DNA of 64,000 nucleotides from NCBI GenBank assembly GCA_001780725.1, contig MFIM01000001.1, forward strand, positions 19,642 to 83,641. The letters are read 5' to 3'. Source of the stretch: Candidatus Giovannonibacteria bacterium RIFCSPLOWO2_02_FULL_45_28. GTDB taxonomy: Bacteria; Patescibacteriota; Minisyncoccia; UBA11713; 2-01-FULL-45-33. The notes beneath the pieces are model-generated. The model saw only the letters and a list, made by a program, of their open reading frames with translations, did not search any database and was not told the origin of the DNA. Positions 1 through 64,000 of this stretch are shown piece by piece. Both the position numbers and the translations under genes were made by a program. Within the stretch, counting starts at the first letter, position 1; every line of letters begins with the position of its first letter.

Positions 1-372
1 GTGGCTGTTGCCGCTATTGCGACGAAAAATTTTAAATCTTGCGGGATGCCGAAAAAATAAGGAATTAATGGCAACGCTCCCGCCGAAACAAAAGCCAAAC
101 CAGTTGCAAGACCATGCCGCGAAGGATTGTCAAGCCGACTTTCGTTAATACCAACATTCAGTTCCGCTTCTTTTGTTGAGCGCAAAGACAAATAATTGGA
201 AAGGCCCATAGAAATTCCGTCGGCGACAAGATTTGCCAACCCCAAAACTATTACTACAAAAGCCGGAAGCCCCGCTCCGGCAGCCCCTGAAATAACCGCG
301 AAAGAAGTGATAATGCCGTCGTTCGCTCCCAAAACCAAATCACCAACGTAGAATCTTTTTTCCTGCATACTT
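1..372 (-). CDS. VIT1/CCC1-family (DUF125) iron/manganese transporter, 5'-complete but truncated at window edge
   Basis: Reverse-strand translation from ATG at ~372 reads MQEKRFYVGDLVLGANDGIITSFAVISGAAGAGLPAFVVIVLGLANLVADGISMGLSNYLS..., typical of the VIT family N-terminus; runs off the window start. Confidence 0.5.
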
Positions 373-395
373 TTTTTTGCTAATATATTAACTAT

Positions 396-911
396 ATGCT
401 TTTTACGACACATTCGCTAGTAGGCGCGGCTTTGGGAAGCGCAACAGGCAATCCATACGCCGGTTTTTTGGGCGGATTTTTGAGCCACCATTTGATGGAC
501 GCCTTGCCGCATTTTGATCAAGGATCTTTCCGCGTCCGAGAAAGGCGCGCGCTTTACCTCGGGGACATTAATTTTGAAGAGAACACTATCGGCACTTTCG
601 GCGCGCGCGACTGGGCGATGCTTTTTATTGATTGGCTCGTGTCTTTAATTTTATTTGCGATTATTTTTATCTCCTCGCCGCCGGAGCAATGGGGCTTAAT
701 TATAATCGGCGCGCTTGGCGGCATATTGCCCGATGTTGTTGATTCTTCGCCGCTTTGGTCAATAAAATTGCGAGAAAAAATCCCGTCCATGAGCAAATAC
801 AACGACTTTCACGGATTTTTTCACTGGACCGTCCCTGCAAAAAAATGGCCGCTCGGCATGCTCACTCAAATCCTCCTCATCGCCGCCTCGCTTTGGTATC
901 TAGTTTTTTAA
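396..911 (+). CDS. membrane-bound metal-dependent hydrolase-like protein (YdjM/DUF457-like)
   Basis: 171 aa, several TM segments, His/Asp-rich N-terminus (HSLVGAALG...HHLMDALPHFDQ). Confidence 0.4.
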   Translation: MLFTTHSLVGAALGSATGNPYAGFLGGFLSHHLMDALPHFDQGSFRVRERRALYLGDINFEENTIGTFGARDWAMLFIDWLVSLILFAIIFISSPPEQWGLIIIGALGGILPDVVDSSPLWSIKLREKIPSMSKYNDFHGFFHWTVPAKKWPLGMLTQILLIAASLWYLVF

Positions 912-1273
912 AATAAACATTCCGACATTCTCAAGAATATCGGAATGTTGTTAAAAGAAAAAGCCGCCTTGCGGCAGCTCGAAAACCAATCGTGTTTATT
1001 CCTTCCTAACCCAATAGATATTGCAATCTTCCTGTAAGACAACACCTAGGCATGGCGCCTTTTCCCACTTACCAGAAGTTGAATCGTAAACATCACCCGC
1101 CTAGATAGTTTCGCCCGCCTGAAGACGTCCGCCAAAAACTACCTGACTTGGATTCATCGGATGGATATGCTGTTCCAACATAATCTTACCTCCTTCGTGT
1201 TTGGTTCTGAAAACATGCCAACATGCCCGTAAATATGTTGCAAGCCATCCAAATTTAAGTAAACTCAAGATGA

Positions 1274-1351
1274 GGCCCTATCGTCTAGCCTGGTCTAGGA
1301 CACCACGCTTTCAATGTGGGAACACGGGTTCGAATCCCGTTGGGGCCACCA
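1274..1351 (+). tRNA. tRNA-Glu (anticodon UUC), CCA encoded
   Basis: GGCCCTATCGTCTAGCCTGGTCTAGGACACCACGCTTTCAATGTGGGAACACGGGTTCGAATCCCGTTGGGGCCACCA; 7-bp acceptor with one G-U; anticodon loop CTTTCAA; T-arm GGGTTCGAATCCC. Confidence 0.85.
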
Positions 1352-2849
1352 AACGAGTTTTTTCATCACGATTTTCAGAATTCCTTTTGTAAACTAAGGG
1401 AATTTCTGCGGTTTGAAACTTTGGGTAAGTATAGACCACGTTCTGCGGAAACAATATGTTTCTCAAAACCCGCAAATCAGCGACCCCCAAATCTTTCCAT
1501 GAGGTGGGCAGGGTTTTAAGGATGTTGAAAGCAAATTCAACGGCGTTTGTTATATTGATATCTTGAAATTCTGGGTTTGTTTGCTCTAGTTCTAGATTTG
1601 TAATTTGGCTTTTTATTTTTTCTTTTTCTGTAAAAAACTCATCATCAGTAAGCAAGTCTTTCACTTTCAAATTTAACAATCTTTCTTGATACATTTTTAA
1701 TTCAACAATCCTTTTTTCTATCTGTTTGTCATTTTTGATTAAATTTTCAGCCTCTTGATTGAAAGCAAATACAATAGCTTTTTCTAAAGCATCAAATTCA
1801 TCTTCATTAGGAGTTAGCTCTGACAAAAATTCTGTAAATTCTTTTTCAAATTGAATTTTATCTAACACTTTCCTTTTAGAACATTCTTTTTTAAAACAAC
1901 CATAATACTGATAATATTTATGCCTTCCTTTGGTTCTGCCACCGCTTATACTTCCTCCGCACTCACACCTGACCCCCCTTAGGGGGAAGTCGGGGTGATC
2001 TCTATTTCTAGGCATTTTTTTAGATTTGCCAGTCAAAACATCCTGTGCTTTTTGGAACAATGCTTCTGAAATCAATGGCTCGTGGTTGCCTTTTGTAGAA
2101 ACTCCCCACTCCGGCATTTCTATCCGGCCATAATAAATATGGTTTCTAAGAATCTCTCTAACCCTCTGCGGATAGATGTATTTATTATGTTTAGTTTTTA
2201 GGCTCTTAATTTTTTTCGTTAATTCACGAATACTGTATTTCCCAGTTGCATATTCTTCAAAAAGTTTTCTTATGAGCTCTGATTTCTCTGGATGAGGGAT
2301 GATGCTTTTCTTAACCCCCGCCTTATCCTTAATATTCATGTAACCAAGCGGAGCTCCCCATGCCCAATATCCGTTTTCCAAACGAGTTTTCATGCCCCCA
2401 GTAGTTCTTTCTGCGCGAACATTGTTGTCAAATTCAGCCATTCCAGAAAAAATCGCTTCCATTAATTTGCCAACAGGATCATCTGTTATGTTTTCTGTGG
2501 CGGATTGTATAGTAACGCCGTACCTTAAAAAGACTGCTTTTAATGTATAGTAAACTCCTGTGTTTCGGGAAAGTCTATCCACTTTATAAACTATTAGCTT
2601 TCCGATTTTGCCTTGCTTTACTCTACAACAATCTATCATTTTTCTTAATTCAGTACGATTTGCGGTTTTAGCAGATTCTCCCTCTTCTCTAAATATCTTT
2701 AAAACTTGGAGCTGGCTTTTATCAGCAAAAGCCTTACAAATTTTTTCTTGGCTTTCTAAACTAAAACCCTCAACCTGCTCTTTTGAGGAAACCCTGGTGT
2801 AAATAATACATGTTGGGATTTTGTTTTTAATATTTTTGTATCTTTTCAT
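1311..2849 (-). CDS. large serine recombinase (integrase) with resolvase catalytic domain, recombinase domain and C-terminal zinc ribbon
   Basis: N-terminus IIYTRVSSKEQ...KVDRLSRN (catalytic Ser motif); CECGGSISGG...YYQYYGC zinc ribbon; 512 aa. The last ~13 codons of the ORF overlap the tRNA-Glu 3' end, so the true stop is probably earlier or the overlap is a read-through artefact. Confidence 0.85.
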   Translation of the reverse strand: MKRYKNIKNKIPTCIIYTRVSSKEQVEGFSLESQEKICKAFADKSQLQVLKIFREEGESAKTANRTELRKMIDCCRVKQGKIGKLIVYKVDRLSRNTGVYYTLKAVFLRYGVTIQSATENITDDPVGKLMEAIFSGMAEFDNNVRAERTTGGMKTRLENGYWAWGAPLGYMNIKDKAGVKKSIIPHPEKSELIRKLFEEYATGKYSIRELTKKIKSLKTKHNKYIYPQRVREILRNHIYYGRIEMPEWGVSTKGNHEPLISEALFQKAQDVLTGKSKKMPRNRDHPDFPLRGVRCECGGSISGGRTKGRHKYYQYYGCFKKECSKRKVLDKIQFEKEFTEFLSELTPNEDEFDALEKAIVFAFNQEAENLIKNDKQIEKRIVELKMYQERLLNLKVKDLLTDDEFFTEKEKIKSQITNLELEQTNPEFQDINITNAVEFAFNILKTLPTSWKDLGVADLRVLRNILFPQNVVYTYPKFQTAEIPLVYKRNSENRDEKTRLVAPTGFEPVFPH

Positions 2850-2975
2850 TTGATTAAACTAATTAAACCTCTTAATCTGATAATCGCAAAATAAGAGTTT
2901 GGCTCTTAAAACGCGGATGTTGTTTTAAATGGTGTAAAACCACACTCAACCCTGCGGGGGCGGGGGAACGGCGCT

Positions 2976-3161
2976 TTAATCTTCATTTTCTTGGTCTAAT
3001 GTGCTTTCTAAGCGTTTAGAGTGTTGTTTTAAAAAGAGCCGAACCAAAAAGCTGGCGAGTTCAGCGAGTCGTTTGGCTTTTCGGTCTATTTCCTCATCTG
3101 TCCAGCTAGAATGCTGGGCTTTGAGGATTTTAAATAATTTTGGAGAATAGTCCTCTTGCAT
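2976..3161 (-). CDS. small hypothetical protein adjacent to recombinase (possible directionality factor)
   Basis: 61-aa ORF, charged and helical; no recognisable motifs. Confidence 0.15.
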   Translation of the reverse strand: MQEDYSPKLFKILKAQHSSWTDEEIDRKAKRLAELASFLVRLFLKQHSKRLESTLDQENED

Positions 3162-3658
3162 GAGCTTGGAGCCCGTGCTTTAAGCGCAAGTTTTTTCAAC
3201 AAAAAAAAGCTAACGCCACAAAAGCAATCAGGCGATTAAATTATTAATCGCATAATTACTTTTAGGCATTAGCTAGGCATTGCCTTTTGTGCCCATACAG
3301 CACCATTGCTTCTGGCTCTTTCTAAGCAATCCGGAAACTATACATTATGGGTCACCCAATGCGGAGAACTCGCTGAGTATTACCTCTTTACAAAAAGTAT
3401 TCATATGCAACTGGCCAAGGTTCAACTGTTGATATACTAGCACTATTTGTTCCCAAACACAAGCCGCCCTTATCCACAGAGAAAAAGAGTTGGGGCAAAA
3501 CTTTGTTTAAAAACAATAAAACATAAAAACTGGGGTAAAACCCATGAACCTAAAAAGTTGATTAAAATCAAAACAAGCCACAATTTTTCTTAATATCAAG
3601 ATTGATTCAATCAATTAATCAAAACTAGTTAAAAAACCAATAAACCAAACAAGGGGTT

Positions 3659-3686
3659 TGATTTTTTAACAAACTAAGGTATAATC
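3659..3686 (+). promoter_or_regulatory. sigma70-like promoter (TTGATT - 16/17 nt - TATAAT)
   Basis: ggggTTGATTttttaacaaactaaggTATAATcatg directly upstream of the structured leader. Confidence 0.4.
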
Positions 3687-3692
3687 ATGATA

Positions 3693-3888
3693 TAAAATCA
3701 TTAGAAGAGGTCTAAACACTGCTCGAAACGGTGCATGGCTCAAAAACCTGTGGCGGATACCAAACCCATCGTTTGGGAGCACCGTCACAGGTCATAGCTC
3801 GAAAGAGCTGTGGGTAGCGCAAGCTATCGCCCAGCGGTGGGTTTTGTGTTACCGAATTTTATCAGTAATTTATAAAACACAATTTTTT
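3693..3888 (+). ncRNA. structured leader or small RNA with GNRA tetraloops and a predicted pseudoknot (riboswitch-like; class not identified)
   Basis: Hairpins AGCUC-GAAA-GAGCU, UAGC-GCAA-GCUA, CCAAAC-CCAUC-GUUUGG, CCCA-GCGG-UGGG; helix CCUGUG/CACAGG enclosing GCACCGU that pairs with upstream ACGGUGC (pseudoknot); lies between the promoter and ATG 3889. Confidence 0.3.
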
Positions 3889-4260
3889 ATGGGCGCCAAC
3901 AAATCAGTCGGTAAAAATAAAACATATATTATTGGGGTGGCGGTAGCACTAATAATAGTCATTCTTGTTGGTTTTTGGTTTTTTTCTAATAGGCGAGAAA
4001 CATACAAGGGGGTTTATTACCCTGTGGGCAGCATATTTGGCAAACAAGAATATGTTTTTAGCCCGGAATTTGAAATTTTAGCAAATTGTTTCGCGTGGGC
4101 ATTGAGCATAAACAAAAAGAGGGTAGAACAAAATTTAACATCAAACATCGGTTTCCGTGATAAGGCAGATTGCGGACTAAATTGCAATTTTGAAAAAGTA
4201 TCGATGTCTTCAGAAGGGGCATCAAAAGCTTGCGACGAAACTTACGAAGTGCCACTTTAG
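3889..4260 (+). CDS. small membrane protein (N-terminal TM helix), hypothetical
   Basis: ATG at 3889 chosen within ORF 3844-4260; MGANKSVGKNKTYIIGVAVALIIVILVGFWFF. Confidence 0.35.
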   Translation: MGANKSVGKNKTYIIGVAVALIIVILVGFWFFSNRRETYKGVYYPVGSIFGKQEYVFSPEFEILANCFAWALSINKKRVEQNLTSNIGFRDKADCGLNCNFEKVSMSSEGASKACDETYEVPL

Positions 4261-4309
4261 AGTGCTACGCTTGAAAATTTCTCTGAAATGTGCGATTCTA
4301 GATTTAATT

Positions 4310-4882
4310 ATGAAAGAATTAGATGATATTTTGCAGAAATTAGCAGCCATGTTGGCTTCTATAAAAAGACTGCTTCCTGATAAGAAAACATTTTATCTCA
4401 TTTTGCTGGCACTATTTGGATCCTTTTATGTACCATGGTACATGGCCAATTTAGAAAGTAGAAATACTTTTGTACAAAATTTTTCAGTACTTGGGCAAAC
4501 TAGAATTTATCTTTCGGAAAGGCTCCATTTTAATATTATAGGCAAACAAGATCCAAAAGTTATTTCTGATTCATTGGAAGATTATAGAAAATCGGTCAAT
4601 GTATGGAATTACGAAAATCTATCAAACCCGATATTTATAGAATATTATTATGACCATGATATGAGATTGAAATTCGAAAATGAATTACTGCCAGAACTAA
4701 CAAGTTTGAACGATTCATTATATGAACTAAGAAAAAGTGGTACAACCACCGAAAACATCCCTGAAAAGATTCGTAAAATTAAGGACGTATTTTATAATCT
4801 CAATGATCAAATGATAAAATGTGCCACTTTTTATAAATTGTTATTTAGACACTGTAACAAGCCGTCTCAAAAGGGGTTTTAG
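4310..4882 (+). CDS. hypothetical protein (one TM segment), AT-rich island
   Basis: Internal ATG of ORF 4190-4882 chosen (MKELDDILQKL...); strongly AT-rich codon usage. Confidence 0.3.
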   Translation: MKELDDILQKLAAMLASIKRLLPDKKTFYLILLALFGSFYVPWYMANLESRNTFVQNFSVLGQTRIYLSERLHFNIIGKQDPKVISDSLEDYRKSVNVWNYENLSNPIFIEYYYDHDMRLKFENELLPELTSLNDSLYELRKSGTTTENIPEKIRKIKDVFYNLNDQMIKCATFYKLLFRHCNKPSQKGF

Positions 4883-4909
4883 CTTCAGAAAATTATAACC
4901 AACACCAAC

Positions 4910-5368
4910 ATGAGATCGAATAACGAAATTCAAAAAAATTCAGACAACTTATATATAGCTTTAATTAAATACGGCAAAGAAAAACTAACAGAGGGAGTTA
5001 ATTATAAAGAGGCGCAAGAACACCTTACAAAAATAGGATTTGATTTCAAAAACCCTCAAATAAGCCACTTATTCCGAGACGCATTTCTACATATTTTTGG
5101 AACAGAGCAGGAAAAAGTTAATGGATTTTACCCTGGCGTAGAACACAAAAAGTTTCTTGGCGTAGAGGCCTATTTTAATCTTCTTGACCACGAAGAGCTT
5201 CAGCACGCTCGCCAATCCTCTGCTGAAGCTAAAAAGTTGGCAATAACAGCTATTTGGATATCAGCTGGTTTGGCGTTTTTTTCAATATTGCTTTCAATAA
5301 TTCAAATTTGGCATACATCGGAAATTGAAATTACAGAGACACAATTTAACCAGCTCAAATTAAAATAA
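4910..5368 (+). CDS. hypothetical protein with C-terminal TM helix
   Basis: 152-aa ORF; C-terminal hydrophobic stretch ITAIWISAGLAFFSILLSIIQIW. Confidence 0.35.
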   Translation: MRSNNEIQKNSDNLYIALIKYGKEKLTEGVNYKEAQEHLTKIGFDFKNPQISHLFRDAFLHIFGTEQEKVNGFYPGVEHKKFLGVEAYFNLLDHEELQHARQSSAEAKKLAITAIWISAGLAFFSILLSIIQIWHTSEIEITETQFNQLKLK

Positions 5369-5369
5369 C

Positions 5370-5768
5370 ATGGTAGTTAGATATCCAGAAAAAGCAATAG
5401 AATTTTCTCCGAGCAGAACAGAAAAACAAGCGATAGAAATTGTTATGGAGTATGAAAGGAAAAATGGCAGAAAACCCGAAGAAGTCAGCAACAAAAAATG
5501 CGGTTACGACATTAAATCGGGGGACAGATTTATAGAGGTCAAGGGGCAAAAAGCCAAACAGCCCGATGTTATAGGACTCTACAAAACAACACTAAGCAAA
5601 CTCGGAGATAATATTTTACATTATTTCATTTATCTGGTTTATGATATTAAAAGTAATCCAAAGCTAAAAATACTACCGCCTGAAAAAATATTTGGAAATA
5701 TTGAAATGGAACAGCAATTTATTATACGAGGGAAGATTTTTAAAAACATACCAATAGAACAGAGCTAG
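5370..5768 (+). CDS. small PD-(D/E)xK nuclease-fold protein (DUF3883-like)
   Basis: GYDIKSGDRFIEVKG fits a D...(D/E)xK motif; 132 aa. Confidence 0.35.
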   Translation: MVVRYPEKAIEFSPSRTEKQAIEIVMEYERKNGRKPEEVSNKKCGYDIKSGDRFIEVKGQKAKQPDVIGLYKTTLSKLGDNILHYFIYLVYDIKSNPKLKILPPEKIFGNIEMEQQFIIRGKIFKNIPIEQS

Positions 5769-5842
5769 CCTGCGCCAGCAAGTATAAATATAGTATTTGA
5801 ATAACCTTAGGGGATATTGATTACGCTTGAATTTGAGCTGTT

Positions 5843-5939
5843 TTGCCTATTTTTATCCCATTCGTTAAGCTTAACTACAAGGTCAATTATTGGTTTTGAA
5901 TCCCGACCTGTTAGCTCCAAAAGTGAATTAACTAAAAAA
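5843..5939. repeat. left copy of ~90-bp direct repeat bracketing the R-M cassette
   Basis: ttgcctatttttatcccattcgttaagcttaactacaaggtcaattattggttttgaatcccgacctgttagctccaaaag... recurs at 8019-8106 with 3-4 mismatches. Confidence 0.85.
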
Positions 5940-6048
5940 ATTTGCCCAAAGCAAAAGGTGTTTCTGTGACACTTTTTTCATATTGCATCATGCTAACTAT
6001 AGTATGTAGAACCAAAGTTAGCAAGTACATATACTACAGTTATCAACC

Positions 6049-6264
6049 ATGAAACGTGAAATTTTAAATAAATTTGGTAATAAAGTCCGCGAGGAGCGGG
6101 CTAAATTAGGTTTATCACAGGAAGAATTGGCCGTACGCGCTGGAGTTCACCGAACTTATATAGGCATGATAGAACGAGCAGAAAAGAACATAACGCTTGA
6201 GAATATTCAGAAAATCTGTAAAGCACTGAACTTAAAAATTGGAGAATTTTTTGTTGATTTCTAA
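6049..6264 (+). CDS. controller (C) protein of an R-M system, XRE-family HTH
   Basis: 71 aa; LSQEELAVRAGVHRTYIGMIERAEKNITL is an HTH_XRE signature; sits immediately upstream of the putative REase; partial palindromic operator ACTATAGTATGTA ... TACATATACTACAGT upstream. Confidence 0.7.
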   Translation: MKREILNKFGNKVREERAKLGLSQEELAVRAGVHRTYIGMIERAEKNITLENIQKICKALNLKIGEFFVDF

Positions 6265-6269
6265 AAACC

Positions 6270-7076
6270 ATGTCAAAAAGCTGGAAAGAAAAAGTTAAAG
6301 AGTACTGCGAAAAATACAGCATCCCTGTTTTGTATTTGGCAGAAACTTTATACGAGCCAAAAGTTGTACCAATGATTAGGGGTAAGGCTTTTGAATTTTC
6401 TGTAATGATAGCCCTACAAGAAATTTTGTCCAAAGATGAGTGGTTAGTTGATAAGCCGATGATGAATGCACAGATTGGCTTTCACGATATTGATGTGCGC
6501 GTACTTCACAAACCAACAAACAAAATTGTTAGGGTCGAGTGTAAACTTGCCAAAAAAGGTGGGTATAGATTATTTGCTGATGGACATAGTGAAATAAGAG
6601 TTAAATGTATGCGAAGTCGCACATTGGGTCCAGCGAAAGTAAAAGAATTAGCTCCAAAATTTGGTGTCACAGAAAAAGTTTTGGCGATTCACAATGACCA
6701 ATATCTACCAGCAGATTTCGATATAGTCATCTCATCAATCGGCAATGCATTTTATACAACCGATAAAAAGACTGGTCTTTTTGAGTGGAAACCGCCACAA
6801 AAAGGGGAAGAATTTTTACAGAAAATTGGAGCCTCCGAGAAAGAGGGTTCTAAGGACTTTGCTTTCAGGACACTATTTGTTGCAAGAACCTCCGATCTTC
6901 AAATTGGCAACAATGGCGTCACTTGTACTCGTGCGAAATGTAAAAACAAAAAAGCCTGTGGTTTTATTCCCAACTATCCGGTGATCAATTTCGATAAAAA
7001 GATCAACTCTCCAAAGAATGGCTGGGTCTCGATTGAGAAATCTCTAGATCTATTTAAAAATTTTGTGCGTAAATGA
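6270..7076 (+). CDS. putative Type II restriction endonuclease
   Basis: 268 aa in C-R / convergent-M arrangement; candidate PD-(D/E)xK signature HDIDVRV...VRVECKLAKK. Confidence 0.45.
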   Translation: MSKSWKEKVKEYCEKYSIPVLYLAETLYEPKVVPMIRGKAFEFSVMIALQEILSKDEWLVDKPMMNAQIGFHDIDVRVLHKPTNKIVRVECKLAKKGGYRLFADGHSEIRVKCMRSRTLGPAKVKELAPKFGVTEKVLAIHNDQYLPADFDIVISSIGNAFYTTDKKTGLFEWKPPQKGEEFLQKIGASEKEGSKDFAFRTLFVARTSDLQIGNNGVTCTRAKCKNKKACGFIPNYPVINFDKKINSPKNGWVSIEKSLDLFKNFVRK

Positions 7077-7922
7077 TTGTGTTCGGAAAAGAGGAATCTG
7101 TTTTTCGGAATTATAGTTTACAATAAAAAGCTCGTGACCCTTATAACGAGTGCCTTTTGTGTCTGTGCCATTCTTCTGATCATCCGTACGATTTATTGTA
7201 TAATTCCATTCTTTTTCGTGCATTGCATGCACCCACTCATATAATTCTCTCACTTCCGGACTATCATCATAAGTGAGTAAAAATTTGAATCTATTTTTGT
7301 GTTTTTTGAGAATTTTGCTCAAGCGAAAATGATCATCTTGTGCGAAAGAATGGACATAAAACTTTTCCTGATCCGCATTAAAATACGGTGGGTCTATGAA
7401 CAGAAAAGAGTTGTCGGGAGCTTCTTCTATAACCCTTTCGAAGTCAAAAGAGGTTAATTTTACTTCCTGCAGTTTGACCGATGTTCTCAAGATATTTCTA
7501 GGCCAATTTTCGGGTCTCATGCTATATTTTTCTCCGTATCCCCAATAACAATTCTGCATGTTCATAATTCCAGAATAGGAAGTGCGATTTATATAAAACC
7601 ATCTGATGGCGCAATCCAGTTTGGTTTTAGGTTTATATTCATTCTTGTAATACCCGTGCCTTTCTTTTGTAGCCCGCTCATCCTTCAACCTTTTAATCAT
7701 CTGATCCGGATGGTCACGAATAATCGCTAGACAATTTATAAGATCTTTATCAATATCATTGAGCCAATTTTTACTTGCTTTATCCTTAGCAAAGAAGACA
7801 GAAGCACCGCCAGCGAATGGCTCAATGTAGTAAGTGTGCTGGGGAATATGTTCGTTTATGAGTTTGCGAGCATAAAATTTTCCTCCAGCGTATCGAAATG
7901 GTGAATTGATTTCTTGATTCAT
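7050..7922 (-). CDS. Dam-family (alpha class) N6-adenine DNA methyltransferase
   Basis: Motif I FAGGASVFF near N-terminus and motif IV DPPY (FIDPPYFNADQEKFY) near C-terminus; 290 aa. Confidence 0.85.
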   Translation of the reverse strand: MNQEINSPFRYAGGKFYARKLINEHIPQHTYYIEPFAGGASVFFAKDKASKNWLNDIDKDLINCLAIIRDHPDQMIKRLKDERATKERHGYYKNEYKPKTKLDCAIRWFYINRTSYSGIMNMQNCYWGYGEKYSMRPENWPRNILRTSVKLQEVKLTSFDFERVIEEAPDNSFLFIDPPYFNADQEKFYVHSFAQDDHFRLSKILKKHKNRFKFLLTYDDSPEVRELYEWVHAMHEKEWNYTINRTDDQKNGTDTKGTRYKGHELFIVNYNSEKQIPLFRTQSFTHKIFK

Positions 7923-8018
7923 ACTATTTTGCTAACTTTAGTATACTGGATTATGGAATTTAAACAATACATAAATAATAACATTTTTAATCTAAAATAG
8001 GCGACGAGATTGTAAAAT

Positions 8019-8106
8019 TTGCCTATTTTTGTCCCATTCGTTAAGCTTAACTACAAAGTCAATTATTGGTTTTGAATCCCGACCTGTTAGCTCCAAAAAT
8101 GAATTT
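8019..8106. repeat. right copy of ~90-bp direct repeat bracketing the R-M cassette
   Basis: Near-identical to 5843-5939. Confidence 0.85.
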
Positions 8107-8718
8107 GCCAAATATAGATTTTAAGGTTTTTTCAGGAGCTAAAAAAGCAGCCTACAAACCCAACGAGAAGATCTTGAGGAAAGAGTGAATAACATCGAAG
8201 CTCGCCTTGGATCGAATAAGTAGCTCCGCTTGAAAATTTTGTAGTGAGCTGCCAATTCAGCAAATAGCAAAAAATTCTCCAAAAACTGCACCAAAACGTC
8301 TTACGGGGATATTATTTCCGTCCCTTGCGGGTAAGTCACCATTAAGGTGCAGATGGTAAGATGGTAGATCCGAGGCTCATGATTTGCCATACAGATTGCC
8401 ATTAGCAATCTCGTAGAGGACAACGCCAGAGCAAAAAACCCTTCACTACTACTTAATATAATCTTACCATTTTAATAAAACGCGTTTGATGCAGTTTTCG
8501 GAGAACTTATATTTTAATATTATTGATAACACAATTTATTGTCAAACACCTTTGTGGATAAGTAAAGAAATGAGATTATTTGGAAAACGGTTTAAAAACA
8601 TTCTTGTAATTTAGTGCAAAAAATGAGAATCTTTAATCAATTAAAGGATTTTAAACAACGCAAGAAATAAACGGCGTATTAAAAGAATTAGTTGGTCGGT
8701 AATTAAAATTTTTCCATC

Positions 8719-9834
8719 ATGCGCATCTTAGCCATTGAAACATCCTGCGATGAAACGGCGATTGCTATATTAGAAGTTAGAAGTGGAAAATTTGAAGTTA
8801 GAAGCAATGTTGTTTTGTCGCAGATAAAAACTCATAAGCCGTTTGGAGGAGTGGTGCCGAATTTGGCGATGAGGGAGCATCGGAAAAATCTGCCGATTAT
8901 TTTAAAACGGGTGCTGAAAGAAGCCAAGCTTCCACTTGGAAGCTTGGCTTCTAAGTTGGACGCAATCGCAGTAACATACGGCCCCGGGTTGGAGCCGGCG
9001 CTCTGGGAAGGAATTAATTTCGCGAAGGATTTGGCGAAAAAATGGCGGGTGCCGCTGGTTGGAGTAAATCACTTAGAAGGACATATTTACGCGAGTTGGC
9101 TCGGTGGCGAGCCGCCAAAATTCCCCATTCTCGCCCTCATCGTCTCCGGAGGGCACACAGAGCTTGTTTTAATGAAAAAACATCTTAACTACAAAATTTT
9201 GGGAGAAACGCGCGACGACGCCGCTGGTGAGGCGTTTGACAAAGTTGCGCGGATGCTCGGATTAGGTTACCCGGGCGGTCCTCAAATTGCGCGTCTCGCG
9301 CAATTTGCGCAGAAACGCGCAGAACAAACGCAGAAAGACGCCGAAAAATTTCTGCGCAATTCAGCATCAAGTCCGCGTGTGTCTGCGCGGGAGCTTCGGC
9401 TCCCGAGGCCAATGATCAATTCAAAAGATTTAAACTTTTCTTTTTCCGGCCTCAAAACCGCCGTTCTTTACTATCTTCGCGACCATCCTTACGTGAACAA
9501 GGCGGAGGTGGCTTATGAATTTCAACAAGCCACGGTTGATGTTTTAGTCAAAAAAACCGCCGATGCATTACGGCTCTATGGCGGCGGTCTCCGCCGTATG
9601 GCGATTAAATCTCTAGTAGTCGGCGGCGGCGTGGCAGCGAATCAAGCCTTACGCCGTACGTTGGACGCTTTAATCAAAAACTCATTCCCCAAAATCTCAC
9701 CTCACATCTCCCCTCTCTGGCTTACGGGCGACAACGCAGCGATGATTGCAGTCGCTGGGTATTTTAAAACAAGAGCTCGAAAATTCTCAAAACCCGAAAC
9801 CCTAAAAGCCAAAGGCAATTTGAAGTTGGGTTAA
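8719..9834 (+). CDS. tsaD: tRNA N6-adenosine threonylcarbamoyltransferase TsaD (Kae1/YgjD family)
   Basis: MRILAIETSCDETAIAILE..., GGVAANQALR; contains in-frame mini-repeat EVRSGKFEVRS. Confidence 0.9.
   Translation: MRILAIETSCDETAIAILEVRSGKFEVRSNVVLSQIKTHKPFGGVVPNLAMREHRKNLPIILKRVLKEAKLPLGSLASKLDAIAVTYGPGLEPALWEGINFAKDLAKKWRVPLVGVNHLEGHIYASWLGGEPPKFPILALIVSGGHTELVLMKKHLNYKILGETRDDAAGEAFDKVARMLGLGYPGGPQIARLAQFAQKRAEQTQKDAEKFLRNSASSPRVSARELRLPRPMINSKDLNFSFSGLKTAVLYYLRDHPYVNKAEVAYEFQQATVDVLVKKTADALRLYGGGLRRMAIKSLVVGGGVAANQALRRTLDALIKNSFPKISPHISPLWLTGDNAAMIAVAGYFKTRARKFSKPETLKAKGNLKLG
8772..8805. repeat. GAAGTTAGAAGT-type mini-repeat inserted in frame in tsaD
   Basis: tagaagttagaagtggaaaatttgaagttagaagc encodes LEVRSGKFEVRS; related copies in ileS (25911-25943), tpiA (63065-63108) and the DHH gene (59887-59925) in either orientation. 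Confidence 0.6.
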
Positions 9835-9854
9835 AAAAATGCGAAAATTGCCGT

Positions 9855-11963
9855 ATGCCGTCCGAATTTGACAAGCCATACGACCCGAAAGAACATGAGG
9901 ATAAAATTTATAAGCTCTGGGAAGAGAGCGGATTTTTTAATCCCGATAAGCTCCCTGGTGGGCGGGGTAAAACATTTTCTATAACATTAGCCCCTCCAAA
10001 TGTTACCGGATCGCTTCATGTGGGACACGCTCTTGAGCACGCAACATCTGATGTTTTGATAAGATTTAAAAGAATGCAGGGCTATAAAACTCTTTGGCTT
10101 CCGGGAACCGATCACGCGGGAATCGCGACTCAAAATGTTGTGGAAAAAGAGCTCAAAAAGCAAGGTATTTCTCGCCATGACTTGGGACGCGAAAAATTTT
10201 TGGAGAAAGTCTGGGAATGGAAAAAAAAATACGGAAATATAATTTTGGATCAGATGAAAAAAATCGGGGCTTCTTGTGATTGGACAAGGACGCGGTTTAC
10301 TATGGATCCAGAATATCAAGAAGCCGTAAAAGAAGCTTTTTTGCATTATTACAAAAAGGGCTGGATATACCAAGGCGAGCGCGTTGTTAATTGGTGCATA
10401 AAAGATCAAACATCTTTATCCGACTTGGAATTGGAATATCAAGAAGAAAAAGGCAAATTGTGGTTCATTAAATATCCGCTAAAAAATTCCAAGGAATTTA
10501 TCATCATCGCGACGACCCGCCCCGAAACAATGCTAGGAGACACGGCGGTCGCCGTAAACCCAAAAGACAAACGCTATAAAAATTTAGTCGGCAAAAAAGT
10601 TTTGCTGCCGATACAAAACCGCGAAATCCCGATAATTTCGGATCGGAGGATAGAAATGAACTTTGGAACCGGTGCCGTTAAAGTAACTCCCGCGCATGAT
10701 ATGCTAGACGAACAAATCGGCGCTGACAACAAACTTCCTGCTCTGCAAGTAATTAATGAGATTGGCAAGATGACTTCCGCGGCCGGCCAAAAATTTGAGG
10801 GAATGAAGATGCTTGAGGCCAGAGAAGCGGTATTGAAAGAACTCGAGTCGCAAAATTTAATAGAAAAAATAGATGACTATCCGCACAACATAGCCAAATG
10901 TTACCGTTGCGAAACACACATTGAGCCGCTTCGCTCAAAGCAGTGGTTTTTAAAAATGGAGGAACTCGCCAAACTGGCGATAAAAGCAGTCAAATCCGGA
11001 AAAATAAAATTTCATCCAAAGCGCTGGGAAAAAATTTATTTTGATTGGCTGAAAAATATTAAAGATTGGTGCGTATCACGCCAAATTTGGTGGGGGCACA
11101 AAATACCGTTGGACGGCGTGGACGATGTTTTAGACACATGGTTTTCTTCCGCGCTTTGGCCCTTTGTTACATTGGGTTGGCCCGCCTCCGCTAAAACTTT
11201 GGCGGGTAAATCTAAAAAAAACGATTTAGAAACATTTTATCCGACAGATATTCTTACAAACGACCGCGGAATAATTAATTTATGGGACGCCAGAATGATT
11301 TTTTCCGGCTTAGAATTTATAGGCGCTCCCCCTTTTAAAGATCTTTTGATACATGCGACCATTTTGACAAAAGACGGAAAGCGCATGTCAAAATCTCTCG
11401 GAACAGGCATTGACCCTGTGGATTTGATAACTAAATACGGCGCCGATGCCACGCGCTTCGGGTTAATTTGGCAAGCCATGGGCGGGCAAGACATTCATTG
11501 GTCGGAGGAGCATGTTGTTGCGGGGCGTAAATTTTGCAATAAGATATGGAATGCGGCTAGGTTTGTGTTGCAACAAACTCCGCCCGGGAAGAAGTCCGAC
11601 TTCGGGACCCCAAAGAAGTCGGACTTCGAGGAGGGTGGGAATTCAAAACTCGGTTTTGATTATGCAAGCTCCGCGGATAAAAAAATCCTTGCCCAACTCA
11701 AAAAAACCAAAAAAGACATCGGCCGCCTCATTGATAAATACGAATTCGGCCAGGCCTTGCATACACTTTACAATTTTGTCTGGCACGATTTTTGTGATAT
11801 TTATCTGGAAGAATCAAAGAAAAATTTAAATGCCGAGGTTTTAGCTTCTGTCCTCGCAGAATCGCTCAAAATGCTCCATCCTTTTATGCCTTTTATTAGC
11901 GAAACAATCTGGGGGCATATTAACAATAAAAATATTTTAATGATTGAATCATGGGCATCCTGA
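9855..11963 (+). CDS. valS: valyl-tRNA synthetase, short form lacking the C-terminal coiled-coil domain
   Basis: PPNVTGSLHVGHALEH (HIGH), WLPGTDHAGIATQ, KMSKSLGT; 702 aa; ends right after the HPFMPFISETIWG helix. Confidence 0.85.
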   Translation: MPSEFDKPYDPKEHEDKIYKLWEESGFFNPDKLPGGRGKTFSITLAPPNVTGSLHVGHALEHATSDVLIRFKRMQGYKTLWLPGTDHAGIATQNVVEKELKKQGISRHDLGREKFLEKVWEWKKKYGNIILDQMKKIGASCDWTRTRFTMDPEYQEAVKEAFLHYYKKGWIYQGERVVNWCIKDQTSLSDLELEYQEEKGKLWFIKYPLKNSKEFIIIATTRPETMLGDTAVAVNPKDKRYKNLVGKKVLLPIQNREIPIISDRRIEMNFGTGAVKVTPAHDMLDEQIGADNKLPALQVINEIGKMTSAAGQKFEGMKMLEAREAVLKELESQNLIEKIDDYPHNIAKCYRCETHIEPLRSKQWFLKMEELAKLAIKAVKSGKIKFHPKRWEKIYFDWLKNIKDWCVSRQIWWGHKIPLDGVDDVLDTWFSSALWPFVTLGWPASAKTLAGKSKKNDLETFYPTDILTNDRGIINLWDARMIFSGLEFIGAPPFKDLLIHATILTKDGKRMSKSLGTGIDPVDLITKYGADATRFGLIWQAMGGQDIHWSEEHVVAGRKFCNKIWNAARFVLQQTPPGKKSDFGTPKKSDFEEGGNSKLGFDYASSADKKILAQLKKTKKDIGRLIDKYEFGQALHTLYNFVWHDFCDIYLEESKKNLNAEVLASVLAESLKMLHPFMPFISETIWGHINNKNILMIESWAS
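11591..11629. repeat. two 13-bp palindromes GAAGTC(C/G)GACTTC inserted in frame in valS
   Basis: gaagtccgacttc ... gaagtcggacttc encode KKSDFGTPKKSDFEE; the same element pair occurs in ileS at 26287-26320. Confidence 0.7.
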
Positions 11964-12670
11964 CATATATTTTTGTTACAATGTTTCTTGCATTTCTGCC
12001 GCCAATTTTGTGGCTTTGGTTTTGGCTCCGGGAAGACGCGCATCCGGAACCAAGGCGCGAAATTCTTGCGGTTTTTCTGGCTGGTATGGGCGCAGTTATC
12101 TTAGCGGTTGTTTTGGAAAGCAACTTTTTTGCCGCAAACCGTTTTTTACGGGGCGTGTTCGGTTACGGCCCATTTTACCTGCAGCTGTTTAATATCGTAG
12201 GGTTCGCCTTTCTTGAAGAAATTGTTAAAACCTCCGCCGCCTTTTTTACGGCTCTCCGCAGCAAATACTTTGATGAGCCAGTTGACGCCATGATTTATCT
12301 AATAACAGCCGCTTTGGGATTTGCCGCGCTGGAGAACGCACTTTTTATTGGCGAAAGCCTGAAAGCCGGTTTGGCGCAGTCCATCGCGGTAAGCGCTTTT
12401 AGATTTGTTAACGCGGTTCTGTTGCACGTTTCCGCCGCCGCCATTATTGGGGCTGGGCTTGCTTTTTCATTTTTTCATAAGGAGCGGAGGCACAAAGAGC
12501 TGGTTTTGGGATTGTTTTTCGCGGTTTTATTGCACTCTCTTTATAACTTTTTTATAATAGAAAATATAGGCGGAGATGCGGCAAACCAAGTAGTAATAAC
12601 AATGCTTGTTGTAGCAGGAGCCGCCGTTGCGCTAGTTTTATTTGAGCGGGCAAAACGTGTTATAATTTGA
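11951..12670 (+). CDS. PrsW-family intramembrane protease-like membrane protein
   Basis: Multi-TM; FAFLEEIVK and ALENALF motifs resemble PrsW EExxK / FxxxE. Confidence 0.5.
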   Translation: MGILTYIFVTMFLAFLPPILWLWFWLREDAHPEPRREILAVFLAGMGAVILAVVLESNFFAANRFLRGVFGYGPFYLQLFNIVGFAFLEEIVKTSAAFFTALRSKYFDEPVDAMIYLITAALGFAALENALFIGESLKAGLAQSIAVSAFRFVNAVLLHVSAAAIIGAGLAFSFFHKERRHKELVLGLFFAVLLHSLYNFFIIENIGGDAANQVVITMLVVAGAAVALVLFERAKRVII

Positions 12671-12679
12671 TTAATAAGC

Positions 12680-13129
12680 ATGGCAGAACGCAGATCATTT
12701 TTTGAGAGGCTCACGGGGGGTGTTCATGTGGATAATTTAGATGAGCCGAGCGGCCAGGACGCCAAGAAGCCGACCAAGCACGACCTTCCTCAAGACGAGG
12801 AAGGGCAGCTTACGATTGATGTTTGGCAAACGCCGGATGAAATAGTCGTGCAGGCTATCGTGGGCGGGGTTAAACCGGAAGATTTGGATGTCTCTGTTAC
12901 CCACGATATGGTGACTCTTCGCGGCAAGCGCGAAAAACAAAGGGAAGTCTCCGGAAACGACTACTTTTATCAGGAACTTTACTGGGGGGCGTTTTCCCGC
13001 TCAATTCTGCTACCGCAGGAGGTTGACGCAGACGAGGCGCAGGCAACTATCAAAAACGGCCTTCTTACAATTCATCTTCCGAAACTAGACAAAGCCCGCG
13101 TTGCGAAACTCAAAGTGAAGAACGAGTAA
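12680..13129 (+). CDS. Hsp20 / alpha-crystallin family small heat-shock protein
   Basis: QLTIDVWQTPDEIVVQAIVGGVKPEDLDVSV...LTIHLPK. Confidence 0.85.
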   Translation: MAERRSFFERLTGGVHVDNLDEPSGQDAKKPTKHDLPQDEEGQLTIDVWQTPDEIVVQAIVGGVKPEDLDVSVTHDMVTLRGKREKQREVSGNDYFYQELYWGAFSRSILLPQEVDADEAQATIKNGLLTIHLPKLDKARVAKLKVKNE

Positions 13130-13336
13130 AAATATTATTTTCGCAGTATTCTTGAATTAGTCCGAACGCATTTCGCCCTGAGCTTGTCGAGGGGCGAGGA
13201 ATTCCCCGCGCGAATTCGGAGCGGCCTCGCCGCAAGATTTAACAATTTCCAATTTTTCTTTGCTTTGCTCGTCCGTAGCTTTATGCGAAGGGGGGCGGCA
13301 GATTCTTAAAAATCCAAACTTAAAACAAAATTCGCG

Positions 13337-13747
13337 TTACCGCCTAAGTTGATGCCAGAGATAGATAGAACATATGATAAAGAAAGTTGGGACTAAAAAA
13401 AGAAAGCCCCAAAAAACCGGAGATGCAAATACGCTTTCGATGAAAGATCTACACGGCCATATCGATGCCGGGTCACAAGGAGTAATGATCGCTTTAATAA
13501 TTTGATAAATAAAAACAGTTGTCGTAGGTATTATTCCAAAAGTATATAACCATACCCCAACTAATTTTAACCTCATTAATAGTATTGAACCTAAAATTAT
13601 CAACGGTAGCGACACCCAAACGATAAATGTATAGTAGTCTGGCGCATCATGCAAAAGTAAGTTAGCGGCAATTATTAATGCCGCTGATAACAAACTTGAA
13701 ATCCATAATACAATTTTTAATGCCTTAGATAAACTTTGCTTTTCCAT
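13337..13747 (-). CDS. hypothetical multi-TM membrane protein
   Basis: 136 aa, 4 hydrophobic segments. Confidence 0.3.
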   Translation of the reverse strand: MEKQSLSKALKIVLWISSLLSAALIIAANLLLHDAPDYYTFIVWVSLPLIILGSILLMRLKLVGVWLYTFGIIPTTTVFIYQIIKAIITPCDPASIWPCRSFIESVFASPVFWGFLFLVPTFFIICSIYLWHQLRR

Positions 13748-13815
13748 ATGATTAAATTTTTTTCTTTCCGTTAAAATATGGTTCCCTCCAGAGGCGGGCA
13801 GGCGAGCCGATGTTT

Positions 13816-14127
13816 TTATTTGCCGCTTTTGATGCCGACTTTTTTCTCAAGAAGCAATATGCGCGCCAGCGCGTCTTCAAATTCGTCGCGATAAACAAAA
13901 TGCCTGCGGATTTCAGCTATGTCTTGTTCAATAACGCCGAGCCGTGCGTTCACATGGCTGGTTTCTGCTTCTAACCCGCTAAGCCGTTTATCAACAATCC
14001 CCAATCGCTTATCAACCTCTTCAAATTGTTTATCCACATTAACCTTTTTTGTCATCTTAGCCATCACATCATCAAAGCCGCGTTTTACCATTCTGGCCAA
14101 AACTTCATTCGTCGTATTTTTAGGCAT
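13816..14127 (-). CDS. hypothetical coiled-coil protein
   Basis: 103 aa, heptad-like VDKRLGIVDKRLSGLEAE. Confidence 0.3.
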   Translation of the reverse strand: MPKNTTNEVLARMVKRGFDDVMAKMTKKVNVDKQFEEVDKRLGIVDKRLSGLEAETSHVNARLGVIEQDIAEIRRHFVYRDEFEDALARILLLEKKVGIKSGK

Positions 14128-14220
14128 GTCTTAAGCTTATATTGTTAAATATTAATTGGTCAAGTTGCGATCTTTTTTAGTTTAATAAAACAGACTGACG
14201 TTTTTATAATATCATCTTTT

Positions 14221-14292
14221 CGCCCTCGGAGGGAATCGAACCCCCATATGCGCCTTAGAAGAGCGCCGTTCTATCCATTGAACTACGAGGGC
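14221..14292 (-). tRNA. tRNA-Arg (anticodon UCU), CCA not encoded
   Basis: Reverse complement GCCCTCGTAGTTCAATGGATAGAACGGCGCTCTTCTAAGGCGCATATGGGGGTTCGATTCCCTCCGAGGGCG; anticodon loop CTTCTAA. Confidence 0.85.
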
Positions 14293-14434
14293 CAGTTATA
14301 CAATCACTCTAATATATCTTTTTTTTAGCACATTTTCAATGGTATTGAGCGAAGGCAAAGAGGCGAAATCATCTGATGCCGAAAGGCTATCCGAGCCCCG
14401 AAACCAAGTTTTGGGGCTCGTTTTTTTACGAGAT

Positions 14435-14731
14435 TTATTTAAATGGGTCGCGAGTAAAAATGAAGGCCGGATTTTCCAAAAAGGCTTTTTCGGCACGGAC
14501 CTGCTCGCCGATCTTTTTTAGGTTGTTTTTTTTGAGCGAAACCGCTTTATTCTCCGCCGCGTTTGCGGATCTTTTATCCAAGACAAAATTTTTGTAGAGC
14601 CACAAATCGCCCAAAAGTAAAAGTGAAATTAAAATGGCGGAAAAAACCAGCTCCGCTGTCCATACAATTTCAATAGTCAGCGATTTATTGAATTTTAATT
14701 TGGCTAAAAATTTTCTGACAGCGTTCATCAT
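14435..14731 (-). CDS. small membrane protein in pilus operon (PilP-like or hypothetical)
   Basis: 98 aa with TM helix; last gene of pilMNO cluster. Confidence 0.3.
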   Translation of the reverse strand: MMNAVRKFLAKLKFNKSLTIEIVWTAELVFSAILISLLLLGDLWLYKNFVLDKRSANAAENKAVSLKKNNLKKIGEQVRAEKAFLENPAFIFTRDPFK

Positions 14732-15234
14732 AAGTCAAAATTAAAAATAAGATAATTTATTCTTGTTGTCTTCGGCGCAACATTGACGCTTTCGGCAATG
14801 CCCGAATAGGGTATTTTATCCAGCAAAGCAATGAAATTGACTACGGAACCGAAATCTCCCGAAAGCTCAAACGACAGCGCCGCTTCCTCGCCTTTGGCGG
14901 CGGGGATTTTTGCTGATTTGGCGCTAAACCCAACGCCGGATTTTTTTGACATTCCCTCAAGCAACTTTAAGAAATCCACAAATTTGCTCTCATTTAAAAA
15001 GGCGCTTTCCAAAAGGTTAATTTCTTTTTCATAATCTTTGACGCCTGATTCCGCCACAGAGAATTCGCGCTCGCTTTTTTCTAAAAACGCCATTTTTGCT
15101 TCAGCTTCGGCGACAACGGCGCTAACCTCGCTGATTTTTTGATACAGCATCCAAATCAAAACCCCAAGCGCCGCCAGCGACAAAACAGCAAAACTTAACA
15201 CAAAAATCGGCTTTTTATTACTTAGCGGGCTCAT
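14728..15234 (-). CDS. pilO: type IV pilus assembly protein PilO-like
   Basis: N-terminal TM plus coiled coil, operon position after PilN. Confidence 0.5.
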   Translation of the reverse strand: MSPLSNKKPIFVLSFAVLSLAALGVLIWMLYQKISEVSAVVAEAEAKMAFLEKSEREFSVAESGVKDYEKEINLLESAFLNESKFVDFLKLLEGMSKKSGVGFSAKSAKIPAAKGEEAALSFELSGDFGSVVNFIALLDKIPYSGIAESVNVAPKTTRINYLIFNFDL

Positions 15235-15784
15235 ATTTATAGGCTTCTGGCTTAATTTTAATATTTAAAGTGAAGAGTGTTTTTGTTTCTTTGAGAAGGT
15301 TAGCGACCGGCGAATCAACTGATGCAAATTCGCTGACACTTTCTAATTTGTCTATGTATTTCAAAAGCTCATCGCGCCTTTCCGCTTCTCCCTGAACAGA
15401 CATGGTATAGAAGCCGTTTGCATCTTTACTAACATTGATGGACACCAGCCGAACAGCATCGGGAGCATTTTCCGCGAGTTTTCTAAAAAGAGGAGCAAGC
15501 TCGCCTCTCCTGGACTCGTTTTTTTCAAAAACAGAAACCCTTGCGTTGATCCCGCCGATTTTTTCTTCCAGATTTTTAAATTCTTTTCTTGCAAACACCT
15601 CCTCCGCAGCTTGAAGGCGCCTTAGTACGTCATCTTTGGAAAATACAAGAATAAAATAAGACGGCAGCATAAACACCAAACCGACCATTAGCGCAACAGC
15701 CAGATTTACGGCAAAACCTATCAAAATTCTTAGAATTTTTTCGCGGCGGAACTCTTTTTTATAATTTTTTGCGACAAAGCTCAT
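15218..15784 (-). CDS. pilN: type IV pilus assembly protein PilN-like
   Basis: Short cytoplasmic N-terminus, TM helix, periplasmic coiled coil; follows PilM. Confidence 0.55.
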   Translation of the reverse strand: MSFVAKNYKKEFRREKILRILIGFAVNLAVALMVGLVFMLPSYFILVFSKDDVLRRLQAAEEVFARKEFKNLEEKIGGINARVSVFEKNESRRGELAPLFRKLAENAPDAVRLVSINVSKDANGFYTMSVQGEAERRDELLKYIDKLESVSEFASVDSPVANLLKETKTLFTLNIKIKPEAYKYEPAK

Positions 15785-16866
15785 ATATTTTTTTCCTTAT
15801 CCAAAGCAGCCAGCGATAATCCAATAGAAGCAACGAAACGAATGGCGTCTTGCCGCTCAAGGTCCGGCAAGTAGTTTTTTGGGAATGAAACATTCGCCCA
15901 CGGATCGGCAAGCTGTACCGGGATGTTTAATTCTTGCTGCAGATAAGCCGCCAGCCCCAACAAATTAGCGTCCCCGCCGGAAAGGAAAAGTTTTGCTGGC
16001 GCCTCTTTGCTTTCCGAATGGGTTTGCCAATACTTTATGTATTTTCCCACCTCTTCTCTTATGGCCGTTATCACTGGCACAATGGCCTGAAAGACGGGCA
16101 GCGAATCCTGGTTTTGCCCGCCTTGACTCGGCGAGGCAGGTAAAAACCCGCTTTTTAGTTTCAATTCACGCGCCTTTTTAAGATCAACATTTAAAGTTTT
16201 GGAGATTGCTTCGTCAAGCGTTTCGCCACCGATGGGCGCCGTTGAAGCAAATCTTAAAACGCCGTTTTCTATGATAGAAAAACTGATGCGGGTTTTGCCC
16301 CAGTCCATTACAATAGTCGTCGCAGCAAAATTTTTAGGTATCAGCGATCTGACCGCGGCTACCAGCTCCGATTCAACGAGTACCGGCAGCGCCCCGGCTG
16401 AATAAAAAACCTCCGAATAAGAATCTACCAGCATTTTGGGAAATGCGCTGATTACCGTATCAAAGTGGTTTTTTTCTTTGCGCGCCAACGTATAGTCAAA
16501 AACAACTTCGCTTGGCGGGAGAGGAATATGTTCTTCCAATTGCAGCTCCAGCGCTTGGCGTATTTCCGTTTCCGCTTTTATGCCGGTCAGCTGGACATTT
16601 TCCAAAAATCCTTTTTCTTCCGGTAGGGAAACAGCTACGAACTTTATGTTTTTTTTAGCGAAAAGCTCCTTCAAAAGCGCCGCAAGCACTTCTTTTTTTT
16701 TGATTTCCCCGCGCTCAATGACGCCCGTGGCGATTTCTCCTTCCCCGAAGTCGTCTACCACAACGCCACTCCTTACCTCTTTCAAGCGCAAATATTTGTA
16801 AGATTTATCAGAAAGTTCAAAAGCGTAAATCGGGAGCCGCAGAAAACTTGGTATTGGTATAAGCAT
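15781..16866 (-). CDS. pilM: type IV pilus assembly ATPase-fold protein PilM
   Basis: Actin-like fold; 361 aa; operon context. Confidence 0.8.
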   Translation of the reverse strand: MLIPIPSFLRLPIYAFELSDKSYKYLRLKEVRSGVVVDDFGEGEIATGVIERGEIKKKEVLAALLKELFAKKNIKFVAVSLPEEKGFLENVQLTGIKAETEIRQALELQLEEHIPLPPSEVVFDYTLARKEKNHFDTVISAFPKMLVDSYSEVFYSAGALPVLVESELVAAVRSLIPKNFAATTIVMDWGKTRISFSIIENGVLRFASTAPIGGETLDEAISKTLNVDLKKARELKLKSGFLPASPSQGGQNQDSLPVFQAIVPVITAIREEVGKYIKYWQTHSESKEAPAKLFLSGGDANLLGLAAYLQQELNIPVQLADPWANVSFPKNYLPDLERQDAIRFVASIGLSLAALDKEKNI

Positions 16867-16873
16867 ATCTTAA

Positions 16874-18745
16874 TTATGGCACGACTTCTCCCCACCCCTC
16901 AATATTCCACCCGCCCGACGGACCGGAAGAAAAGTTGGCGTTGGCAAGGCCCTGATCATAAGTGATGGTGGCGCCGTTGTCCAGCGATAATTTGTAAGCC
17001 GTAAGCTCTGTTACCCCGACGCCGTTATGCAAATTTGCCATAGAATCGCCCGCGTAAAATATCGCGCCAGCGGCATTGTTGTGAAGATCTATGGCGGCAT
17101 TGTGGTGCGTGCACGGCGAGGTTTGCTCTCCGCCGTTGCACCCCGCGAGAGTAGTAAGCATTAAAATATAACTTCCCGCCGTCCCGGATCCTTGAAAAAT
17201 GGCATTATTGCTTATATGCATCCAGCCGTCAAAAATTACGACACAGCTATTGGTGCCGAAAGACGGGTCACATTTTATTGTCGCGCCGCTGGAGCTGTTC
17301 ATATCCAAGTTGCCGGTAAAATAGAGCGTGCCAGTTACAGTCAAAGTCTGTTTTTTAGTCAAAGTAAGATTGCCGTTGATTTTTTTAGGGCCCAAAGTGA
17401 GCGTGCCGTTGTCTAGAATAGCGCATCCAAGAACGCCGTTGTCCCCGCAATCGCCGGTAATTTCTCCTCCTAAACCTGCGTCATTTTTCCAGCTTTGTAT
17501 ATTGGAATCTGAAATCGGCATGTTTTGCGGTGGCGGATCAGACGAGCCGGGGAAAGCAGTTCCCGGCGTCAAAGGATCGGGGCAAGTTGGGTTTGACGGG
17601 TTATTTAAAAAAGCAAGCGAGCTTGAATCAATCGTCTGGTAATACGCGTCTCCGCATATTTTGCTGTTTGTAATTGTGTTTGCTTTGGCGGTGCCGTAAA
17701 CCACAATGCCGTCTATTGAACTCGCGCCAGTTCCAAGATAAGTTTTAAAATTTAAGTCTCCGGAAACATCGGTCCACGGATCATCATCCCAATCTTTGCT
17801 GTATTTCGGCGAACCGCTGCCGTAGCCGGCCCCGCTATCTTTGCACCAAACGTAATATTTATTCGCGTCTCTACCGGTATCTAAAACAATCCAGTATGTT
17901 AGGCCGCTTGTTAAATTCGCCGGCGATGAAAAAGTTGCTTCAACCCAGCCATACGAAACCCCAACAAGACCGGAGGATAGCGCGGCACTTGCTAAAGCCG
18001 ACTGCGCCGGCGATCCGCTACTATCGGAAGTTATGCGGATTGTCGCATCTCCGGGACTGCCGACCTTTTTTATATACAAACCCACCTTAGCCAAAGGCTT
18101 GCTCTCCGATGGAGTAAAACTTTGTGCAAAATCAATCTGCGGATTGGCTTGTCCTGCAATTTGGTCTTGATTGCAAACAACAGAGCGCGCGGCCGCATCT
18201 TCCGTAATACTCGTAGAGACAATAAAATCTCCAGTAACGGTTGACCCGCTTTGTCCAGTTGCCGAGCCGTTGGAATAAACGTTTCCTGGCACTCCGCCCC
18301 CGCCCTCTACCCGGCTGTTTTGGTCCATAACAATACCGCCCTCACCGACTTGGGCGCCGTAATGAAATTCAACGCCTGTTAGATTTGAAAACGACGCACT
18401 TAATGCGCGGTTTATGCCCAAATAATCTCCCGCTGATTTTATTTTTTTTGTTGAGCCGCTTGTGGTGACGGCCACATTCGCGGTCGCGCCATTTAGTAAA
18501 ATAACAAACGAAGAAGTTAAATTTTTACCTCGCTTTAATCGGTAAGTCGCGTCGTCTATGCCAGCTTCCGCCGCAAAAAAAGAATAGCGCGACCGGGTGT
18601 TTTCCGTAGCAACTTTAGCTTCTTTGAGCGCCACCGACGAGGCTCCGAAAACCGCCGAGAGCATAATAAAAAGCATCAAAATTACTGCAATCAAAGCCGC
18701 CTGTCCGCGTTTTTGAAAATTAAAGGTTGGAAATTGGAAATTCAT
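16874..18745 (-). CDS. large pilus-associated protein with N-terminal TM/pilin-like segment (PilX/PilY-like minor pilin or tip protein)
   Basis: 623 aa; N-terminus QKRGQAALIAVILMLFIMLSAVFGASS; Gly/Ser/Thr-rich beta-rich body. Confidence 0.4.
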   Translation of the reverse strand: MNFQFPTFNFQKRGQAALIAVILMLFIMLSAVFGASSVALKEAKVATENTRSRYSFFAAEAGIDDATYRLKRGKNLTSSFVILLNGATANVAVTTSGSTKKIKSAGDYLGINRALSASFSNLTGVEFHYGAQVGEGGIVMDQNSRVEGGGGVPGNVYSNGSATGQSGSTVTGDFIVSTSITEDAAARSVVCNQDQIAGQANPQIDFAQSFTPSESKPLAKVGLYIKKVGSPGDATIRITSDSSGSPAQSALASAALSSGLVGVSYGWVEATFSSPANLTSGLTYWIVLDTGRDANKYYVWCKDSGAGYGSGSPKYSKDWDDDPWTDVSGDLNFKTYLGTGASSIDGIVVYGTAKANTITNSKICGDAYYQTIDSSSLAFLNNPSNPTCPDPLTPGTAFPGSSDPPPQNMPISDSNIQSWKNDAGLGGEITGDCGDNGVLGCAILDNGTLTLGPKKINGNLTLTKKQTLTVTGTLYFTGNLDMNSSSGATIKCDPSFGTNSCVVIFDGWMHISNNAIFQGSGTAGSYILMLTTLAGCNGGEQTSPCTHHNAAIDLHNNAAGAIFYAGDSMANLHNGVGVTELTAYKLSLDNGATITYDQGLANANFSSGPSGGWNIEGWGEVVP

Positions 18746-18746
18746 A

Positions 18747-19295
18747 TTAATAAGCCCCTCTCATTACGGCACTCCCGTAAAAATTTTTTGTTTTTTGAAA
18801 TTTACCGCTGCCTGCCTCAAGCGTAAATTCAACCCTTATCATTTTTGAATTGTCTGTTGAAGTGGCGTAGAAAATCAAATTTGTTACGGATACGTCAGAG
18901 GATGTCAGGTTTTCCGCCGGTCCGCCTTTTTGTATTTGGAGAACTACGTCGGAAAGAGAAAATTTTTCCGTAGAGCCGCCGATATTAATTTGCAAGACGC
19001 CGGGGTTTGTTCCAAAAACACTGATGCCTGCGTCAAAACTTTCGGCCGCGCGGACGTCGCGGATTATGGTTTCCAAAGCGACGTCGCCGTTTAACGCCAG
19101 CCTTCTTTCAACTCTTGTCTTTGCGAAAGCCTGATAGATAGAAAGTATTGAGCCCACAACCAGCACCGCAACGACAGCCAGTATGCTGACATAAACCACT
19201 ATTTCTAATAGCGTGTAGCCTCTCATTAATTCGCAAAAATATCGGATAAATAAGTGCTTAGCGTGATAGCGGAATACACTCCCCGCTCTTGCCAT
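18747..19295 (-). CDS. prepilin-type (pseudopilin) protein
   Basis: MRGYTLLEIVVYVSILAVVAV class III signal peptide. Confidence 0.6.
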   Translation of the reverse strand: MARAGSVFRYHAKHLFIRYFCELMRGYTLLEIVVYVSILAVVAVLVVGSILSIYQAFAKTRVERRLALNGDVALETIIRDVRAAESFDAGISVFGTNPGVLQINIGGSTEKFSLSDVVLQIQKGGPAENLTSSDVSVTNLIFYATSTDNSKMIRVEFTLEAGSGKFQKTKNFYGSAVMRGAY

Positions 19296-19714
19296 GAAAC
19301 GCTGACGCTGAATTTTTTGGTATTTGCGTCCGGCGATCCCGCAGGAGGGTCTATAACATCGTCAGAGCCGTCGCGGTTCACCGCCCCAACAACAAAAGAG
19401 CGCGCAAATATGCCACCGATCAGCCCGGGATCGGAAATGCTTACGCTCCACGCGGAATCCGCCGCATTAAAAGAAAGATAGTAAGTTGTTGCCGTATTTA
19501 AATTTGCTAGATGGCCGGACCAGCTTTCGTCTCTCAAAAAGCGCAAAGCCTCCAAGCCTTCTTCGGCCAGAAAATTCGCGCGGATTTGGTTTGAAGCGCG
19601 CGTTTCAAGCTTGTTTGACATTAAAAATACGGACGACAGCGCAAAAACCGTTGCCCCGATAATAGAAACGGCGATCACGATTTCAAGCAGTCCGAACCCC
19701 GCCTTTTTATACAT
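19226..19714 (-). CDS. prepilin-type (pseudopilin) protein
   Basis: KAGFGLLEIVIAVSIIGATVF N-terminal motif. Confidence 0.6.
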   Translation of the reverse strand: MYKKAGFGLLEIVIAVSIIGATVFALSSVFLMSNKLETRASNQIRANFLAEEGLEALRFLRDESWSGHLANLNTATTYYLSFNAADSAWSVSISDPGLIGGIFARSFVVGAVNRDGSDDVIDPPAGSPDANTKKFSVSVSWQERGVYSAITLSTYLSDIFAN

Positions 19715-19732
19715 TAACTTTATTTTAACATA

Positions 19733-20179
19733 TTACTGCACATTTCCTGTTGAGAATATTGTGATAACGCGGGTTTTGGAAGTATTCCTTTTTGAACGAA
19801 GAGTTACGGTACCGGAGGTCGTGGTTGTGCCGCCGAGTATGGAAAATACGGTATCAACCGCGCCGCCGGTTAAACTGATTGCGCTGATTTCAACTGGCGC
19901 CGGCAAAATATAAACTTCGTTTGCAGAATTTGAAGAGCTATAAACGGATCCTTTAAATAAAACGACTTTTGCGGTTTCAAAATGGACTCCGTAAGTTGTT
20001 TTATCTTGAGAGCCGATTGCTCTTGATCTGGCGTCTTTTAAAATGCCTACGATTGTTTCTCCGGCGGCCTGCAAATCGTTTGATTCGCGGAATACCGCAA
20101 AAGCAGAAAAGAGAATTGCCGCAATGGCAATAACGATGGAAACGCTTACTACCGCTTCAAGCAATGTGAATCCTTTCAT
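19733..20179 (-). CDS. type IV pilin
   Basis: MKGFTLLEAVVSVSIVIAIAAILFSAF (G|FTLLE prepilin cleavage motif). Confidence 0.7.
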   Translation of the reverse strand: MKGFTLLEAVVSVSIVIAIAAILFSAFAVFRESNDLQAAGETIVGILKDARSRAIGSQDKTTYGVHFETAKVVLFKGSVYSSSNSANEVYILPAPVEISAISLTGGAVDTVFSILGGTTTTSGTVTLRSKRNTSKTRVITIFSTGNVQ

Positions 20180-20183
20180 ATAT

Positions 20184-21473
20184 TTAAAATGCGCCGACTA
20201 AATTATACATTGGCGAGATCATGGAAACGGCGAAAAATCCCACTACAACCCCCATAAGAATCATTAGCGCCGGCTCAATAACCGTTGAAAGATCCTTGGT
20301 CGCCTGCGACACTTCGCTTTCGTAAAAAGAAGCGAGGCGCAGAAGCATTTGCGAAAGTTCGCCGGTTTCCTCGCCGATCCCTATCATTTCGCCAACAAGC
20401 GACGGATAAAGCTCTCCGGATGAAAGGAATGCCTTGGAAATCGTTTCGCCTCGCTGAATTTTTGCGCGCGCATCGTCCAAAATATTTTGATAAAGATGGT
20501 TTTGCAAAACTTCTTTTGTGATAGAAATCGCTTCCAAAATATCAACCCCCGAAGATATCAGCGAGCTTAAAGTCCTGCAGGTCCGGGCGGAGTTGAATTT
20601 TTGATTAATTCCTTTTATGACAGGCAGGTGCGTAAACAGCCAATCAAGCTGCGTTTTTCCCATTTTTGATTTTGCCCAGCGATATGCTCCGTAGCCTGCA
20701 ACCGCTGCTCCTGCAAGCAAAATCAGCCCGCTTTGGAGAATTGATTGGCTTACAAAAATAATCAATCTGGTTGAAAGCGGAAGCTGTACTTTTAATTCTT
20801 CAAAGGTGGTAATAAGCGTCGGAACGACGTAAATCAACATCAAAATTCCTATGCCGACCATGGCGATCATAACGATTACGGGATAAACCATGGCTCCGCG
20901 CACCTTTCTCCTAAGTGCATAGTCTTTTTTCAATTGCAGCGCTATTAGTTTTAATGATTCTTCCAATTTGCCGGATTTTTCTCCGGCACGAACCATCTCC
21001 TGGTAAAATTTTGGGAAAACGGTTTTATGCTCCCCTATGGCGTCTGCAAAACTTCGGCCATTTTTGATTGCATCTGTTATTGCCAGAATTACGGTTTTAA
21101 ATTTGTCATTTTGGGTCTGCCTTGCCATCACTTCCAGCGCCTTTGACAGGCTCACGCCTGCCCCTATCATAACCGCGATGTTGCGCGTAAAATTCAGTTT
21201 TTCTTCAAGAGAAACTCTTTTAAGAAACGATGGAATATAGTCGTTTATTTTTTTGCTCCGCCAGCCGACAGACTTGTCCGCGCCGGTTTCCGAGATAAAA
21301 ATCGGCAGCACCCCTTCCGCACGCAACGCGCGCGCAAGATCATACTTGTCTTTCGCCTCGCGGTTGCCGTCCATGTCATTTCCGCTCTTATCTCTGGCCT
21401 TATAGTGATACAGAGGCATGAAAGTATTGATCAAGCCCTGTAACAGCATGCCTGGTTTGTTTGCCGGTGTCAC
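20184..21473 (-). CDS. pilC: type IV pilus platform protein PilC (GspF family)
   Basis: 429 aa, two GspF repeats with TM segments; overlaps the glyRS 3' end, so the true start is probably an internal Met. Confidence 0.85.
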   Translation of the reverse strand: MTPANKPGMLLQGLINTFMPLYHYKARDKSGNDMDGNREAKDKYDLARALRAEGVLPIFISETGADKSVGWRSKKINDYIPSFLKRVSLEEKLNFTRNIAVMIGAGVSLSKALEVMARQTQNDKFKTVILAITDAIKNGRSFADAIGEHKTVFPKFYQEMVRAGEKSGKLEESLKLIALQLKKDYALRRKVRGAMVYPVIVMIAMVGIGILMLIYVVPTLITTFEELKVQLPLSTRLIIFVSQSILQSGLILLAGAAVAGYGAYRWAKSKMGKTQLDWLFTHLPVIKGINQKFNSARTCRTLSSLISSGVDILEAISITKEVLQNHLYQNILDDARAKIQRGETISKAFLSSGELYPSLVGEMIGIGEETGELSQMLLRLASFYESEVSQATKDLSTVIEPALMILMGVVVGFFAVSMISPMYNLVGAF

Positions 21474-22695
21474 GGTCGCGGATGGTTACAGTATCGTCTT
21501 CCAGAGTTTGGTAGTCAATTGTCACGCACCAAGGCGTACCGATTTCGTCTTGCCTCCTGTAACGCTTGCCAATATTGCCGATGTCGTCAAAAACAGTTGA
21601 GTACGGATTATTGGTTGTGGAATTTTTAGGTTGGCAAAGACCGTTGTAAACTTCATTTGCTTTCGCCATAATTTTTTCTTTATTGGAAACCAAAGGAAAC
21701 ACGGCGACTTTGACCGGCGCCACGGCCGGTTTAAGCGCCAAATAAACTCTCTTTTCTCCGCCAAGCTTGTCTTCGCGGTAAGCCGACAAAAGCACAGCCA
21801 AAATGGTTCTCTCCAGCCCGAAAGTCGGCTCAATTACATGCGGAATAAATTTTTCCCCGGAGGCGGGGTCGGTATACCTCAAATCAACCCCAGAATGCTC
21901 CATGTGGCGCAGGAGGTCGTAATCTCCGCGATAAGCCAGGCCATAGAGTTCTTTTTTTCCAAAAGGCCAGTCAAATTCAAAATCAATCGTGCGTTTTGAA
22001 TAATGCGCGCGATCTCCTTCGGGTACCTCAAGTTCATGCACTTTTCCTTTGTCTATGCCGATTTTTTCTATCCACATCCGGATTTCTTTGCGCCATTTTT
22101 CAAAATATTTTTTCCATTCTGATTCTCTGACAAAATATTCAAACTCCATCAAATCAAACTCGCGGATGCGGAAAAGAAAATCCCTTGGCGCGATTTCGTT
22201 CCTAAAAGCTCTGCCGATCTGAGCGATGCCGAAAGGCAAGTTCGGCCGCATAGTATCCAAAATGTTTTTAAAATTAACGAACATCCCCTGTGCAATTTCC
22301 GGCCGTAAATATACATCTCCGGATTTAAACATAAGATTAAATTGTTTTGGCTCGGAAAGCGCACCGCCGCACTCTGGGCATTTTTTCCCGGAAATTTCAT
22401 CCTGCCGAAATCTTTTTTTGCATTTTTTGCATTCAACCAATGGGTCGGCGAATCCTTCCAGATGCCCGCTTGCCTCCCAAACTTTTTCCGGCATCAAAAC
22501 GCTGGAAGCCAGCCCGTACATTTCATGGTGCGCGCGCACAAAATGATTCCACCATAATTCTTTTATATTGTAAGCAAGTTCCGCGCCCAACGGCCCCAAG
22601 CTCCAAGTGCCGGCAAGCCCTCCGTAAATCTCCGAGCCCGGAAACACAAATCCGCGCCGCTTTGCCAAGCTTACGATTGTTTCCAGGCTTACCAT
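21400..22695 (-). CDS. glyQS: glycyl-tRNA synthetase (class II, alpha2 type)
   Basis: GLAYRGDYDLLRHMEHSGVDL...FIPHVIEPTFGLERTILAVL. Confidence 0.85.
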   Translation of the reverse strand: MVSLETIVSLAKRRGFVFPGSEIYGGLAGTWSLGPLGAELAYNIKELWWNHFVRAHHEMYGLASSVLMPEKVWEASGHLEGFADPLVECKKCKKRFRQDEISGKKCPECGGALSEPKQFNLMFKSGDVYLRPEIAQGMFVNFKNILDTMRPNLPFGIAQIGRAFRNEIAPRDFLFRIREFDLMEFEYFVRESEWKKYFEKWRKEIRMWIEKIGIDKGKVHELEVPEGDRAHYSKRTIDFEFDWPFGKKELYGLAYRGDYDLLRHMEHSGVDLRYTDPASGEKFIPHVIEPTFGLERTILAVLLSAYREDKLGGEKRVYLALKPAVAPVKVAVFPLVSNKEKIMAKANEVYNGLCQPKNSTTNNPYSTVFDDIGNIGKRYRRQDEIGTPWCVTIDYQTLEDDTVTIRDRDTGKQTRHAVTGLDQYFHASVSL

Positions 22696-22704
22696 ATTTT
22701 GAGA

Positions 22705-24573
22705 TTATCGCACAACTTTTTTCTGATTAAAAGTGACGCTCGGATCATCCGGCAAATCGGTAGATATAGGGTCATCACGCGCAGAAAGCGTCTGGTTTGT
22801 AAAAGTGTCGCGGCCCGAAACTTCAGCCGCATTAATAATTGTCGGAGAAGATCCGATTTGATTTTGTGAAGGAATAAGTCCGACCTGAAAAGCGGCCTCC
22901 AGAGCCGGCCGCAAAAAACCGGTGCCGGCGGGCACCCTGCCGGCGCGCCAGACAATTTCACCGCTGACCTTTTCAAACGAAATGTTCGCGTCAGCCGGTT
23001 GAATCACGTTTTTAAAACTCATATACGGAGGGAGGGTAGATTTAACGACGACGCCATCCAAATCGTTCACCATGTTAGCCAAAGACAAAATGATTGTGTA
23101 GGTTGTTTCCTCGCCCACTTTCGGCGGCAGGGGGCCGGCATTTTGAATAACGGAATTATTATAAAGCGCCCGCGAAACCACTTGTAATTTTGATGATACT
23201 TTCATTTCATAATTGCCGGATCCGGAAACATCAACCCCCTCAAATCCCTGTACAACCACGCCCGGATTAAAAATTGCGCCGATCCGAACGCTTGGCCGCG
23301 CAGCATCAGTAGCAAGAACCAAATTGCTCTTAATTTTAAACGAAAAAGTAACGCGTTCTTCTTGATTTGGAAGCAACACCGCAAACGGCTTATGGGTGGA
23401 AGAGTTCCACACAACGCTTTTAGACGACTCTCGGAAAGCGCCGCTGTCAACTCGCAAAGAAGCAAAGTCCACCGCGTTTCCATTAATTGACGCCTCCAAA
23501 GATGCGTTTTTAATTTCTTGAGGTAAATTATTTCTTAGGGCAATATCAAAAGAAATTGTATCGCCCGGAAAAGCCGCATATTCATTTGATCCGTTTGCCA
23601 AAATATTTACAGACAAAAACGGCGCGCGCAAAATTATGGTTTGGGAAGATTCGTCATAAGCTAAAAATGAGTTTTTCGCCGGATCAAAAATACCTATTGC
23701 TGCTTTGAAAATCTTTGATTCCAAATCTGCGCCATGAACCTTGCCTTTTAATTTTATCTTCCCGGATTCGGCCGGCGGGAGATTCCCCAAGCTCCAAATA
23801 TTTTTGTTTTGCGGCAAGGGCGAAGGGCTTGCGGAAACGAACTCAAAGCCGTCCGGAAAATTCATTTGCGAATAGAGATTTGCAAGGGCCTGATCGGCTT
23901 GCGAGACGTAATTAACCTCAAACTCCACTTCTTGTCCTATTCGCAAATCAGACGGCAGATTAAAAGAAACAGTCACCGGAGAAAGAGCTACGGAAAACTC
24001 AAAAGACGCGTCTACCGCAAAAATCGCGCTTGCCCCAGCCGGCCTGTACTCCAAAACAGCAGAAACTTTTTTGGTCGTTCCTCTGCCGCCAAAAACATAA
24101 GCGTCGAAATTTTCCGCAATGCTCTCTCCGGCGCGCACGCCTCCCAAGGATCTGCGTTCACGAAAAATTCCTTCAGGGCGCGGCCCAACAACCGGCGAAG
24201 CGTCATTCGGGAAATTAAAAACCAAAACAGCGTCTTCCAGCATTCCATTGCTTTGATTGGCGATTTTAACCCGCCAGCTTATGCGGTCTCCGCTTTTTAT
24301 TTCGCTGATGCCTTCTATTTTTACGTCAACCGCCCGCGACCTAAAAACCGTAGGCGAGCCGAAAACAAAAAAAACGATGCCGATAACAAATAAAATTAGC
24401 CCCGCCGCAACCGCCCATAAAAACCAGCGGCTCTCTTTAGCCGTTCTCTGTGTTTCCTGCCAAAAAACTGACCCAGCCCTTTTGGTCCTTGTAAGCTCTG
24501 GCGGAACCATTCTTTCTCCAAATGTTTCTTTTTCCTTATAGAGCCGTTTTTTTAGTTCTTCAAGTGAGGCCAT
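22705..24573 (-). CDS. large membrane-anchored hypothetical protein (probable surface protein)
   Basis: 622 aa; N-terminal TM FLWAVAAGLILFVIGIVFFVF then long beta-rich extracellular region. Confidence 0.35.
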   Translation of the reverse strand: MASLEELKKRLYKEKETFGERMVPPELTRTKRAGSVFWQETQRTAKESRWFLWAVAAGLILFVIGIVFFVFGSPTVFRSRAVDVKIEGISEIKSGDRISWRVKIANQSNGMLEDAVLVFNFPNDASPVVGPRPEGIFRERRSLGGVRAGESIAENFDAYVFGGRGTTKKVSAVLEYRPAGASAIFAVDASFEFSVALSPVTVSFNLPSDLRIGQEVEFEVNYVSQADQALANLYSQMNFPDGFEFVSASPSPLPQNKNIWSLGNLPPAESGKIKLKGKVHGADLESKIFKAAIGIFDPAKNSFLAYDESSQTIILRAPFLSVNILANGSNEYAAFPGDTISFDIALRNNLPQEIKNASLEASINGNAVDFASLRVDSGAFRESSKSVVWNSSTHKPFAVLLPNQEERVTFSFKIKSNLVLATDAARPSVRIGAIFNPGVVVQGFEGVDVSGSGNYEMKVSSKLQVVSRALYNNSVIQNAGPLPPKVGEETTYTIILSLANMVNDLDGVVVKSTLPPYMSFKNVIQPADANISFEKVSGEIVWRAGRVPAGTGFLRPALEAAFQVGLIPSQNQIGSSPTIINAAEVSGRDTFTNQTLSARDDPISTDLPDDPSVTFNQKKVVR

Positions 24574-25073
24574 AATGTTAGTATAGCTTCATTGTGATGT
24601 TCGGGCAAAGAATCGCCGTAGCCTTCGTGCGCGAAAAATTCGCGCAAGAATTGCAGCGCTCGCTCTTCGTCAGTACCAGCCAAAGGCTGGCCAGCATCGG
24701 GCTGGAAAAAATCAATCGCCATTGAGAATAATTCTTCGTCTTTCGCGCCGGGCAAAACCACTAAATCAATCGTTTTTAGAATTCTTCCGGCTGTGGAAAT
24801 CCTATTCGCATCTAAAAACCAGTTGCCGAACCCTGAAATTACCTCCGCATCCGTCATCGTCGGCATTCGTTCGCCGTTTTTAACAAATTGAAGTCGTGTG
24901 TGGTTCAAAATATCCAAATGCGCGTTGAGTTTTGAAGCCGTTTTCCGCGCGCCCTTTGCCAGCGCATCCATTTTCCCAAAATCTTTTGTCAGCGCCCTCA
25001 CCAAAAAATCCGCCTCCCCGTACGGCGTTTTTTTCATAATCAATCCTTCGGTTTTGAAATACGCGCTCGGCAT
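24552..25073 (-). CDS. recO: RecO-like DNA repair protein (short)
   Basis: N-terminus TEGLIMKKTPYGEADFLVRALTKDFGKMDALAKGARK matches the RecO OB-fold consensus; only 173 aa. Confidence 0.5.
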   Translation of the reverse strand: MPSAYFKTEGLIMKKTPYGEADFLVRALTKDFGKMDALAKGARKTASKLNAHLDILNHTRLQFVKNGERMPTMTDAEVISGFGNWFLDANRISTAGRILKTIDLVVLPGAKDEELFSMAIDFFQPDAGQPLAGTDEERALQFLREFFAHEGYGDSLPEHHNEAILTLWPHLKN

Positions 25074-25078
25074 ACTTA

Positions 25079-28000
25079 TTAGAAATAAATTCGAAATCTA
25101 TCACCAGAAAGCTTTTGAATATCGCTTATATTTGTCTCTTTTTTAATCCTTGCGCTATATTTTTCGAGAACATCCAAAATCTCAGCAGGAGAAGCTTCTA
25201 TTTTGGCTGGCATTTTTTGTTTAGGCGTTAGTCCCGCTTCTTTTCTTGCGGCCTGAATTTCGCGGATAAGGTCGCGGAGAATGCCTTCTTCGCGAAGTTC
25301 GGGAGTAATGGTTAAATCAAATTCCACCAACTTATCAGCCAAATTTTGCGAAAAAACAACATTTTTTACATTTATTTCCTCTTTTGCTAATGCCAAATAA
25401 TCAGCCCCCAAATTTTTCCACTGGAATTTATCACTTGCACGCATGGAATTAAGCGGTTGTCTTATTTTTAGATTTTGTTTATGCCTTTCTTCAAGCGCTG
25501 CCGCAACTAAATTTCTGGTTTCGTCCATATTTTCCAGTAATTTTACGTTTTTATTTTTGCTCTTTGCATTTTGTTTTGGCCAATCCTCCAAATGAACACT
25601 TTTGTTAGACGCCGAGCTTCTAACACTTTGATAAATCTTCTCCGCTGTAAACGGGGCGAAAGGTGCCAGGAGTTTTGAAACTTCGCCAAGCAAATACGCC
25701 AAAACCGTGCCTGTTTCCTTGGCTTCTTTAGAATTTTCTTTCATCACACCGCGAATCCTTCTGATGTACCAATGCGAAATATCATCAACCACAAAATTTT
25801 CCAGCTCGCGCGCCGCGCCAACGATGTCGTAAGCGTCCAGTTTTTTTGTGACAGAGTTGGTTACTTCGGAGAACTTTGCCAAAACCCATTTATTTATTAA
25901 CAATTTCTCACTTCCGATTTCTAACTTCCCACTTCTAACTTTGTACATTTTCCAAAACTGTAAGACATTCCACAAAATCATAAAAAATCTCCGCGAGGCG
26001 TCTTTGATGTCTTCTTCCTTAAAAAGCTTGGAATCCCACGGCTGGTTTATCGTAAAAAAATACCATCTAGTCGCGTCAGCTCCGTACTTTTCTATGAGCA
26101 TCATTGGATCCACCACATTTCCCAAAGATTTGGACATTTTTTTGCCGTTTTTGTCCAAAACATGCCCAAGCGATATTACATTTCTATAAGGAGCGCTTTT
26201 TCCCAAAAGCGTGCCGACAGCCAGGAGATTATAAAACCACCCGCGCGTCTGATCCACCGCTTCGGTAATGTAGTCGGCAGGATAGTGGAAGTCCGACTTC
26301 CTTTCGGAAGTCGGACTTCCAAGAAACGACCAATGCGCGCTCGCAAACGGCATCGCTCCCGAGTCAAACCAAACGTCAACAACCTCCGAAACTCTCCGCA
26401 TTTCGCCTCCGCAACCACATCGGAGTCTTATTTCATCAATAAAAGGTTTATGCAAATCCAGAACAAGATTTTCGTCGCGCGGAATCTGAGAAAAAATCAG
26501 CTCTTCAAATTCGGCCGTCACTAAAAAATCTTTTCCGCGGCGCAATTTTTCTTCCATGGATTCCTCGTTGTTTTTTCCTTCCGCCGCCGTCCAAAGCATC
26601 CAAATAGGATATTCGTGGCTTATTATCAAGATAGTTTTGTTTTGATAGCGCAATTCCATTTCAGAAATCGCAGAGAAAATGCGGTTTTTTAACTGAGTTA
26701 AGGTTTCCCCTTCCGGCGGAGCCTTAGTAAATTTTTCAATCGGATTTTTATAAAAAGCGTGGTAGCGCGCCGGATCTCCTTCGGAAAAAATGCCGGTGTT
26801 GATTTCGGAAAGTCTTGGGTCAAGCTTGATGTTTAATAAAGAAACCCCCGACACTTCTCCAATTATTTCCGCCGTTTCTTTGGTCCTTAAAAACGGCGAT
26901 GCGAAAATTAAATCGGGCTTCCCGCCAGAGACGGGTCCGCCTATGGCGGATATTTTTTTCTTCAAAAGCCTAGCGCTTTTTTCCACCTGTTTTCTGCCAT
27001 TTGCTGTAAGATGATAGTGGTTTTTTGCAAGATTGCTGTTGGTGATATTTTTTACATTTGTTTCCGCCTCCCCGTGCCTCATAAAAATATATCTGTTGCC
27101 GGACGCAGTCGAGCGTTTTTTCAGCTCCTCCACTGAACCGATGGCCTCCCATTTTTTGCATTTTTCGCATTTCCAAACCGGCAACGGAGTACCCCAAAAC
27201 CGCTCGCGTGAAAACGCCCAGTTCTTTTTTTCTTTGAGCCATTCGCCCATCCGGCCGTTCTTGATGTGTTCCGGATACCAATTTATTTTTTGATTATTTT
27301 CTAAAAGCTCGGGCCGCACCGCGTTCACATCCACCCACCACGCCTTGCGAGCAAGATACATCAGGGGCGTTTTGCACCTCCAACAAAAAGGATAGTCGTG
27401 TTCGTAACTTTCGGTTTTAAATAAAAATCCTCGCGATTTTAGGTCATCAATAATTTGTTGGTTCGCATTTTTCCCGCCGGAGGCGGGTCCGCCTTTGGCG
27501 GAAAACCACTCGCCGTCCCAAGGATTTCCCGGTGTTTGCATCAGCCCGCGCTCGCTGGTTGTGGCAAGTACCGGCAAATCGTATTTTTTGGAGAGCTGAA
27601 AATCGTCATCTCCAAAAGCCGGCGCGATATGCACAATTCCAGTCCCCTCCTCGGTTGAAACAAAATCTCCGGCAACTACTTTGTACGGAGCGTTGTGCGA
27701 ATAAAGCGGCTCATATTTTAAATCAACCAGCTCACTACCCTTAATTTTTTTTAAAATTTTACAGTCTCCGCCGACAACGCTCGCTCTTGATTCGGCCAGT
27801 ATTAATTTTTCACCTCCCACCTCCAACACCACATATCCAATTTTTTGATTCACCGCTAAAGCAACATTTCCGGGCAAAGTCCAGGGAGTAGTCGTCCAGA
27901 CGAGGAAATAAGTTTTTTCTGGAATTTTTCCGCCAGAGGCGGACCCGCCTTTGGCGGAAAATTTCACATAAACCGATTCCTCTTTTACTTTTTCGTATCC

Positions 28001-28612
28001 CTGCGCAAGTTCGTGCGAAGAGAGTGCGGTGCCGCACCTCGCGCACCATGGGACAACTTTATAGTCTTCGTATAAATATTTTTTCTTGGCGAATTCTTTG
28101 ATAACCCACCAAAGAGATTCAATATAAGAATTTTCATAGGTAATATAGGGATGTGCCATATCTATCCAAAAACCCATCCGCGCCGTCAACTTCTCCCATA
28201 GCTCTTTATATTTCCAAACCGACTCTCGGCATTTTTTATTGAACGCGGCGACACCGTATTTTTCTATGTCTTTTTTGTTTTTAAGCCCCAGAGTTTTTTC
28301 TACCTCAACTTCAACCGGAAGCCCGTGAGTATCCCACCCCGCGCGGCGCGGCGCGTAATATCCCCTCATTGTTTTGTATCTTAAAACAACATCCTTGAAA
28401 GCGCGGCTCTCAACATGATGCACACCCGGAACACCGTTAGCCGTCGGCGGTCCCTCAAAAAAGACAAAGTGGTTTTGTTTACCCCTCGAAGCTTTAGCGA
28501 AGTAGGGCTTCCTTTGGTTTACCGACTTCTCAAAAGCCTTATTTTTTTTCCAAAATTCCAAAATTTCTTTCTCATCAAACATATGAAAATAGTAGCAAAA
28601 AAAGCCGCTCAT
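25079..28612 (-). CDS. ileS: isoleucyl-tRNA synthetase carrying extra insertions: a histidine-phosphatase-like domain, three palindromic mini-elements and two GAAGTC palindromes
   Basis: PPTANGVPGVHHVESRAFKDV, GWDTHGLPVE, KMSKSLGN; 1177 aa; insertion ...YIFMRHGEAETNVKN...ISHEYPI between the CEKCKKWE zinc region and DLHKPFIDEI. Confidence 0.9.
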   Translation of the reverse strand: MSGFFCYYFHMFDEKEILEFWKKNKAFEKSVNQRKPYFAKASRGKQNHFVFFEGPPTANGVPGVHHVESRAFKDVVLRYKTMRGYYAPRRAGWDTHGLPVEVEVEKTLGLKNKKDIEKYGVAAFNKKCRESVWKYKELWEKLTARMGFWIDMAHPYITYENSYIESLWWVIKEFAKKKYLYEDYKVVPWCARCGTALSSHELAQGYEKVKEESVYVKFSAKGGSASGGKIPEKTYFLVWTTTPWTLPGNVALAVNQKIGYVVLEVGGEKLILAESRASVVGGDCKILKKIKGSELVDLKYEPLYSHNAPYKVVAGDFVSTEEGTGIVHIAPAFGDDDFQLSKKYDLPVLATTSERGLMQTPGNPWDGEWFSAKGGPASGGKNANQQIIDDLKSRGFLFKTESYEHDYPFCWRCKTPLMYLARKAWWVDVNAVRPELLENNQKINWYPEHIKNGRMGEWLKEKKNWAFSRERFWGTPLPVWKCEKCKKWEAIGSVEELKKRSTASGNRYIFMRHGEAETNVKNITNSNLAKNHYHLTANGRKQVEKSARLLKKKISAIGGPVSGGKPDLIFASPFLRTKETAEIIGEVSGVSLLNIKLDPRLSEINTGIFSEGDPARYHAFYKNPIEKFTKAPPEGETLTQLKNRIFSAISEMELRYQNKTILIISHEYPIWMLWTAAEGKNNEESMEEKLRRGKDFLVTAEFEELIFSQIPRDENLVLDLHKPFIDEIRLRCGCGGEMRRVSEVVDVWFDSGAMPFASAHWSFLGSPTSERKSDFHYPADYITEAVDQTRGWFYNLLAVGTLLGKSAPYRNVISLGHVLDKNGKKMSKSLGNVVDPMMLIEKYGADATRWYFFTINQPWDSKLFKEEDIKDASRRFFMILWNVLQFWKMYKVRSGKLEIGSEKLLINKWVLAKFSEVTNSVTKKLDAYDIVGAARELENFVVDDISHWYIRRIRGVMKENSKEAKETGTVLAYLLGEVSKLLAPFAPFTAEKIYQSVRSSASNKSVHLEDWPKQNAKSKNKNVKLLENMDETRNLVAAALEERHKQNLKIRQPLNSMRASDKFQWKNLGADYLALAKEEINVKNVVFSQNLADKLVEFDLTITPELREEGILRDLIREIQAARKEAGLTPKQKMPAKIEASPAEILDVLEKYSARIKKETNISDIQKLSGDRFRIYF
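26919..26950. repeat. palindromic mini-element copy A in ileS
   Basis: ttcccgccagagacgggtccgcctatggcgga; in frame, encodes SAIGGPVSGGKP. Confidence 0.75.
27469..27507. repeat. palindromic mini-element copy B in ileS
   Basis: ttttcccgccggaggcgggtccgcctttggcggaaaa; encodes FSAKGGPASGGKN. Confidence 0.75.
27926..27962. repeat. palindromic mini-element copy C in ileS
   Basis: tttttccgccagaggcggacccgcctttggcggaaaa; two hairpins CCGCC-AGA-GGCGG and CCGCC-TTT-GGCGG; encodes FSAKGGSASGGKI. Confidence 0.75.
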
Positions 28613-28624
28613 GAGAACGGCTCA

Positions 28625-29365
28625 TTACTTGTATACATGGGCGTTGATCCCTATTGCACGCAAAATCGGAGATCGTTCATTGAAAGGTATAGATTTTGTG
28701 ACTTGATCCAAAAAATGGAACACGCTTCCGGCACCGCCTTCTTTAACTAGAAATGCGATATCCTCGTCTGTATATACACCGGGGAAAATTTTGTTTAATT
28801 TCTTCCAAAATCCATCCACATTAATCTCACCCATCTTCACACCAGCCTGTTTCATGCCAACTTCGTGGCAAGCGGCCCTATCGCCATTGGAAAACCGCAT
28901 TGTGACTTTATCACCCAACCCCAAAACCTCCGAAATGTACGCCGAGCCGATCTCGTTGCCTTGCTCTACGGTCATTGTGCTTTTTTGTGAAAACCACAAG
29001 TCGGAAAGGCGCTTCGCGCGCTCGTTTCCATTAAACCACCCCTCACGATAAGGATTTTCTGCCACGTCTTGTGGGTCCAACGGAACATCGGCTGGAATGC
29101 CAGCTTTCTCCCATCTCTTTAATAATTTCTTCGCGATTTTTGCCCGCCGAATAATTTCGTTGCCGAATTGTACCGCCTCATCCAGCGACATGCATCTTGA
29201 TGTTTCAAAAAATCCATCGGGCTTATCCAATGAAATTTTAATGTGTTGGCTGGGCTCTCCGAAACTGCCGGCATAATGAGCTATACAAATGTCGCCGTCT
29301 GGATTTTTATAAACAGTCATGTGGTGGCATCTGTATTTTTTCTCAAGATACTTGTTCATTTTCAC
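28625..29365 (-). CDS. hypothetical protein
   Basis: 246-aa ORF, no recognised motifs. Confidence 0.3.
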   Translation of the reverse strand: MKMNKYLEKKYRCHHMTVYKNPDGDICIAHYAGSFGEPSQHIKISLDKPDGFFETSRCMSLDEAVQFGNEIIRRAKIAKKLLKRWEKAGIPADVPLDPQDVAENPYREGWFNGNERAKRLSDLWFSQKSTMTVEQGNEIGSAYISEVLGLGDKVTMRFSNGDRAACHEVGMKQAGVKMGEINVDGFWKKLNKIFPGVYTDEDIAFLVKEGGAGSVFHFLDQVTKSIPFNERSPILRAIGINAHVYK

Positions 29366-29475
29366 CCCCTAAATTTAAATACCTAGTGTAAGTTTAACAA
29401 AAACAACCTTGCGTGTCAAGAAAACAAAAACCCGCCTATCGGTAGGCGGGGCCATTTTTTAAAAACAGCTCTATT

Positions 29476-29961
29476 TCATTTCCATCTAAGAACAACTTGG
29501 GCGACAACCAAAAGTAAGAATGCGATCCAAGTGCGGCCATCCGGCAAATGATTATAATAAATCCAGTTCATTATTGTAAAAGAAATGGGCGCGGCGCCCC
29601 AAACCAAAAATTGCGGGAAAAACAGATCCTGTCCGTGCCTTAATCCTTCGCTTAAATAAGCCCAGTTGAAAAGCATTCCTCCCAACATAAAAACAAAGAG
29701 TGTTGCAAAAATTCCGAAGCCGACAACATAACCGCCAAGCGACTCAAACTTCCAAAACTGAATCCATTCAAGACGAGCCGGAGCAAGTTTTAAAACGGGA
29801 TAGAAAAGCGATTTTGTTGCGCTCCAATCCATTAATTTAAAAAGTCCGTAATACATCACAACATTACCGCAAACTAAAATGAAAAAATTCAAAGCAGTTT
29901 TCAGCACTTCATGTTCTTGCTTTCTGATTCTAAAACTACCATCCAAAAAACAAAAAAACAA
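29476..29961 (-). CDS. hypothetical multi-TM membrane protein
   Basis: 161 aa, 4 TM segments. Confidence 0.3.
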   Translation of the reverse strand: MFFCFLDGSFRIRKQEHEVLKTALNFFILVCGNVVMYYGLFKLMDWSATKSLFYPVLKLAPARLEWIQFWKFESLGGYVVGFGIFATLFVFMLGGMLFNWAYLSEGLRHGQDLFFPQFLVWGAAPISFTIMNWIYYNHLPDGRTWIAFLLLVVAQVVLRWK

Positions 29962-30216
29962 CCGATTACCGCTTTTTGAATTTCAATTTAAGCTGGCGCC
30001 GGCATTCTTTTCCGTGCTCGGCAATGCCTATAATATTTCTCTTGCAACTTTTGCATTTTATACAACAGGGCTTCGTTACGCACTTGACGCGCCTGCTTTT
30101 GTGGTGGGGGCATTTACATTCTTCCGGCTCATGAATTCTCCGCATTTTTAATTCCGCTCAATATCTACAAAAATTTTATCACATTCGCCACAATTCGCAA
30201 ACAAAAAAACAACCGC

Positions 30217-31899
30217 TCACATCTTCTCCGGAGCAGCAATGCCCATCAAGTTGAGCGTATGGCGTATAGCATAAAGCGTGTGGTGAATCAGAAAAAGACG
30301 GACCTCGGTAAGTTCCGGATTTTTTGAATCCACTACGCGGTGTTTTTCGTAAAAATCAGTGAAGGTTTTTGCAAGCTCATAAGCATAGCGCGGCAAGCGG
30401 TGGACTTGATAGTCGTTTGCGATGTCTTCAATGATGTCCGGCAGCTGCAGAATTTTTTTGATGAGAGAGAGTTCTTCGGGTTTGGAAAGTAACTGCAAAT
30501 TAACCTCACCCCCCTTCCACCTCTCCTTCGTAATGAGAGGGGGGGAATGGGAAAGAGCATCTTTTCCTTTTTCTGATTTCGGATTTCGGATTTCGGATTT
30601 CCGCAAGATGCTGTAGCATCTTGCGGCGGCGTACTGAACATAATAAACAGGATTCTTCTTGCTTCTTTCCTTCGCCAAATCCAAATCAAAATCCATATGC
30701 GTATCCGGCGAACGCTCCAAAAAAAACCACCGCGCGGCATCTAGCCCAACCTCTTTTAACAAATCGTCCAAAGTTACAAATTCCCCGGCGCGTTTGGACA
30801 TGCGCACCTCTTTGCCGCCGCTAGTAAGACGCACCAGCTGCATAATAATGATTTTTAGCCTATTCTGGTCTACACCAAAAAACCCAATCTTTTCTGCAAC
30901 TTGTTTGATTTCTGCGTGATGGTCCGCGCCAACAACAGTAACAGCGACATCGAATTTGCGTTTCAAAAGCTTGTTTAGATGATATGCCAAGTCCGACAAA
31001 AGATAAGTTGGTTCGCCGTTTGATTTGACAACCACGCGCTCATCCCACCACAATGCGCCCTCTTTCTCTTTCGCCGCGCCATTCTTGACTAAAAACTCCA
31101 AAACTTTTTTTAACTCGCCCCTTTTCCGCAAGTTATTTTCTTCCGAAAACCAAACATCAAATTTTATTCCCGCTTTCTTGAGAGATTTTTTAATTTCGCC
31201 GAGTAAAATCCCAACAGCCCGTTTTGCAGACTTGCCTTTTAGTTTCTTTATGTAATCGCCTTTGTAATATTCTTCTTTTGCCGAAATTTTACCCTCTGCC
31301 GCCAAAATAGATTCACCCAAAAGTTTTATTTGATTGCCAGCGTCATTGATATAGTATTCGCGAGTAACTTTGTGTCCAGCCGCTTTTAAAATATTCGCCA
31401 GCGCATCGCCGTAAAACCCGCCGCGTCCGTTGGCCATTGTCAGAGGGCCGGTCGGGTTTGCAGAAACAAATTCTAGGTTGACCCGCCGCGCTGCTTGGGA
31501 AAACTTTGCCCTCCTCAACATCAGATGTTGAAAGCCACAAACATCGGATGTTTTCCCGGGCAATGTTGAGGAGAGCAACGCGGCAAAAAGCGCCTCTTTT
31601 TTTATACAAAAATTTAAAAATCCGGGACCGGCGATTTCAATTTGCTCGACAAATTTCAAGACATCCGACGTCTTCTCGGACTTAGACGTCGGACGTCTAA
31701 GTAGCATTTGTTTAAAGTCTTCCGCGACCTCGCGCGAATTTTTCTTTTCGCTCTTCGCCACCACCAAAGCAACGTTGGACGAATAGTCCCCGTGTTCCGG
31801 GTTCTCCGGCCGCTCAACAGAAAAAACCGCGCCGACGGCTTGTCCGCCTCGGGAGGACACAACTTTTTCAATTTCTTTCCGTATTAAACTACGAAACAT
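30217..31899 (-). CDS. argS: arginyl-tRNA synthetase with degenerate HIGH motif and in-frame repeat insertions
   Basis: N-terminal PENPEHGDYSSNVAL; FVSANPTGPLTMANGRGG where canonical ArgRS has PTGPLHVGH; MSKR in the KMSKS position; DALR-type C-terminus. Confidence 0.8.
   Translation of the reverse strand: MFRSLIRKEIEKVVSSRGGQAVGAVFSVERPENPEHGDYSSNVALVVAKSEKKNSREVAEDFKQMLLRRPTSKSEKTSDVLKFVEQIEIAGPGFLNFCIKKEALFAALLSSTLPGKTSDVCGFQHLMLRRAKFSQAARRVNLEFVSANPTGPLTMANGRGGFYGDALANILKAAGHKVTREYYINDAGNQIKLLGESILAAEGKISAKEEYYKGDYIKKLKGKSAKRAVGILLGEIKKSLKKAGIKFDVWFSEENNLRKRGELKKVLEFLVKNGAAKEKEGALWWDERVVVKSNGEPTYLLSDLAYHLNKLLKRKFDVAVTVVGADHHAEIKQVAEKIGFFGVDQNRLKIIIMQLVRLTSGGKEVRMSKRAGEFVTLDDLLKEVGLDAARWFFLERSPDTHMDFDLDLAKERSKKNPVYYVQYAAARCYSILRKSEIRNPKSEKGKDALSHSPPLITKERWKGGEVNLQLLSKPEELSLIKKILQLPDIIEDIANDYQVHRLPRYAYELAKTFTDFYEKHRVVDSKNPELTEVRLFLIHHTLYAIRHTLNLMGIAAPEKM
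30575..30624. repeat. (GATTTCG)x4 tandem repeat plus 10-bp-arm palindrome inside argS coding sequence
   Basis: gatttcggatttcggatttcggatttcc followed by gcaagatgctgtagcatcttgc; encodes RKSEIRNPKSEKGKDALSH in frame. Confidence 0.75.
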
Positions 31900-31966
31900 A
31901 CTCTCACTTTATCCCAAAAACCGCACAAAAAAAAGGCCTTTGCTGGTTGGCAAATTGGCCTCTATA

Positions 31967-32224
31967 TTACTGATTTAAACGGGTTATGCTTTTGATGTCC
32001 TCCCACATGATTCGTACGGTCTTTTCGTCTTGTCTGCAATATACGCGCTGCACATCCAAGTCTGTTTGAGTTACCGTTCCTTTTGGGCACTCCAAAACCT
32101 GACCGGTTTTTAAAGTTATAGTTGTCGGCGTCCGATCGTGTGTTTCGCCGCATCCCAGTAAAATAAACAGCGCCGAAACTATAAAAAACGGTGAGAGTAA
32201 TTTTGCGCCTGCTAGTTTATTCAT
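31967..32224 (-). CDS. small putative lipoprotein
   Basis: Signal peptide with lipobox LLGC (MNKLAGAKLLSPFFIVSALFILLGCGE). Confidence 0.35.
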   Translation of the reverse strand: MNKLAGAKLLSPFFIVSALFILLGCGETHDRTPTTITLKTGQVLECPKGTVTQTDLDVQRVYCRQDEKTVRIMWEDIKSITRLNQ

Positions 32225-32273
32225 ATGCCATGTCCTCCGTCTGCTAAAAACCTAGCAAGTCTTGCGCCGCTCG

Positions 32274-33437
32274 TCAATTGCTCCTTATCACATCCATCAC
32301 GGCGTCGTAAGATGCATCAATTACTATCGGGTCTTTCACAAAAACTTTTTTGGCGGCATCAGGATCTTTCCATGCCGCGCCCGTTAGAGTGCAGACAATT
32401 TTGCAGCCGTCCCAAATATAAATGTCGCGCGGGATTCTCTTGATTTCTTTTATTACTCCGGCAACCGAAATTGCCGAAGACGGCTCGCAGGAAACCGGCT
32501 CCAATTCGGAAATTAACGCGTAAGCCGCCATTATTTCCTCGTCATCAGCCATATCAATTTTACCGCTTGATTCATCCCTCGCGGCTTTTGCCTCTTCCCA
32601 TTTTGCCGGATTTCCTATGCAAATTGCGCTGGCGATAGTTTTAGGATTTTCCACCGCTCTTCCTAAAACAATCGGGGCCGCGCCGACGGCCTGGTAGCCA
32701 ATCATGTGCGGGCATCTTTTGGAGCGGCCTTTTATGTAATACTCTTTATAGCCACGCCAATAAGCCGTGATGTTCCCTCCGTTCCCAACAGGAATGAAGT
32801 GATATCTTGGCGCCTCGCCCAGTTCATCCACTATTTCAAAAGCGGCGGTTTTCTGGCCTTCCGTCCTGTGTGGATTAATGGAATTGACCAGTTCTTTGTC
32901 TTTCTCTCTCAATACAACCTCTCTTACAATTTCAAGCGCCTTATCAAAATTACCTTTAATTTGTATAACTTTTGCTCCGTGACGATATGATTGGGTTAAT
33001 TTTCCCGGCGCAACATTGCCTTCCGGCAAAACAACTAAACACCTCATCCCGGCCGCTTGCGCGTACACGGCAGCAGATGCGGCCGTATTTCCGGTTGATG
33101 CGCAAATAACAACCTTTTTGCCTCTGGCGGCAGCCATGGTGATTGCGGCAGTCATACCGCGATCTTTAAAAGATCCGCTCCCGCGATTTTCTCCCTCCAG
33201 CTTCCAATAAACTTCGGAGTGAAAGTAGGGAAAAAGATCGCGAAGATAATTTTCAAAATTTTTCGCGCGCCAAAGACAGGTATTGCCCTCAAACAAAGTG
33301 ATAATTTTCTCTTTGCCCATCCACTGAATTGCAGGCGGCATCCATTCCCAATATTTATGCAGGATGCCTTTATATGGTTGCGGCAGAAATTTGTGTTTTA
33401 TCATTTCAAACTCCTCAATCCCGCCAATAGCGGACAA
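32274..33437 (-). CDS. thrC: threonine synthase (PLP-dependent, fold type II)
   Basis: GSFKDRGMTAAI (Lys-PLP motif), ...ASTGNTAASAA. Confidence 0.7.
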   Translation of the reverse strand: MSAIGGIEEFEMIKHKFLPQPYKGILHKYWEWMPPAIQWMGKEKIITLFEGNTCLWRAKNFENYLRDLFPYFHSEVYWKLEGENRGSGSFKDRGMTAAITMAAARGKKVVICASTGNTAASAAVYAQAAGMRCLVVLPEGNVAPGKLTQSYRHGAKVIQIKGNFDKALEIVREVVLREKDKELVNSINPHRTEGQKTAAFEIVDELGEAPRYHFIPVGNGGNITAYWRGYKEYYIKGRSKRCPHMIGYQAVGAAPIVLGRAVENPKTIASAICIGNPAKWEEAKAARDESSGKIDMADDEEIMAAYALISELEPVSCEPSSAISVAGVIKEIKRIPRDIYIWDGCKIVCTLTGAAWKDPDAAKKVFVKDPIVIDASYDAVMDVIRSN

Positions 33438-33471
33438 GTCTGCCCAAACTCTAGCACCGAAGAAAATAATT

Positions 33472-33807
33472 TGGAAGTGGTGGGAGTTGAACCCACGTCA
33501 GAAGAACTCGTAATCTGCGTTTGACAAGCTTAGATTTTGCCCCTGTTTACTTGCGTTGATGCAGAGCTTTTATCAACACCGCCCCGCTTATAACACCCGC
33601 GATCTCTTAGCGAGAATCAGAGACGGATGGCTTACGCTAATGCGAAAGCAAGTCCAGTGCCGCCACCAGGTTCTAGACCAAGCGCGACACGAACTTTAGA
33701 AAATAAGTTTGCACTTATTGGTTGTGCGGATGATTAAAGAGGTTAACCGTACATCCTCTGCCTGAGCGCATGATTATTTGTTCTTCCTCGAATCCAATTT
33801 CACCCCC
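33472..33807 (-). ncRNA. ssrA: tmRNA (SsrA)
   Basis: 5' GGGGGTGAAATTGGATTCGAGG...; 3' ...GACGTGGGTTCAACTCCCACCACTTCCA; acceptor GGGGGUG/CACUUCC with G3-U70; internal ORF ending ...GCTTTCGCATTAGCGTAA (AFALA-stop); adjacent to smpB. Confidence 0.85.
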
Positions 33808-34117
33808 ACACTAACTTATTTCATGAAGCCAGAGATTTCGCAATCCTCATTTTTAATTGCCTTAGTGCGGTTGCTCGCAGTTTAAGGTTGTGTTCTCTGT
33901 GTCTGGCTTCTCGGTCATTGTTATATGCTTCATATTATACCAATTTAAGTGGCCTTTTATATTTTGTTGATGTAACTTTTCCAGCATTATGTTCTGAAAA
34001 ACGCTTTTTAAGATCGTTGGTTGACCCTATATATAACTCTCCATTTTTGTCTTTGAGTATATACATGTAGAACATAATGTGTGAAATAAGTTAGTGTGGG
34101 GGTAAACCCCCTACATT

Positions 34118-34582
34118 TCAAAGTTCTTTTAATGTTCGCTCTATTTTTCTCTTGTCTTCACGCTCTTTAATTCTTTCACGCCTATCGTGTTTTTTGAGTC
34201 TCCGCGCGACAGCAATTTCAAGTTTTATTCTCGCGCCTTTAGTATACACCCGAAGAGGAAGGATTGTCAAGCCTTTGGTTGTGGCCTTGCCGATCAAATA
34301 ATTGATCTCTTTTTTGTGGAGCAAAAGCCTCCGCTCACGCGCCTGCTCATAATCTTTCGGGGTGTTTTTCGGTTGGTATGGCGCGATAGTCGCGCCAACC
34401 AAATAAAAATCTCCGCGCTTGGGAAAAACATAGGAGCCCTCAAGGCTCATTTTATGGTTTCTTACGGCTTTTACCTCAAACCCAAAAAGCTCAAGCCCCG
34501 CTTCAAGGGTTTCAAGTATTTCAAACTCAAATCTCGCTTTTCTGTTTTCCGCGAACAATGCCATATATTTTAAGTATTGCAT
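34118..34582 (-). CDS. smpB: SsrA-binding protein SmpB
   Basis: RFEFEILETLEAGLELFGFEVKAVRN...LLLHKKEINYL. Confidence 0.9.
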   Translation of the reverse strand: MQYLKYMALFAENRKARFEFEILETLEAGLELFGFEVKAVRNHKMSLEGSYVFPKRGDFYLVGATIAPYQPKNTPKDYEQARERRLLLHKKEINYLIGKATTKGLTILPLRVYTKGARIKLEIAVARRLKKHDRRERIKEREDKRKIERTLKEL

Positions 34583-34611
34583 AAAAGCATTTTCCTTAGT
34601 ACCATAAACTT

Positions 34612-35118
34612 ATCCAAAGACTAAGACTAAACAATCAAATAACGGCGCGGGAAGTAAGGGTTATAGACCAAAACGGCCAGAATCTGGGCGTTTTGTCTGT
34701 TGAGGAGGCATTGCGACGCGCGCGCGAGGCGGGGATGGACCTTATTGAAATCTCGCCCACCGCAAATCCGCCGGTTGCCAAAATAATGGAGCGGGGGAAA
34801 TATTTTTACGAGCAGGAAAAAAAGAGAAGACAAGCGGCCAAGAAACAAAAGGATGTTGAGATAAAAAGCGTGAGAATCGGCATCGGCACCTCCGTTCACG
34901 ATCTTGAAATCCGCGCAAAACAAGCCGATGAATTCTTAAAAGAGGGCAACAAAATCAAAGTAGATTTGTTTTTGAGGGGACGAGAAAAATATCTGGACAA
35001 AAAATTTCTGCAGGACAGAATTGAGCGCTTTCTTGCGATTGTCTCGCAGGGCTTTGAGAAAGAAGATATTAAAAAGGGACCGAGAGGATTGAGCTTGACT
35101 ATAACACCGAAAAAATAG
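34612..35118 (+). CDS. infC: translation initiation factor IF-3 with probable non-AUG (AUC/AUA/AUU-type) start
   Basis: Frame is open from 34600 and encodes ...NNQITAREVRVIDQNGQNLGVLSVEEAL, the conserved IF3 N-domain, upstream of the TTG at 34693 reported by the ORF track; no in-frame ATG upstream; exact start uncertain. Confidence 0.75.
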   Translation: MQRLRLNNQITAREVRVIDQNGQNLGVLSVEEALRRAREAGMDLIEISPTANPPVAKIMERGKYFYEQEKKRRQAAKKQKDVEIKSVRIGIGTSVHDLEIRAKQADEFLKEGNKIKVDLFLRGREKYLDKKFLQDRIERFLAIVSQGFEKEDIKKGPRGLSLTITPKK

Positions 35119-35138
35119 TAATATAATACAAATAAGAT

Positions 35139-35342
35139 TTGCAGATTAGTATTATGCCCAAGACAAATAAATCAATTCTAAAAAGGTTTAAGCTCACAAA
35201 AACCGGAAAAATTCTTCGCGGCGGCTCCGGCATCAACCACTTTCAAGCCAAAAAGAGCCGCGGGGAACAGTTGGCCAAAAAACGCCTCTCAAACATGGAC
35301 AAAATACGAAAACGCATGATTATTTCTTATTTAAAACACTAA
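35139..35342 (+). CDS. rpmI: 50S ribosomal protein L35
   Basis: MPKTNKSILKRFKLTKTGKILRG. Confidence 0.85.
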   Translation: MQISIMPKTNKSILKRFKLTKTGKILRGGSGINHFQAKKSRGEQLAKKRLSNMDKIRKRMIISYLKH

Positions 35343-35343
35343 T

Positions 35344-35691
35344 ATGCCAAGAGTAAAAAGAGGAAAAATCGCATTAAAAAGGCGCCATAAAGTGCTTGGG
35401 CAAACCAAAGGCTTCAGATGGCAAAGAAAATCAAAGGAGCGTGCGGCAAAGGAGGCGCTTCTGCACGCCGGCCGCCACGCATTCGGCGACCGCAGAAAAA
35501 AGAAAAGGAACTTCCGCGCGCTTTGGAACATCAAAATCAACGCCGCCGCGCGAGAAAATGGCATGTCTTACAGCAAACTGATTTACCAGCTCAAAAAATC
35601 CGACATCTTGCTCAACCGCAAAATGCTCGCCGAACTGGCCGAAAAACATCCGGAGGTTTTTAAGGCTATCATTAAAGAAGCTAGCGCCTGA
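35344..35691 (+). CDS. rplT: 50S ribosomal protein L20
   Basis: MPRVKRGKIALKRRHKVLGQTKGF... Confidence 0.9.
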   Translation: MPRVKRGKIALKRRHKVLGQTKGFRWQRKSKERAAKEALLHAGRHAFGDRRKKKRNFRALWNIKINAAARENGMSYSKLIYQLKKSDILLNRKMLAELAEKHPEVFKAIIKEASA

Positions 35692-36445
35692 AAAAGATTG
35701 AGATGAAAAAGAGGGCGCCGGCGAAGAGGACGAATGCCGGGCCGGGAGGAAACCCGTAAAATCGTGAAATTAAAATTCCCAAAATAGCGCCCAAAACTCC
35801 CAATACGGCGGAGAGCGTGATGTATTGATTCATACTGCGCGCAATATTTCTGGAAGTTGCGGCCGGAATAATAATAAGCGAACCCATGAGAAGAGCGCCG
35901 ACGAATTTAATTCCCACCGCAACTGTTAGGGCAAAAATTAAAAGAAACGCAAGCTCAAGAAGGTGCGGCCGAAATCCGGCCGAAGATGCCAAATCCGGAG
36001 AAATCAAAGAAAGCGTGAATCGCTTGGAAAACATTAAAAGCAGCGCCACGATAATTAAGGATCCCATAACAGCCAGCCAAAAATCCAACTGGCTTATTTT
36101 AGTAATATCTCCGAATAAAGCATCCAAAATTTCCTCCTCCGGAGTAATTAAGGCTCCCACAGCCAACGCCAGAGTGAAAAATACGCCCACCAAAGTATCC
36201 ACCGGCAATTTTGTTTTGTGTTCAACAGCCCAAATACCCAAAGTTCCCAAAATCAAAAATATCCCAGCGCCCAAAAACAAATTGAAATTCAATAAAATCC
36301 CCAACGCTATTCCCGGGAGCGCGACATGCGAAAGCGCGTCCCCAACCAAAGCCATTCTGCGCAGTAGCGCAAAAGACCCCAACATTCCTCCGGCCGCGGC
36401 GATCAAAGAACCGGCTATAAAAATTTGTAATTCAGGCGTGAACAT
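35681..36445 (-). CDS. ABC-3 family metal (Zn/Mn-type) ABC transporter permease
   Basis: GMLGSFALLRRMALVGDALSHVALPGIALG. Confidence 0.75.
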   Translation of the reverse strand: MFTPELQIFIAGSLIAAAGGMLGSFALLRRMALVGDALSHVALPGIALGILLNFNLFLGAGIFLILGTLGIWAVEHKTKLPVDTLVGVFFTLALAVGALITPEEEILDALFGDITKISQLDFWLAVMGSLIIVALLLMFSKRFTLSLISPDLASSAGFRPHLLELAFLLIFALTVAVGIKFVGALLMGSLIIIPAATSRNIARSMNQYITLSAVLGVLGAILGILISRFYGFPPGPAFVLFAGALFFISIFFRR

Positions 36446-37139
36446 GATGATAAAATTTCCTGTCTCCGCCGTATAATTTGGCGAGCTCCGCGGGCGTCAA
36501 AACTTCGTTTGGTATGCCGAAGCAAATCTGCTCGCGATTTAAACAAAGCACTTTGTTGGCATAGCGGTAAACGACGGTAAGATCGTGCGAAATAAGAATC
36601 AAAGCAAGATTATGTTCGTCTTGAAGTTTATGCAGAAGCTCGTACACCGTCCTTTGCCCGGCAACGTCAACGCTCGCCGTTGGCTCGTCAAACAAAAGCA
36701 AATCCGGATGCCCGCTGACAGCCCAAGCAATAAGAACTCTTTGAAGCTCGCCCGCAGAAAGCTCTCCAATCCTTTTGTTTAAAAAGATCGGCGTCAAATC
36801 AACCGCCTTAAGCGCCTCTTCCGGCGAATGCCCAGCCTGCCAGCGCCCGGAAGGCGCGGCGCTGCTTCTTAAAACTAAGAATTCTTTGACAGTAATCGGC
36901 AAATCCCTTTCCAAATCAATTTTTTGCGGAACATACCCAATCCTTGTGCCATCAGATATTTTAATGTCGCCCTCGTAACCAACCGCTCCCAAAATCGCCC
37001 GAAATAATGTTGTTTTACCCGAACCGTTCGGGCCGATCACAGCAAGCGTCTCGCCCCGTTCCAAAGAAAAAGAAATGTTGTCCAAAACAACCTGTTTTTC
37101 ATACGCCGCCTTCAAATTTTTTACTTCCAAAATTGGCAT
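36432..37139 (-). CDS. metal ABC transporter ATP-binding protein
   Basis: GPNGSGKTTLF (Walker A), LSAGELQRV (signature), LLLFDEPTASVD (Walker B). Confidence 0.85.
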   Translation of the reverse strand: MPILEVKNLKAAYEKQVVLDNISFSLERGETLAVIGPNGSGKTTLFRAILGAVGYEGDIKISDGTRIGYVPQKIDLERDLPITVKEFLVLRSSAAPSGRWQAGHSPEEALKAVDLTPIFLNKRIGELSAGELQRVLIAWAVSGHPDLLLFDEPTASVDVAGQRTVYELLHKLQDEHNLALILISHDLTVVYRYANKVLCLNREQICFGIPNEVLTPAELAKLYGGDRKFYHHVHA

Positions 37140-37192
37140 TGATTATAAGTTGTATTATATGTTAAATTGAGCAAAGAGAAAAGGCACGAAAA

Positions 37193-37648
37193 GTGAAAAA
37201 GGCTTCTTGGGTTGGGATTTTGAGCATCACCACGGTGTCTTTACTTGCCGGAGCAATGGTGTTTTTTTCCATATTAAAAACCGACGAAGAAAACCGCGAA
37301 TACGTTTTTTGGGCGGATTTTAAAGATATAAGCCGCGCTTCTTCATATATAATCTGCGGCCGTGAAGAACCAACGCCGCTCACAACTAAAGTCTACACAA
37401 ATCTCAAAGAATTGTGGAGAATAACCATTATTAATCGCAATCACAAAGACACAGCAAGATCCGTCGTTCAATTCGTTGACTTAGAAAAAGGCGTTTTAGT
37501 AAATTCATTTGTCCGATTGGGCAACGAATGGAAACGGTCTCGCGATATAACCGTTGAAGAGTGGAAAAATTTTACAAACACACATCCGATTTCGCCGGAA
37601 GAAGAAACTTTTATAAACATGTGCCTCGCGTCAAAACAGTTCATTTGA
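37193..37648 (+). CDS. hypothetical secreted/membrane-anchored protein
   Basis: 151 aa, N-terminal hydrophobic segment. Confidence 0.3.
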   Translation: MKKASWVGILSITTVSLLAGAMVFFSILKTDEENREYVFWADFKDISRASSYIICGREEPTPLTTKVYTNLKELWRITIINRNHKDTARSVVQFVDLEKGVLVNSFVRLGNEWKRSRDITVEEWKNFTNTHPISPEEETFINMCLASKQFI

Positions 37649-37684
37649 AATCGGCGCCGTCCAAAAAAACGCTCAACGCGTTTT

Positions 37685-39478
37685 TTATTTTCCTTTCAAC
37701 AACCCGAGCATCTTCTCCAATGGCCAAGCGTTAATTATGTCATCGCAAGTTGCCCATCCCCTTCGGGCTTGAGATATGCCGATTTCCAAAAATTTAAAGT
37801 GAGATGCCGAATGAGCATCGGAATCAATTGACATCTTTACCCCAGCCTCAACGCATTTTCTTACGTATTCGTCTTTAATGTCTAAACGATCAGGATAAGC
37901 GTCAATTTCCAAAACCGTCCCCGTGCGCTTGGCGGCTTTGATAATTTCATCAATATCAACCTCAATCGGCTCACGGCGGTTTATAATCCTGCCGGTCAGA
38001 TGAAAAATAATATCCACATTCGGATTTTCCATTGCTTTTATAATTCTTCTTGTCTGCTCTGCGCGCGGAAGCTTGAAGTGGCTGTGCACCGCCGCTCCCA
38101 CAACATCCAATTTTTTTAAAACTTCGTCTTGAATGTCCAATGATCCGTTTTTTCCGATATTTACTTCGGCGCCTTTGAGAACTTTCAACTTACAATTTTT
38201 AATTTTCAATTTATGATTAATTTTATCTATTTCGGCAATTTGTTTTAATAATTTTTTCTCATCCGCCCCGCCCGTCATAGCCAGACTGCGCGTATGATCG
38301 GTTATCGCAATGTATTCCAACCCAAGTTTTTCAGCCTCTTTTGCCATCGCCTCAATAGAGTCCTCGCCGTCGGTCCAGTTGGTCTGCGTTTGAAGGTCCC
38401 CTTTTAAATCCTTGTAGCCGATGAGTTTGGGTAAACGATTCTGGCGCGCCAATTCAATCTCGCCGGCATTTTCCCTCATCTCCGGTTCTATGTAATGCAG
38501 TCCCAATTTTTTATAGATTTCTTCTTCCGTTTTACCAGCTATCATCTTTTCTTTCGGCGTATTTCTGCGTTCCATTCTGCGTTGTTCTGCGCTATGAAAG
38601 AGTCCGTATTCGTTCAGCTTCCATCCCCTTTTTATCGCCATCTCGCGGAGCGCGATATTGTGATCCTTTGAACCTGTAAAATAATTCAGCGCTGCCCCGT
38701 ACGATTCTTTTGGAACCACGCGCAAATCGGCATCCAAACCGTTTTTAAGCTTTACCATCGTTTTGGTTTTGCCTTTTGCGTAGACGTGCGCAATAAACGG
38801 CAAACCCACGAACTTGTCCATCACTTTCTCCGGCCCGCCCTGACTCGGCGAGGTGGGTTTTTTGGAGGTCGCTAAAATATCAATGTCGCCGATTGTTTCT
38901 TTGCGCCTGCGCGTAGATCCTGCGACTATCGCATCTTCAACTTCCGGGAAAGATTTGATCATTCGCTCCAGATTTCTGATTTCGGGCAAAACAAAGCCGA
39001 GCACTTGCCGTCCGCCGGATTTTTTCAAAAATTCAATCCCGCGCAAAATTTTTTCTTCGGATTTTTGGCCGAATCTCGCGAGCCTGCGTATTTTTCCGGC
39101 CTTGGCAGCCGCTTCCAAATCTTTTAAATTTTTAATCTTTAGTTTTTGGTACAAAACCTTAATCATCTTCGGCCCCACGCCTTCCACAGCCGTGAGCTCC
39201 GAGATATTCACAGGAATTTTTTTCTTTAATCTTTCGTATTCGGCAAATTTTTTTCCGCGTAGCATCGTTTCCAGATGGTGAGCAATACCTTGCCCCACTC
39301 CAGATATTTTCATAAGGCCGCCTGCGCCGCCGCTCTTATAAATTTCCATTATTTCCTTATCCAAAGCCTCCACCCCAAGCGCGGCTTTTTCATAGGCGCG
39401 CGGCTTAAATAAAACCCCCTCCATCTCATAAAGCTCCGCCATTTCACGCAAGATTTTCGCAATTTCCTGATTGGTCAT
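37685..39478 (-). CDS. family X DNA polymerase (Pol beta-like core plus C-terminal PHP domain)
   Basis: N-terminal HhH MTNQEIAKILREMAELYEMEGV.FKPRAYEKAA; C-terminal PHP motifs (ITDHT..., HSHF). Confidence 0.85.
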   Translation of the reverse strand: MTNQEIAKILREMAELYEMEGVLFKPRAYEKAALGVEALDKEIMEIYKSGGAGGLMKISGVGQGIAHHLETMLRGKKFAEYERLKKKIPVNISELTAVEGVGPKMIKVLYQKLKIKNLKDLEAAAKAGKIRRLARFGQKSEEKILRGIEFLKKSGGRQVLGFVLPEIRNLERMIKSFPEVEDAIVAGSTRRRKETIGDIDILATSKKPTSPSQGGPEKVMDKFVGLPFIAHVYAKGKTKTMVKLKNGLDADLRVVPKESYGAALNYFTGSKDHNIALREMAIKRGWKLNEYGLFHSAEQRRMERRNTPKEKMIAGKTEEEIYKKLGLHYIEPEMRENAGEIELARQNRLPKLIGYKDLKGDLQTQTNWTDGEDSIEAMAKEAEKLGLEYIAITDHTRSLAMTGGADEKKLLKQIAEIDKINHKLKIKNCKLKVLKGAEVNIGKNGSLDIQDEVLKKLDVVGAAVHSHFKLPRAEQTRRIIKAMENPNVDIIFHLTGRIINRREPIEVDIDEIIKAAKRTGTVLEIDAYPDRLDIKDEYVRKCVEAGVKMSIDSDAHSASHFKFLEIGISQARRGWATCDDIINAWPLEKMLGLLKGK

Positions 39479-39515
39479 ACTTGTATTTTAACACTTTTCT
39501 GCCCAGCTTAGCTGG

Positions 39516-39536
39516 ATTATCCACCCGTTATCCACA
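39516..39536. promoter_or_regulatory. tandem DnaA boxes (TTATCCACC, TTATCCACA) in polX upstream region; third box at 39751-39759
   Basis: ggATTATCCACCcgTTATCCACAacta, and cacTTATCCACAgcc at 39751. Confidence 0.45.
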
Positions 39537-40022
39537 ACTACGAATTGGCGAAGGTTTTTATTTGCTAAAATAACATTGGGAGGACAAGATGTGGCTGCTC
39601 AAAAACAGCCGGGGCGCCAAAGAGATCCGGCAGGTCCGCAGTCACGGGACCCATAGGACCCCGGCACGCGGGGTAAAACGGGAAAGAAGCTTAAGCTCTC
39701 CGCTATGCGGAGTCCAAACTTTCCTCGGCCTACGGACAACCCCCTCCCACTTATCCACAGCCTCTCATTGCAGGGGCTGTTTATTTTTGAGACAATGAAA
39801 GTAGGTTAAAATTTGCCTGATTTATTTCATGGCTGGCGCAGGCAAGCGTGCGTACCCACTGGATGTTCCGTCCGCCAATAGGCAGACTACGAATCCACTG
39901 ACTCTCTTGAGTCGCAATGTACGCACACCCGCTCGCACCAAACAATTTGATCTCTCAAAAAATCATAAAACATCTATAAATAACCCTTGGACAGCGAGCC
40001 AGGGGTTCGTTTTTTTTGCGTT

Positions 40023-40679
40023 TTATTGTTTCGTCGCCGGACTTTTTGGAATCGGCGTAAAAGGCGGCAAGGCTACAGGTCGCGTGCCGTCAAGATAAGG
40101 ATAAAGGCCGAGTAAAATAAAAAATACAACAAAATTGATAATTCCGGCAATGATAAAGAGCGGTCTAAAACCAAATATGTCGGCTAACACTCCCCCGATT
40201 GCTCCTCCGATAGCGCTGGAAATGGTCAGCCCGCCAACGCTAAACAGACTCCATTCAAAACCTTCAGCGCCTTTATCCACATGGCGGGCGAAAAGCGAAT
40301 AATAAGCGGACATCAACGCGGCGTCTCCAAAACCGACAAAGGCTTCAAGAAAATAAAGGTGCCACGCCTCGGAAACGGCAAGAAGCGCGAAAGGATAAAT
40401 AACGGCAACCAAAGCGCCGGCCATCAAAGTATAAAAATCATCGCGTTCTCCTCTGTGTTTATCCAAAAATCTGGCCAAAGGAATTTGTAAAACGGATTTC
40501 GCTACGGCGTAAAGCGCCAAAGCAAACCCCACGGTTTTCAAAGTCGCTCCCGGAATAAAACCGGTAATAAACACCGCAAAAATCGGCGCAAAAAGCCCGC
40601 CGGATACCACAACAAAAAACAAATAAATCAGCAAAATCTGCACAGCTCGGTTAACGGTAATATTTATATGTATGCGCAT
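40023..40679 (-). CDS. MFS-type transporter-like membrane protein (6 TM, short)
   Basis: 218 aa, 6 hydrophobic helices. Confidence 0.45.
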   Translation of the reverse strand: MRIHINITVNRAVQILLIYLFFVVVSGGLFAPIFAVFITGFIPGATLKTVGFALALYAVAKSVLQIPLARFLDKHRGERDDFYTLMAGALVAVIYPFALLAVSEAWHLYFLEAFVGFGDAALMSAYYSLFARHVDKGAEGFEWSLFSVGGLTISSAIGGAIGGVLADIFGFRPLFIIAGIINFVVFFILLGLYPYLDGTRPVALPPFTPIPKSPATKQ

Positions 40680-40702
40680 AAATAAATTTTATTATATTAA
40701 AG

Positions 40703-40918
40703 CTATTCTGTGTCTTCCCATTCTGCCGGTGAAATACCGGCTTGGCGCAAAATTTCAGAAAGCAAATGCTTGGAAATATCTCCGCGATGAGGATTTGGAA
40801 TGTGCACTTTCAAATCATCCTTCGTCATAAACAAATGGCGGCCACCAGAATAAGGGCCACCGAATCCAAGCTCACGAAATTTCTGCACTAATTTTCTCCA
40901 CGAAACATTCTTAGGCAT
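40703..40918 (-). CDS. hicA: HicA-family (YcfA-like) mRNA interferase toxin
   Basis: KLVQKFRELGF...GGRHLFMTKDDLKVHIPNPHRGDISKHLLSEILRQAGI. Confidence 0.65.
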   Translation of the reverse strand: MPKNVSWRKLVQKFRELGFGGPYSGGRHLFMTKDDLKVHIPNPHRGDISKHLLSEILRQAGISPAEWEDTE

Positions 40919-41156
40919 GTCTTACAAGCTCGCGTCTATCCACCTTAATTTCAAAACCCTGCACTCTCTCGCGGTCCCTGATTTTCAAAAGCAGCCAATC
41001 TTCAAGAACCCCCCTAAGCTCCTTTCTGCAGTCTTCCAAATTTCTTGCACTCGCCCAGACGCCGCGAACGCTCGGGATTTCACCAAAATAACTCCCGTTT
41101 TTAAGAAACTTGTATTTTGCTTCTTTGAGTTTTCTTTCTACGTATTCGTTTAACAT
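40911..41156 (-). CDS. hicB: HicB-family antitoxin (UPF0150)
   Basis: YFGEIPSVRGVWASARNLEDCRKELRGVLEDWL; overlaps hicA by 8 nt. Confidence 0.6.
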   Translation of the reverse strand: MLNEYVERKLKEAKYKFLKNGSYFGEIPSVRGVWASARNLEDCRKELRGVLEDWLLLKIRDRERVQGFEIKVDRRELVRHA

Positions 41157-41272
41157 AGAACTATATTAGCATATTAATTGTTTTCTGCAAATACTCTGAA
41201 AAGTGACTTTTGTGATCTTCGGTTTCGTATTCGCTGTGGGTTTGTGTTGCTTCCCATTGTTTTTTGCTGTGA

Positions 41273-42903
41273 TCAAAACAATGAACTTTGTGCTGGCGCT
41301 TTCGGAATTGTTTCTTCTGCTTTAACGTTTTCAATACTTTTTAATAATTCCGGCCCGCCTCTATTTGCGTCTAGCAAGGCGGGTAGTTTTTTGAAATCAT
41401 TTTCCAATTCTTTTAAAACTTGGGTTGAGCGGAGGGCGGCGGCGGGGTGATACAAAGGATAAATAATTTTGGATTTAATAATTACCCCCTTCCCGTGGCC
41501 AAGCGAAATCTTTGCCGACGGTAAAAAATAGTTCATTGAAAACCTCCCCAAAGTCGCGATAATTTTGGGGTCAATAATTTGAATTTGTTTTTTCAAATAA
41601 GGTTTGTACGCCTCAATCTCCTCCGGCAAAGGATCGCGATTTTCCGGAGGACGGCGCTTTACAATATTTGTGATATACACGCTCTCTCTTGGCCATTTGA
41701 TACCCGCCAAAAGTTTATCCAGAAGTTTTCCCGCCTGCCCGACAAAAGGACGCGAGAGCTTGTCCTCATGAAACCCCGGCGCCTCACCGATAAATATTAT
41801 CTCCGCGTCCGGCCTCCCCTCCCCAAAAACCAAATTCGCCGTCCCAAGAAGCGGCAAACTCTTATCCGCCTCCATTTCTTTTTTTAATTTTTCTAATTCT
41901 TCTGCTTTACTCATTTTATTTAAAATTTTTTGCTTGATTTCAAAAGCGTTACAATGTTTCAAAATTCCTAAGTAAGACTGCAAGTTTTTGGCGTTAACTT
42001 TCTTTAATATTCTCCTTTTTGTCTTCGTTCTTAAAACTCTGTGGTATGGTAAAACAACGTAGCCCAAAAAGTCAACCCCTTGCCGTAATTTTTTAAGTAT
42101 AACTTTGTTGGGATGCAGATTCAACTTTAGTCTTTCCCGCAAAAACTCCGCGACTTCAGGCAGAAGCACCTTGAGATAATTTTCGTTTTGGTGCAGTATT
42201 ATAAAGTCGTCAGTGTATCTGAAATAATGCTTAACATTTAATTTATGTTTAACAAACTGGTCAAACTCGTTCAAATAGATATTAGCGAAAAGCTGGGAGG
42301 TAAGATTACCGATCGGAAGACCACATTTACTCTCTCTCTCTCTCTCGGTGTTTTGAGCTGAAAACTGTCAATAATTTCCTCGCAAAGCCACATGGCTTTT
42401 CTGTCTTTAATTCTTCGCGCCAAAATGTTTTTCAGTATTCGTTGGTCAACCGAATCAAAGAACTTTCTTATGTCGCATTTCAACGCAAAACATGGGCCGG
42501 AGTAATTATGGCTTACTTTTCTTGCGGCTTTTTCCAGCGCCGCTACACCTTTATGCGTTCCCTTGCCGATTCTGCAGGAAAAAGAATTGGCAATAAAGGT
42601 CGGCTCAAAAATGAGGTTAAGAACCTTAAAAACCGCGTGATGCAAGACCCTGTCGCGAACAGCGGCTTTGTGAATATGCCTTATCTTAGGGTCGTGAATA
42701 TAGAAAGAGGTGTAAGAATTATGTTTGTAAGTCATTTCCGCAAGCTGGCGATGGAGTTCAAAAAGATTGTCTTCCAGATTAAATTCAAATTCTTGAACGT
42801 CGGCATTATCCTTTTTCCCTAGTTTAAATTTTTTCCACGCTGAAAATAAATTATTTAAATCAATAATTTGTTCGAATATATGTTTATCGCTTCTCTCACT
42901 CAT
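41273..42903 (-). CDS. DGR-type reverse transcriptase fused to a C-terminal family-4 uracil-DNA glycosylase domain; reading frame broken at a (CT)n microsatellite near 42330-42346
   Basis: ORF 42903-42271: FEQIIDLNNLFSAWKKF, NSFSCRIGKGTHKGV, CDIRKFFDSVD (RT motifs 1-3). Next frame: GLPIGNLTSQLFANIYLNEFDQF, YFRYTDDFIIL (YxDD), VDFLGYVV. Then GEGRPDAEIIFIGEAPG...VYITNIVKRRPPENR...YHPAAALR (UDG family-4 motifs). Confidence 0.8.
42330..42346. repeat. (CT)7-8 dinucleotide microsatellite at the RT frameshift site
   Basis: ttta ctctctctctctctc ggtg; read as RERERE in the upstream RT frame. Confidence 0.8.
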
Positions 42904-43215
42904 AAGTTATGCGAGTTATATAAATTCTTTCACGAATGTTTAAAAACTTTTCCGAAACAAGAAAAATACTCTCTTGGACTAAAAATCGAAAACACCATTT
43001 TAGAAATTTTCGAGTATTCTCTTTCTGCCATGTATCTGCCTAAATACAAAAAGGGCGAAAAAATTAAAATGGCGAGCGATAAGGTGGACTTTTTGAAATA
43101 TCTCATTCGTTTAGCTTACGAAACCGGGTCTTTAAATGCTAAAAAGTATTTTGTGTTGGAAGAAAAAGTTTTAGAGCTAGGTAAAATAATGGGCGGCTGG
43201 TTAAAATCAGTTTAA
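42868..43215 (+). CDS. avd: Avd-like four-helix-bundle DGR accessory protein (23S rRNA IVS protein family)
   Basis: KTFPKQEKYSLGLKIENTILEIFEYSLSA...DFLKYLIRLAYETGSLNAKKYFVLEEKVLELGKIMGGWLKS; opposite strand to RT and TR. Confidence 0.65.
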   Translation: MFEYMFIASLTHKLCELYKFFHECLKTFPKQEKYSLGLKIENTILEIFEYSLSAMYLPKYKKGEKIKMASDKVDFLKYLIRLAYETGSLNAKKYFVLEEKVLELGKIMGGWLKSV

Positions 43216-43259
43216 TGCTTTTTCGCTCAAAAGGAGCGTTTATTGCGCCCCTTTTGCAT

Positions 43260-43381
43260 GAAACTACCAGAGGACGACCAGCAATGTTGTCGTTGCGGTT
43301 GTCAGACGAGTTGTAGTTGACATTGGCCAAGCCGCCGTACTTGCGATTGCCGCCGTAAAGACGGTCGGAGTCCTCAAAATT
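43260..43381 (-). repeat. DGR template repeat (TR)
   Basis: ~122 bp aligned with VR; all 17 mismatches fall where TR has A on the minus strand; TR reading frame gives ...SDRLYGGNRKYGGLANVNYNSSDNRNDNIAGRPLV with AAY (Asn) codons. Confidence 0.85.
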
Positions 43382-43618
43382 GCTCTGGGCCATCCAAATC
43401 ACCGGAAAGATAAATTTTTTAAATTATTTTTCCTGAAATCCGCGCCTGCGGATAATTTTTCAGGCGGCAGCGCCGATGCTACATCGGCGCACCCGCCACA
43501 GCCCAAAGCAAGGAGTTTCTTTTTTTCTGATTTCGCAGAGAGCAAGTGCGAGAATAAACCGTGATCTATTCTTCATTAGCCTTGCTCAAAACAATCTTAC
43601 AAAAATTTATTCAAAAAG

Positions 43619-43650
43619 AAAAGGGCTTCGAAAAATTCAGAAGCCCTTCC
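43619..43650 (-). promoter_or_regulatory. GC-rich hairpin 30-60 nt downstream of VR (DGR target-recognition stem-loop and/or intrinsic terminator)
   Basis: aagggcttc-gaaaaattca-gaagccctt, followed on the minus strand by a T-rich tract. Confidence 0.45.
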
Positions 43651-43677
43651 GAGTTCCAGGAACAATTTGACCAAGCT

Positions 43678-44547
43678 CTAGAAACTCACCAGAGGACGAC
43701 CAGCAATGCCGTCGTAGCGGTCGTCAGACGAGACGCAGCCGACACCGGCCAAGCCGCCGTACCTGCGATAGCCGCCGTAAAGACGGTCGGAGCCCCCAAA
43801 AGGATCACGGAACCACTCCCACATATTGAACCGGCCGCGGTTCGGATCATAAACATTGCCAATGAAGTTGAATTCACCGGCGCGCTCCAGACAAGTTTGA
43901 GCCCGTGTTACTCGCAGTGCCGAAGCCATGTAAGCAAGGACCACATCATCCCACTCTTTAGGTGTTATCGCAAAACGCGAACCACAAGGCGTGTTGTCGT
44001 ACTTACCGATAACTCTTAAGTCGCGGCGTAGCTTTTCAATTATTGGCGCCCATGGGTCGTTCGGAAACACCTGGCTTCCGTCGGTGTAGTCAACTCCGAC
44101 AGAAAAATCTGCAAGACACCAACGACGCTTTAAAGTTACGGCATCGGCGCTTATCTTACCTTCGCGGATTTTCTCGTAAAGCCAGCTTTCCTGTTTTGTG
44201 TAATTCTTCAAAGACCAATCCTTTGCGAGGACAAGATCAATGAAGTAAACCGGATGCATATTGTACTTGGCGGCGTTTTCTAAAAACTCCGGAGTCCAAA
44301 CGCCTGGGACGGGATCAACTTGAAGCCGCCCGAAAAACTTCTTGAGCTTTCGGCGAGCTTGCGCGACAACTTCATCTGCCCAAGCTGGCCCCTTCACAAC
44401 CGCCTCAAGCGGATTTTTTCCTTGAAGTGTGAGAGCGATGCGCTCAACCCAAAGTTCTCCATCCGGCCCAGACCACTTTTCCAACATATCCCTCTGCAAG
44501 CCAAGCAGCTTGCTCGGCAAGCAACCGACCACGTCTAATTTGGCCAT
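43678..44547 (-). CDS. DGR target protein with C-terminal C-type lectin / FGE-sulfatase-like variable domain
   Basis: 289 aa; C-terminus ...NMWEWFRDPFGGSDRLYGGYRRYGGLAGVGCVSSDDRYDGIAGRPLVSF encoded by the VR. Confidence 0.8.
   Translation of the reverse strand: MAKLDVVGCLPSKLLGLQRDMLEKWSGPDGELWVERIALTLQGKNPLEAVVKGPAWADEVVAQARRKLKKFFGRLQVDPVPGVWTPEFLENAAKYNMHPVYFIDLVLAKDWSLKNYTKQESWLYEKIREGKISADAVTLKRRWCLADFSVGVDYTDGSQVFPNDPWAPIIEKLRRDLRVIGKYDNTPCGSRFAITPKEWDDVVLAYMASALRVTRAQTCLERAGEFNFIGNVYDPNRGRFNMWEWFRDPFGGSDRLYGGYRRYGGLAGVGCVSSDDRYDGIAGRPLVSF
43681..43803 (-). repeat. DGR variable repeat (VR) at the 3' end of the target gene
   Basis: Counterpart of TR; conserved GC-rich 3' end ...GCTGGTCGTCCTCTGGT(G)AGTTTC (IMH-like) abuts the stop codon. 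Confidence 0.85.
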
Positions 44548-44648
44548 GGTCAGCCTCCTTTCTTTTTGTTAAATAACCCGCCTTGCCTGGATCAAAGGCC
44601 CCAGGTTCGCCTTTTAAGGTTTCTGGCTTAATTATACTCCCGAAGTAC

Positions 44649-45371
44649 CTATTTGTCAATAGTGATTTTTGACCGCAGATACTCTCTGTTTTTAATTATA
44701 TGAATCAGCGTCGGCAGGCTGGAGAGGACGATAATGGCTAAAATTATCGGGATTAAATATTTATCAATGCCTGGAATTGTGGCGCCCAAAAAATATCCAA
44801 GCCATGTCATACCAAGCGCCCAAAGAAAAGCCCCGACAACATTATAAAAAAAGAATGTCCTGTAATGCATCTGCCCGACCCCGGCCAAAATCGGCGCGAA
44901 TGTGCGGACAACCGGCAAAAAACGGGCGAGCACAAGAGTTTTTGCGCCGTATTTTTCATAAAAAACCTTGGCGCGTTCAAGGTGGTCTTTGTGGAATAAA
45001 AGAGAATCTTCGCGGCTGAAAATCGCCGGCCCAACTTTTCTGCCAAAAGCATATCCAAAATTGTCCCCCAAAATCGCGGCGACAAAAACCAGAAAAGCCA
45101 AAATCCAAATGTTCAAAAAACCCTGCGACGCCAAAAAACCCGCCGTAAACAGCAAAGAGTCTCCGGGCAGGAAAAAACCGATGAAAAGCCCCGATTCAGC
45201 AAAAATTATGCCGAAAAGGCCCAAATATCCGACGGTCTGTATAAGTAAAATTAGGTCAAAGCCGATTAAAGAGTCCATGAGTTTAAGTTTAACAAAAAAT
45301 AGAGTAAAATAAACACCATGAGCACTCAACTGCACACAAAAACAATCGCCGAAGTCATTGAGATTGTGCAT
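44649..45371 (-). CDS. DedA/VTT-domain membrane protein
   Basis: GYLGLFGIIFAESGLFIGFFLPGDSLLFTAGFLASQG. Confidence 0.8.
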   Translation of the reverse strand: MHNLNDFGDCFCVQLSAHGVYFTLFFVKLKLMDSLIGFDLILLIQTVGYLGLFGIIFAESGLFIGFFLPGDSLLFTAGFLASQGFLNIWILAFLVFVAAILGDNFGYAFGRKVGPAIFSREDSLLFHKDHLERAKVFYEKYGAKTLVLARFLPVVRTFAPILAGVGQMHYRTFFFYNVVGAFLWALGMTWLGYFLGATIPGIDKYLIPIILAIIVLSSLPTLIHIIKNREYLRSKITIDK

Positions 45372-47990
45372 ACAAGCGAACGGGGCCTCACCGATGAAGA
45401 AGCTGGCCGCCGCCTTAGGGAATTCGGGCGCAACAAATTGCCGGAAGCAAAAATTGACGGCCTAATATTGATTTTTTTTCGGCAATTTAGAAGTCCGCTT
45501 ATTTACATTCTGCTCGCGGCAAGTCTTACGGTTTTTGCAATGGGAGAGACGGTTGACGGCTTGGTTATACTGGCTGTGCTGTTTTTTAACGCGGTTGTAG
45601 GAACAATCCAGGAAGGCAAAGCGCAAAACACATTGCGCGCGCTTAAAAAATTCGTTGAAACGAAAGCAACTGTTCTGCGCGGCGAAAAAGAGCTGATCGT
45701 TCCGGATACCGAAGTCGTTCCCGGAGACATTATTATTTTACAGGAAGGAGAAAAGGTGCCAGCCGACGCGCGCATCACGCTCTCTCACAATCTCAAGGTT
45801 GACGAAGCAGCGCTTACGGGAGAATCCGAACCAGTGCATAAAACAGCAGACATCATCAAAACGGCCGATCTCCCAACTTCTGAACAAAAAAATATAGTTT
45901 TTAAGGGCACGCACATAGTTGCCGGCAACGGAAAAGCAATTGTAACCGCAACGGGCATTGATACGGTCATCGGCAAAATTGCAAAAGCCATTGCGACAAT
46001 AGATACGGAAATACCGCTTAAAGCAAACATAAGACACCTTTCCAAGCTCATAATTATAACCGTTTCCGGCATCAGCGGATCGCTGTTTTTCTTGGGTCTC
46101 GCTTTTGAAAAATCCGCCAGAGAAATGTTCGCAACGGTGGTTTCACTCTCCGTCTCCATTATCCCGGAGGGTCTGCCGATTGTAATAACGCTTGTGCTTG
46201 CAAGCGGAGTTTGGAGAATGTCAAAACGCAACGCTTTGGTAAAAAAACTACAAGCCGTGGAAGCGCTTGGGCAAGTGCGAGTCATAGCGGTTGATAAAAC
46301 AGGTACAATCACGCAAAACGAGATAGTTATTCAAAAAGTATTTGTCGGTAATAAATTGTTTGATGTGTGCGGCGCCGGCTATGAGCCAAAAGGAGAAATC
46401 AGGCTCGGCGGAGACTTGATTGAATCGGCAAACCATCCCGAATTGCTCCGTGCCGGAAAAATCGCGGCGCTTTGCGCCAACGCCAGAGTAATGTTTTCAG
46501 AAACTGAAAAACAATGGAAAATCGCAGGCGACCCAACGGAAGCAGCCATGCTTGTATTTGCTCAAAAGATCGGTTTTCATAAAGATAATTTGGAAAGAGA
46601 AATGCCGTTGGTTGCGGAAATCCCGTTTGATTACAAACTCAAATACCACGCAACCATTCACAAAGATATTTTGACCGTTGTCGGCGCACCGGAGGTTATT
46701 TTAAATCTTTCCATGCTGACGGAAAGCGACAAGCGCGAATTGGAATCAATTTTCCTGCGGCTTTCAGCCGAGGGGTTGAGAGTAATCGCTTTAGCCGAAA
46801 GCCGCAGTGCGCTCGCCTCGCTGAAGCTCTGGCGAAGCGGGCCAGAAATTCTCAAGCCGGAAAATATAAAAGAGCTCTCTTTCGTGGGATTTTTCGGCAT
46901 GAAAGACGCTTTGCGCCCTGAAGTTAAAGAGGCGCTGCAAAAAGCCGAATCGGCCGGCATAAAAGTGGTAATGATAACGGGAGACCATAAAATTACAGCG
47001 GAGGCGGTGGCAAAAGAAGCCGGAATTTACAAAATTGGCGATTCCATTCTTACAGGACAAGAAATTGACGCGATGCCGGACGACGCACTTAAAGAAAAAA
47101 TTGCCAATGTGTCGGTTTTTGCCAGGGTAACGCCGGAACACAAATTAAGAATTGTTAGGGCGTATAAGGCAAAGGGGGAAATTATTGCAATGACGGGAGA
47201 CGGCGTCAACGACGCGCCGTCTCTTGTAGCCGCCGACCTCGGAGTGGCGATGGGAAAAATCGGAACAGAGGTTGCAAAAGAGGCGGCTGATATCGTACTG
47301 CTTGATGATAACTTCGGAAGCATAATTTCTGCCGTAGAAGAGGGCCGAAGCATTTACAAAACCATAAAAAAGATAATTCTTTATCTTTTTTCAACAAGCG
47401 CCGGGGAAACCCTCACGATCGCCGGAGCTCTTTTTTTGGGCTACCCTCTTCCTATTTTGCCGGCGCAGATTATTTGGTTAAATTTTGTCACAGACGGCTT
47501 CCTCGACATGGCGCTAGCGATGGAACCGAAAGAGGTGGGTTTGCTAAAAAGTAATTTTGAAAAACCAAAAAAATATTTAGTAGACTCGCTAATGGCGCGG
47601 CGCATGTTTTTCATGGCGGTGCCGATGATGATCGGGGCGCTATTTTTGTTTAAAAACTATTTTGAAACCGATATAGTCAAAGCGTGGACAATCTCTCTTA
47701 CGGCGCTTGCCGTATTTCAATGGTTCAATGTGTGGAACTGCCGCTCCGAAGAAAAATCTATTTTTCAAATGAATCCGTTCTCCAATAAATTTCTGATAGC
47801 CGCCACGGCCTTAATTGTTTCACTTCAACTCGCGGCGGTTTATAATCCTGTAATGCAAAAAATATTGCGCACGACGGCTCTTGGGCTTTCCGAGTGGGTA
47901 ATGATAGTATCGGTCGCGTTTTCTATTGTGGCGGTTGAGGAAATAAGAAAATTCTTTTATAGAAAAAGCGCGGCTAATCAGAAAATTTGA
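45318..47990 (+). CDS. cation-transporting P-type ATPase (P2-type, Ca2+/Mg2+-like)
   Basis: DKTGTITQN phosphorylation motif, TGDGVNDAPSL hinge, ~10 TM segments, 890 aa. Confidence 0.9.
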   Translation: MSTQLHTKTIAEVIEIVHTSERGLTDEEAGRRLREFGRNKLPEAKIDGLILIFFRQFRSPLIYILLAASLTVFAMGETVDGLVILAVLFFNAVVGTIQEGKAQNTLRALKKFVETKATVLRGEKELIVPDTEVVPGDIIILQEGEKVPADARITLSHNLKVDEAALTGESEPVHKTADIIKTADLPTSEQKNIVFKGTHIVAGNGKAIVTATGIDTVIGKIAKAIATIDTEIPLKANIRHLSKLIIITVSGISGSLFFLGLAFEKSAREMFATVVSLSVSIIPEGLPIVITLVLASGVWRMSKRNALVKKLQAVEALGQVRVIAVDKTGTITQNEIVIQKVFVGNKLFDVCGAGYEPKGEIRLGGDLIESANHPELLRAGKIAALCANARVMFSETEKQWKIAGDPTEAAMLVFAQKIGFHKDNLEREMPLVAEIPFDYKLKYHATIHKDILTVVGAPEVILNLSMLTESDKRELESIFLRLSAEGLRVIALAESRSALASLKLWRSGPEILKPENIKELSFVGFFGMKDALRPEVKEALQKAESAGIKVVMITGDHKITAEAVAKEAGIYKIGDSILTGQEIDAMPDDALKEKIANVSVFARVTPEHKLRIVRAYKAKGEIIAMTGDGVNDAPSLVAADLGVAMGKIGTEVAKEAADIVLLDDNFGSIISAVEEGRSIYKTIKKIILYLFSTSAGETLTIAGALFLGYPLPILPAQIIWLNFVTDGFLDMALAMEPKEVGLLKSNFEKPKKYLVDSLMARRMFFMAVPMMIGALFLFKNYFETDIVKAWTISLTALAVFQWFNVWNCRSEEKSIFQMNPFSNKFLIAATALIVSLQLAAVYNPVMQKILRTTALGLSEWVMIVSVAFSIVAVEEIRKFFYRKSAANQKI

Positions 47991-49114
47991 TAAACCAGCT
48001 CATAGATAATGCTTGCGGCGAAAATTAAAATCAAAAATGTTTGATGAATCGGCCCGAACGGCAAAAACCTTGCTGTTCCAGAGCCGGTTTTCCGCAGTTT
48101 CCTCAAAATAAAAATCACAAAAAAACTGTCCAGCGCGATAAAAATGCCGCCAACCACCGAAATAAGTTTTACAAAGTCCTCCAAGCCGGACATAAAGAGC
48201 AGAACCGGGACCAATGCGCCCAAAAACCAGGAAAATATCCTTGGCATATTGAGGTCAAATTCGTAGATAGCTTTGAGGTCGTAAGCCAAAACCAAAAAAG
48301 AAGTAAGGACGGCCAAAAAACCCATTACCGCCCCCAAAATCACAATTTTCACGCCCAAAACGCCGCGCAGGCTGGAGATGGCGTCTTCGGAAATCGCGCC
48401 ATTTACCGCCATAAGCACCGCGACTATAAAAATAACGTACAAGACAAGCGGGACGAGGGTACCCCAAGCAATCACCGATTTTAACTTCGGCTCATCTTCT
48501 TTTTTCTTAAACACTTCCTTGGCATCCGGTATAACGGAGAGTCCGGCTAAAGCGAAAACAAAAATTCCGAACGCGAAAAAAGGATCTCCTCCGCCGGTCG
48601 GCAAATTAGAAAAACTGCCGTTTGAGAGCGACGCCAAAGAAATCAGCAAAATTGCCGCAATCAATGGTATGGTTAAAATTAAATTCAAAAGCCCGATAGT
48701 TTCTATGTTTTCAAAAAATAAAATCGCTACAGATACCGCAAAAAATACTAAAGTCCAAAAAAACGGCGTGCGGCCGAAAATCGTAGAAAGAAAAATTCCG
48801 CCCAGCACTCCGTAAATCAAAAGCGTTGCGTTAAAAAAAATAATCTGCGTTATTTTATTGAAATTGCCCGCGAGCTTTCCCAAATGCAGTTTGGCGTAGC
48901 CCGGCAATCTGTGCCTGCCTTCAGTATTTAAAACCACTTCTCCGTAGGCAAAATGAATGGAAAGAACTGCAAAAAAAGCGAGCGCCATACCGAAAATTGA
49001 CGCCCAAATTCCAGAGACCGAAACCGCGTAAGGCAAAGCAAACATGCCGGAGCCGATAATCATCCCGCCAAATACTCCGAGAGCTTTCCAAAACGGAGAT
49101 TTAAACATCTTCAT
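47978..49114 (-). CDS. amino-acid permease-like membrane transporter (11-12 TM)
   Basis: GVFGGMIIGSGMFALPYAVSVSG resembles the Trp/Tyr permease family N-terminus. Confidence 0.45.
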   Translation of the reverse strand: MKMFKSPFWKALGVFGGMIIGSGMFALPYAVSVSGIWASIFGMALAFFAVLSIHFAYGEVVLNTEGRHRLPGYAKLHLGKLAGNFNKITQIIFFNATLLIYGVLGGIFLSTIFGRTPFFWTLVFFAVSVAILFFENIETIGLLNLILTIPLIAAILLISLASLSNGSFSNLPTGGGDPFFAFGIFVFALAGLSVIPDAKEVFKKKEDEPKLKSVIAWGTLVPLVLYVIFIVAVLMAVNGAISEDAISSLRGVLGVKIVILGAVMGFLAVLTSFLVLAYDLKAIYEFDLNMPRIFSWFLGALVPVLLFMSGLEDFVKLISVVGGIFIALDSFFVIFILRKLRKTGSGTARFLPFGPIHQTFLILIFAASIIYELVYQIF

Positions 49115-49556
49115 GGTTCGCGCCGGACTTGCCTTTGTGAATATATATTTCTACAAACCGCAGCGCCCAAAGCACAAAAAGCACCAAAACAGTCGCGTAG
49201 ATAGCCAACGCATAAAAACCAAAACCAACAGCCATACCAACAGCCGCTGTCGCCCAAAGGCCAGCTGCTGTAGTGAGCCCTTCAAGACGGTCTCCTTTCA
49301 GCAAAATTAGCCCTCCGCCTATAAACCCAATACCAACCACAACCTGCGAGGCAATCCGCGAAGGATCAAAATAAGGCGCCCCCAAAGAACTTTCCACAGA
49401 CATAATAGTAAATAAAGCCGCACCAACGGCTACCAGCATGTAAGTGCGCAACCCTGCGGGCTTGCCGCGATATTCCCTCTCAAAACCAACAAGCATCCCC
49501 AAAAAGGCAGCCAAGGTTAGTTGATAAATCATTTGTATTGTTTCAGGGTTTAACAT
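49101..49556 (-). CDS. mgtC: MgtC/SapB family membrane protein
   Basis: QLTLAAFLGMLVGFEREYRGKPAGLRTYMLVAVGAALFT. Confidence 0.8.
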   Translation of the reverse strand: MLNPETIQMIYQLTLAAFLGMLVGFEREYRGKPAGLRTYMLVAVGAALFTIMSVESSLGAPYFDPSRIASQVVVGIGFIGGGLILLKGDRLEGLTTAAGLWATAAVGMAVGFGFYALAIYATVLVLFVLWALRFVEIYIHKGKSGANHEDV

Positions 49557-49564
49557 AAATAAAA

Positions 49565-50152
49565 TTATGCTTTAACAACTTTTCCTTTTTTAACCATTTC
49601 CAAAACTTTTTCTACCAAGCGTTTCGGGTCGGAGTCGTAAACGATATTACCCGGGCCGCGTTGTGATTTTTCAATAATGTCTCTGATAACTTCTGTAGAG
49701 CCGCCGGAACCCTCCAAAACGCCGATTGGCTTTCCGTCTTCAAGCGCGATGGTAAACTCGTTGATGGTCCCCCAGCGGCCACAGCCGAATATCACGGCAT
49801 CGGCCGAACGGGTTAGAAGCAAATTTCTTCCGGAATATCCAAAGCCGGTGTAAACAATAATATCCATATAATCCATCGGCAGTTTATAAGTCTCAATATG
49901 TTCTTTTTCCGAACCGGCTGGAGAAAGGCCGATGGTAAAACCGTCAGCTTCTTTCGCGCCGATCGCCGCCCAAAAAGGAAAACCTGTTGTGGCGCCGTTT
50001 ACCAAAACAGCGTTATTTTTTGCCACCCAGTGCCCCAATTCTTTTGCCTTATCCAGCGCGTCCGGCGCGCAATGCCCCGTATCCGCCGCCCCGGACACGC
50101 AGATTTTATACTTCAAATGTATATGCTTTCCGTCCATTCTCACATTATACAC
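49565..50152 (-). CDS. LOG/TIGR00725-family Rossmann-fold nucleotide-binding protein
   Basis: ICVSGAADTGHCAPDALDKAKELGHWVAKNNAVLVNGATTG... Confidence 0.55.
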   Translation of the reverse strand: MYNVRMDGKHIHLKYKICVSGAADTGHCAPDALDKAKELGHWVAKNNAVLVNGATTGFPFWAAIGAKEADGFTIGLSPAGSEKEHIETYKLPMDYMDIIVYTGFGYSGRNLLLTRSADAVIFGCGRWGTINEFTIALEDGKPIGVLEGSGGSTEVIRDIIEKSQRGPGNIVYDSDPKRLVEKVLEMVKKGKVVKA

Positions 50153-50242
50153 AATTTCTTAAAAACTTTCATCCTTAACTTATACCCATTACAATGTCTC
50201 AAAACCCCGAGATAAGATTGTAAATTTTTATTGCTCACTTTT

Positions 50243-50410
50243 TTAAATATTCTCTTTTTGAAATTCTAATTTAAGCTCGTTTTTCAGAAACAACGCAATT
50301 ATCGGCAAAAGTTCCTTGAGATAACTCTCGTTTTGGTGCAAGATAATAAAGTCGTCCGTGTATCTAAAATAATGCTTAACTTTTAATTTGTGTTTAATAA
50401 ACTGGTCAAG
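50243..50410 (-). pseudogene. remnant of a second DGR-type reverse transcriptase (motif 5 region only)
   Basis: Reverse strand encodes DQFIKHKLKVKHYFRYTDDFIILHQNESYLKELLPIIALFLKNELKLEFQKENI-stop; about 85% nucleotide identity to 42160-42265 of the RT gene; no upstream RT motifs. Confidence 0.7.
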
Positions 50411-50482
50411 AACTATCCAAAATGACCAACGGCGGGACCGGTTGTATTAGCCATCTCAAGTCTATAAAATTTCAGCAAAATT

Positions 50483-50516
50483 AAAAAGGGGGCAGTAAAA
50501 TTACCAACCCCCTTTC
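50483..50516 (-). terminator. intrinsic terminator downstream of ORF 50552-50851
   Basis: Minus strand AAAGGGGG-ttggtaattttactg-CCCCCTTT followed by TTTAATTTT. Confidence 0.45.
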
Positions 50517-50551
50517 AAAAGTTTAAAATAAAAAAGAAACAAGATTAAAAA

Positions 50552-50851
50552 TCAGGAAACTACCTCGCGGGCGCGCAAGCAGTCGCGGGCGCGGGACGGA
50601 CCGTAGCAATTCACGTTCATCCCACTGCAGTAGCTGAACCAGTAGACGCCCGGCACGCGGCCAACGGAGCCGCGCGAACCGGAGCAAAGAGTGATATTCT
50701 GAATGTCCAGATGCTTGCCGGTCTCGTCATGATACTTGAGCTCGTATATCGCGCGCTCTGTAAACGTGATGCCGGGAATCTTCATCCCGCCGAGGTCGTT
50801 GGCGGAACGATTTTTGAGTTCCTTATCCGCTTCGACCCTTTCGCGAACCAA
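50552..50851 (-). CDS. hypothetical protein
   Basis: 99-aa ORF; no recognisable motifs. Confidence 0.3.
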   Translation of the reverse strand: MVRERVEADKELKNRSANDLGGMKIPGITFTERAIYELKYHDETGKHLDIQNITLCSGSRGSVGRVPGVYWFSYCSGMNVNCYGPSRARDCLRAREVVS

Positions 50852-50879
50852 AATGGCGTAGGCCGAAATGATTAAACTT

Positions 50880-51104
50880 TTATAGCAATTTAATAAACTC
50901 GTCTACGGATATTTCCAAATCATTAATAATTCCTTTTAGGATTTTTCTTTTTAAATCTCGGCCGGAATGAACTGGAACAGTAACTCGCCTGCCGTCTAGA
51001 TGCTTAAACTGCGCGTGACTGCCAACTTGGTGGTGCTTAAAAAATCCAAGTTTCTCTAAAACCCGGATAAGTTCTTTGGTTTTAATAATAGGAAGTTTGG
51101 GCAC
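50880..51104 (-). CDS. hicA: HicA-family toxin (second copy)
   Basis: KELIRVLEKLGFFKHHQVGSHAQFKHLDGRRVTVPVHSGRDLKRKILKGIINDLEIS. Confidence 0.65.
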   Translation of the reverse strand: MPKLPIIKTKELIRVLEKLGFFKHHQVGSHAQFKHLDGRRVTVPVHSGRDLKRKILKGIINDLEISVDEFIKLL

Positions 51105-51109
51105 AAAAC

Positions 51110-51361
51110 CTAGGCACGACTTATAGCTAATTCTTTTGCTGAAAATGATTGAATCATCTCCAGCGCCTCCTCTTCTTGTGGAATTAACTCATTATCTTTA
51201 GCCAAACCCTGGATATGGCATTTAATAGCCTCTTTTAAATTCTGTTTAACTTCTTCTAAAGATTCTCCGTAAACATGAACACCTCTTAAAAGAGGGGCAA
51301 ATCCGTGGTATCCCCCATTTTCCTCTGGCTCAACTATAATTCTAAAAGAATACAGCTCCAT
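51110..51361 (-). CDS. hicB: HicB-family antitoxin (second copy)
   Basis: YSFRIIVEPEENGGYHGFAPLLRGVHVYGESLEEVKQNLKEAIKCHIQGL. Confidence 0.6.
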   Translation of the reverse strand: MELYSFRIIVEPEENGGYHGFAPLLRGVHVYGESLEEVKQNLKEAIKCHIQGLAKDNELIPQEEEALEMIQSFSAKELAISRA

Positions 51362-51419
51362 AATATATCCATTTTAGCATAGCCAATATATAAATCAATG
51401 CATAAAATAATATACTAAA

Positions 51420-51488
51420 TCTCCGCACTCTAGCCGTATTTTGGGGCGCGCGCATCAATCCCCAAATAGTCGCGTAGTTTTTGGACGA
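51420..51488. repeat. direct repeat (copy 1) flanking the vapBC cassette
   Basis: ctctagccgtattttggggcgcgcgcatcaatccccaaatagtcgcgtagtttttggacgag matches 52182-52250 (3 mismatches); that copy is the 3' end of the beta-CASP gene. Confidence 0.8.
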
Positions 51489-51508
51489 GGGCCCAAAACA
51501 GCGCGGCT

Positions 51509-51904
51509 TCAAAACAAGTCGGGAATACCAACCTTTTTGTAAAACTTATCAAACGATAAAATGCAATCCAGCCGATAACTTTTTACCAAAGCGGCATTAA
51601 AACGATCTATCCACGATACGCCTCTTTCTTTTCGTGTTAAAAAAATCTTATCGGCTTGCTCGATGGTCGCTTTATCCATTGGGAGTTCAATAAAGTTTTT
51701 CTGCCGCAATGATGTTAGTAATGCCCTTGCAGCGTTTTGTGATACTTTGTAAGAGAGCACCGTTACCGCTTCAGAAACAGTAAATGGAGTAATAAAAATG
51801 GTGGCATCTTTTAATTCCGCCACTTTTACTAATGCCTTTTGATGGTTGGAGTCATCTTCTTTGGCAAGCGCAACCAGAAAATCAGCGTCAACAAGCGCTC
51901 TCAT
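51509..51904 (-). CDS. vapC: PIN-domain toxin VapC
   Basis: MRALVDADFLVALAKEDDSNHQKA...; conserved acidic residues D6, E?, D95-like. Confidence 0.8.
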   Translation of the reverse strand: MRALVDADFLVALAKEDDSNHQKALVKVAELKDATIFITPFTVSEAVTVLSYKVSQNAARALLTSLRQKNFIELPMDKATIEQADKIFLTRKERGVSWIDRFNAALVKSYRLDCILSFDKFYKKVGIPDLF

Positions 51905-51907
51905 AAA

Positions 51908-52108
51908 TTACGCGTACAAATAATTATCTAATTTAGAAGATAGGTTTTTTGGTCCTCCGTGAAGCTTTAATCGTGCGATGCCTTTCAGTTCATCAAGGTG
52001 TTTTGTGACCCATAATTTCTTAACTAAAAACCAGCGCAATTCTTTCTCTGCTTGCTCTTTTTCGCCAAGCAATTCTTTGTACTCTTTTTCAAGTAATAGT
52101 TGTGTCAT
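51908..52108 (-). CDS. VapB-like antitoxin (small helical protein upstream of vapC)
   Basis: 66 aa, 4-nt gap to vapC. Confidence 0.4.
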   Translation of the reverse strand: MTQLLLEKEYKELLGEKEQAEKELRWFLVKKLWVTKHLDELKGIARLKLHGGPKNLSSKLDNYLYA

Positions 52109-52175
52109 AATGTAATATTATCAAGCTGCGAGACGAAAGTCAAACCGCTGTATAATGTAACCGCAAAAACTCGCC

Positions 52176-53516
52176 TCAAATCTCTACACTCTCGCCGTAT
52201 TTTGGGGCGCGCGCATCAATCCCCAGATAGTCGCGGAGTTTTTGGACGAGAGCCAATGATGATTTCGGTTCGCCGTGGGTTGTGTAAATTTTTTTAAGAG
52301 TGTCGGATTTTTCGCGGACAAACTCCAAAAGCATCGCGTAGTCTGGATGCGCGGAATATCCATAGATGGTTTCTTTGCGGCAGCGAACCGGAATTTTTTC
52401 TCCGAAAATTGTAACTTCGTCCGCTCCATCCTGAATCCTTCTCCCCAAAGAAGCCGGCGACTGGTAGCCGATAAATAAAATTGTGCTTTTTGGGTCCTGC
52501 AAGTGCCTGCGTTCGTGATGCAAAATCCTCCCGCCGGTAGACATTCCGCTCCCAGCAATAATAATCTTGGGCGGCGGCGCGTCATTTATTTTTTTGGATT
52601 CTTCGGTCGTCAAAGCCACGTGAACTTGCGGGAAATTTAAAAAAGAAAAAGACCTTTTATCAACATAGGCCTTGTTGAGATAAGAATAATATTTTTGATA
52701 AACTTCTGTTGCGCGGATGGCCAGCGGGCTATCCAAAAAAATCTGCACATTGGGAACCTGTTTTTTCCGCAGCATATCGGAAATTTCCCAAAGAAGTTCC
52801 TGCGTTTTTTCCAAAGAAAACGCAGGAATCATGAGCACGCCGCCCTGTACGACGCTTTGTTCTATCACCCTTTCCAATTTTAATTTTTTCTCTTCAACAT
52901 CTTCATGTTCGCGGTCGCCGTAAGTTGATTCCAGCACCAAAACCTCCGCCCCCGCGACTTTTTCAAAGCCGTTAAGCAACGGGTTAGCCGGGTTGCCCAA
53001 ATCTCCGGTGAATAATATTTTCTTTCCGCTCGCCTCAACCAAAACCATTGCTGATCCCAAAATGTGGCCGGCGTCATAAAACACAACCTTGAAATCCCCG
53101 ACATTAACGGATTCGTGGTAATTTTTGCCTTCCCAAACAGACATGACGCGGTCAACATCTTCTTCGGTATACGGGACTTTCTCGTTGTCGCGCTCGGCCT
53201 CTTTTGCCATAACGCTGACGCTGTCTTTCAACATAATCTCCGCTAAATCTTTGGTTGGATTAGTTGAATAAATTTTTCCCGAAAAACCCTCTTTTACAAG
53301 CTTAGGAATTCTACCGGTGTGATCCACGTGCGCATGGGTCACAAAAAGCGCCGACACGCTTTTTGGGTCAAACGGAAATGGATCATGGCTTCGTATGTCG
53401 CAAAACTTCGGACACTGAAAAAGGCCGCAATCAATAAGAATTTTGTCTTTCCCGTTCTCCAGCAAAAAACAGCTTCCGGTAACTTCCTGCGCCGCGCCGA
53501 AAAATGAGAGTTTCAT
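52176..53516 (-). CDS. metallo-beta-lactamase / beta-CASP ribonuclease (RNase J / CPSF-like)
   Basis: FLLENGKDKILIDCGL...VTHAHVDHTG (HxHxDH), 446 aa with beta-CASP region. Confidence 0.7.
   Translation of the reverse strand: MKLSFFGAAQEVTGSCFLLENGKDKILIDCGLFQCPKFCDIRSHDPFPFDPKSVSALFVTHAHVDHTGRIPKLVKEGFSGKIYSTNPTKDLAEIMLKDSVSVMAKEAERDNEKVPYTEEDVDRVMSVWEGKNYHESVNVGDFKVVFYDAGHILGSAMVLVEASGKKILFTGDLGNPANPLLNGFEKVAGAEVLVLESTYGDREHEDVEEKKLKLERVIEQSVVQGGVLMIPAFSLEKTQELLWEISDMLRKKQVPNVQIFLDSPLAIRATEVYQKYYSYLNKAYVDKRSFSFLNFPQVHVALTTEESKKINDAPPPKIIIAGSGMSTGGRILHHERRHLQDPKSTILFIGYQSPASLGRRIQDGADEVTIFGEKIPVRCRKETIYGYSAHPDYAMLLEFVREKSDTLKKIYTTHGEPKSSLALVQKLRDYLGIDARAPKYGESVEI
52182..52250. repeat. direct repeat (copy 2), part of beta-CASP gene 3' end
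   Basis: See 51420-51488. Confidence 0.8.
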
Positions 53517-53990
53517 TTATTTAATATTTAAAAGCGAATCGTCCACCATCTTTAATTCGTCCCAAATTCCCTCTATAAGATCGTAGTGCTTCGCGTCTTC
53601 CAAAGTAACCCAAGCAAAATCGGTAAAATCTTTTGAAATTTTGACTTGGCCATCTTTGTATTCCGCCCAATAAGAAAGCGTAACCACAGGGAAACCATCT
53701 GGACGGACAAACACCAGATCGCATAAATAGTTTGGTTTATGAATTTCAAGCCCCACCTCTTCTAAAACCTCTTTATTCAAAACCCAGTCAACCACGTTAT
53801 ACCACTGCTGATAGCTGGCTGTGGTCGGTAAAATCTTGTATTCATTAAGAACCAATTTGCCGCCCGGCACAGTCCAGCGGTTAGGAAAAGCTTTTTCGTG
53901 CGGCGCGCGCTTTACAATTAAAAACTTGCCGTCTTTTACAACAATCGCGGTAGCAACGACAAAATGAAGCCTTGGGTCAAGCTCTGCCAT
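53517..53990 (-). CDS. NUDIX hydrolase
   Basis: GGKLVLNE...EVLEEVGLEI Nudix box. Confidence 0.75.
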   Translation of the reverse strand: MAELDPRLHFVVATAIVVKDGKFLIVKRAPHEKAFPNRWTVPGGKLVLNEYKILPTTASYQQWYNVVDWVLNKEVLEEVGLEIHKPNYLCDLVFVRPDGFPVVTLSYWAEYKDGQVKISKDFTDFAWVTLEDAKHYDLIEGIWDELKMVDDSLLNIK

Positions 53991-53991
53991 A

Positions 53992-54690
53992 TCAAAACAT
54001 TATATCCTCCTCCGCGCGCTTATAATCGTGGATTTCGTCTTTGGAAAACCAATATGCCAGCTCGTGCGCGGCCTCTTCCGAGGTTTCGGAGGCATGTATG
54101 ATATTGTGCACCGCGCGTTTATCGGAATTAGCCAGCGCAGGCGAATCCACAGAATAATCTCCGCGAATAGTCCCCATCTCCGCCAGATTCGGCAAGGTGT
54201 TACCACAGAGTTTTCGCACCATATCAATAGCGTGCACACCCTCCACAACCATTTTGACTAAGGGGCCGGAAACCATGAAATCAACGATCCAGCCCCGCAC
54301 CATTTTCCCGATTTCGTCCGCGTCAGCGGTGCCCAGTGCCTGCACAGGATCAATGCCATATTTTTGATAAGTGCCCAATGACTTTTCTCCCAAACGATGT
54401 ACCCACGCCGGATCTTTCGGGTAATGCTTGTCAATCTGATCTTTTGTCACCCAAATCATTTTTAACGCGACAATCTTGAGCCCCCTTTGTTCAATGCGGC
54501 GGACAACCTCACCGGCAAGCCCGCGTTTAACGCCGTCGGGTTTTATTAAAACAAGCGTTCTTTCTTCTTTTGGTTTATGCGTCATGTTTTGACAATAACA
54601 AACGCTTTTGCTAATTTCAAGGGAGATTGACTGGGGCAGTATGAAAGAAAAAAGGAAAGTATTTATAATCCAATCTGTGCGTGGCGCCAC
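53992..54690 (-). CDS. ndk: nucleoside diphosphate kinase (with N- and C-terminal extensions; true start probably MTHKPKEER)
   Basis: EERTLVLIKPDGVKRGLAGEVVRRIEQRGLKIVALKMI. Confidence 0.85.
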   Translation of the reverse strand: MAPRTDWIINTFLFSFILPQSISLEISKSVCYCQNMTHKPKEERTLVLIKPDGVKRGLAGEVVRRIEQRGLKIVALKMIWVTKDQIDKHYPKDPAWVHRLGEKSLGTYQKYGIDPVQALGTADADEIGKMVRGWIVDFMVSGPLVKMVVEGVHAIDMVRKLCGNTLPNLAEMGTIRGDYSVDSPALANSDKRAVHNIIHASETSEEAAHELAYWFSKDEIHDYKRAEEDIMF

Positions 54691-55099
54691 GAAAGCTGAA
54701 AGGGAATTTGCTATTTCACACGCCGCGCGACTTGAAAACAGCAGTTACGAGGTTTACTTGCCAGCAAGAAATACGAACCAAAATGATCCGGTTGGTCTTA
54801 GAATCTGCACAGACAACCGCAAAGCCATTGCGAACGCAGACGAAATTCACATCATCTGGAAAAAGAACAATTTAAATTGGTTTCAAAAACTACTTTCTTG
54901 GTTTGTGGGAAAACTTCAAAAATGGGGCGGGTTGCAAAAATCAGAAGGCAGTTATTTTGACTTCGGAATGAGTTTTATGGCACAGCATTTTCTTCCGGAC
55001 AAAAAAATAATTCTGGTCAACCTCGATATGATAAAACCGACGGGGGGCAAAAGCTTTGAAAACGTGCTGCATGCGCTAACAAAAAGGAGCCGAAAATGA
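54608..55099 (+). CDS. nucleoside 2-deoxyribosyltransferase-like / DNPH1-like protein
   Basis: KVFIIQSVRGAT...SEGSYFDFGMSFMAQHFLPDKKIILVN resembles the NDT fold pattern. Confidence 0.45.
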   Translation: MLISREIDWGSMKEKRKVFIIQSVRGATKAEREFAISHAARLENSSYEVYLPARNTNQNDPVGLRICTDNRKAIANADEIHIIWKKNNLNWFQKLLSWFVGKLQKWGGLQKSEGSYFDFGMSFMAQHFLPDKKIILVNLDMIKPTGGKSFENVLHALTKRSRK

Positions 55100-55506
55100 C
55101 TAAAGTCTTCATCGCCTCGCGAATCGGAGCGAAAACCAAAAAACAGTTTGAGAAAAATTTAAACAGGATGAGAGCGTTCGCGAGATTTGCGCTGAAACGA
55201 GGATTTCATCCGATACCAACAGCGTTAACTTATTGCTCGTTTATGGATGATTTTAGTCCGGAAGAGCGCAAATTGGGCCAAGAGTTCGGGCGCGCTGATA
55301 TGTTAGAATGCCAGCAAGTCTGGGCTTTGGAAGACGGCGTTGCTTTTTCAGACGGCGTGCGAGGCGATATGAAAATGGCGCGAGAATCTGACATTCAAGT
55401 ACAAATCTGGAACGCCGACAATGTTGCAAATTATCTCAAAGAAAATGACCCTTATGGCTACAAGCTCTGGCTAAAAGGAAAACAGAAAGGAGGTGAAAAA
55501 ACATGA
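55096..55506 (+). CDS. DUF4406-like (nucleoside deoxyribosyltransferase superfamily) protein
   Basis: MTKVFIASRIGAK...MLECQQVWALEDGVAFSDGVRGDMKMARESDIQV. Confidence 0.45.
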   Translation: MTKVFIASRIGAKTKKQFEKNLNRMRAFARFALKRGFHPIPTALTYCSFMDDFSPEERKLGQEFGRADMLECQQVWALEDGVAFSDGVRGDMKMARESDIQVQIWNADNVANYLKENDPYGYKLWLKGKQKGGEKT

Positions 55507-55790
55507 GAGCCGCATTCGCATTAAGTGGCGCGAGTTTCAAACCCAATGCGGGGAAACTGCTTATTGTGGAGCATATTATGCTGGTTTGTTTGGCCTTTAG
55601 CATCAGCTTTTTGATCTCAATATCCGACACAGCAAATCTACAAACCATGTCTGTGTTTGAGAAATTCTTTGTTTTCCTAGCGGGAGCTTTCTTGAGCTAT
55701 ATACTGCTTGCGTTCTTAGTAACTCCGATAGGTTGGATTAGTCTGTTATATTGCTCTGAACAAAAAGGTGAACAAAAGTCGGCGAAATAA
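55503..55790 (+). CDS. small membrane protein (3 TM)
   Basis: 95 aa, hydrophobic. Confidence 0.3.
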   Translation: MRAAFALSGASFKPNAGKLLIVEHIMLVCLAFSISFLISISDTANLQTMSVFEKFFVFLAGAFLSYILLAFLVTPIGWISLLYCSEQKGEQKSAK

Positions 55791-55875
55791 GCCGGCTTTT
55801 TTGTTTACTAAAATTATAGAGCGATCGTTTTATTATCTTAGTAACTCAATAATAGACCCGCAAACACAAGACACA

Positions 55876-56454
55876 CTAAGTTAACTCCACAACAGTCCCA
55901 GTTTTACTAACCTCTAAAACATGAATATAGTTCAGCAAACGCCTGTATCGCAAGTCTTCCAAAAAAGCTTCGGGGATTTTGCTCTTGCCAACCCAAACGC
56001 TCTTTTGCAATATTCGAAAATCTAGTTGCCGCAATGCGTCTCGAAGCCAAGCGCGCTTCCATTTTTCTTTTTCCGGAACGTCAAATATTATGATTTTCAA
56101 TTTGTTATCTTTTTCTGGTTCATAATGCAACCCACCTCTTTCTTTAAGGATTCTGAGTTTATCAATACCAGTAAGCGTAATTTTCCACAGAGTCTCATTG
56201 TGAATTATTCTTTTTTCCACAAGCCCGTGCCTTTTCAAATGATTTAATAGAGAATAAAACTGTTGTTTTGCAATATTTTTTTTCAGTTCTTTTTTCGTCG
56301 AAATGCTACCGGAATATAATGTTTGTTTGGCGTTTTTGTACGACCTATGATAATTCGGTAAAATTTTGTCTAAAATTTCTGCGGTTGCCGAAATGCCTCC
56401 AATGAGAACAGTTAAAATCTCTTTTGTTTTTGCTGACCTTCTCATTATTTCCAA
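55876..56454 (-). CDS. winged-helix DNA-binding domain fused to a Cas2/VapD-like domain (PaaX-like architecture)
   Basis: C-terminal KLKIIIFDVPEKEKWKRAWLRDALRQLDFRILQKSVWVG fits the Cas2 pattern (Y/F-D-I/V ... R ... L..G.R.Q.SVF); N-terminal QFYSLLNHLKRHGLVEK wHTH-like. Confidence 0.4.
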   Translation of the reverse strand: MEIMRRSAKTKEILTVLIGGISATAEILDKILPNYHRSYKNAKQTLYSGSISTKKELKKNIAKQQFYSLLNHLKRHGLVEKRIIHNETLWKITLTGIDKLRILKERGGLHYEPEKDNKLKIIIFDVPEKEKWKRAWLRDALRQLDFRILQKSVWVGKSKIPEAFLEDLRYRRLLNYIHVLEVSKTGTVVELT

Positions 56455-56496
56455 CCTACTAAAATTGTGGAGCGGTCGTCAAGTTATCTTAGTAAA

Positions 56497-57399
56497 TTAC
56501 TTCCAAATCAAACTGCCGTTGCGGATTTCTAGAGTTATTGTGCCGTCCAAATCTGTGCGAAAAATTTGGGCGCCTGCGGAGGCAAGGCGCGAAAGAACTT
56601 CCTGCGCCGGATGTCCATAGCGATTGCGCGCGCCGGAAGAGATTATTGCGTATTCTGGCTTTGTCACACGCAAGAAAAAATCGTTGCTGGAAGTTTTGGA
56701 GCCGTGGTGGCCGGTTTTTAAAACATCAACATCTCCGACTCTCCCCTCCTCCACCAAACGCTTTTCCAAATTTTTCTCGGCATCCGACATAAAAAGAATT
56801 TTTTTGTCTTCAAAATCCAATTCACCAACCAAAGCCGAATCGTGCACATTTTTTAGCGTCATCCCAACAAAAGATTCTTCCGGGTAAATGAATTTCAAAA
56901 CCGCCCCGTTCGCAAAATTTAAATTAATCGGATGGTCAACTGTGACCTTTTTCAATTTTTTCTCCGCAACCAAGCTTTCAAAAATTTTTGCCTCCGCCGT
57001 ATGATAATCAACACCGCTTTCAATAATCATCCCAATATTATACCGCCCCAGAACCTCAATCAGTCCCGAGACGTGGTCGGCGTGCGGATGAGTAAGCACA
57101 ACAACGTCAATAAATCTGTCAAAAAAAGACATCCGGCTCCCTAAATTTGGCAAAATTCTATTAGGCGGACCCCCATCAATTAAAATTTGTGTTCCGTCTT
57201 TTGATTCCACAAAAATTGAATCGCCTTGCCAAACGTCAAAAAAAGAAACTTCCAGATCCGGTTTTTGAACGTAATCAAAAACTCTGTACCCAACCAAAAA
57301 AAACAAAGCGAGAAGCAAAAACGCAGCTCCGCCAAATATTTTTCTTTGGTGGATTTTATAAAATTTATATATTGAACTTTGAGAAAAATTCCACGACAT
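56497..57399 (-). CDS. comEC: ComEC C-terminal metallo-beta-lactamase domain protein (separate ORF)
   Basis: DVWQGDSIFVESKDGTQILIDGG...VVVLTHPHADHVSGL; N-terminal TM. Confidence 0.7.
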   Translation of the reverse strand: MSWNFSQSSIYKFYKIHQRKIFGGAAFLLLALFFLVGYRVFDYVQKPDLEVSFFDVWQGDSIFVESKDGTQILIDGGPPNRILPNLGSRMSFFDRFIDVVVLTHPHADHVSGLIEVLGRYNIGMIIESGVDYHTAEAKIFESLVAEKKLKKVTVDHPINLNFANGAVLKFIYPEESFVGMTLKNVHDSALVGELDFEDKKILFMSDAEKNLEKRLVEEGRVGDVDVLKTGHHGSKTSSNDFFLRVTKPEYAIISSGARNRYGHPAQEVLSRLASAGAQIFRTDLDGTITLEIRNGSLIWK

Positions 57400-58792
57400 A
57401 AATTTGATAAGAAATTATAACGAAACTTGCGGCAGATATCATGATTCCAAGCGCCGGAGATACAAACGCCGCAATGCCGCCCAAAAAACTAAAAAGCATT
57501 ACCGCCGGGACGGCGGTCACAACCAAAATATTCGCCGGCAGAGCAAAAACCGAAACAGAATTTCCCCAAAAAATCAGAAACGGTAAAACGAAAATTTGCG
57601 CCGCGGCTGAAGCCGCCGCCGCCTCACGCATCCCCCAAAATTTTGGCAAAAACCAAAAAAACTTCTGGAAGAGCGAGGCAAGTAAAATCAGCCCCAAGGT
57701 TGCCGCAAAAGAGAGCTGAAAACCCCGATCAAACCTCAAATACATCGGATTTATAAAAACCATGAGAGCCGCAGCGAGCACAAGCGAAAGTAGGGGCGCG
57801 CGCAGCCGCCCCGTCCTTAACGCCAAAAGTCCGACAACCGCCATAATCGCCGCTCGCACAGCAGCCGGCTCCGCACCGGTCATTAAAGTAAAAAAGATAA
57901 TACCCACAATAGACAGGGTCCATGCAAACGTGTACGGCAAAATAAAACCAAAAAACGCTAGAAGAAATGTGCCGACAATTGTGATGTTGTAGCCGGAAAG
58001 CACCAAAATATGAATTGTGCTCGTTTTTCTGAAAGCATCCAATAAATCTTGCGGCAAAACGCCTCCTGCTCCCAAAAGCATGCCGTTGGCCAAAGATGCG
58101 TGCGGCTCCGGCAAAATAAGTTTGAGATTTTGCTCGAATTTTTCCCTTACACGAAAAAGAGAAACCAAAATTTTGTTCTTCGTCGGTACCAGAATACCTC
58201 TCCCCCAAAAAAGAGACAGTGTCTCTTTCTTTTCCCCCTCCCCTTCGTAAGGGGAGGGTGTTGGGAGGTGGGGTATCTCCTTAATTTCCGGGAAAAGCAT
58301 TTGCGAATAAATCAGGTCCTTTGCCAAATATTTTTTTACATCAAAATCGCCGTAATTTTCCGGCTCTAATATCTCGCCAGCCACTTCCAGCCTCTCTCCG
58401 TATCTGTACTGCGGATAAATTCGACTCACAACTAAAAGCCGCCCGAATTCTGTTTCCAAAACTATGCGCGACGAGTTTTGCTTTATTTCGCTTGAGATAA
58501 CAGTACCGCGCAAAACAATCGCCTCGCCATAGCGGTTGTGAAGTTGGTCATCTACAACCTTGTTTTCAAAAACCGAAAAACGGAACAGGCCGATGAGAAA
58601 AAAGATAAGAAAAAATAATACGGAGAAAAACCGGTGAGGTGTCAATCTTGCTCTAAAAAACAAAGCAACTAAAAATCCGGTGGCGACACCCAATCCTCCC
58701 AATATCCACTTTTCCGGCACATTAAAAAACGAGCGGATACCGACTCCCGCCAAAAATGCGACCAAAAAATATGGTGTATATTTTATTGCCAC
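57365..58792 (-). CDS. comEC: ComEC/Rec2 competence channel, membrane (DUF4131 plus Competence domain) part
   Basis: Multi-TM; TIHILVLSGYNITIVG competence-domain motif; overlaps the downstream MBL-domain ORF by 35 nt. Confidence 0.7.
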   Translation of the reverse strand: MAIKYTPYFLVAFLAGVGIRSFFNVPEKWILGGLGVATGFLVALFFRARLTPHRFFSVLFFLIFFLIGLFRFSVFENKVVDDQLHNRYGEAIVLRGTVISSEIKQNSSRIVLETEFGRLLVVSRIYPQYRYGERLEVAGEILEPENYGDFDVKKYLAKDLIYSQMLFPEIKEIPHLPTPSPYEGEGEKKETLSLFWGRGILVPTKNKILVSLFRVREKFEQNLKLILPEPHASLANGMLLGAGGVLPQDLLDAFRKTSTIHILVLSGYNITIVGTFLLAFFGFILPYTFAWTLSIVGIIFFTLMTGAEPAAVRAAIMAVVGLLALRTGRLRAPLLSLVLAAALMVFINPMYLRFDRGFQLSFAATLGLILLASLFQKFFWFLPKFWGMREAAAASAAAQIFVLPFLIFWGNSVSVFALPANILVVTAVPAVMLFSFLGGIAAFVSPALGIMISAASFVIISYQIYVVEFFSKFNI

Positions 58793-59235
58793 AGCCGGCC
58801 TTGGTCGGAGTCCAGCGCGGCGTTCACCAATCTGTCAGCGGCGCGATTGTTCTCTCTCCGAACATGGCTGAACGTTACCTTAGCAAAATCCATCTTAAGA
58901 TTCCATACCGCAATAAAAAGCGGGAACATTCTTTCTTCCTCAATTTTGTATTTTCCATTAAGCTGGCTGGCGACAAACTCCGAATCCATCCGCATTTCCA
59001 CCTCCATTTTTTTTGTTTTTTCTTTTCCGAAAAGCGCTTTTATCTTTTTTAGCGCAAAAATCACCGCTTCGTATTCAGCTTCATTGTTTGTTTTTGTGCC
59101 GATCTTCTCTCCGTATTCTTTAATCATCCGCTCTCCCGCATCGCAAATAACCACCCCGATCCCCGCCGGCCCCGGATTTCCACGAGATCCCCCGTCCGTA
59201 TAGACAATTAATTTTTCTAATTTTTCTTTAGACAT
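58783..59235 (-). CDS. rnhA: ribonuclease HI
   Basis: IVYTDGGSRGNPGPAGIGVV...NNEAEYEAVIFAL...NNRAADRLVN. Confidence 0.85.
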   Translation of the reverse strand: MSKEKLEKLIVYTDGGSRGNPGPAGIGVVICDAGERMIKEYGEKIGTKTNNEAEYEAVIFALKKIKALFGKEKTKKMEVEMRMDSEFVASQLNGKYKIEEERMFPLFIAVWNLKMDFAKVTFSHVRRENNRAADRLVNAALDSDQGRLWQ

Positions 59236-60235
59236 GTTTATTTAAATAATCTGCTATATTCAATGCCTCGCGCAAGGCGTCGTTTTTTTTTGTAAAAGCC
59301 GCGCTCCCCGCGACAGAATGCCCTCCTCCGCCGTATTTTTTTTCTAAATATTGACCGATGCGCGGATGCCTTGGCGGATTCCATGGGTTTTGGCCGACGC
59401 TTAAAACATGTTTATTGCCACGTTTCAAAATTCTTACGGAATATTTAGATTGCGGATAGAAATAATAAGAAGCGAATCTTGCGCCGGCCAAGCGCTTGTT
59501 CATTCCGTAAAGAATGGTCACCTTCCCGCGTAAAACCAAATGCTTTTTAATTTCCGGCATAGATTTTTTAAAATCCCGTTTGTGTTTCAAAAATCTGATT
59601 CGGACGGGTTTTAATTTATCAATAAAAATCATTGATTTTTCACTTAACGCTTTAATCAGCAACTTCGCGTAAGACAGCGATGGTTTTTTATCAACAAATG
59701 ATTTTGCGATTCTCAATGCGGCCTGTTGAAAACCCATAGCTTCCCGCGCATTTTTAAACCTGGCCCTATCAATTATATCAGCCCATTTCGCCAATTCTTT
59801 TATGTGTTTCGGCGCTTTTATCTCGAAGTTTTTTGTAAAATGGCGAAAAATGAGTCCCGTGCATGACGGACTTTTTGTATCTAAAATTTTGAAGTTTGAA
59901 GTCAGAAGTTTGATGTCAGATGCTTTGAAATCTTTTTCCCACCTTTTATCAATAAAAGTCGTCGGGTGGTGATCAAACCAGATTTTTGCTCTTGGGTGAT
60001 AAGTGATATCAACAACAGCGCTTGGGCTTTTCATCTTTAATTTTCTCCACCATTTTTTATTTACAGGGTGAGTAAGCGGAATAAATTTTCCGTAACTATC
60101 GCCCCGCAATTTCAGAAAATGCGAAAGCGTCGCGGCGGACGCCGCCCCATCAAAACAATTCCCGTGAAAATAGATGTCGTATTTCATCTCAAATACCCGA
60201 CTTGTTTCAGCCAATAATCGTTTTCCCATTCCCAA
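59228..60235 (-). CDS. DHH-family phosphoesterase-like protein
   Basis: FHGNCFDGAASAA...WFDHHPTT; contains in-frame LLTSNFKIL mini-repeat. Confidence 0.45.
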   Translation of the reverse strand: MGMGKRLLAETSRVFEMKYDIYFHGNCFDGAASAATLSHFLKLRGDSYGKFIPLTHPVNKKWWRKLKMKSPSAVVDITYHPRAKIWFDHHPTTFIDKRWEKDFKASDIKLLTSNFKILDTKSPSCTGLIFRHFTKNFEIKAPKHIKELAKWADIIDRARFKNAREAMGFQQAALRIAKSFVDKKPSLSYAKLLIKALSEKSMIFIDKLKPVRIRFLKHKRDFKKSMPEIKKHLVLRGKVTILYGMNKRLAGARFASYYFYPQSKYSVRILKRGNKHVLSVGQNPWNPPRHPRIGQYLEKKYGGGGHSVAGSAAFTKKNDALREALNIADYLNKHV

Positions 60236-60996
60236 AGGATTTTGGCTGCCAAAAAAGCTTTGATGTCCTTAAAATAATACGGAAACTCGCGCATCTCAAC
60301 TATTCCCTCCATTGGCCCCCAATAATGATCTTCGTGCGAAGAGCCGCAGTTTCCGACACCTGTTCGCGCTTCAGGTTTCGGATTCCGGATTTTATTGCGC
60401 CCCCCTTTTTCGCGCAAGCTCGCGCCGCAACGCAAGCATTTTCTTTGCTGGTCCACTCTCAAAATCCAGCGCGTAGCCACCTCTCCGGGCAATTTCAGCG
60501 CGCGCTTCAAATCCAATTCCTGCAAAGCCAAAACGTAAGCTGCGGTCTGCAAATTATATTCCGGATAAAACCCGGTTGAAGTTTTTATATCCAAAACGCC
60601 GAATTTTCCGCCGATGGTAGCCAGAGCGTCAACGGTGCCGGCATAACGGTGAAGATCGGACCAAACCCTGCTTTCCACGTATTCCGGATGGAAAAAAATC
60701 TGATTTTTTTCCTGGAATTCCTTAAAGGCAGACGCGGCCGGCTCAATTTCTTTGGGAACCGCGATTGCCTCCCCAACCGCCAGCTTCTGGATAGTTTCAT
60801 GCACCAGCGTCCCCTCCTCCGCAGATTTTGTTTTTATATCGTCCGCGGCGGCGTAAGACCCGACTTCTTTAAAAAAAAATTCCAGGGCCGGTTTTGCTTT
60901 AATTGACAAAATCTGCGTTACTCTCGGGTACCATCCGCCGTTTATCTCATACCCGCAAACCGACTTAAAATGTTCAGCATCTTTAAACCAAGCCAT
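60184..60996 (-). CDS. RecB-family PD-(D/E)xK nuclease with 4-Cys cluster (Cas4-like exonuclease)
   Basis: GTVDALATIGGKFGVLDIKTS...QTAAYVLAL (D...D/ExK plus QxxxY); Cys14 plus C-terminal CLRCGAS...GNC. Confidence 0.5.
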   Translation of the reverse strand: MAWFKDAEHFKSVCGYEINGGWYPRVTQILSIKAKPALEFFFKEVGSYAAADDIKTKSAEEGTLVHETIQKLAVGEAIAVPKEIEPAASAFKEFQEKNQIFFHPEYVESRVWSDLHRYAGTVDALATIGGKFGVLDIKTSTGFYPEYNLQTAAYVLALQELDLKRALKLPGEVATRWILRVDQQRKCLRCGASLREKGGRNKIRNPKPEARTGVGNCGSSHEDHYWGPMEGIVEMREFPYYFKDIKAFLAAKILWEWENDYWLKQVGYLR

Positions 60997-61052
60997 GATA
61001 AATGGAGTATATCATTGAGCCATTACAAAAACAAAAAGGCCTTGGTTGGCCT

Positions 61053-61328
61053 TTATAAGCTTACTACTTTTTTACCGTCAGGATGAATGTGTTCAACATC
61101 TTTAGTTCTTAAACCCGATTTCGGCTCGCTGTGACGCATGGCTGGGCAAAACTCACACATCCAATGAAAAATTACGTTGGCAAAATACCAAACATGTGGA
61201 GGACATTTGTATTGCGGCTGATGTACACAGCGAGATATTTCTTTGTAATATACCTTCATCTTCGCTTTATTTTTTTGAGCCATAAAGCCTCCTTTTGTTA
61301 TGTTCTCCTTCTTGTTATAAGTTAGCAT
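61053..61328 (-). CDS. small Cys/His-rich hypothetical protein
   Basis: CVHQPQYKCPPH...CEFCPAMRH; start uncertain. Confidence 0.25.
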   Translation of the reverse strand: MLTYNKKENITKGGFMAQKNKAKMKVYYKEISRCVHQPQYKCPPHVWYFANVIFHWMCEFCPAMRHSEPKSGLRTKDVEHIHPDGKKVVSL

Positions 61329-61372
61329 ACAACCAAAACCGTATCAACGGTACGCGAAACATCGACTGCGCG

Positions 61373-62494
61373 TTATTTTTTCTTCAACGCCTCCCGCCAG
61401 AGGCGAGGCTCGCCACTGAGGGCGGCGATCCCCGGAAGGGTGCCCTTCGCGAGAAATTCCAACATTGCGCCGCCGCCGGTGGAGATAAAATCAAAGTTTT
61501 TCTCCAGTTTGAATTTGCGAATTGCCGCAACAGTATCTCCGCCGCCAACCACCTTAAAAGCTTTTGATTTTCCCAGCTCTTCTGCCAGAGCTTTTGTGCC
61601 GTATGTAAATCCTTTTTCGCAAACGCCGAGCGTGCCGTTCCACAAAACAAATTTCGCTTTTTTTGCCAAATCCGCCAACGTTTTAATGGTTTGCGGCCCG
61701 GCGTCGTAAATCAAATCCCCGTGCTCAATATTGCTAGTTGGAATCAAAGAAACAATTTTCTTTTTTTTACCGCGGAGCAAAACAGCGTCTTCCGGCAACA
61801 AAACCCTACGATTCGTAAGAACATACCGGGATATTTGCACGTCTTCCACGGGCGAACTGCCGACACGGTATCCTTTGTTGGACAAAAACGTATTGCCGAG
61901 CGCGCCACCCACAAAAATAGCGTCTGCGCTAGTCAAAAACCGCGAAATCAGAGGCTCTTTCGTCTCAAATTTTTTTCCGCCCAAAATAAACAGAAACGGG
62001 TGATCGGGTTTAAAAAATTTGGACAGATTTTCCGTCTCTTTTTCAAACAAAAAACCGGCTTCATGCGGCAAAAGCTCAGGCAGAAGAACAATAGAAGCGT
62101 GTTTTCTGTGCGATGCGGAAAAAGCGTCGTTGACATAATAGTCGCCCCAAGCCGCGAGAGTTTTAGCGAAACTCAAATCACAAGCTTTCTCGCCAGGATT
62201 TAAACGGATGTTGTCAAAGAGAACAACGCGCTCGGCAAACTCAAGAGGTTTTGGCGGCAGCTTGCCTTGCACGAAACCCACCCGCAATCCCAGCAACCCC
62301 TCCAACAAGCTTCTCGCCTCGTTGAGATGCGGCGCATTACCGTTTTCCTCCAAATGCGCAATTAAAAAAACTTGCGCGCCCTTCTTCAGCCAATACACAA
62401 TTGTCGGCAAAGAAGCGCGGACGCGAAAATCATCCGCAATTTTGCCGTTTTTGAGCGGAACATTAAAATCCACCCTTAAAAGGACTTTCTTCAT
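61373..62494 (-). CDS. pgk: phosphoglycerate kinase
   Basis: MKKVLLRVDFNVP...; C-terminal tail SGEPRLWREALKKK beyond the usual end. Confidence 0.9.
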   Translation of the reverse strand: MKKVLLRVDFNVPLKNGKIADDFRVRASLPTIVYWLKKGAQVFLIAHLEENGNAPHLNEARSLLEGLLGLRVGFVQGKLPPKPLEFAERVVLFDNIRLNPGEKACDLSFAKTLAAWGDYYVNDAFSASHRKHASIVLLPELLPHEAGFLFEKETENLSKFFKPDHPFLFILGGKKFETKEPLISRFLTSADAIFVGGALGNTFLSNKGYRVGSSPVEDVQISRYVLTNRRVLLPEDAVLLRGKKKKIVSLIPTSNIEHGDLIYDAGPQTIKTLADLAKKAKFVLWNGTLGVCEKGFTYGTKALAEELGKSKAFKVVGGGDTVAAIRKFKLEKNFDFISTGGGAMLEFLAKGTLPGIAALSGEPRLWREALKKK

Positions 62495-63249
62495 GTCGCG
62501 CCAACTTCTTCTACTATCTTTACAAAACTTTTAGCATTTAAGCTAGCCCCGCCAACCAAAAGCCCGTCCACCATCCCCCTGCCCACAAATTCCGCCGCGT
62601 TCTCCGCGGTCACAGAGCCGCCATAGAGAATCGGCACTTTTGAAGCAATTTTTTTTCCGAACATTTTGTAAAGCTCGCGGCGCAGAAGAATAGACATCTC
62701 ATAAACGTCTTTCGGCGTGTCTGCCTTACCGGTGCCGATAGCCCAAACCGGCTCATAGGCAATAATCAAATTTTTAATCAAAGATTTTTTAATTTTTCTT
62801 AAGCCTTCATGAAGTTCGTCACGGATTATTTTAGGAAACACGATTTCGCGCTCCTTTTCTTTTTCTCCGACGCACAACACCGCTTTCAGCCCACCCCCTA
62901 ACGCGGCGTTTAATTTTTTGTGCACAACTTCGTTGCTTTCTCCCAATGCCCGCCTTTCAGAATGCCCAACAATGACCAATTTTACGCCGGACGCTTTAAG
63001 CTGTAACGCAGAAATTTCTCCAGTGTAAGCCCCTCCCTTTTCCCAAAATGTATCTTGAGCGCCGAGTTTGAAGTTAGAAGTTGGAAGTTTGAAATTAGAA
63101 AGAAGCGGCAAATAAACAAAAGGCGGAGCAAGTACAATCTCAACATTCTTTGCTTTTCTAAGCCCGCGCCCCACAAAATGGGCCAGACGCGAAGCGTCTC
63201 GCTGGCTTCCCGGATTCATCTTCCAGTTTGCTATTATCAGCTTCTTCAT
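62491..63249 (-). CDS. tpiA: triosephosphate isomerase (with in-frame mini-repeat insertion)
   Basis: MKKLIIANWKMN, VIVGHSERR, IAYEPVWAIGTG; inserted LLSNFKLPTSNFKLG. Confidence 0.9.
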   Translation of the reverse strand: MKKLIIANWKMNPGSQRDASRLAHFVGRGLRKAKNVEIVLAPPFVYLPLLSNFKLPTSNFKLGAQDTFWEKGGAYTGEISALQLKASGVKLVIVGHSERRALGESNEVVHKKLNAALGGGLKAVLCVGEKEKEREIVFPKIIRDELHEGLRKIKKSLIKNLIIAYEPVWAIGTGKADTPKDVYEMSILLRRELYKMFGKKIASKVPILYGGSVTAENAAEFVGRGMVDGLLVGGASLNAKSFVKIVEEVGAT

Positions 63250-63977
63250 AATTTAAATAATTCTACCGCGTTTTTATAAAAAACATAATCCAAATCCCTT
63301 TTCGCGATACCCAAGCTCTTAGTAAAATTGACATATGTTTTCATAGAAGCCAGCGGCCAATCCGTCCCGTAAAGCAGCTTGCGCGGCGAGCTGTAAACAT
63401 AAAGCTCTTGAATCCGATTTTTCATAAGTGTTCCGTAAGCAGAATTTAAATCTGCATCTTCAACAACAAGTCCGGAAATATCCGCATACACATTATCATT
63501 TTTATACAATACCTCCGCGCAATCTACCAGCCACGGGTTCCCCATATGCGCAATGATTATTTTGAGACTCGGAAATTCGGTGGCAACCTCGTCTACATGC
63601 AACGGATGCGAATACTTAACTTTTGCCGCGGGCTCTCCTGGAATAGCCAAAGTATCACCTGTGTGAAAAATAACCGGCGCATCGTGTTTGAGACATAGCT
63701 TGTATATTGGATGGCATATTTTTTCGTACGGATAAAAATTTTGGTATCCCAAATGCAGTTTGATGCCCCCGATGAGCTTCTTGTTTAGTAATTCATCCAG
63801 CAAATCCAGGTCTTTTTCTGTGTAATGCAGCACATCCAAAGAACCTATGTTAATTAGGTTTTTTGCTTCGCGCGTCAGTTTTAGCTCATCGACCATTGAA
63901 AGATTAAAGTTGGTTTTTTTATAGTTAGCTATCACAAGAGCACGGTCAACATGATTAGCCTTCATCTCTTTAAGCAA
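63246..63977 (-). CDS. amidohydrolase-2 (TIM-barrel metal-dependent hydrolase) family protein
   Basis: IIAHMGNPW...LLYGTDWP. Confidence 0.55.
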   Translation of the reverse strand: MLKEMKANHVDRALVIANYKKTNFNLSMVDELKLTREAKNLINIGSLDVLHYTEKDLDLLDELLNKKLIGGIKLHLGYQNFYPYEKICHPIYKLCLKHDAPVIFHTGDTLAIPGEPAAKVKYSHPLHVDEVATEFPSLKIIIAHMGNPWLVDCAEVLYKNDNVYADISGLVVEDADLNSAYGTLMKNRIQELYVYSSPRKLLYGTDWPLASMKTYVNFTKSLGIAKRDLDYVFYKNAVELFKL

Positions 63978-64000
63978 TAATTTCAGAGAACCTTCAAAAG

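What the first reader, a model, noticed from the sequence alone, without database searches (positions are those of the whole stretch)
5843..8106. Type II R-M cassette (C protein, REase, Dam-like MTase) bracketed by ~90-bp direct repeats
Nearly identical ~90-bp sequences at 5843-5939 and 8019-8106 flank exactly the three-gene unit: XRE-HTH controller protein (with a partially palindromic upstream operator-like site), a 268-aa putative endonuclease, and a convergent DPPY-type N6-adenine methyltransferase. Direct repeats of this length around a defence cassette suggest insertion by duplication of the target, or recombination-mediated mobility of the cassette. Specificity is unknown.
Basis: seen in the sequence. 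Interest (0 to 1): 0.55.

Follow-up and report, generated by a model that had tools for sequence, protein, structure and literature searches.

The report
R-M cassette between duplicated island ends
An ordinary three-gene restriction-modification defence cassette sits between two copies of an 88-base sequence that is the right-hand end of a neighbouring, still-mobile integrative island inserted at a tRNA-Glu gene, so the repeats are a duplicated island junction and not a hallmark of the cassette.

Summary
The segments 5842-5929 and 8018-8105 are 96.6% identical, occur only twice in the window, and bracket a C-controlled Type II R-M cassette (C 6049-6264, REase 6270-7076, Dam-class MTase 7050-7922).

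Strain variants from the same aquifer population show a 4571-bp island (1349-5919), carrying a large serine recombinase, precisely present or absent at the 3' end of tRNA-Glu. Its right junction falls inside repeat copy 1. The repeat consists of 75 bp of island end (which encodes the recombinase's C-terminal tail in the circular form), the CCA crossover core and about 10 nt of flank. It is therefore an attR junction, and copy 2 is a duplicate of it.

The most likely history is that the R-M DNA inserted at this junction with an 88-bp target duplication, a class already described by Furuta et al. 2010. No R-M-less empty site was found, so the order of events remains inferred. Homologous cassettes in other Parcubacteria lack such repeats and usually lie next to lexA. 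The recognition specificity is still unknown.

This is a new member of known kinds and of moderate to low interest.

The parts
1274..1351 (+). tRNA-Glu (UUC), the integration target. Its discriminator and CCA region (1346-1348) is the crossover core at attL.
   Evidence: ARAGORN; Rfam tRNA 59.4 bits; island-less contigs join 1348 directly to 5920.
1349..5919 (.). 4571-bp integrative island (counting one CCA core), present or absent among strains. GC is 35.6% against about 44.5% for the genome.
   Evidence: BLAST of the window against 37 strain loci; junction sequences; GC content.
1311..2849 (-). Large serine recombinase, 512 aa in the integrated form. Its last 12 codons read antisense through tRNA-Glu. 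In the circular form the ORF continues in frame into 5916-5806, giving 537 aa.
   Evidence: ORF list; Resolvase and Recombinase Pfam domains on the identical protein; NCBIfam CcrB/XisF-like; in-frame circular reading; tail alignment with homologs.
3709..3828 (+). LOOT RNA, carried as island cargo; function unknown.
   Evidence: Rfam RF03000, 82.2 bits against a gathering score of 46.4.
5370..5768 (+). Last island gene, a 132-aa NOV_C (DUF3883-type) protein.
   Evidence: Pfam PF13020 E=1.6e-14; weak PADLOC TmtA/HmaA C-terminal matches.
5842..5929 (+). Repeat copy 1, the functional attR. It comprises 75 bp of island end (5842-5916: the attP left arm, with the recombinase C-terminal tail on the minus strand), the CCA core (5917-5919) and 10 nt of flank (5920-5929).
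5930..5989 (.). Left linker with no homolog elsewhere. It contains AAAATTTGCC (5937-5946), a 10-mer that recurs at the left edge of copy 2.
   Evidence: Homology to other cassettes begins at 5990; microhomology counts.
5991..6042 (+). C-box operator region: TAACTATAGTAT (5994-6005) and the inverted ATACTACAGTTA (6031-6042). A candidate -10 hexamer, TATAGT (5998-6003), lies inside box 1.
   Evidence: Conservation in L031; promoter scan, which was not above chance.
6049..6264 (+). Controller (C) protein, 71 aa.
   Evidence: HTH_3 3e-18; PADLOC control protein 3.4e-20; closest solved structures are C.BclI 1.9e-16 and C.AhdI 7.6e-13.
6270..7076 (+). Type II restriction endonuclease, 268 aa, starting 5 nt after the C stop codon (C-R operon).
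   Evidence: PADLOC REase_II PDLC03516 6.5e-81 covering 9-266; 788 homologs; invariant D73, D75, E90, K92; AlphaFold model pLDDT 75 with an alpha-beta-beta-beta-alpha core; only weak fold hits, all to PD-(D/E)XK nucleases.
7050..7922 (-). Dam-class (alpha, D12) N6-adenine DNA methyltransferase, 290 aa, convergent with R.
   Evidence: Pfam PF02086 4.7e-35; TIGR00571 130.9 bits against a cut-off of 114.85; PADLOC MTase_II 9.9e-79; PDB relatives DpnM and Dam; motifs FAGGAS and DPPY in the translation.
7930..7944 (+). Third C-box-like site, TGCTAACTTTAGTAT, lying between a candidate M promoter and the M start codon.
   Evidence: (I17); partly retained in L028.
7947..8017 (.). Right linker, 22.5% GC, with no homolog elsewhere.
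   Evidence: Homology to other cassettes ends at 7946/7947; GC content.
8018..8105 (+). Repeat copy 2, a duplicated attR junction. It is present in every strain, including island-less ones. Its minus strand reads ELTGRDSKPIIDFVVKLNEWDKNRQ, then diverges.
8106..8718 (.). ORF-free, low-GC (34.9%) tract between copy 2 and tsaD. It has no Rfam match and is probably old acquired or decayed DNA.

Best explanation
The feature is a functional-looking, C-protein-controlled Type II restriction-modification cassette. It lies in a 7.4-kb tract of acquired low-GC DNA between tRNA-Glu(UUC) and tsaD in a Candidatus Giovannonibacteria (Parcubacteria) genome.

How the R-M unit probably works (inferred from homology and layout). 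The Dam-class MTase is transcribed from its own promoter and methylates adenine in an unknown site. C and R form an operon. C binds the inverted TAACTNTAGTAT boxes upstream of its own gene to delay and then limit REase expression. A third box in the M leader probably lets C turn M down, as in Esp1396I.

What the repeats are (shown). They are two copies of the right junction (attR) of a 4571-bp island that a large serine recombinase integrates at the CCA at the 3' end of tRNA-Glu. Each copy holds 75 bp of island end, the CCA core and about 10 nt of flank. On the minus strand those 75 bp encode the recombinase's C-terminal tail as it reads in the excised circle. Copy 1 is the working attR, because strains that lack the island are joined exactly there. 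Copy 2 is a stranded duplicate.

How the arrangement arose (inferred). The R-M DNA (about 5930-8017) was inserted at the island's attR junction with duplication of about 88 bp of target. TTTGCC and AAAATTTGCC microhomologies at the edges may have been involved. This is the 'insertion with long target duplication' route already described for R-M systems. Afterwards the island kept excising through copy 1, leaving tRNA-Glu + R-M + copy 2 behind.
For: R-M identity.

Operator: the stretch holding the boxes differs at only two positions in a cassette that is 78% identical overall.

Island and att sites: nine contigs join 1348 to 5920 or 5962, and ten carry the island. The sequences are attB TTGGGG-CCA-AAAGTGAATT, attL TTGGGG-CCA-CCAAACGAG, attR GTTAGCT-CCA-AAAGTGAATT and copy 2 GTTAGCT-CCA-AAAATGAATT. 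Two independent deletion scars of 43 and 42 bp start exactly at the CCA core.

Coding nature of the repeat: the ORF continues in frame in the circular form. Most of the 120 listed homologs end in tRNA-antisense peptides, and the few with non-tRNA tails align with this tail.

Duplication and not a second integration: copy 2 matches copy 1 across the crossover into the flank (9 of 10 nt). The segment right of copy 1 resembles the attB right arm and not the island's attP right arm. No recombinase or island-gene fragments lie right of copy 1.

Foreign origin: GC is 35-37% across 1349-8718 against 44.5% for the genome. In sister species tRNA-Glu abuts tsaD.

Precedent: PMC2853133.
Against: No genome or contig with a single repeat copy and no cassette was found, so the insertion event and its direction are inferred, not observed.

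The copies differ at 3 of 88 positions, whereas most strain contigs are 100% identical (all at least 99.3%) to the window over up to 12 kb. Either the duplication is old, or one copy came from a diverged relative.

Furuta et al. defined their class as free of other mobile elements, and here the duplicated 'target' is itself the end of a mobile element.

R-M function, the recognition site, C binding and recombinase activity are all untested. The promoter-like hits are no more frequent than in shuffles. The REase fold search gave no significant match.
Confidence: 0.6

Rival explanations
1. Relic of an older sibling island. The R-M cassette and copy 2 are the cargo and right end of an earlier island of the same recombinase family that integrated at tRNA-Glu and then lost its recombinase and left part. 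The present 4.57-kb island integrated later next to the tRNA.
For: Low GC is continuous from 1349 to 8718. An island of this family in sister species L037 (at tRNA-His) carries a DNA methylase as cargo. The 3.4% divergence between copies contrasts with a near-clonal population. Beyond the repeat edge, copy 2's minus-strand frame stays open for 8 more codons to a different stop, as a sibling recombinase tail might.
Against: Serine-recombinase integration destroys attB, so a second island could not reuse the site unless an attB-like right arm were regenerated. The sequence right of copy 1 resembles the chromosomal flank of copy 2 (AAAGTGAATT against AAAATGAATT) and not an island left end or attP right arm, which is what a duplication predicts. 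No recombinase or island-gene fragments remain in 5930-8718. Homology between the copies ends abruptly inside the tail ORF.
Confidence: 0.22
2. Self-mobile cassette. The R-M unit moves as a 2.18-kb module by recombination between its two 88-bp repeats, either RecA-mediated or by the recombinase acting on copy 1 and copy 2. It would pop out as a circle carrying one repeat and re-enter wherever an island attR exists.
For: 88 bp at 96.6% identity is long enough for homologous recombination. A circle carrying one repeat could reintegrate at any matching island end. The cassette is clearly transferred horizontally: the MTase is 86% identical between genomes whose adjacent LexA proteins are 27% identical.
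Against: Every contig spanning the site, across many samples and four junction alleles, retains the cassette and copy 2. Neither deletion-product junction was found. Three homologous cassettes checked in other genomes have no flanking direct repeats of 20 nt or more. attR x attR is not a normal substrate pair for serine recombinases (established knowledge of the family).
Confidence: 0.1
3. Composite island. The whole of 1349-8105 is one island whose true right end is copy 2 and whose cargo includes the R-M. Copy 1 is an internal duplicate that offers a second, shorter excision option.
For: GC is uniformly low. Apart from the three mismatches (5855, 5881 and, 4 nt right of the CCA, 5923), copy 2 keeps the attP-left arm and the CCA core intact, so attL x copy 2 recombination is conceivable.
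Against: The predicted product of that excision, TTGGGGCCAAAAATGAATTTGCC, is absent from the metagenome and viral collections. Only excision at copy 1 is observed. The model still needs the same duplication event to create copy 1.
Confidence: 0.08

Closest known systems
Esp1396I-type C-controlled Type II R-M systems (PMC2691842); also AhdI (PMC2275141) and BclI
   Same: A C-R operon convergent with M, and a small HTH controller homologous to C.BclI, C.AhdI and the 3clc R-M controller protein. Inverted operator boxes lie upstream of C and an additional related box lies on the M promoter side, as described for Esp1396I, where C binds both the CR and M promoters (abstract).
   Different: The REase belongs to an uncharacterised family found mostly in Parcubacteria/Patescibacteria, with no Pfam, NCBIfam or PDB sequence match. 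The box sequence TAACTNTAGTAT and the 36-bp spacing between boxes are this cassette's own. The specificity is unknown, and C binding and regulation are untested.
R-M 'insertion with long target duplication' (Nobusato et al. 2000; Furuta et al. 2010, PMC2853133)
   Same: Both R and M lie in a short insert (about 2.1 kb) flanked by direct repeats far longer than 30 bp (88 bp) that are unique in the genome. No transposase or integrase lies inside the insert.
   Different: The duplicated target is not ordinary chromosome. It is the attR junction of an active serine-recombinase island, so a mobile element is involved. The defining comparison, a related genome with one target copy and no insert, could not be found.
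Large-serine-recombinase integrative elements (phiC31/Bxb1-type prophages, SCCmec CcrAB, XisF-type excision elements)
   Same: The recombinase has Resolvase and Recombinase domains and is CcrB/XisF-like. The crossover core is very short (CCA), with otherwise dissimilar attP and attB. Excision and integration are precise.
   Different: The target is the 3' end of a tRNA gene, and the recombinase ORF runs across attP, so integration swaps its C-terminal tail for tRNA-antisense codons. This is a family-wide trait in these Patescibacteria homologs. No directionality factor was identified.
SSV1-type integrases whose attP lies inside the int gene (from memory; not tested here)
   Same: Integration changes the integrase ORF because attP lies within it.
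   Different: SSV-type enzymes are tyrosine recombinases of archaeal viruses, and integration splits the gene into two large parts. Here only the last roughly 37 codons are exchanged.

Membership tests
C-controlled Type II restriction-modification system | DNA methyltransferase with a SAM-binding motif (FxGxG) and a catalytic (D/N)PP(Y/F) motif | tested here: met
   FAGGAS and DPPY are present in the translation. Pfam D12 class 4.7e-35. TIGR00571 Dam family scores 130.9 bits, above the 114.85 cut-off.
C-controlled Type II restriction-modification system | Adjacent restriction endonuclease with a nuclease catalytic core | tested here: inconclusive
C-controlled Type II restriction-modification system | Small HTH controller protein homologous to known C proteins, encoded just upstream of R | tested here: met
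   C.BclI 1.9e-16, C.AhdI 7.6e-13 and the 3clc R-M controller protein 3.7e-08. PADLOC control protein 3.4e-20. The C stop codon is 5 nt before the R start codon.
C-controlled Type II restriction-modification system | Symmetric C-box operator upstream of the C gene | tested here: met
   TAACTATAGTAT (5994-6005) and the inverted ATACTACAGTTA (6031-6042). The stretch holding them differs at only two positions in L031, whose cassette is 78% identical overall.
C-controlled Type II restriction-modification system | Site-specific methylation and cleavage activities; defined recognition sequence | not testable with these tools
   Palindrome avoidance was not diagnostic: TCGA and GATC are depleted. No named homolog was found.
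R-M insertion with long target duplication (criteria of Furuta et al. 2010, PMC2853133) | The insert contains both R and M homologs and is shorter than 20 kb | tested here: met
   C, R and M lie within about 2.09 kb (5930-8017).
R-M insertion with long target duplication (criteria of Furuta et al. 2010, PMC2853133) | Flanking direct repeat longer than 30 bp | tested here: met
   88 bp at 96.6% identity.
R-M insertion with long target duplication (criteria of Furuta et al. 2010, PMC2853133) | A related genome carries one copy of the target and no insert (empty site) | tested here: inconclusive
   Both predicted empty junctions gave 0 exact matches in metagenome contigs, and the island-less, R-M-less junction gave 0 in viral contigs. 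All contigs anchored on either flank carry the insert. The nearest species representatives are too diverged to judge (TsaD 69% identical or less).
R-M insertion with long target duplication (criteria of Furuta et al. 2010, PMC2853133) | No other mobile element involved | tested here: not met
   The duplicated segment is the right end and attR of a serine-recombinase island.
Large-serine-recombinase integrative island (applies to 1349-5919, the source of the repeat) | Recombinase with an N-terminal resolvase domain and a Recombinase domain | tested here: met
   PF00239 and PF07508 on the identical protein; CcrB/XisF-like.
Large-serine-recombinase integrative island (applies to 1349-5919, the source of the repeat) | Precise presence/absence at a fixed site, with only a few bases of shared core | tested here: met
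   Eight contigs have intact attB, eight have intact attL plus the island, and the shared core is CCA.
Large-serine-recombinase integrative island (applies to 1349-5919, the source of the repeat) | Circular intermediate with an attP junction; a recombination directionality factor | not tested
The island-end (att) core has no match in viral contigs. The 61-aa ORF at 2976-3161 has no family match.
Island flanked by a duplicated tRNA 3' end (tyrosine-integrase style att repeats) | The direct repeat is a copy of the 3' part of the target tRNA gene | tested here: not met
   The repeat shares with tRNA-Glu only GGTT-GAATCCCG and a CCA. ARAGORN and Rfam find no tRNA in either copy. The repeat is island DNA plus flank.

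The most novel reading that the evidence does not exclude
The duplicated attR gives the serine-recombinase island two alternative right ends. The recombinase could excise either the 4.57-kb core (observed) or a 6.75-kb composite that includes the R-M cassette. The duplication would then be a way for a minimal island to capture a defence cassette as cargo. In addition, because attP lies inside the recombinase ORF, integration swaps the enzyme's conserved C-terminal helix for tRNA-antisense codons, which might act as a built-in switch of recombination directionality.
Probability: 0.1. Interest if true: 0.6.

Novelty: new member of a known kind. Interest (0 to 1): 0.35.

Why it matters
The case shows how a small defence cassette becomes embedded in a tRNA-linked integration hotspot in a reduced Candidate Phyla Radiation genome. 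It also shows that long repeats flanking an R-M system can come from a neighbouring mobile element's end and need not reflect the cassette's own mobility. The natural population polymorphism (island present, absent, and two scarred alleles) defines attB, attP, attL and attR of a Patescibacteria large serine recombinase to the base, which could be useful for anyone testing these enzymes. The R-M system itself is ordinary apart from its uncharacterised REase family.

Tried and rejected
- **Repeat as a tRNA or tmRNA fragment or a structured RNA:** ARAGORN and Rfam find nothing in either copy at the gathering threshold or at E<=1. Similarity to tRNA-Glu is limited to the T-arm core.
- **Repeat as a dispersed element:** there are only two copies in the 64 kb, and the repeat's island-end core has no match in viral contigs.
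- **Longer or gapped homology beyond the repeat edges:** not above shuffles.
- **Empty-site searches:** the junction lacking both island and R-M, and the junction with the island but no R-M, gave no match in metagenome contigs. The first also gave none in viral contigs. Look-ups of exact flanking proteins on both sides returned only R-M-bearing contigs. The genome-contig scan with TsaD found only distant species, 69% identical or less.
- **REase relatives in viral contigs:** none.
- **Specificity from palindrome avoidance:** TCGA and GATC are depleted, but this is not diagnostic.
- **lexA remnant next to M in the window:** none found by tblastn.
- **Remnants of a second island right of copy 1:** none.
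- **Flanking repeats around homologous cassettes:** none of 20 nt or more that bracket the cassette.
- **Promoter and terminator scan:** hits no more frequent than in shuffles.
Full report
**Observation.**
The direct repeat is real. The repeat finder reports one long family, 5842-5936 and 8018-8112 (95 nt, 94%). The well-matched core is 88 nt (5842-5929 and 8018-8105, 85/88 identical). Sub-patterns hit only these two places in the 64-kb window, with none expected by chance, and homology ends abruptly at both edges. Three genes lie between the copies:
- a 71-aa HTH protein (6049-6264),
- a 268-aa ORF (6270-7076), starting 5 nt after the stop codon of the first,
- a convergent 290-aa methyltransferase (7050-7922, minus strand), overlapping R by 27 nt.

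**Identity of the genes.**
- **MTase:** a Dam-class (D12, alpha) N6-adenine enzyme. Evidence is Pfam 4.7e-35, TIGR00571 above its cut-off, a PADLOC Type II MTase model at 9.9e-79 and DpnM and Dam as the nearest solved structures. The FAGGAS and DPPY motifs are present.
- **HTH protein:** a genuine R-M controller. Evidence is PADLOC control protein 3.4e-20 and nearest solved structures C.BclI 1.9e-16, C.AhdI 7.6e-13 and the 3clc R-M controller protein 3.7e-08.
- **268-aa ORF:** no match in Pfam, NCBIfam or by PDB sequence, but it matches a REBASE-derived PADLOC Type II REase model end to end (6.5e-81). It has 788 homologs, mostly in Parcubacteria/Patescibacteria, some annotated only as 'restriction endonuclease'. 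Thirty homologs share invariant D73, D75, E90 and K92. These fall on the second and third strands of an alpha-beta-beta-beta-alpha core in an AlphaFold model (pLDDT 75). Foldseek against the PDB gave no significant hit, and the weak leaders were PD-(D/E)XK nucleases (Hjc, the R2 endonuclease, EcoT38I, SwaI). The nuclease fold is therefore likely but not demonstrated.

**Operator.**
Upstream of C lie TAACTATAGTAT (5994-6005) and its near inverse ATACTACAGTTA (6031-6042). The stretch holding them differs at only two positions in a cassette that is 78% identical overall (L031). A third copy, TGCTAACTTTAGTAT (7930-7944), lies between a candidate promoter and the M start codon. This layout, a C-R operon convergent with M and with C sites at both promoters, matches what is described for Esp1396I (PMC2691842). 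The promoter scan itself was not above chance.

**What the repeats are.**
Looking up the exact flanking and cassette proteins in public assemblies returned dozens of contigs from the same aquifer population, at least 99.3% and mostly 100% identical to the window where they align, but polymorphic upstream of the cassette.
- Eight contigs join window position 1348 directly to 5920.
- Eight contigs carry the intervening 4571 bp with an intact left junction.
- Position 1348 is the discriminator base of tRNA-Glu(UUC) (1274-1351).
- Position 5917-5919 is a CCA inside repeat copy 1.

The intervening segment is therefore an integrative island. It encodes a large serine recombinase (1311-2849, minus strand; Resolvase and Recombinase domains, CcrB/XisF-like), a LOOT RNA and small ORFs including a NOV_C protein. 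The junction sequences are:

| Site | Sequence |
|---|---|
| attB | TTGGGG-CCA-AAAGTGAATTAAC |
| attL | TTGGGG-CCA-CCAAACGAG |
| attR (copy 1) | GTTAGCT-CCA-AAAGTGAATTAAC |
| copy 2 | GTTAGCT-CCA-AAAATGAATTTGCC |

Two further alleles carry deletions of 43 bp (1349-1391, in island-bearing contigs) and 42 bp (5920-5961, in an island-less contig). Both start exactly at the CCA core, which is independent evidence that DNA is cut there.

**Why the repeat looks like coding sequence.**
The recombinase ORF runs across attL and ends in tRNA-antisense codons (...RLVAPTGFEPVFPH*). In the circularised island it continues in frame into the last 75 bp of the island, giving ...RLVELTGRDSKPIIDLVVKLNEWDKNRQNSSNSSVINIP*. 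Most of the 120 listed homologs end in tRNA-antisense peptides (...LVxPxGIEP...). The few with other tails align with this one; for example P0144 has TIPDSKPFVEFFCRL. Repeat copy 1 is therefore 75 bp of island end (the attP left arm and recombinase tail), the CCA core and about 10 nt of flank. It is an attR junction, and copy 2 is a second copy of that junction. Copy 2 is present in every strain, including those without the island.

**How the arrangement arose (inference).**
Several points argue that the attR junction was duplicated, and that there were not two independent integrations:
- Copy 2 matches copy 1 across the crossover point into the flank (9 of 10 nt).
- The DNA right of copy 1 resembles the flank of copy 2 and not the island's attP right arm.
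- Serine-recombinase integration destroys attB.
- No recombinase or island-gene fragments survive to the right of copy 1.

The simplest history has three steps. The island integrated at tRNA-Glu. The R-M DNA (about 5930-8017) then inserted at the junction with an 88-bp target duplication. The island later excised in some lineages through copy 1.

TTTGCC occurs at all four edges. The 10-mer AAAATTTGCC, which occurs three times on the window's plus strand, sits at 5937 and at 8014. This hints at microhomology-mediated joining.

This corresponds to the 'insertion with long target duplication' class of Furuta et al. 2010 (PMC2853133), with two caveats. The target here is a mobile-element end, and the empty site that defines the class was not found. 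The 3.4% divergence between the copies in a near-clonal population means that either the event is old or one copy came from a diverged relative.

**Context.**
GC is 35-37% from 1349 to 8718, against about 44.5% on both sides. In sister Giovannonibacteria, tRNA-Glu(UUC) lies next to tsaD. All 7.4 kb between them here therefore looks acquired.

The conserved cassette core is 5990-7946, 78-80% identical at the DNA level to cassettes in other Parcubacteria. Three of those cassettes were checked for flanking repeats and have none. Of the six cassette contexts sampled, four sit immediately downstream of a lexA-like gene, a fifth lies within 1.6 kb of one, and one has none. The MTases of two such cassettes are 86% identical while the adjacent LexA proteins are 27% identical. 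The cassette therefore moves horizontally, and its position in this window is atypical.

**Verdict.**
The R-M system is an ordinary C-controlled Type II system with an uncharacterised REase family and unknown specificity. The repeats are explained as a duplicated attR of a neighbouring serine-recombinase island. This is a new member of known kinds and of moderate to low interest. The most novel reading still open is that the duplicated attR lets the island mobilise the cassette as optional cargo.

Noticed in passing
L028 10001-12302; L031 7941-10485; L034 326-2877; L118 5001-7308; L119 4782-8905; L117 5001-6659: Homologous C-R/M cassettes in other Parcubacteria lie immediately downstream of a lexA-like (LexA_DNA_bind + Peptidase_S24) gene, with lexA and M co-oriented and 22-30 nt apart, in 4 of 6 contexts. 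A fifth lies within 1.6 kb of lexA and one has none. The MTases of L028 and L031 are 86% identical, but the adjacent LexA proteins are only 27% identical. This suggests repeated horizontal arrival next to lexA, or an unrecognised functional link such as lexA-M co-transcription.
   Followed up: partly
window 3709-3828; L037 3027-3151: The LOOT RNA (Rfam RF03000, 82 and 91 bits) lies inside the serine-recombinase island in the window. In sister species L037 it lies about 3.5 kb upstream of a related recombinase integrated at tRNA-His, within a block that also encodes a DNA methylase. LOOT may be cargo of, or functionally tied to, these islands. No stated function was found in the searchable literature.
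   Followed up: partly
window 1311-2849 (minus strand) and homologs P0121-P0240: A large family of Patescibacteria large serine recombinases has ORFs that end in tRNA-antisense peptides (...LVxPxGIEP/GFEP...). These enzymes therefore integrate at tRNA 3' ends with attP inside the recombinase ORF, so integration replaces a conserved C-terminal helix. L037 shows the same arrangement at tRNA-His (recombinase 6645-8258, overlapping the tRNA at 8247-8320).
   Followed up: partly
window 1349-1391 (absent in L002/L020/L123) and 5920-5961 (absent in L124): Two independent deletion alleles of 43 bp and 42 bp start exactly at the CCA crossover core and remove the arm to its right. One locks the island in place by damaging attL. 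The other damages the empty attB. They look like scars of aberrant recombinase cleavage and repair.
   Followed up: yes
window 8106-8718: A 613-bp tract between copy 2 and tsaD has no ORF of 60 aa or more, 34.9% GC and no Rfam match at E<=1. It contains a 24-nt inverted repeat (8272-8295 and 8485-8508, 88% complementary). In sister species tRNA-Glu sits about 50 nt from tsaD, so this tract is probably decayed acquired DNA.
   Followed up: partly
window 5370-5768: The last island gene encodes a 132-aa stand-alone NOV_C (DUF3883) domain. It matches the C-terminal regions of PADLOC TmtA and HmaA defence proteins (E=1e-11 to 3e-06), so it may be a small nuclease-like defence or anti-defence cargo.
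   Followed up: no
whole window: TCGA is strongly under-represented (46 observed against 153 expected), as to a lesser degree are GGCC, GATC and ACGT. This may reflect current or past R-M systems in this genome, but it cannot be assigned to this cassette.
   Followed up: no
window 33061-33807: ARAGORN calls two overlapping tmRNA genes on the minus strand (33061-33563, permuted type, and 33472-33807). Rfam supports only 33471-33807 (94.5 bits). The permuted call is probably spurious.
   Followed up: no

Follow-up and report, generated by a model that had tools for sequence, protein, structure and literature searches.

What are DNA repeats of 30-60 bases, either hairpin-forming or periodic every 7 bases, doing inside the essential genes of an ultra-small groundwater bacterium? 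The window analysed here, a 64,000-nucleotide stretch of a Candidatus Giovannonibacteria (CPR) contig, raises this question. An earlier note had sorted the repeats into five families (A-E) and interpreted them as RPE-like selfish insertions. All listed repeats were confirmed at their coordinates, with counts far above shuffle expectation: the family A half-site CCGCCN3GGCGG occurs 5 times (0.07 expected, 100 dinucleotide shuffles), the family B unit GAAGTCSGACTTC 4 times (valS 11591-11627, ileS 26287-26320; 0 in shuffles) and the family C unit GAAGTNNGAAGT 6 times (about 0.08 expected). Every copy in the window lies inside an ORF whose reading frame is intact, and none is extragenic. The intact frames suggest that the repeats are read through as additional protein loops. 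Palindromes absent from the earlier note were found in tsaD (8919-8952, 9283-9405) and argS (31663-31701, 31513-31571).

Comparison with orthologues separates the repeats (Table 1; carets mark insertion or arm boundaries) into three classes, which are copy-paste double hairpins (families A, B and E), palindromes formed in place out of native codons (the argS 'D' palindrome and tsaD 8919-8952) and 7-nt-periodic direct repeats without folding (family C and the D heptamers). Inserts measure 30 nt in A, 34-37 nt in B and 48-57 nt in E, and both A and B are inverted doublets of 13-15-nt hairpin units. Some close orthologues lack families A, B and E and the D heptamer tract exactly at the repeat position; the proposal that the repeats are insertions thus stands for these, and fails for C in tsaD and ileS and for the argS D palindrome. 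As had been anticipated, the inserts map to variable loops, both in an AF2 model and by comparison with Thermus thermophilus IleRS (1ILE).

Table 1. Repeat features of the window, in order of position.
Feature	Position	Strand	Gene	Reading or sequence
C, 7-nt-periodic direct repeat	8773..8805	+	tsaD	EVRSGKFEVRS
Perfect palindrome, 16-bp stem	8919..8952	+	tsaD	KEAKLP^LGSLAS
Composite hairpin insert, 11-bp stem	9283..9405	+	tsaD, loop 3	10-nt tandem units GCGCAGAAAA + complement; GGGAGC-TTCG-GCTCCC
B double hairpin	11591..11627	+	valS	GAAGTCCGACTTC-GGGACCCCAAA-GAAGTCGGACTTC (KKSDFGTPKKSDF)
C array, six GAAnnnn units	25901..25942	-	ileS, hot-spot loop	KVRSGKLEIGSEKL
B double hairpin	26287..26320	-	ileS	GSPTSERKSDF
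A copy 1, one stem mismatch	26921..26950	-	ileS, histidine-phosphatase insert domain	KKI^SAIGGPVSGG^KPDL
A copy 2, 30-nt double hairpin	27473..27502	-	ileS	WF^SAKGGPASGG^K
A copy 3, 30-nt double hairpin	27929..27958	-	ileS, loop preceding WTTTPWT	F^SAKGGSASGG^K
E-like C-rich/G-rich hairpin	30517..30564	-	argS	KDALSHSPPLITKERW
D heptamers, GATTTCG x4 (coding strand GAAATCC x4)	30571..30602	-	argS	KSEIRNPKSEKG
Palindrome, 12-bp stem, 2-nt centre	30601..30626	-	argS	CCGCAAGATGCT-AC-AGCATCTTGCGG (coding strand)
B-type double hairpin	31513..31571	-	argS	GKTSDVCGFQHLMLRR: AACATCCGATGTT ... CAACATCTGATGTTG
B-type hairpin	31663..31701	-	argS	LLRRPTSKSEKTSD: CTTAGACGTC-C-GACGTCTAAG
Inter-domain segment with E hairpin (58236-58258)	58210..58275	-	comEC	hairpin CCCTCCCCTTCGTAAGGGGAGGG, G-rich tail, second palindrome AAAGAGACAGTGTCTCTTT
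C copy	59885..59920	-	DHH-like ORF 59228-60235	SDIKLLTSNFKI
C copy, other strand read	63064..63099	-	tpiA	SNFKLPTSNFKL

Each family A insert measures exactly 30 nt and consists of two 15-nt hairpins, TCCGCC-NRA-GGCGGA and TCCGCC-TYY-GGCGGA, the second being approximately the reverse complement of the first, and its usual peptide is S-A-x-G-G-S-A-x-G-G. All three cores in the window lie within ileS (25079-28612, minus strand). The target is the boundary of T-rich and A-rich codons (TT^AA; empty site TGG TTT^AAG), and filled and empty ileS sites (TTT^30 nt^AAA versus TTT^AAG) reveal no target duplication. The site of copy 2 is empty in the closest orthologue, L009 (TGG TTT^AAG AAG), filled in L007 and L008, and forms a clean 10-aa gap against 1ILE. 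Copy 1 is found in this lineage only, its orthologues reading KKKI-KPDL. Copy 3 (DNA fold -16.4 kcal/mol, z -6.2) is missing from 24 of 24 aligned orthologues, where other repeat-like inserts occupy the loop. Two of the copies encode (F/S)AKGG(S/P)ASGGK as had been described for all three, and the one with the stem mismatch encodes ISAIGGPVSGGK. One ileS site is patchily filled by A in non-sister orthologues, a distribution that needs site-specific re-insertion or repeated precise loss.

A pattern scan places family A at no fewer than 119 loci, spread across CPR, Omnitrophota, PVC and further phyla, and in many uncultured phyla that are unrelated to one another it has the same form in housekeeping genes. 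Because the stems were preset by the scan pattern, their conservation is uninformative as evidence. Among the matches listed, 65 loci are labelled CPR, 11 Omnitrophota and 16 PVC, plus others, although the taxon given for some MAG contigs may be incorrect; among the same matches, locus GC ranges from 0.30 to 0.66 and the host ORFs match 147 Pfam families. Very long contigs assembled in other studies (0.7-1.65 Mb) carry copies too. Of 130 copies, 80 (roughly 60%) lie within ORFs of at least 150 aa, and A is also present in intergenic DNA. The S-A-x-G-G frame accounts for 86 of the 130, PPxADPP for 23 and RQRR for 20 (65, 9 and 7 in ORFs of at least 150 aa), the alternative frames giving peptides such as PPKADPPLAE and RQRRIRLRR; scarcity of the third frame is consistent with a TAA stop arising there at a TTT^AAA site. 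A tpiA gene (P0301) has a further insertion at TTC^AAA, in the loop, F^K, that carries family C in the window, and a tsaD gene has one at CTT^GAA. When Omnitrophota proteins are set against solved GH57 and TrpE structures, the inserts show up as gaps.

Four positions of A that the scan pattern leaves unforced (A7, A13, T14, T20) are 93-98% conserved, and the four beside them are nearly free. Selfish neutral decay does not predict such a pattern, which could reflect a constraint. The four variable loop positions do not covary as they would in one long hairpin, Watson-Crick pairs being fewer than expected. In 80 ORFs adjoining 50 intergenic copies, which match 119 Pfam families, neither a transposase nor a RAYT-like neighbour was seen among the 25 most frequent families. 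Phage as a vector was rejected, with just 1 match in 2.9 million viral contigs, as were cultured hosts: 7.3 Gb of plasmids gave a single partial, chance-level match and E. coli genomes none.

Family B is missing from short valS and ileS orthologues. L131 and L130 carry orthologues of the valS element in which both units have changed with compensation; the element is missing from the short orthologue L132 and recurs with the same spacer at a foreign locus, L098. The ileS element (16-bp stem, -19.6 kcal/mol, z -8.4) is common at the DNA level to L009 only. Across B-type elements the centres (TC-S-GA) and the spacer (GGATCCCAAAA-like) are conserved and the stems vary. In argS, the hairpin at 31663..31701 is a 10-aa insert relative to L009, and the double hairpin at 31513..31571 an 18-aa insert relative to L007 whose unit recurs in tsaD of L204 and L214. 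The argS copy of family E is a clean 16-aa insertion relative to L009 with a weak DNA fold. In comEC, the E segment lies between the Pfam domains DUF4131 (aa 28-170) and Competence (aa 238-473), and E-type hairpins with a comEC-like tail occur in L042, L063, L070 and L114. One tsaD gene contains two 57-nt E copies, about 93% identical, in two loops, an intragenic copy-paste.

The second class has a different origin. In tsaD 8919-8952, the right arm repeats the native left arm in reverse complement; the palindrome is missing from L132 and is modelled as coil (AF2 pLDDT about 60). Among four orthologues, 7 of the 16 pairs have changed on both sides and 0 on one side, 98.4% of alignment cells are paired (reached by 0 of 500 shuffles), and the pairing is strictly Watson-Crick, with no G.U. 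The argS D palindrome had been described as part of an inserted element. Its sequence is instead that of native codons for the conserved ArgRS motif AARCYSILR, with no length change, and is palindromic also in L009, not in L007 or L008. Both palindromes arose in place rather than by transposition, through inverted duplication or arm homogenisation. The composite hairpin at tsaD 9283-9405 is an insert of about 25 aa relative to P0145 (pLDDT 49-68), and its stem is compensated in L132. Further, in 83 CPR tsaD genes, stems of at least 12 bp overlap 15.1% of 119 insert segments compared with 1.1% of core controls. This set came from a metagenome scan whose listed matches are mostly distant relatives (45-52% identity), and served for the palindrome-in-insert statistic, not for fine covariation.

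Neither family C nor the D heptamers fold, and both are direct repeats with a 7-nt period rather than palindromes. The window arrays comprise 4-6 units in frame, with a super-period of 21 nt (7 aa), and the unit GAAGTnnGAAGT is specific to this lineage. The tsaD copy encodes a native beta-hairpin (AF2 strands 12-21 and 24-34, pLDDT 85-88), has no fold as DNA and brings no net insertion relative to orthologues. Similarly, the ileS array fills a loop equal in length to that of its orthologues, the same site holding a palindrome with a 16-bp stem in L009 and a B-type double hairpin in L007. The tpiA copy makes the protein 7 aa longer than its short orthologues, seemingly through a 21-nt tandem duplication of native SNFKL. 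The 'DHH' label of the fourth host has behind it only a below-threshold Pfam match (MYG1, E=0.0098), together with visible FDHHP and GGGGH motifs. The peptides are of the type E/KVRSGK(F/L)E.. in tsaD and ileS and ..TSNFK.. in tpiA and the DHH-like ORF; read in reverse complement, the tpiA copy would give EFEVRSWKFEIRKK, and tsaD and the opposite strand of tpiA share an 11-codon DNA match. Translation of one element in either orientation therefore holds for family C, while A is itself palindromic and has no defined orientation. Opposite strands in C, together with the three frames and intergenic copies of A, bear out the view that these are DNA-level families rather than protein motifs. In L009 the units of the D heptamer tract have diverged but the 7-nt GAA phase is kept, and the tract is missing from L007. 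One ArgRS cluster member, P0140, appears frameshifted from this tract onward, as seen at the protein level only.

Comparison of six near-identical contigs, and of the proteins within the 90% clusters, reveals no presence/absence polymorphism of any repeat and therefore no sign of current mobility; apart from the frameshifted ArgRS, the only differences are a start call and a mosaic IleRS (P0127). An Rfam 15 scan of the window returned only tmRNA, LOOT RNA and two tRNAs, none at any repeat. In the literature on CPR, Patescibacteria, Parcubacteria and Omnitrophota, we found no description of such in-frame palindromic or hairpin repeats.

Several known systems invite comparison. MITEs have terminal inverted repeats and a target-site duplication and typically span 50-500 bp, whereas A at ileS lacks a target-site duplication and is shorter than that range. 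Mitochondrial double-hairpin elements, GC clusters and repetitive hairpin-forming elements are GC-rich two-hairpin units of tens of nucleotides across compact, AT-rich genomes; one relative may carry them and another lack them, they are regarded as mobile, and they lie mostly in intergenic or variable rRNA regions. No enzyme is known to move them. The window repeats would resemble them in build only, with two adjacent short hairpins that are optional between relatives, but are carried by free bacterial genomes rather than organelles and lie in frame within protein genes. Cyanobacterial STRRs are 7-nt-periodic arrays dispersed in the genome in intergenic positions; the C and D arrays share the period but are short (4-6 units) and in frame. 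The mitochondrial elements are covered by Paquin et al. (2000), as cited in PMC7218506 (see also PMC2800124). RPEs are about 100-150 bp long, fall into some ten families and occur in Rickettsia only (PMC10969869). The RPE comparison made earlier may be kept as an analogy, that of palindromic DNA in frame in unrelated housekeeping genes, with a fold-compatible extra peptide and no transposase of its own; by their descriptions, however, RPEs (some 150 bp) differ from units of 30-57 nt with a double-hairpin build, and A is multi-phylum, not genome-specific, with a TT^AA site. REPs and REPINs are 20-40-nt palindromes, often inverted doublets forming one long or two short hairpins, mainly extragenic with some intragenic copies, and carry a terminal GTAG or CGTC tag; GTAG REPs are tied to RAYT genes, and some families lack a dedicated transposase (PMC3733652). 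A and B are likewise short inverted hairpin doublets. Unlike REPs, the A consensus TTTTCCGCC..GGCGGAAAA and B GAAGTCSGACTTC have no constant GTAG or CGTC tag (CGTC occurs solely within the stem of GACGTC variants), the window copies are all intragenic and most A copies lie in large ORFs.

Perfect stems can be both generated and repaired by template switching (PMC8794818), which also makes the arms of inverted repeats uniform inside coding sequence (PMC8604942; on quasipalindrome mutagenesis, see also PMC7202029). It accounts for perfect stems formed in one step out of adjoining sequence, multi-base compensated changes and arm homogenisation, as observed in tsaD 8919-8952, the argS palindrome and valS B. 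As a mutational process, however, it leaves unexplained an element family with identical units at unrelated sites.

We favour, at a probability of roughly 0.6, a combination of tiny non-autonomous hairpin elements with slippage and template switching during replication, selection leaving the products in tolerant loops only. A and B (double hairpins) and E (hairpin plus tail) would be mini-elements copied and pasted into new sites, A landing as a fixed 30-nt unit at TT^AA, and the copying machinery would be supplied in trans. Template switching would make inverted duplications of adjacent native codons and then homogenise the arms into perfect palindromes, acting as a maintenance process, while C and D heptamer arrays would grow and homogenise via slippage or short-tract conversion. 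Purifying selection would purge copies that break the frame, add a stop or strike structured protein parts. Survivors, presumably devoid of any function, would lengthen a few tolerant surface loops by whole codons for benign residues (Ser/Ala/Gly, Lys/Ser/Asp), and such loops would therefore resemble hot spots. The selfish insertion proposed earlier is thus retained as far as DNA-level families are concerned, but compensated changes that keep complementarity are unpredicted by a simple 'insert and decay'.

A functional role for the hairpins, as mRNA pausing signals between folding units, transcript stabilisers or protein-bound DNA hairpins or cruciforms under selection, is unlikely, yet the most probable of the alternatives. 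It would account for the compensated covariation of orthologous copies, the invariant non-stem positions of A across phyla, the constant centres and spacers of B-type elements despite varying stems, and the UUCG-type loop in tsaD loop 3. Yet copies are patchy in close orthologues, with sites that differ by lineage, and A occupies unrelated hosts, several frames and intergenic DNA. No Rfam family coincides with any window copy, the absence of G.U in the best case is what a DNA palindrome, not an RNA stem, would be expected to show, and template switching can by itself yield compensated changes (PMC8794818). That everything arose in place by template switching or slippage on loop codons, the families being convergent through codon constraints without any mobility, seems improbable. 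This would suit the inverted copy in tsaD, the native codons of the argS palindrome, the duplication-like tpiA copy and the D heptamers homogenised in this lineage only, but not identical 30-mers unrelated to their flanks at 119 or more sites in many phyla, two E copies in separate loops of one gene, a B element with an identical spacer in valS and a foreign genome, or the 11-codon match between tsaD and tpiA.

Selection for amino-acid sequence, as flexible Gly/Ser linkers or beta-hairpins, is very improbable and already contradicted by alternative frames and strands. The dominant A frame does give a benign linker (SAKGGSASGG) and tsaD C a well-predicted beta-hairpin, whereas the C DNA encodes unrelated peptides on opposite strands, A is also read in other frames or not at all, and the segments are missing from the closest orthologues. 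Assembly or sequencing artefacts can practically be dismissed: the P0140 frameshift, possibly an assembly error, is all that speaks for them, set against identical sequence in independent assemblies (NCBI, JGI, ENA) and in-frame copies on the megabase-scale contigs of other studies. DNA uptake sequences, BHB-type splicing, CRISPR repeats and terminators were dropped as probably incompatible with the low copy density, in-frame bias, lack of arrays and polarity (T run before, A run after).

A bolder reading of A, and probably of B and E, is tentative and falls somewhat short of even odds. A may represent an undescribed class of ultra-small mobile DNA, a 30-nt double hairpin without coding capacity that inserts at TT^AA without target duplication, is moved in trans by an enzyme that CPR, Omnitrophota, PVC and further uncultured lineages have in common, passes between phyla and stays a perfect palindrome through arm-to-arm conversion. 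If so, the surface loops of essential enzymes would be continuously remodelled in reduced genomes. A is a sharply defined substrate (30 nt, TT^AA site) for seeking a hairpin-handling recombinase or repair pathway common to several uncultured phyla. Coding palindromes with compensated evolution offer a clean natural test case of template-switch mutagenesis. If the favoured reading is true, annotators and structure predictors would gain a recognition rule for such segments, along with a natural catalogue of insertion-tolerant loops in aminoacyl-tRNA synthetases, TsaD, TIM and other enzymes, and much of the length variation of CPR proteins, with many of their 'low-complexity' loops, would be a DNA-level by-product rather than adaptation.

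The window is identical in sequence to contig MFIC01000024, which belongs to a Rifle aquifer MAG of Candidatus Giovannonibacteria (Parcubacteria, CPR), and several NCBI, JGI and ENA assemblies hold near-identical contigs. Gene calls and Pfam searches agreed with the host genes named in the earlier note. For its DHH gene, the FDHHP and GGGGH motifs are visible, but the only Pfam match (MYG1) is sub-threshold. The repeats it listed were all found in place and far above chance, as judged against mean counts in dinucleotide shuffles of the window: CCGCCN3GGCGG occurs 5 times (shuffle mean 0.07), GAAGTCSGACTTC 4 times (0), GAAGTNNGAAGT 6 times on both strands (about 0.08), GAAnnnn x4 7 times (0.025) and perfect xxxxTC[C/G]GAxxxx palindromes 7 times (0.94). 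Perfect hairpins with stems of at least 9 bp number 12, versus 2.4 in shuffles; the majority are intragenic, and several were missing from that list. Folded as single strands, families A and B and the tsaD palindrome fold strongly into hairpins (-13.6 to -19.6 kcal/mol, z -2.6 to -8.4), and family C and the D heptamers do not fold at all.

Coordinates of host genes, repeats and other features in the window
Feature	Position	Strand	Remark
tRNA	1274-1348
Large serine recombinase	1311-2849	minus
Strain-variable island	1349-5916
LOOT RNA	3709-3828
95-nt direct repeat	5842-5936 / 8018-8112		94% identical
tsaD	8719-9834		PF00814
tsaD palindrome	8919-8952		34 nt
valS	9855-11963
ileS	25079-28612	minus
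ileS A copy	27473-27502
argS	30217-31899	minus
argS GAAATCC tract	~30571-30602
tmRNA	33471-33807	minus	Rfam 94.5 bits
25-nt inverted repeat	33799-33823 / 34082-34106		96% complementary
PolX	37685-39478	minus
TTTCAAT x4.3	38183-38212		in PolX
125-nt direct repeat	42140-42264 / 50285-50409		83%
77-nt direct repeat	51417-51493 / 52178-52254		92%
comEC	57365-58792	minus
DHH ORF	59228-60235
tpiA	62491-63249	minus

On the coding strand of ileS, the three A copies read TCC GCC AAA/ATA GGC GGN YCC GCC/GTC TCY GGC GGN. Comparison with 24 aligned orthologues and with orthologue DNA identified the copy at 27473 as an exact 30-nt insert, for which the closest orthologue (L009, 73% identity) retains the empty site TGG TTT|AAG AAG. 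In T. thermophilus IleRS (1ILE), 10 residues are cleanly missing there. The palindrome at this site is also present in two more distant orthologues, L007 and L008. The remaining two copies were found in the window lineage alone among the 24 orthologues, and the loop of one of them holds different repeat-like peptides in other orthologues. The insertion site is confirmed by independent A insertions in a tpiA gene (TTC|AAA) and a tsaD gene (CTT|GAA) and by the site of the third ileS copy (ATA|AAG). A single-hairpin relative of family A (TCCGCC-AGCT-GGCGGA; ATCCGCCAGCTGGCGGAT, read PPAGG) lies within the IleRS zinc-knuckle of L008 (P0025) and of the proteins P0007 and P0027, converting CxxC into Cx6C. 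The window IleRS also contains an internal histidine-phosphatase domain (~aa 505-700; PF00300, RHGE motif), which occurs in all 120 Parcubacteria orthologues among the matches listed and seems to be a conserved domain inserted into an aaRS. One member of the IleRS cluster, P0127, is a mosaic, either recombinant or a chimeric assembly: its first ~310 aa resemble a P0005-type orthologue without the third A copy, and the remainder is identical to the window protein.

Family A extends well outside this lineage. A degenerate A pattern, scanned in one genome per GTDB species, matched at least 119 loci, which by the labels of the deposited records comprise at least 65 in CPR, at least 16 in Kiritimatiellae, Lentisphaerae, Verrucomicrobiota and Planctomycetes, at least 11 in Omnitrophota, at least 8 in 'Gammaproteobacteria', at least 4 in Bacteroidota and Ignavibacteria, at least 2 in Auribacterota, at least 1 each in Desulfotomaculaceae and Dehalococcoidia, and at least 11 unclassified. 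Among the matches listed, GC content per locus is 0.30-0.66 and contigs reach 1.65 Mb. The consensus of 127 copies is (T)TTT|TCCGCC-NRA-GGCGGA|TCCGCC-TYY-GGCGGA|AAA(A). In these copies A7, A13, T14 and T20, which the search pattern left unconstrained, are 93-98% conserved, the two loop dinucleotides are nearly free, and covariation among the free positions was looked for and not found. Such uneven conservation leaves room for functional constraint. Copies in ORFs of at least 150 aa are read as S-A-x-G-G-S-A-x-G-G (65), PPxADPPxAE (9) or RQRRIRLRR (7), a bias that a TTT|AAA-type target predicts; we infer that the first frame derives from TTT AAA and the second from xxT TTA AAx, while the third would require an empty site containing a TAA stop. 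Among the 147 Pfam families matched by host ORFs are FemAB, GT2, Mur ligases, LigA, UvrD, UvrC, PheRS-beta and aaRS. Solved GH57 and TrpE structures have a gap where two Omnitrophota genes carry the copy. Searches for A gave 1 match in 2.9 million viral contigs, nothing beyond a partial chance-level match in 7.3 Gb of plasmids and none in E. coli genomes. Beside 50 intergenic copies (80 neighbour ORFs), no transposase enrichment was seen among the 25 most frequent Pfam families.

Family B shares the build of A, namely a hairpin unit of 13-15 nt followed by a spacer and then the unit's reverse complement. Its ileS copy has a DNA-level match in L009 only, and the one in valS has orthologous counterparts in L131 and L130 and is missing from the short L132. 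In L130, both units have changed from GAAGTC-C-GACTTC to GAAACC-T-GGTTTY, which amounts to four compensated pairs. A B element of the valS type, with a similar spacer, is carried by a foreign locus (L098). Between the window and L007, L008 and L009, nearly all ileS and argS indels of at least 4 aa consist of palindromic DNA, with GACGTC-C-GACGTC, AACATC-C-GATGTT, GGCGGTC-C-GACCGCC and TCCGCC-AGCT-GGCGGA as recurrent units. The E copy of argS is a clean 16-aa insert relative to L009, and that of comEC lies between two Pfam domains. One foreign tsaD gene has a 57-nt E copy in each of two loops; the two are ~93% identical, and their presence is direct evidence for copy-paste.

Other palindromes were made in place. 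The tsaD palindrome encodes KEAKLP|LGSLAS where short orthologues have EEAKI-KK only, so its right arm repeats native codons in inverted form. Its perfect 16-bp stem is kept in four orthologues despite differing arms; 7 of the 16 pairs are altered on both sides and 0 on one side, an outcome reached in 0 of 500 shuffles. The stem of tsaD loop 3 is likewise compensated in L132. The 'D' palindrome of argS, found in the window and L009 only, consists of native ARCYSILR codons, with length unchanged. Stems of this kind are known to arise and to be repaired by template switching (PMC8794818, PMC8604942). A survey of 83 tsaD genes, taken from the window, three loci of orthologues and 79 metagenome loci among the matches listed (mostly other CPR lineages), compared 119 insert segments of at least 4 aa with length-matched core controls. 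Perfect stems of at least 12 bp overlapped 15.1% of inserts and 1.1% of controls, and those of at least 9 bp 21.8% and 4.1%. The inserts concentrate at few alignment positions, and in the AF2 model of the window TsaD (pLDDT 81) the palindromic ones are coil or low-confidence segments. A CPR tsaD gene at L148 (about 2552-3652) contains a 59-nt perfect palindrome with a 29-bp stem.

Family C is a DNA-level family, and over 11 codons its tsaD copy matches the tpiA copy read on the opposite strand. The earlier note had taken it for an in-frame insertion; the DNA-level repeat stands, but orthologue lengths and structures do not fit simple insertion. The tsaD copy is a well-predicted native beta-hairpin, of the same length in several orthologues. 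The ileS copy fills a loop that in L009 holds a long palindrome and in L007 a B-type element. The tpiA copy, seemingly a tandem duplication of SNFKL, has one extra 21-nt unit relative to short orthologues and just 1 residue more than T. maritima TIM. GAAGTnnGAAGT, present 6 times in the window, is missing from 116 kb of Giovannonibacteria relatives and from 452 kb of other CPR tsaD loci (L133-L212), and has a single occurrence in 849 kb of mixed-phyla family-A pattern loci (L010-L128); it is therefore lineage-specific. The D heptamers of argS form four identical units in the window and in-phase but diverged units in L009. In a protein-level comparison, ArgRS cluster member P0140 is read in a shifted frame from the GAAATCC tract onward (519 aa versus 560), the cause being either a population variant with slippage or an erroneous assembly. 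The gene for PolX, a PHP-domain DNA polymerase of family X, also has a 7-nt tandem repeat.

Longer repeats and a variable region were also observed. The strain-variable island, which the compared loci L001 and L004 lack and which differs in part in L002, begins directly after a tRNA and contains a large serine recombinase, a LOOT RNA and a NOV_C-domain gene. The first copy of a 95-nt direct repeat spans its right end, and between the two copies lie an HTH gene, a 268-aa ORF and a D12-class (Dam-like) methyltransferase. The tmRNA gene is flanked by a 25-nt inverted repeat. Two dispersed direct repeats over ORF ends (125 and 77 nt) may be paralogous gene ends.

We consider it somewhat probable (about 0.6) that the window repeats have a mixed DNA-level origin in elements, template switching, slippage and purifying selection. 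Families A, B and E would be double-hairpin mini-elements mobilised in trans, the palindromes would be created and then maintained by template switching, and the heptamer arrays would come from slippage. Purifying selection would act as a filter, such that survivors are in-frame, benign and located in loops. Six near-identical contigs and the members of 90% protein clusters gave no evidence of ongoing movement, with no presence/absence of any repeat. The phenomenon works like RPEs (PMC10969869) and intragenic REPs (PMC3733652), and the build recalls the mitochondrial double-hairpin elements cited in PMC7218506. The RPE-like reading of the earlier note describes how the repeats work, but not what defines RPEs, from which they differ in length and host; they further depart from known systems in terminal tag and extragenic location (REP), target duplication (MITE) and organellar host (mitochondrial elements). 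Our literature search found no published description in CPR or other A-bearing phyla. The surprising parts are an element of 30 nt shared across phyla and palindromes that are compensated within coding sequence.

What the first reader, a model, noticed from the sequence alone, without database searches (positions are those of the whole stretch)
25079..28612. Isoleucyl-tRNA synthetase carries an inserted histidine-phosphatase (PGAM-like) domain
Between the zinc-binding PLPVWKCEKCKKWE segment and the DLHKPFIDEI segment that precedes KMSKS, ileS contains about 200 extra residues. They start YIFMRHGEAETNVKN, an exact match to the phosphoglycerate-mutase/histidine-phosphatase signature [LIVM]-x-R-H-G-[EQ]-x-x-x-N. 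They continue with LIFASPFLRTKETAEII and a second His in ILIISHEYPI, matching the SHGG region. A catalytic-type phosphatase domain spliced into an aminoacyl-tRNA synthetase body is highly unusual. The gene is otherwise a normal type-2 IleRS (HIGH, GWDTHGLP, KMSKS). It also carries three palindromic mini-elements and two GAAGTC palindromes in frame.
Basis: partly seen in the sequence, partly recalled or inferred. Interest (0 to 1): 0.65.

Follow-up and report, generated by a model that had tools for sequence, protein, structure and literature searches.

The report
Phosphatase domain nested inside isoleucyl-tRNA synthetase
The isoleucyl-tRNA synthetase of this candidate-phyla-radiation bacterium really does carry a complete, apparently active histidine-phosphatase domain in one of its loops; in sister lineages the same phosphatase is a separate gene directly upstream of ileS, which suggests that the synthetase and the phosphatase work together, though on what substrate is unknown.

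Summary
ORF 25079-28612 (-) encodes a 1177-aa type-2 IleRS. A 215-aa His_Phos_1 domain (aa 503-717, Pfam E=8e-25) replaces about 6 loop residues between the two Cys pairs of the CP3 zinc knuckle.

It is not a chimera. All 120 best homologues (46-100% identity; Giovannoni-, Nealson-, Niyogibacteria, Paceibacterota) share the architecture. The catalytic set R512, H513, R576, E636, H666 is invariant or nearly so. AlphaFold models are confident.

New findings:
- In Staskawiczbacteria-like relatives the same phosphatase subfamily is a free 180-200-aa gene between argS and an insert-less ileS, in the window's synteny (argS-ileS-recO).
- Of 82 loci, 47 carry the free gene (44 with ileS downstream) and 35 have it embedded at the identical site.
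- The subfamily is also fused to ArgRS and to TsaC.
- In Gracilibacteria/Peregrinibacteria, 1-3 copies sit at other IleRS sites, alongside GNAT, HAD or P-loop kinase domains.

This points to a phosphatase functionally coupled to the synthetase. The substrate is unknown; my weakly supported best guess is a tRNA- or nucleotide-linked phosphate. No paper describing this was found.

Side notes: the HIGH motif is the non-canonical GVHH, and the gene carries four ~30-nt in-frame double-palindrome mini-insertions.

The parts
25079..28612 (-). ileS coding sequence, 1177 aa: type-2 IleRS with a nested His_Phos_1 domain
   Evidence: ORF. TIGR00392 853.9 bits. Pfam domains. AF2 model pLDDT 88.6, pTM 0.83. 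Foldseek to IleRS2 8C8V and 1ILE.
27107..28612 (-). IleRS N-terminal part, aa 1-502: first Rossmann half, CP core, CP1 editing domain, CP2, first half of CP3
   Evidence: Aligns to 1ILE residues 14-481. Editing-site residues T240-T242, H328 and D337 are invariant in 72 homologues.
26462..27106 (-). Inserted histidine-phosphatase (His_Phos_1) domain, aa 503-717
   Evidence: PF00300 E=7.8e-25. Domain model pLDDT 92.2. Foldseek top hits PspA 4IJ6, mycobacterial hydrolase 6S2Q, PhoE 1H2E, TM about 0.7. Absent from insert-less relatives at exactly this loop.
25079..26461 (-). IleRS C-terminal part, aa 718-1177: second half of CP3, second Rossmann half with KMSKS, anticodon-binding and C-terminal domains
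   Evidence: Aligns to 1ILE residues 488-790. Anticodon_1 and DUF5915.
27071..27079 (-). R512-H513-G514: the phosphatase RHG motif with the nucleophilic His
   Evidence: R and H are invariant in 120/120 homologues, G in 115/120.
26885..26887 (-). R576, second phosphate-binding Arg of the phosphatase (SPFLRTKETA)
   Evidence: 120/120 invariant.
26705..26707 (-). E636, the putative proton donor of the phosphatase
   Evidence: 119/120. Invariant in the mixed alignment A2.
26615..26617 (-). H666, second catalytic His (ISHEYP)
   Evidence: 120/120 invariant.
27158..27169 (-). C482-x-x-C485, first half of the CP3 Zn(Cys)4 knuckle, just upstream of the insert
   Evidence: Invariant in 72 homologues. 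CP3 zinc motif of T. thermophilus IleRS (PMC7191050).
26411..26419 (-). C732-x-C734, second half of the CP3 zinc knuckle, just downstream of the insert
   Evidence: Invariant in 72 homologues.
28415..28426 (-). G63-V-H-H66, non-canonical class I signature (G/AXHH) in place of HIGH
   Evidence: Aligned to HVGH of 1ILE. The family consensus is GIHH. The motif is described in PMC10485003.
26126..26140 (-). KMSKS motif, aa 825-829
   Evidence: K825, M826 and K828 are invariant.
27929..27958 (.). In-frame ~30-nt double-palindrome mini-element, peptide (A)KGGSASGGK, aa ~220-230
   Evidence: Mostly absent from homologues. Low pLDDT.
27473..27502 (.). In-frame double-palindrome mini-element, peptide SAKGGPASGG, aa 371-380
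   Evidence: Gapped in about 109 of 120 homologues; also present in P0020. pLDDT below 50.
26921..26950 (.). In-frame double-palindrome mini-element inside the phosphatase domain, peptide SAIGGPVSGG, aa 555-564
   Evidence: Absent from 119/120 homologues.
26287..26320 (.). In-frame GGAAGTCsGACTTCC doublet, peptide GSPTSERKSDF, aa ~765-775
   Evidence: Shared only with the closest homologue P0002. pLDDT below 50.
30217..31899 (-). argS (ArgRS, 560 aa), upstream member of the conserved argS-(phosphatase)-ileS-recO gene order
   Evidence: Pfam. Synteny with L001-L084.
24552..25073 (-). recO (173 aa), downstream member of the conserved gene order
   Evidence: Pfam RecO_N. Synteny.

Best explanation
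The gene encodes a functional type-2 IleRS. Its synthetic and editing sites are intact, and it has the GVHH variant of the class I signature. A complete branch-1 histidine phosphatase of about 205 aa is nested in the CP3 subdomain, between the two Cys pairs of the zinc knuckle, so the knuckle clamps the base of the inserted domain.

The phosphatase belongs to a Patescibacteria-specific subfamily. In sister lineages it is a separate 180-200-aa gene wedged between argS and ileS, often only a few bases from each. In this lineage that partner has become an internal domain of IleRS.

Shown:
- the architecture;
- its wide conservation;
- conservation of all catalytic residues;
- the alternation between neighbouring gene and internal domain;
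- recurrent independent fusions of the same subfamily to IleRS (at least four sites, up to three copies), to ArgRS and to TsaC.

Inferred:
- The domain is an active phosphomonoesterase that works physically together with IleRS (and ArgRS).
- It is not a glycolytic mutase.
- My preferred but weakly supported guess for the substrate (about 0.25) is a phosphate on the tRNA or on a nucleotide handled by the synthetase. An example is removal of a 2'/3'-terminal phosphate that blocks aminoacylation, which would be end healing in cis.
For: Architecture and reality:
- Pfam and NCBIfam hits.
- Alignment to 1ILE localises the insert.
- All 120 best homologues carry PF00300 together with IleRS domains.
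- Near-identical proteins (same 90%-identity cluster) occur in several NCBI, JGI and ENA assemblies.
- AF2 full-length model pLDDT 88.6; domain model 92.2.
- Foldseek places the body with IleRS2 and the insert with PspA/PhoE/Rv2419c-type phosphatases.

Catalytic competence:
- R512, H513, S572, R576 and H666 are invariant in 120/120; E636 and R644 in 119/120.
- The same residues are conserved in the free and otherwise-fused members.
- The insert is 46% identical on average against 60% for the IleRS body, which indicates purifying selection.

Origin and partnership:
- Free-standing homologues lie directly upstream of insert-less ileS in the same argS-...-ileS-recO-DUF11-classII aaRS synteny as the window.
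- Of 82 loci, 47 are free (44 with ileS downstream, 32 directly adjacent) and 35 are embedded at one identical site.

Recurrence:
- ArgRS::HP fusion P0214/L087, and TsaC::HP fusion P0151/L086.
- Gracilibacteria/Peregrinibacteria IleRS carry 1-3 HP domains at other sites. Copies are orthologous by site and only about 30% identical to each other, so they are old.
- A non-homologous HAD phosphatase occupies the same kind of site in P0465, and P-loop kinases accompany HP in P0466 and P0482. This suggests that phosphoryl-transfer chemistry is what is selected.

Not a mutase or another named enzyme:
- No NCBIfam equivalog cut-off is reached: dPGM_arch 74 against 225, CobC 57 against 163, PspA 44 against 350, SixA 34 against 75.
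- The domain is compact, with 30 residues between E636 and H666.
Against: - No experiment or geometry links the phosphatase active site to the tRNA path.
- Insertion sites in different lineages are scattered over IleRS (CP3, second Rossmann half, junction to the anticodon-binding domain). This argues for simple tethering rather than a precise active-site relay.
- No histidine-phosphatase family member is known to me to act on RNA ends (own knowledge, not tested).
- Gene order in Paceibacteria is generally conserved, so adjacency alone could be inertia.
- The ArgRS fusion could be a trivial read-through of neighbouring genes.
- CPR IleRS also hosts unrelated domains (GNAT, DUF559 endonuclease). 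IleRS may simply be a permissive host.
Confidence: 0.55

Rival explanations
1. Incidental fusion of a metabolic enzyme. The phosphatase is a small-molecule enzyme (a gpmB-like phosphoglycerate mutase or phosphatase, a phosphoserine phosphatase, or a broad-specificity PhoE). It merely shares an operon with argS and ileS in streamlined genomes and was fused or inserted without any functional link to aminoacylation.
For: - Sources annotate free members as 'broad specificity phosphatase PhoE' or K15634 gpmB.
- The nearest structures are metabolic phosphatases: PspA, PhoE, Rv2419c, CobC.
- Synteny in this region is generally conserved (rplT-rpmI-infC, smpB, pyrH, argS, ileS, recO).
- Scattered insertion sites suggest that geometry does not matter.
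Against: - A nested in-frame insertion 1.5 kb into the neighbouring essential gene is not a simple read-through.
- The same subfamily is fused at least four times to IleRS at different sites, with up to three long-diverged copies kept in one protein.
- It is also fused to ArgRS and TsaC.
- Among the 150 best representatives, about 100 are IleRS or IleRS fragments and the only other hosts detected were one ArgRS and one TsaC; five longer 'free' hits (233-289 aa) showed only His_Phos_1 in Pfam.
- The HP gene stays upstream of ileS even where the IleRS is of a different, roughly 42%-identical type.
- No equivalog-level match to any metabolic enzyme.
Confidence: 0.25
2. Protein phosphatase or regulatory module. 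The domain removes phosphate (Ser/Thr/His/Tyr) from IleRS or ArgRS themselves or from a partner. For example, it could reverse inhibitory phosphorylation by HipA-like or Hanks-type kinases, or it could sense a phosphorylated metabolite to tune charging.
For: - The histidine phosphatase superfamily includes protein phosphatases (SixA, PGAM5, Sts-1; own knowledge).
- HipA-family toxins are known to phosphorylate aaRSs (GltX, TrpS; own knowledge).
- P-loop/Zeta-toxin-like kinase domains sit alongside HP in some CPR IleRS.
- There is a weak SixA similarity.
Against: - No kinase partner lies in this window near ileS.
- The SixA score is far below cut-off: 33.8 against 74.5.
- No phosphosite evidence.
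- No PADLOC (defence) hit.
Confidence: 0.1
3. Non-catalytic structural or oligomerisation module. The fold is kept as a dimerisation or scaffolding device, for example to bridge IleRS and ArgRS into a mini multi-synthetase complex, and catalysis is irrelevant.
For: - Many His_Phos_1 proteins are dimers (own knowledge).
- The domain occurs on both ArgRS and IleRS.
- Multiple copies per protein.
Against: - All catalytic residues are invariant over 46-100% identity and conserved in the free and fused forms, which is not expected for a pure scaffold.
- Analogous replacement by a HAD phosphatase points to chemistry, not shape.
Confidence: 0.06
4. Artefact or selfish insertion. This would be an assembly chimera, or an intein-like or mobile element that is removed or is neutral.
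For: - Some CPR IleRS carry DUF559/Vsr-like endonuclease domains and even a Y1 transposase hit.
- The gene tolerates small palindromic in-frame insertions.
Against: - The architecture is found in at least 120 protein clusters and 35 species-representative genomes at the identical site.
- Near-identical proteins (same 90%-identity cluster) appear in independent assemblies.
- No GC or skew break at the borders.
- No Hint/intein domain in Pfam.
- The domain is well folded and packed in the AF2 model, pTM 0.83.
- Catalytic residues are under selection.
Confidence: 0.02

Closest known systems
Type-2 isoleucyl-tRNA synthetase (IleRS2), e.g. Thermus thermophilus 1ILE and Priestia megaterium 8C8U/8C8V
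   Same: The full IleRS body is present: Rossmann fold, CP core, CP1 editing domain, CP2, zinc-binding CP3, KMSKS, anticodon-binding and C-terminal domains. TIGR00392 is above cut-off. TM-score normalised to the target is 0.77-0.86. It shares the G/AXHH signature variant described for hyper-resistant IleRS2.
   Different: A 215-aa catalytic domain sits where Thermus has a 6-residue CP3 loop. There are also four ~10-aa palindrome-encoded loop insertions.
Small branch-1 histidine phosphatases: PspA (4IJ5/4IJ6), PhoE (1H2E), Rv2419c GpgP (4PZ9), CobC (6E4B)
   Same: Same fold (Foldseek probability 1.0, TM about 0.7). Same catalytic set: RHG, second Arg, Glu, second His. Compact size.
   Different: - Only 22-24% identity, and no equivalog cut-off is met.
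- The usual (Q/T)G-x-x-D flap motif after the RHG is replaced by an SxWPE / N-x-x-L-T-x-x-G region.
- The domain is embedded in, or encoded next to, an aaRS.
Cofactor-dependent phosphoglycerate mutase (dPGM, GpmA)
   Same: Same superfamily, RHG signature and N519 equivalent.
   Different: The domain is far shorter between the Glu and the second His (30 residues), has no C-terminal tail, and scores 74 against a cut-off of 225 for dPGM_arch.
NCBIfam NF040702 'isoleucine--tRNA ligase, N-acetyltransferase domain-containing', and the Gracilibacteria/Peregrinibacteria IleRS with nested GNAT, His_Phos, HAD or kinase domains
   Same: The same principle: an accessory enzyme domain nested in IleRS. His_Phos_1 of the same subfamily occurs there in 1-3 copies.
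   Different: Different IleRS subtype (PPFATGTPHYGH), different insertion sites, and different or additional domains. The window protein scores 307 against a cut-off of 1999 for NF040702 and has no GNAT domain.
Bifunctional RNase H / acid phosphatase (Rv2228c type, NCBIfam PRK07238)
   Same: A His_Phos_1 (CobC-like) domain covalently joined to a nucleic-acid enzyme. It is the second-best NCBIfam similarity for the insert.
   Different: A terminal fusion rather than a nested one, with a different partner. The score is 64 against a cut-off of 326.

Membership tests
Isoleucyl-tRNA synthetase (TIGR00392 ileS) | Whole-protein HMM score above the curated cut-off | tested here: met
   853.9 bits against 621.4.
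Isoleucyl-tRNA synthetase (class Ia, type 2) | Class I signature motifs HXGH (or the IleRS2 variant G/AXHH) and KMSKS | tested here: met
   G63-V-H-H66 aligned to HVGH of 1ILE. KMSKS at aa 825-829. The variant is defined in PMC10485003.
Isoleucyl-tRNA synthetase (class Ia, type 2) | CP1 editing domain with the Thr-rich peptide and conserved Asp | tested here: met
   W239-T240-T241-T242, H328 and D337 are invariant in 72 homologues. Aligns to the 1WK8/1UE0 editing domains.
Isoleucyl-tRNA synthetase (class Ia, type 2) | Isoleucine-specific aminoacylation of tRNA-Ile | not testable with these tools
   Requires an enzyme assay.
Histidine phosphatase superfamily, branch 1 (PF00300) | HMM score above the gathering threshold | tested here: met
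   88.1 bits against 21.7, aa 509-684.
Histidine phosphatase superfamily, branch 1 (PF00300) | Catalytic core: RHG His nucleophile, two Arg, second His, acidic proton donor | tested here: met
   R512, H513, R576 and H666 in 120/120; E636 in 119/120.
Histidine phosphatase superfamily, branch 1 (PF00300) | Alpha/beta fold of the superfamily | tested here: met
   Model pLDDT 92.2. Foldseek probability 1.0, TM 0.64-0.73 to PspA, PhoE, dPGMs.
Histidine phosphatase superfamily, branch 1 (PF00300) | Phosphatase or mutase activity through a phospho-His intermediate | not testable with these tools
   Requires biochemistry.
Cofactor-dependent phosphoglycerate mutase (dPGM) | Equivalog HMM cut-off, mutase-specific length and C-terminal tail | tested here: not met
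   NF038349 scores 74.4 against 225. TIGR01258 was not hit by the insert. There are 30 residues between E636 and H666.
Phosphoserine phosphatase PspA / alpha-ribazole phosphatase CobC / SixA | Equivalog HMM cut-offs | tested here: not met
   PspA 43.9 against 350, CobC 57.5 against 162.9, SixA 33.8 against 74.5.
NF040702 IleRS with GNAT domain | HMM cut-off and presence of a GNAT domain | tested here: not met
   306.8 against 1999. No GNAT domain in Pfam.
Intein / self-splicing insertion | Hint/intein splicing domain and splice-junction residues | tested here: not met
   No Hint, intein or LAGLIDADG family in the Pfam scan at E<=0.01. The insert is a complete His_Phos_1 fold.
Anti-phage defence components (PADLOC) | Match to any PADLOC model | tested here: not met
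   No hits for the insert, for free-standing P0304 or for the two ORFs between argS and ileS.

The most novel reading that the evidence does not exclude
CPR/Patescibacteria IleRS (and ArgRS) carry a dedicated phosphoryl-transfer module that acts on the tRNA itself. In some lineages this is a phosphatase alone; in others it is a phosphatase together with a P-loop kinase or GNAT domain. One possibility is that it strips a blocking 2'/3'-terminal (pyro)phosphate or cyclic phosphate from the CCA end before charging. That would be a tRNA end-healing or quality-control step built into a synthetase, and a new activity for the histidine phosphatase superfamily.
Probability: 0.17. Interest if true: 0.85.

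Novelty: new variant of a known kind. Interest (0 to 1): 0.62.

Why it matters
Aminoacyl-tRNA synthetases are among the most conserved enzymes. New catalytic domains nested in their cores are rare, and they usually mark added functions such as editing or signalling.

Here a catalytically intact phosphatase is tied to IleRS in three ways across a large part of the candidate phyla radiation: as a translationally coupled neighbour, as a nested domain, or in several copies. That is a Rosetta-stone-type argument for an unrecognised step associated with tRNA charging in these ultra-small, host-dependent bacteria.

There are practical consequences too:
- Metabolic reconstructions that count this domain as 'gpmB/phosphoglycerate mutase' may be wrong.
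- NCBI names many of these proteins only 'class I tRNA ligase family protein'.
- The pair of states, free gene against nested domain at one fixed loop, is a clean natural experiment in domain-insertion evolution.

Tried and rejected
- **Chimera or artefact:** rejected.
- **dPGM, PspA, CobC or SixA identity:** rejected at equivalog level.
- **Defence-system component:** no PADLOC hit.
- **Literature:** seven full-text searches with different term sets, plus reading recent IleRS evolution and structure papers, found no description of a His_Phos domain in IleRS. This covers only the held library.
- **The search for related loci with the broad alignment A2:** failed because it had no conserved stretch. 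It was repeated with the narrower A3.
- **Model coordinates:** not exposed. I could not measure the distance or orientation between the phosphatase active site and the synthetic or editing sites, nor dock tRNA.
- **Phylogeny:** neighbour-joining trees of the HP domain and of the IleRS N-part interleave embedded and free states. I could not decide between several insertion or excision events, exchange of ileS alleles, and poor resolution.
- **The ORFs between argS and ileS in the window (246 and 161 aa):** they are not homologous to the 214-aa ORF found at that place in L001 and have no Pfam hit.
- **Other phosphatase copies:** no second copy in the 64-kb window.

Full report

Yes.
- Pfam finds tRNA-synt_1 split in two, Anticodon_1, DUF5915 and, between the tRNA-synt_1 halves, His_Phos_1 at aa 509-684 (88.1 bits, cut-off 21.7, E=7.8e-25).
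- NCBIfam's ileS equivalog scores 853.9 against a cut-off of 621.4.
- Against T. thermophilus IleRS (1ILE), residues 14-502 pair with 14-481 and residues 718-1015 with 488-790. So 215 residues (aa 503-717; window 26462-27106) stand where Thermus has six.
- There is no compositional break at the borders.

Two details need correction. The PGAM signature has F510 at a position the pattern gives as [LIVM]. The 'HIGH' motif is G63-V-H-H66, aligned to HVGH of Thermus.

**2. It is not a chimera, and it is not rare in its own lineage.**
- All 120 best database homologues (100% down to 46% identity, 1060-1240 aa) carry PF00300 together with the IleRS domains. Where they are named, they come from Giovannonibacteria, Nealsonbacteria, Niyogibacteria, Paceibacterota and 'Patescibacteria group'.
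- The window protein's 90%-identity cluster includes records from several independent NCBI, JGI and ENA assemblies: Parcubacteria GW2011_GWC1_44_10, Giovannonibacteria and UniRef A0A1F5W919.
- Sources name these proteins only 'Isoleucine-tRNA ligase', 'class I tRNA ligase family protein' or 'hypothetical protein'.

**3. Anatomy.**
- The insert lies between C482-x-x-C485 and C732-x-C734, all four invariant in 72 homologues. According to PMC7191050, this zinc motif belongs to the CP3 subdomain of T. thermophilus IleRS, which links CP2 to the second half of the Rossmann fold. The zinc knuckle therefore clamps the two ends of the inserted domain.
- The editing-site residues (T240-T242, H328, D337), KMSKS and the other IleRS invariants are intact.
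- AlphaFold2 with a 72-sequence alignment gives pLDDT 88.6 and pTM 0.83. The only low-confidence stretches are the N-terminus and the palindrome-encoded loops.
- The body superposes on IleRS2 structures (8C8V TMt 0.77; 1ILE TMt 0.86).
- The insert modelled alone reaches pLDDT 92.2. It matches small branch-1 histidine phosphatases: PspA 4IJ6, mycobacterial hydrolase 6S2Q, PhoE 1H2E, Rv2419c and CobC. Probability is 1.0, TM about 0.7 and identity 22-24% (sequence-level).

**4. Is the phosphatase likely active, and which kind is it?**
- In the 120-sequence alignment R512, H513, S572, R576 and H666 are invariant. E636 and R644 are 119/120, G514 is 115/120 and N519 is 102/120.
- The insert averages 46% identity to the window sequence against 60% for the IleRS body. 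It evolves faster but is clearly constrained.
- No NCBIfam equivalog threshold is reached: dPGM_arch 74 against 225, CobC 57 against 163, PspA 44 against 350, SixA 34 against 75.
- The domain is compact, with 30 residues between the Glu and the second His.
- I therefore read it as a phosphatase-type member of an unassigned subfamily, not as a glycolytic mutase.

**5. Where it came from: the main new result.**

A scan of 1.84 billion representatives with the insert found 2084 relatives, 333 of them at E<=1e-10. The best 150 comprise:
- IleRS or IleRS fragments (about 100);
- free-standing proteins of about 190 aa that start with Met;
- one ArgRS with the domain at its C-terminus (P0214);
- one TsaC/Sua5 with the domain at its C-terminus (P0151);
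- IleRS of another subtype with two or three copies at other sites (P0245, P0256).

Looking up free-standing members on long contigs showed them directly upstream of an insert-less ileS of 972-986 aa. The order is argS-(hyp)-HP-ileS-(hyp)-recO-DUF11-like-class II aaRS. That is the same order as in the window, where argS is at 30217-31899, ileS::HP at 25079-28612, recO at 24552-25073, the DUF11 gene at 22705-24573 and the class II aaRS at 21400-22695.

A scan of one genome per GTDB species found at least 483 relatives. I classified the best 80 loci plus two metagenome loci by tblastn and ORF tracing:
- 47 loci have a free gene. In 44 of these ileS lies downstream on the same strand: 32 directly adjacent, 12 with a 0.6-2.1 kb spacer. 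argS usually ends 3-10 bp upstream.
- 35 loci have the domain embedded in IleRS, always at the same site.

A side-by-side alignment shows 7-20 residues in the free-gene lineages where the embedded lineages have 205-215. Staskawiczbacteria-labelled genomes have the free gene. Nealson-, Colwell-, Taylor- and Sungiibacteria, Pacebacteria and the window's Giovannonibacteria have the nested form.

Crude NJ trees interleave the two states; for example, free L079 groups with embedded L050 and L082 for both HP and IleRS. More than one transition, or exchange of ileS alleles, is therefore likely, but this remains unresolved. Free-gene loci include two IleRS types (about 42% and about 63% identical to the embedded ones), yet the HP gene keeps its place.

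**6. Recurrence elsewhere.**
- In L087 an argS::HP fusion is followed directly by recO, with no ileS at that position.
- In L086 a TsaC::HP fusion stands alone.
- Homologues of P0245 are IleRS of 1200-1860 aa from Gracilibacteria, Peregrinibacteria and Peribacteria. Nearly all have His_Phos_1. Many also carry GNAT acetyltransferase, DUF559 endonuclease, AAA_33/AAA_18/Zeta-toxin-like P-loop kinase or abhydrolase domains. One (P0465) has a HAD phosphatase instead of His_Phos_1.
- The copies in P0245 and P0256 are orthologous by site and only about 30% identical between sites, so they are old and separately maintained.
- At least four distinct IleRS sites host the domain: the CP3 loop (this window), after the second Cys pair, after the WFDSG helix, and the junction to the anticodon-binding domain.

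**7. Mechanism.**

The following is shown:
- a complete, conserved phosphatase catalytic apparatus;
- covalent or operonic linkage to IleRS across a large clade;
- independent fusions to three tRNA-related, adenylate-forming enzymes;
- analogous replacement by a HAD phosphatase.

From this I infer that the phosphatase is a functional partner of the synthetase.

The substrate is not known. I favour a phosphate on tRNA or on a nucleotide handled by the enzyme, for example a 2'/3'-terminal phosphate that blocks charging, for three reasons:
- The common denominator of the hosts is tRNA and ATP-to-AMP chemistry.
- Kinase plus phosphatase pairs are reminiscent of RNA end-healing enzymes (own knowledge).
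- IleRS and ArgRS need a free A76.

This guess is weak (about 0.25), for three reasons:
- No family member is known to me to act on RNA ends.
- The scattered insertion sites argue for tethering rather than a relay.
- I could not obtain model coordinates to test geometry.

The main rival is an unrelated metabolic phosphatase fused by genome streamlining (0.25). Others are a protein phosphatase or regulator (0.10), a structural module (0.06) and an artefact or selfish element (0.02).

**8. Comparison and novelty.**

The protein is a member of IleRS (type 2, G/AXHH subgroup) and of His_Phos_1. It is not a member of dPGM, PspA, CobC, SixA or NCBIfam's 'ileS_w_GNAT'. Nested accessory domains in IleRS are recognised by NCBI for GNAT only.

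I found no paper describing a histidine phosphatase in or next to IleRS. That includes a 2023 phylogenetic and structural study and a 2026 evolutionary survey of IleRS. The Pfam co-occurrence is visible in precomputed annotations, so the sequences are not unknown, but the architecture, its neighbour-gene origin and its spread appear undescribed. I rate it a new variant of a known kind, with interest 0.62.

**9. Side observations.**
- The GVHH signature is the G/AXHH form shown to give IleRS2 mupirocin hyper-resistance (PMC10485003).
- The four in-frame mini-elements are ~30-nt double palindromes (stem-loop-stem, twice) that encode about 10 extra residues in low-confidence surface loops. They are absent from most orthologues.
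- Elements of the same design occur in recO (24676-24705), in ORF 8719-9834 (8920-8951) and in another class I aaRS (11590-11628) of this window. They also occur in ileS and argS of other Paceibacteria, one of them exactly at the CP3 loop where the phosphatase sits here.

Noticed in passing
window 26287-26320, 26921-26950, 27473-27502, 27929-27958 (ileS); 24676-24705 (recO); 8920-8951 (ORF 8719-9834); 11590-11628 (ORF 9855-11963); also L003 9668-9697 and 10052-10081, L033 3671-3700, L019 5505-5534, L044 767-804: A class of ~30-nt 'double palindrome' elements (stem, 1-4 nt loop, stem', then the same again; e.g. TCCGCCnnnGGCGGATCCGCCnnnGGCGGA) is inserted in frame in housekeeping genes, especially aaRS genes. 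Each adds about 10 residues (e.g. SAKGGSASGGK) in low-confidence surface loops. They are absent from most orthologues, differ in stem sequence but not in design, and one in L003 sits in the same CP3 loop that hosts the phosphatase here. This is reminiscent of Rickettsia palindromic elements but much smaller. I know of no description.
   Followed up: partly
window 28415-28426 (aa 63-66): The class I signature is GVHH, not HIGH; the family consensus is GIHH. This G/AXHH swap is the one shown experimentally to make IleRS2 hyper-resistant to mupirocin (PMC10485003).
   Followed up: yes
P0404-P0490, e.g. P0404, P0406, P0465, P0466, P0482, P0417; locus L085: IleRS of Gracilibacteria/Peregrinibacteria/Peribacteria reach 1200-1860 aa. 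They hold nested GNAT, 1-3 His_Phos_1, HAD phosphatase, AAA_33/Zeta-toxin-like kinase, DUF559 endonuclease or abhydrolase domains. CPR IleRS seems to be a hub for nested enzyme domains.
   Followed up: partly
L087 6001-8070 (P0214); L086 977-2140 (P0151): The same phosphatase subfamily is fused to the C-terminus of ArgRS, in a locus where recO follows directly and ileS is absent. It is also fused to the C-terminus of a Sua5/YrdC (TsaC, t6A synthesis) protein.
   Followed up: partly
L001, L003, L006, L009 etc. compared with L005, L007, L008 etc.: Loci with the free-standing phosphatase gene contain two clearly different IleRS types: about 42% and about 63% identical to the insert-bearing IleRS in the N-terminal 490 aa. 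The phosphatase gene nevertheless keeps its position upstream of ileS, which suggests in-situ replacement of ileS.
   Followed up: partly
window 33061-33807 (-): ARAGORN reports a tmRNA (33472-33807) and an overlapping permuted-tmRNA call (33061-33563). The latter overlaps the 5' end of the PLP-enzyme ORF 32274-33437. In relatives smpB lies in the same neighbourhood.
   Followed up: no
window 28625-29365 and 29476-29961 (-): Two ORFs (246 and 161 aa) sit between argS and ileS, where relatives have the phosphatase gene. They have no Pfam or PADLOC hit and no similarity to the hypothetical gene at that place in L001.
   Followed up: partly
window 16874-21473 (-): A type IV pilus/T2SS-like cluster (T2SSF protein 20184-21473, a prepilin-type N-methylation motif protein 18747-19295, and large unannotated ORFs) lies downstream of the aaRS block.
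   Followed up: no
L003/L004 4799-5545 and 15258-16543: In a free-gene relative, a Y1 transposase sits between smpB and pyrH. A reverse transcriptase with a bAvd-like gene, resembling a diversity-generating retroelement, follows the DUF11-like gene.
   Followed up: no
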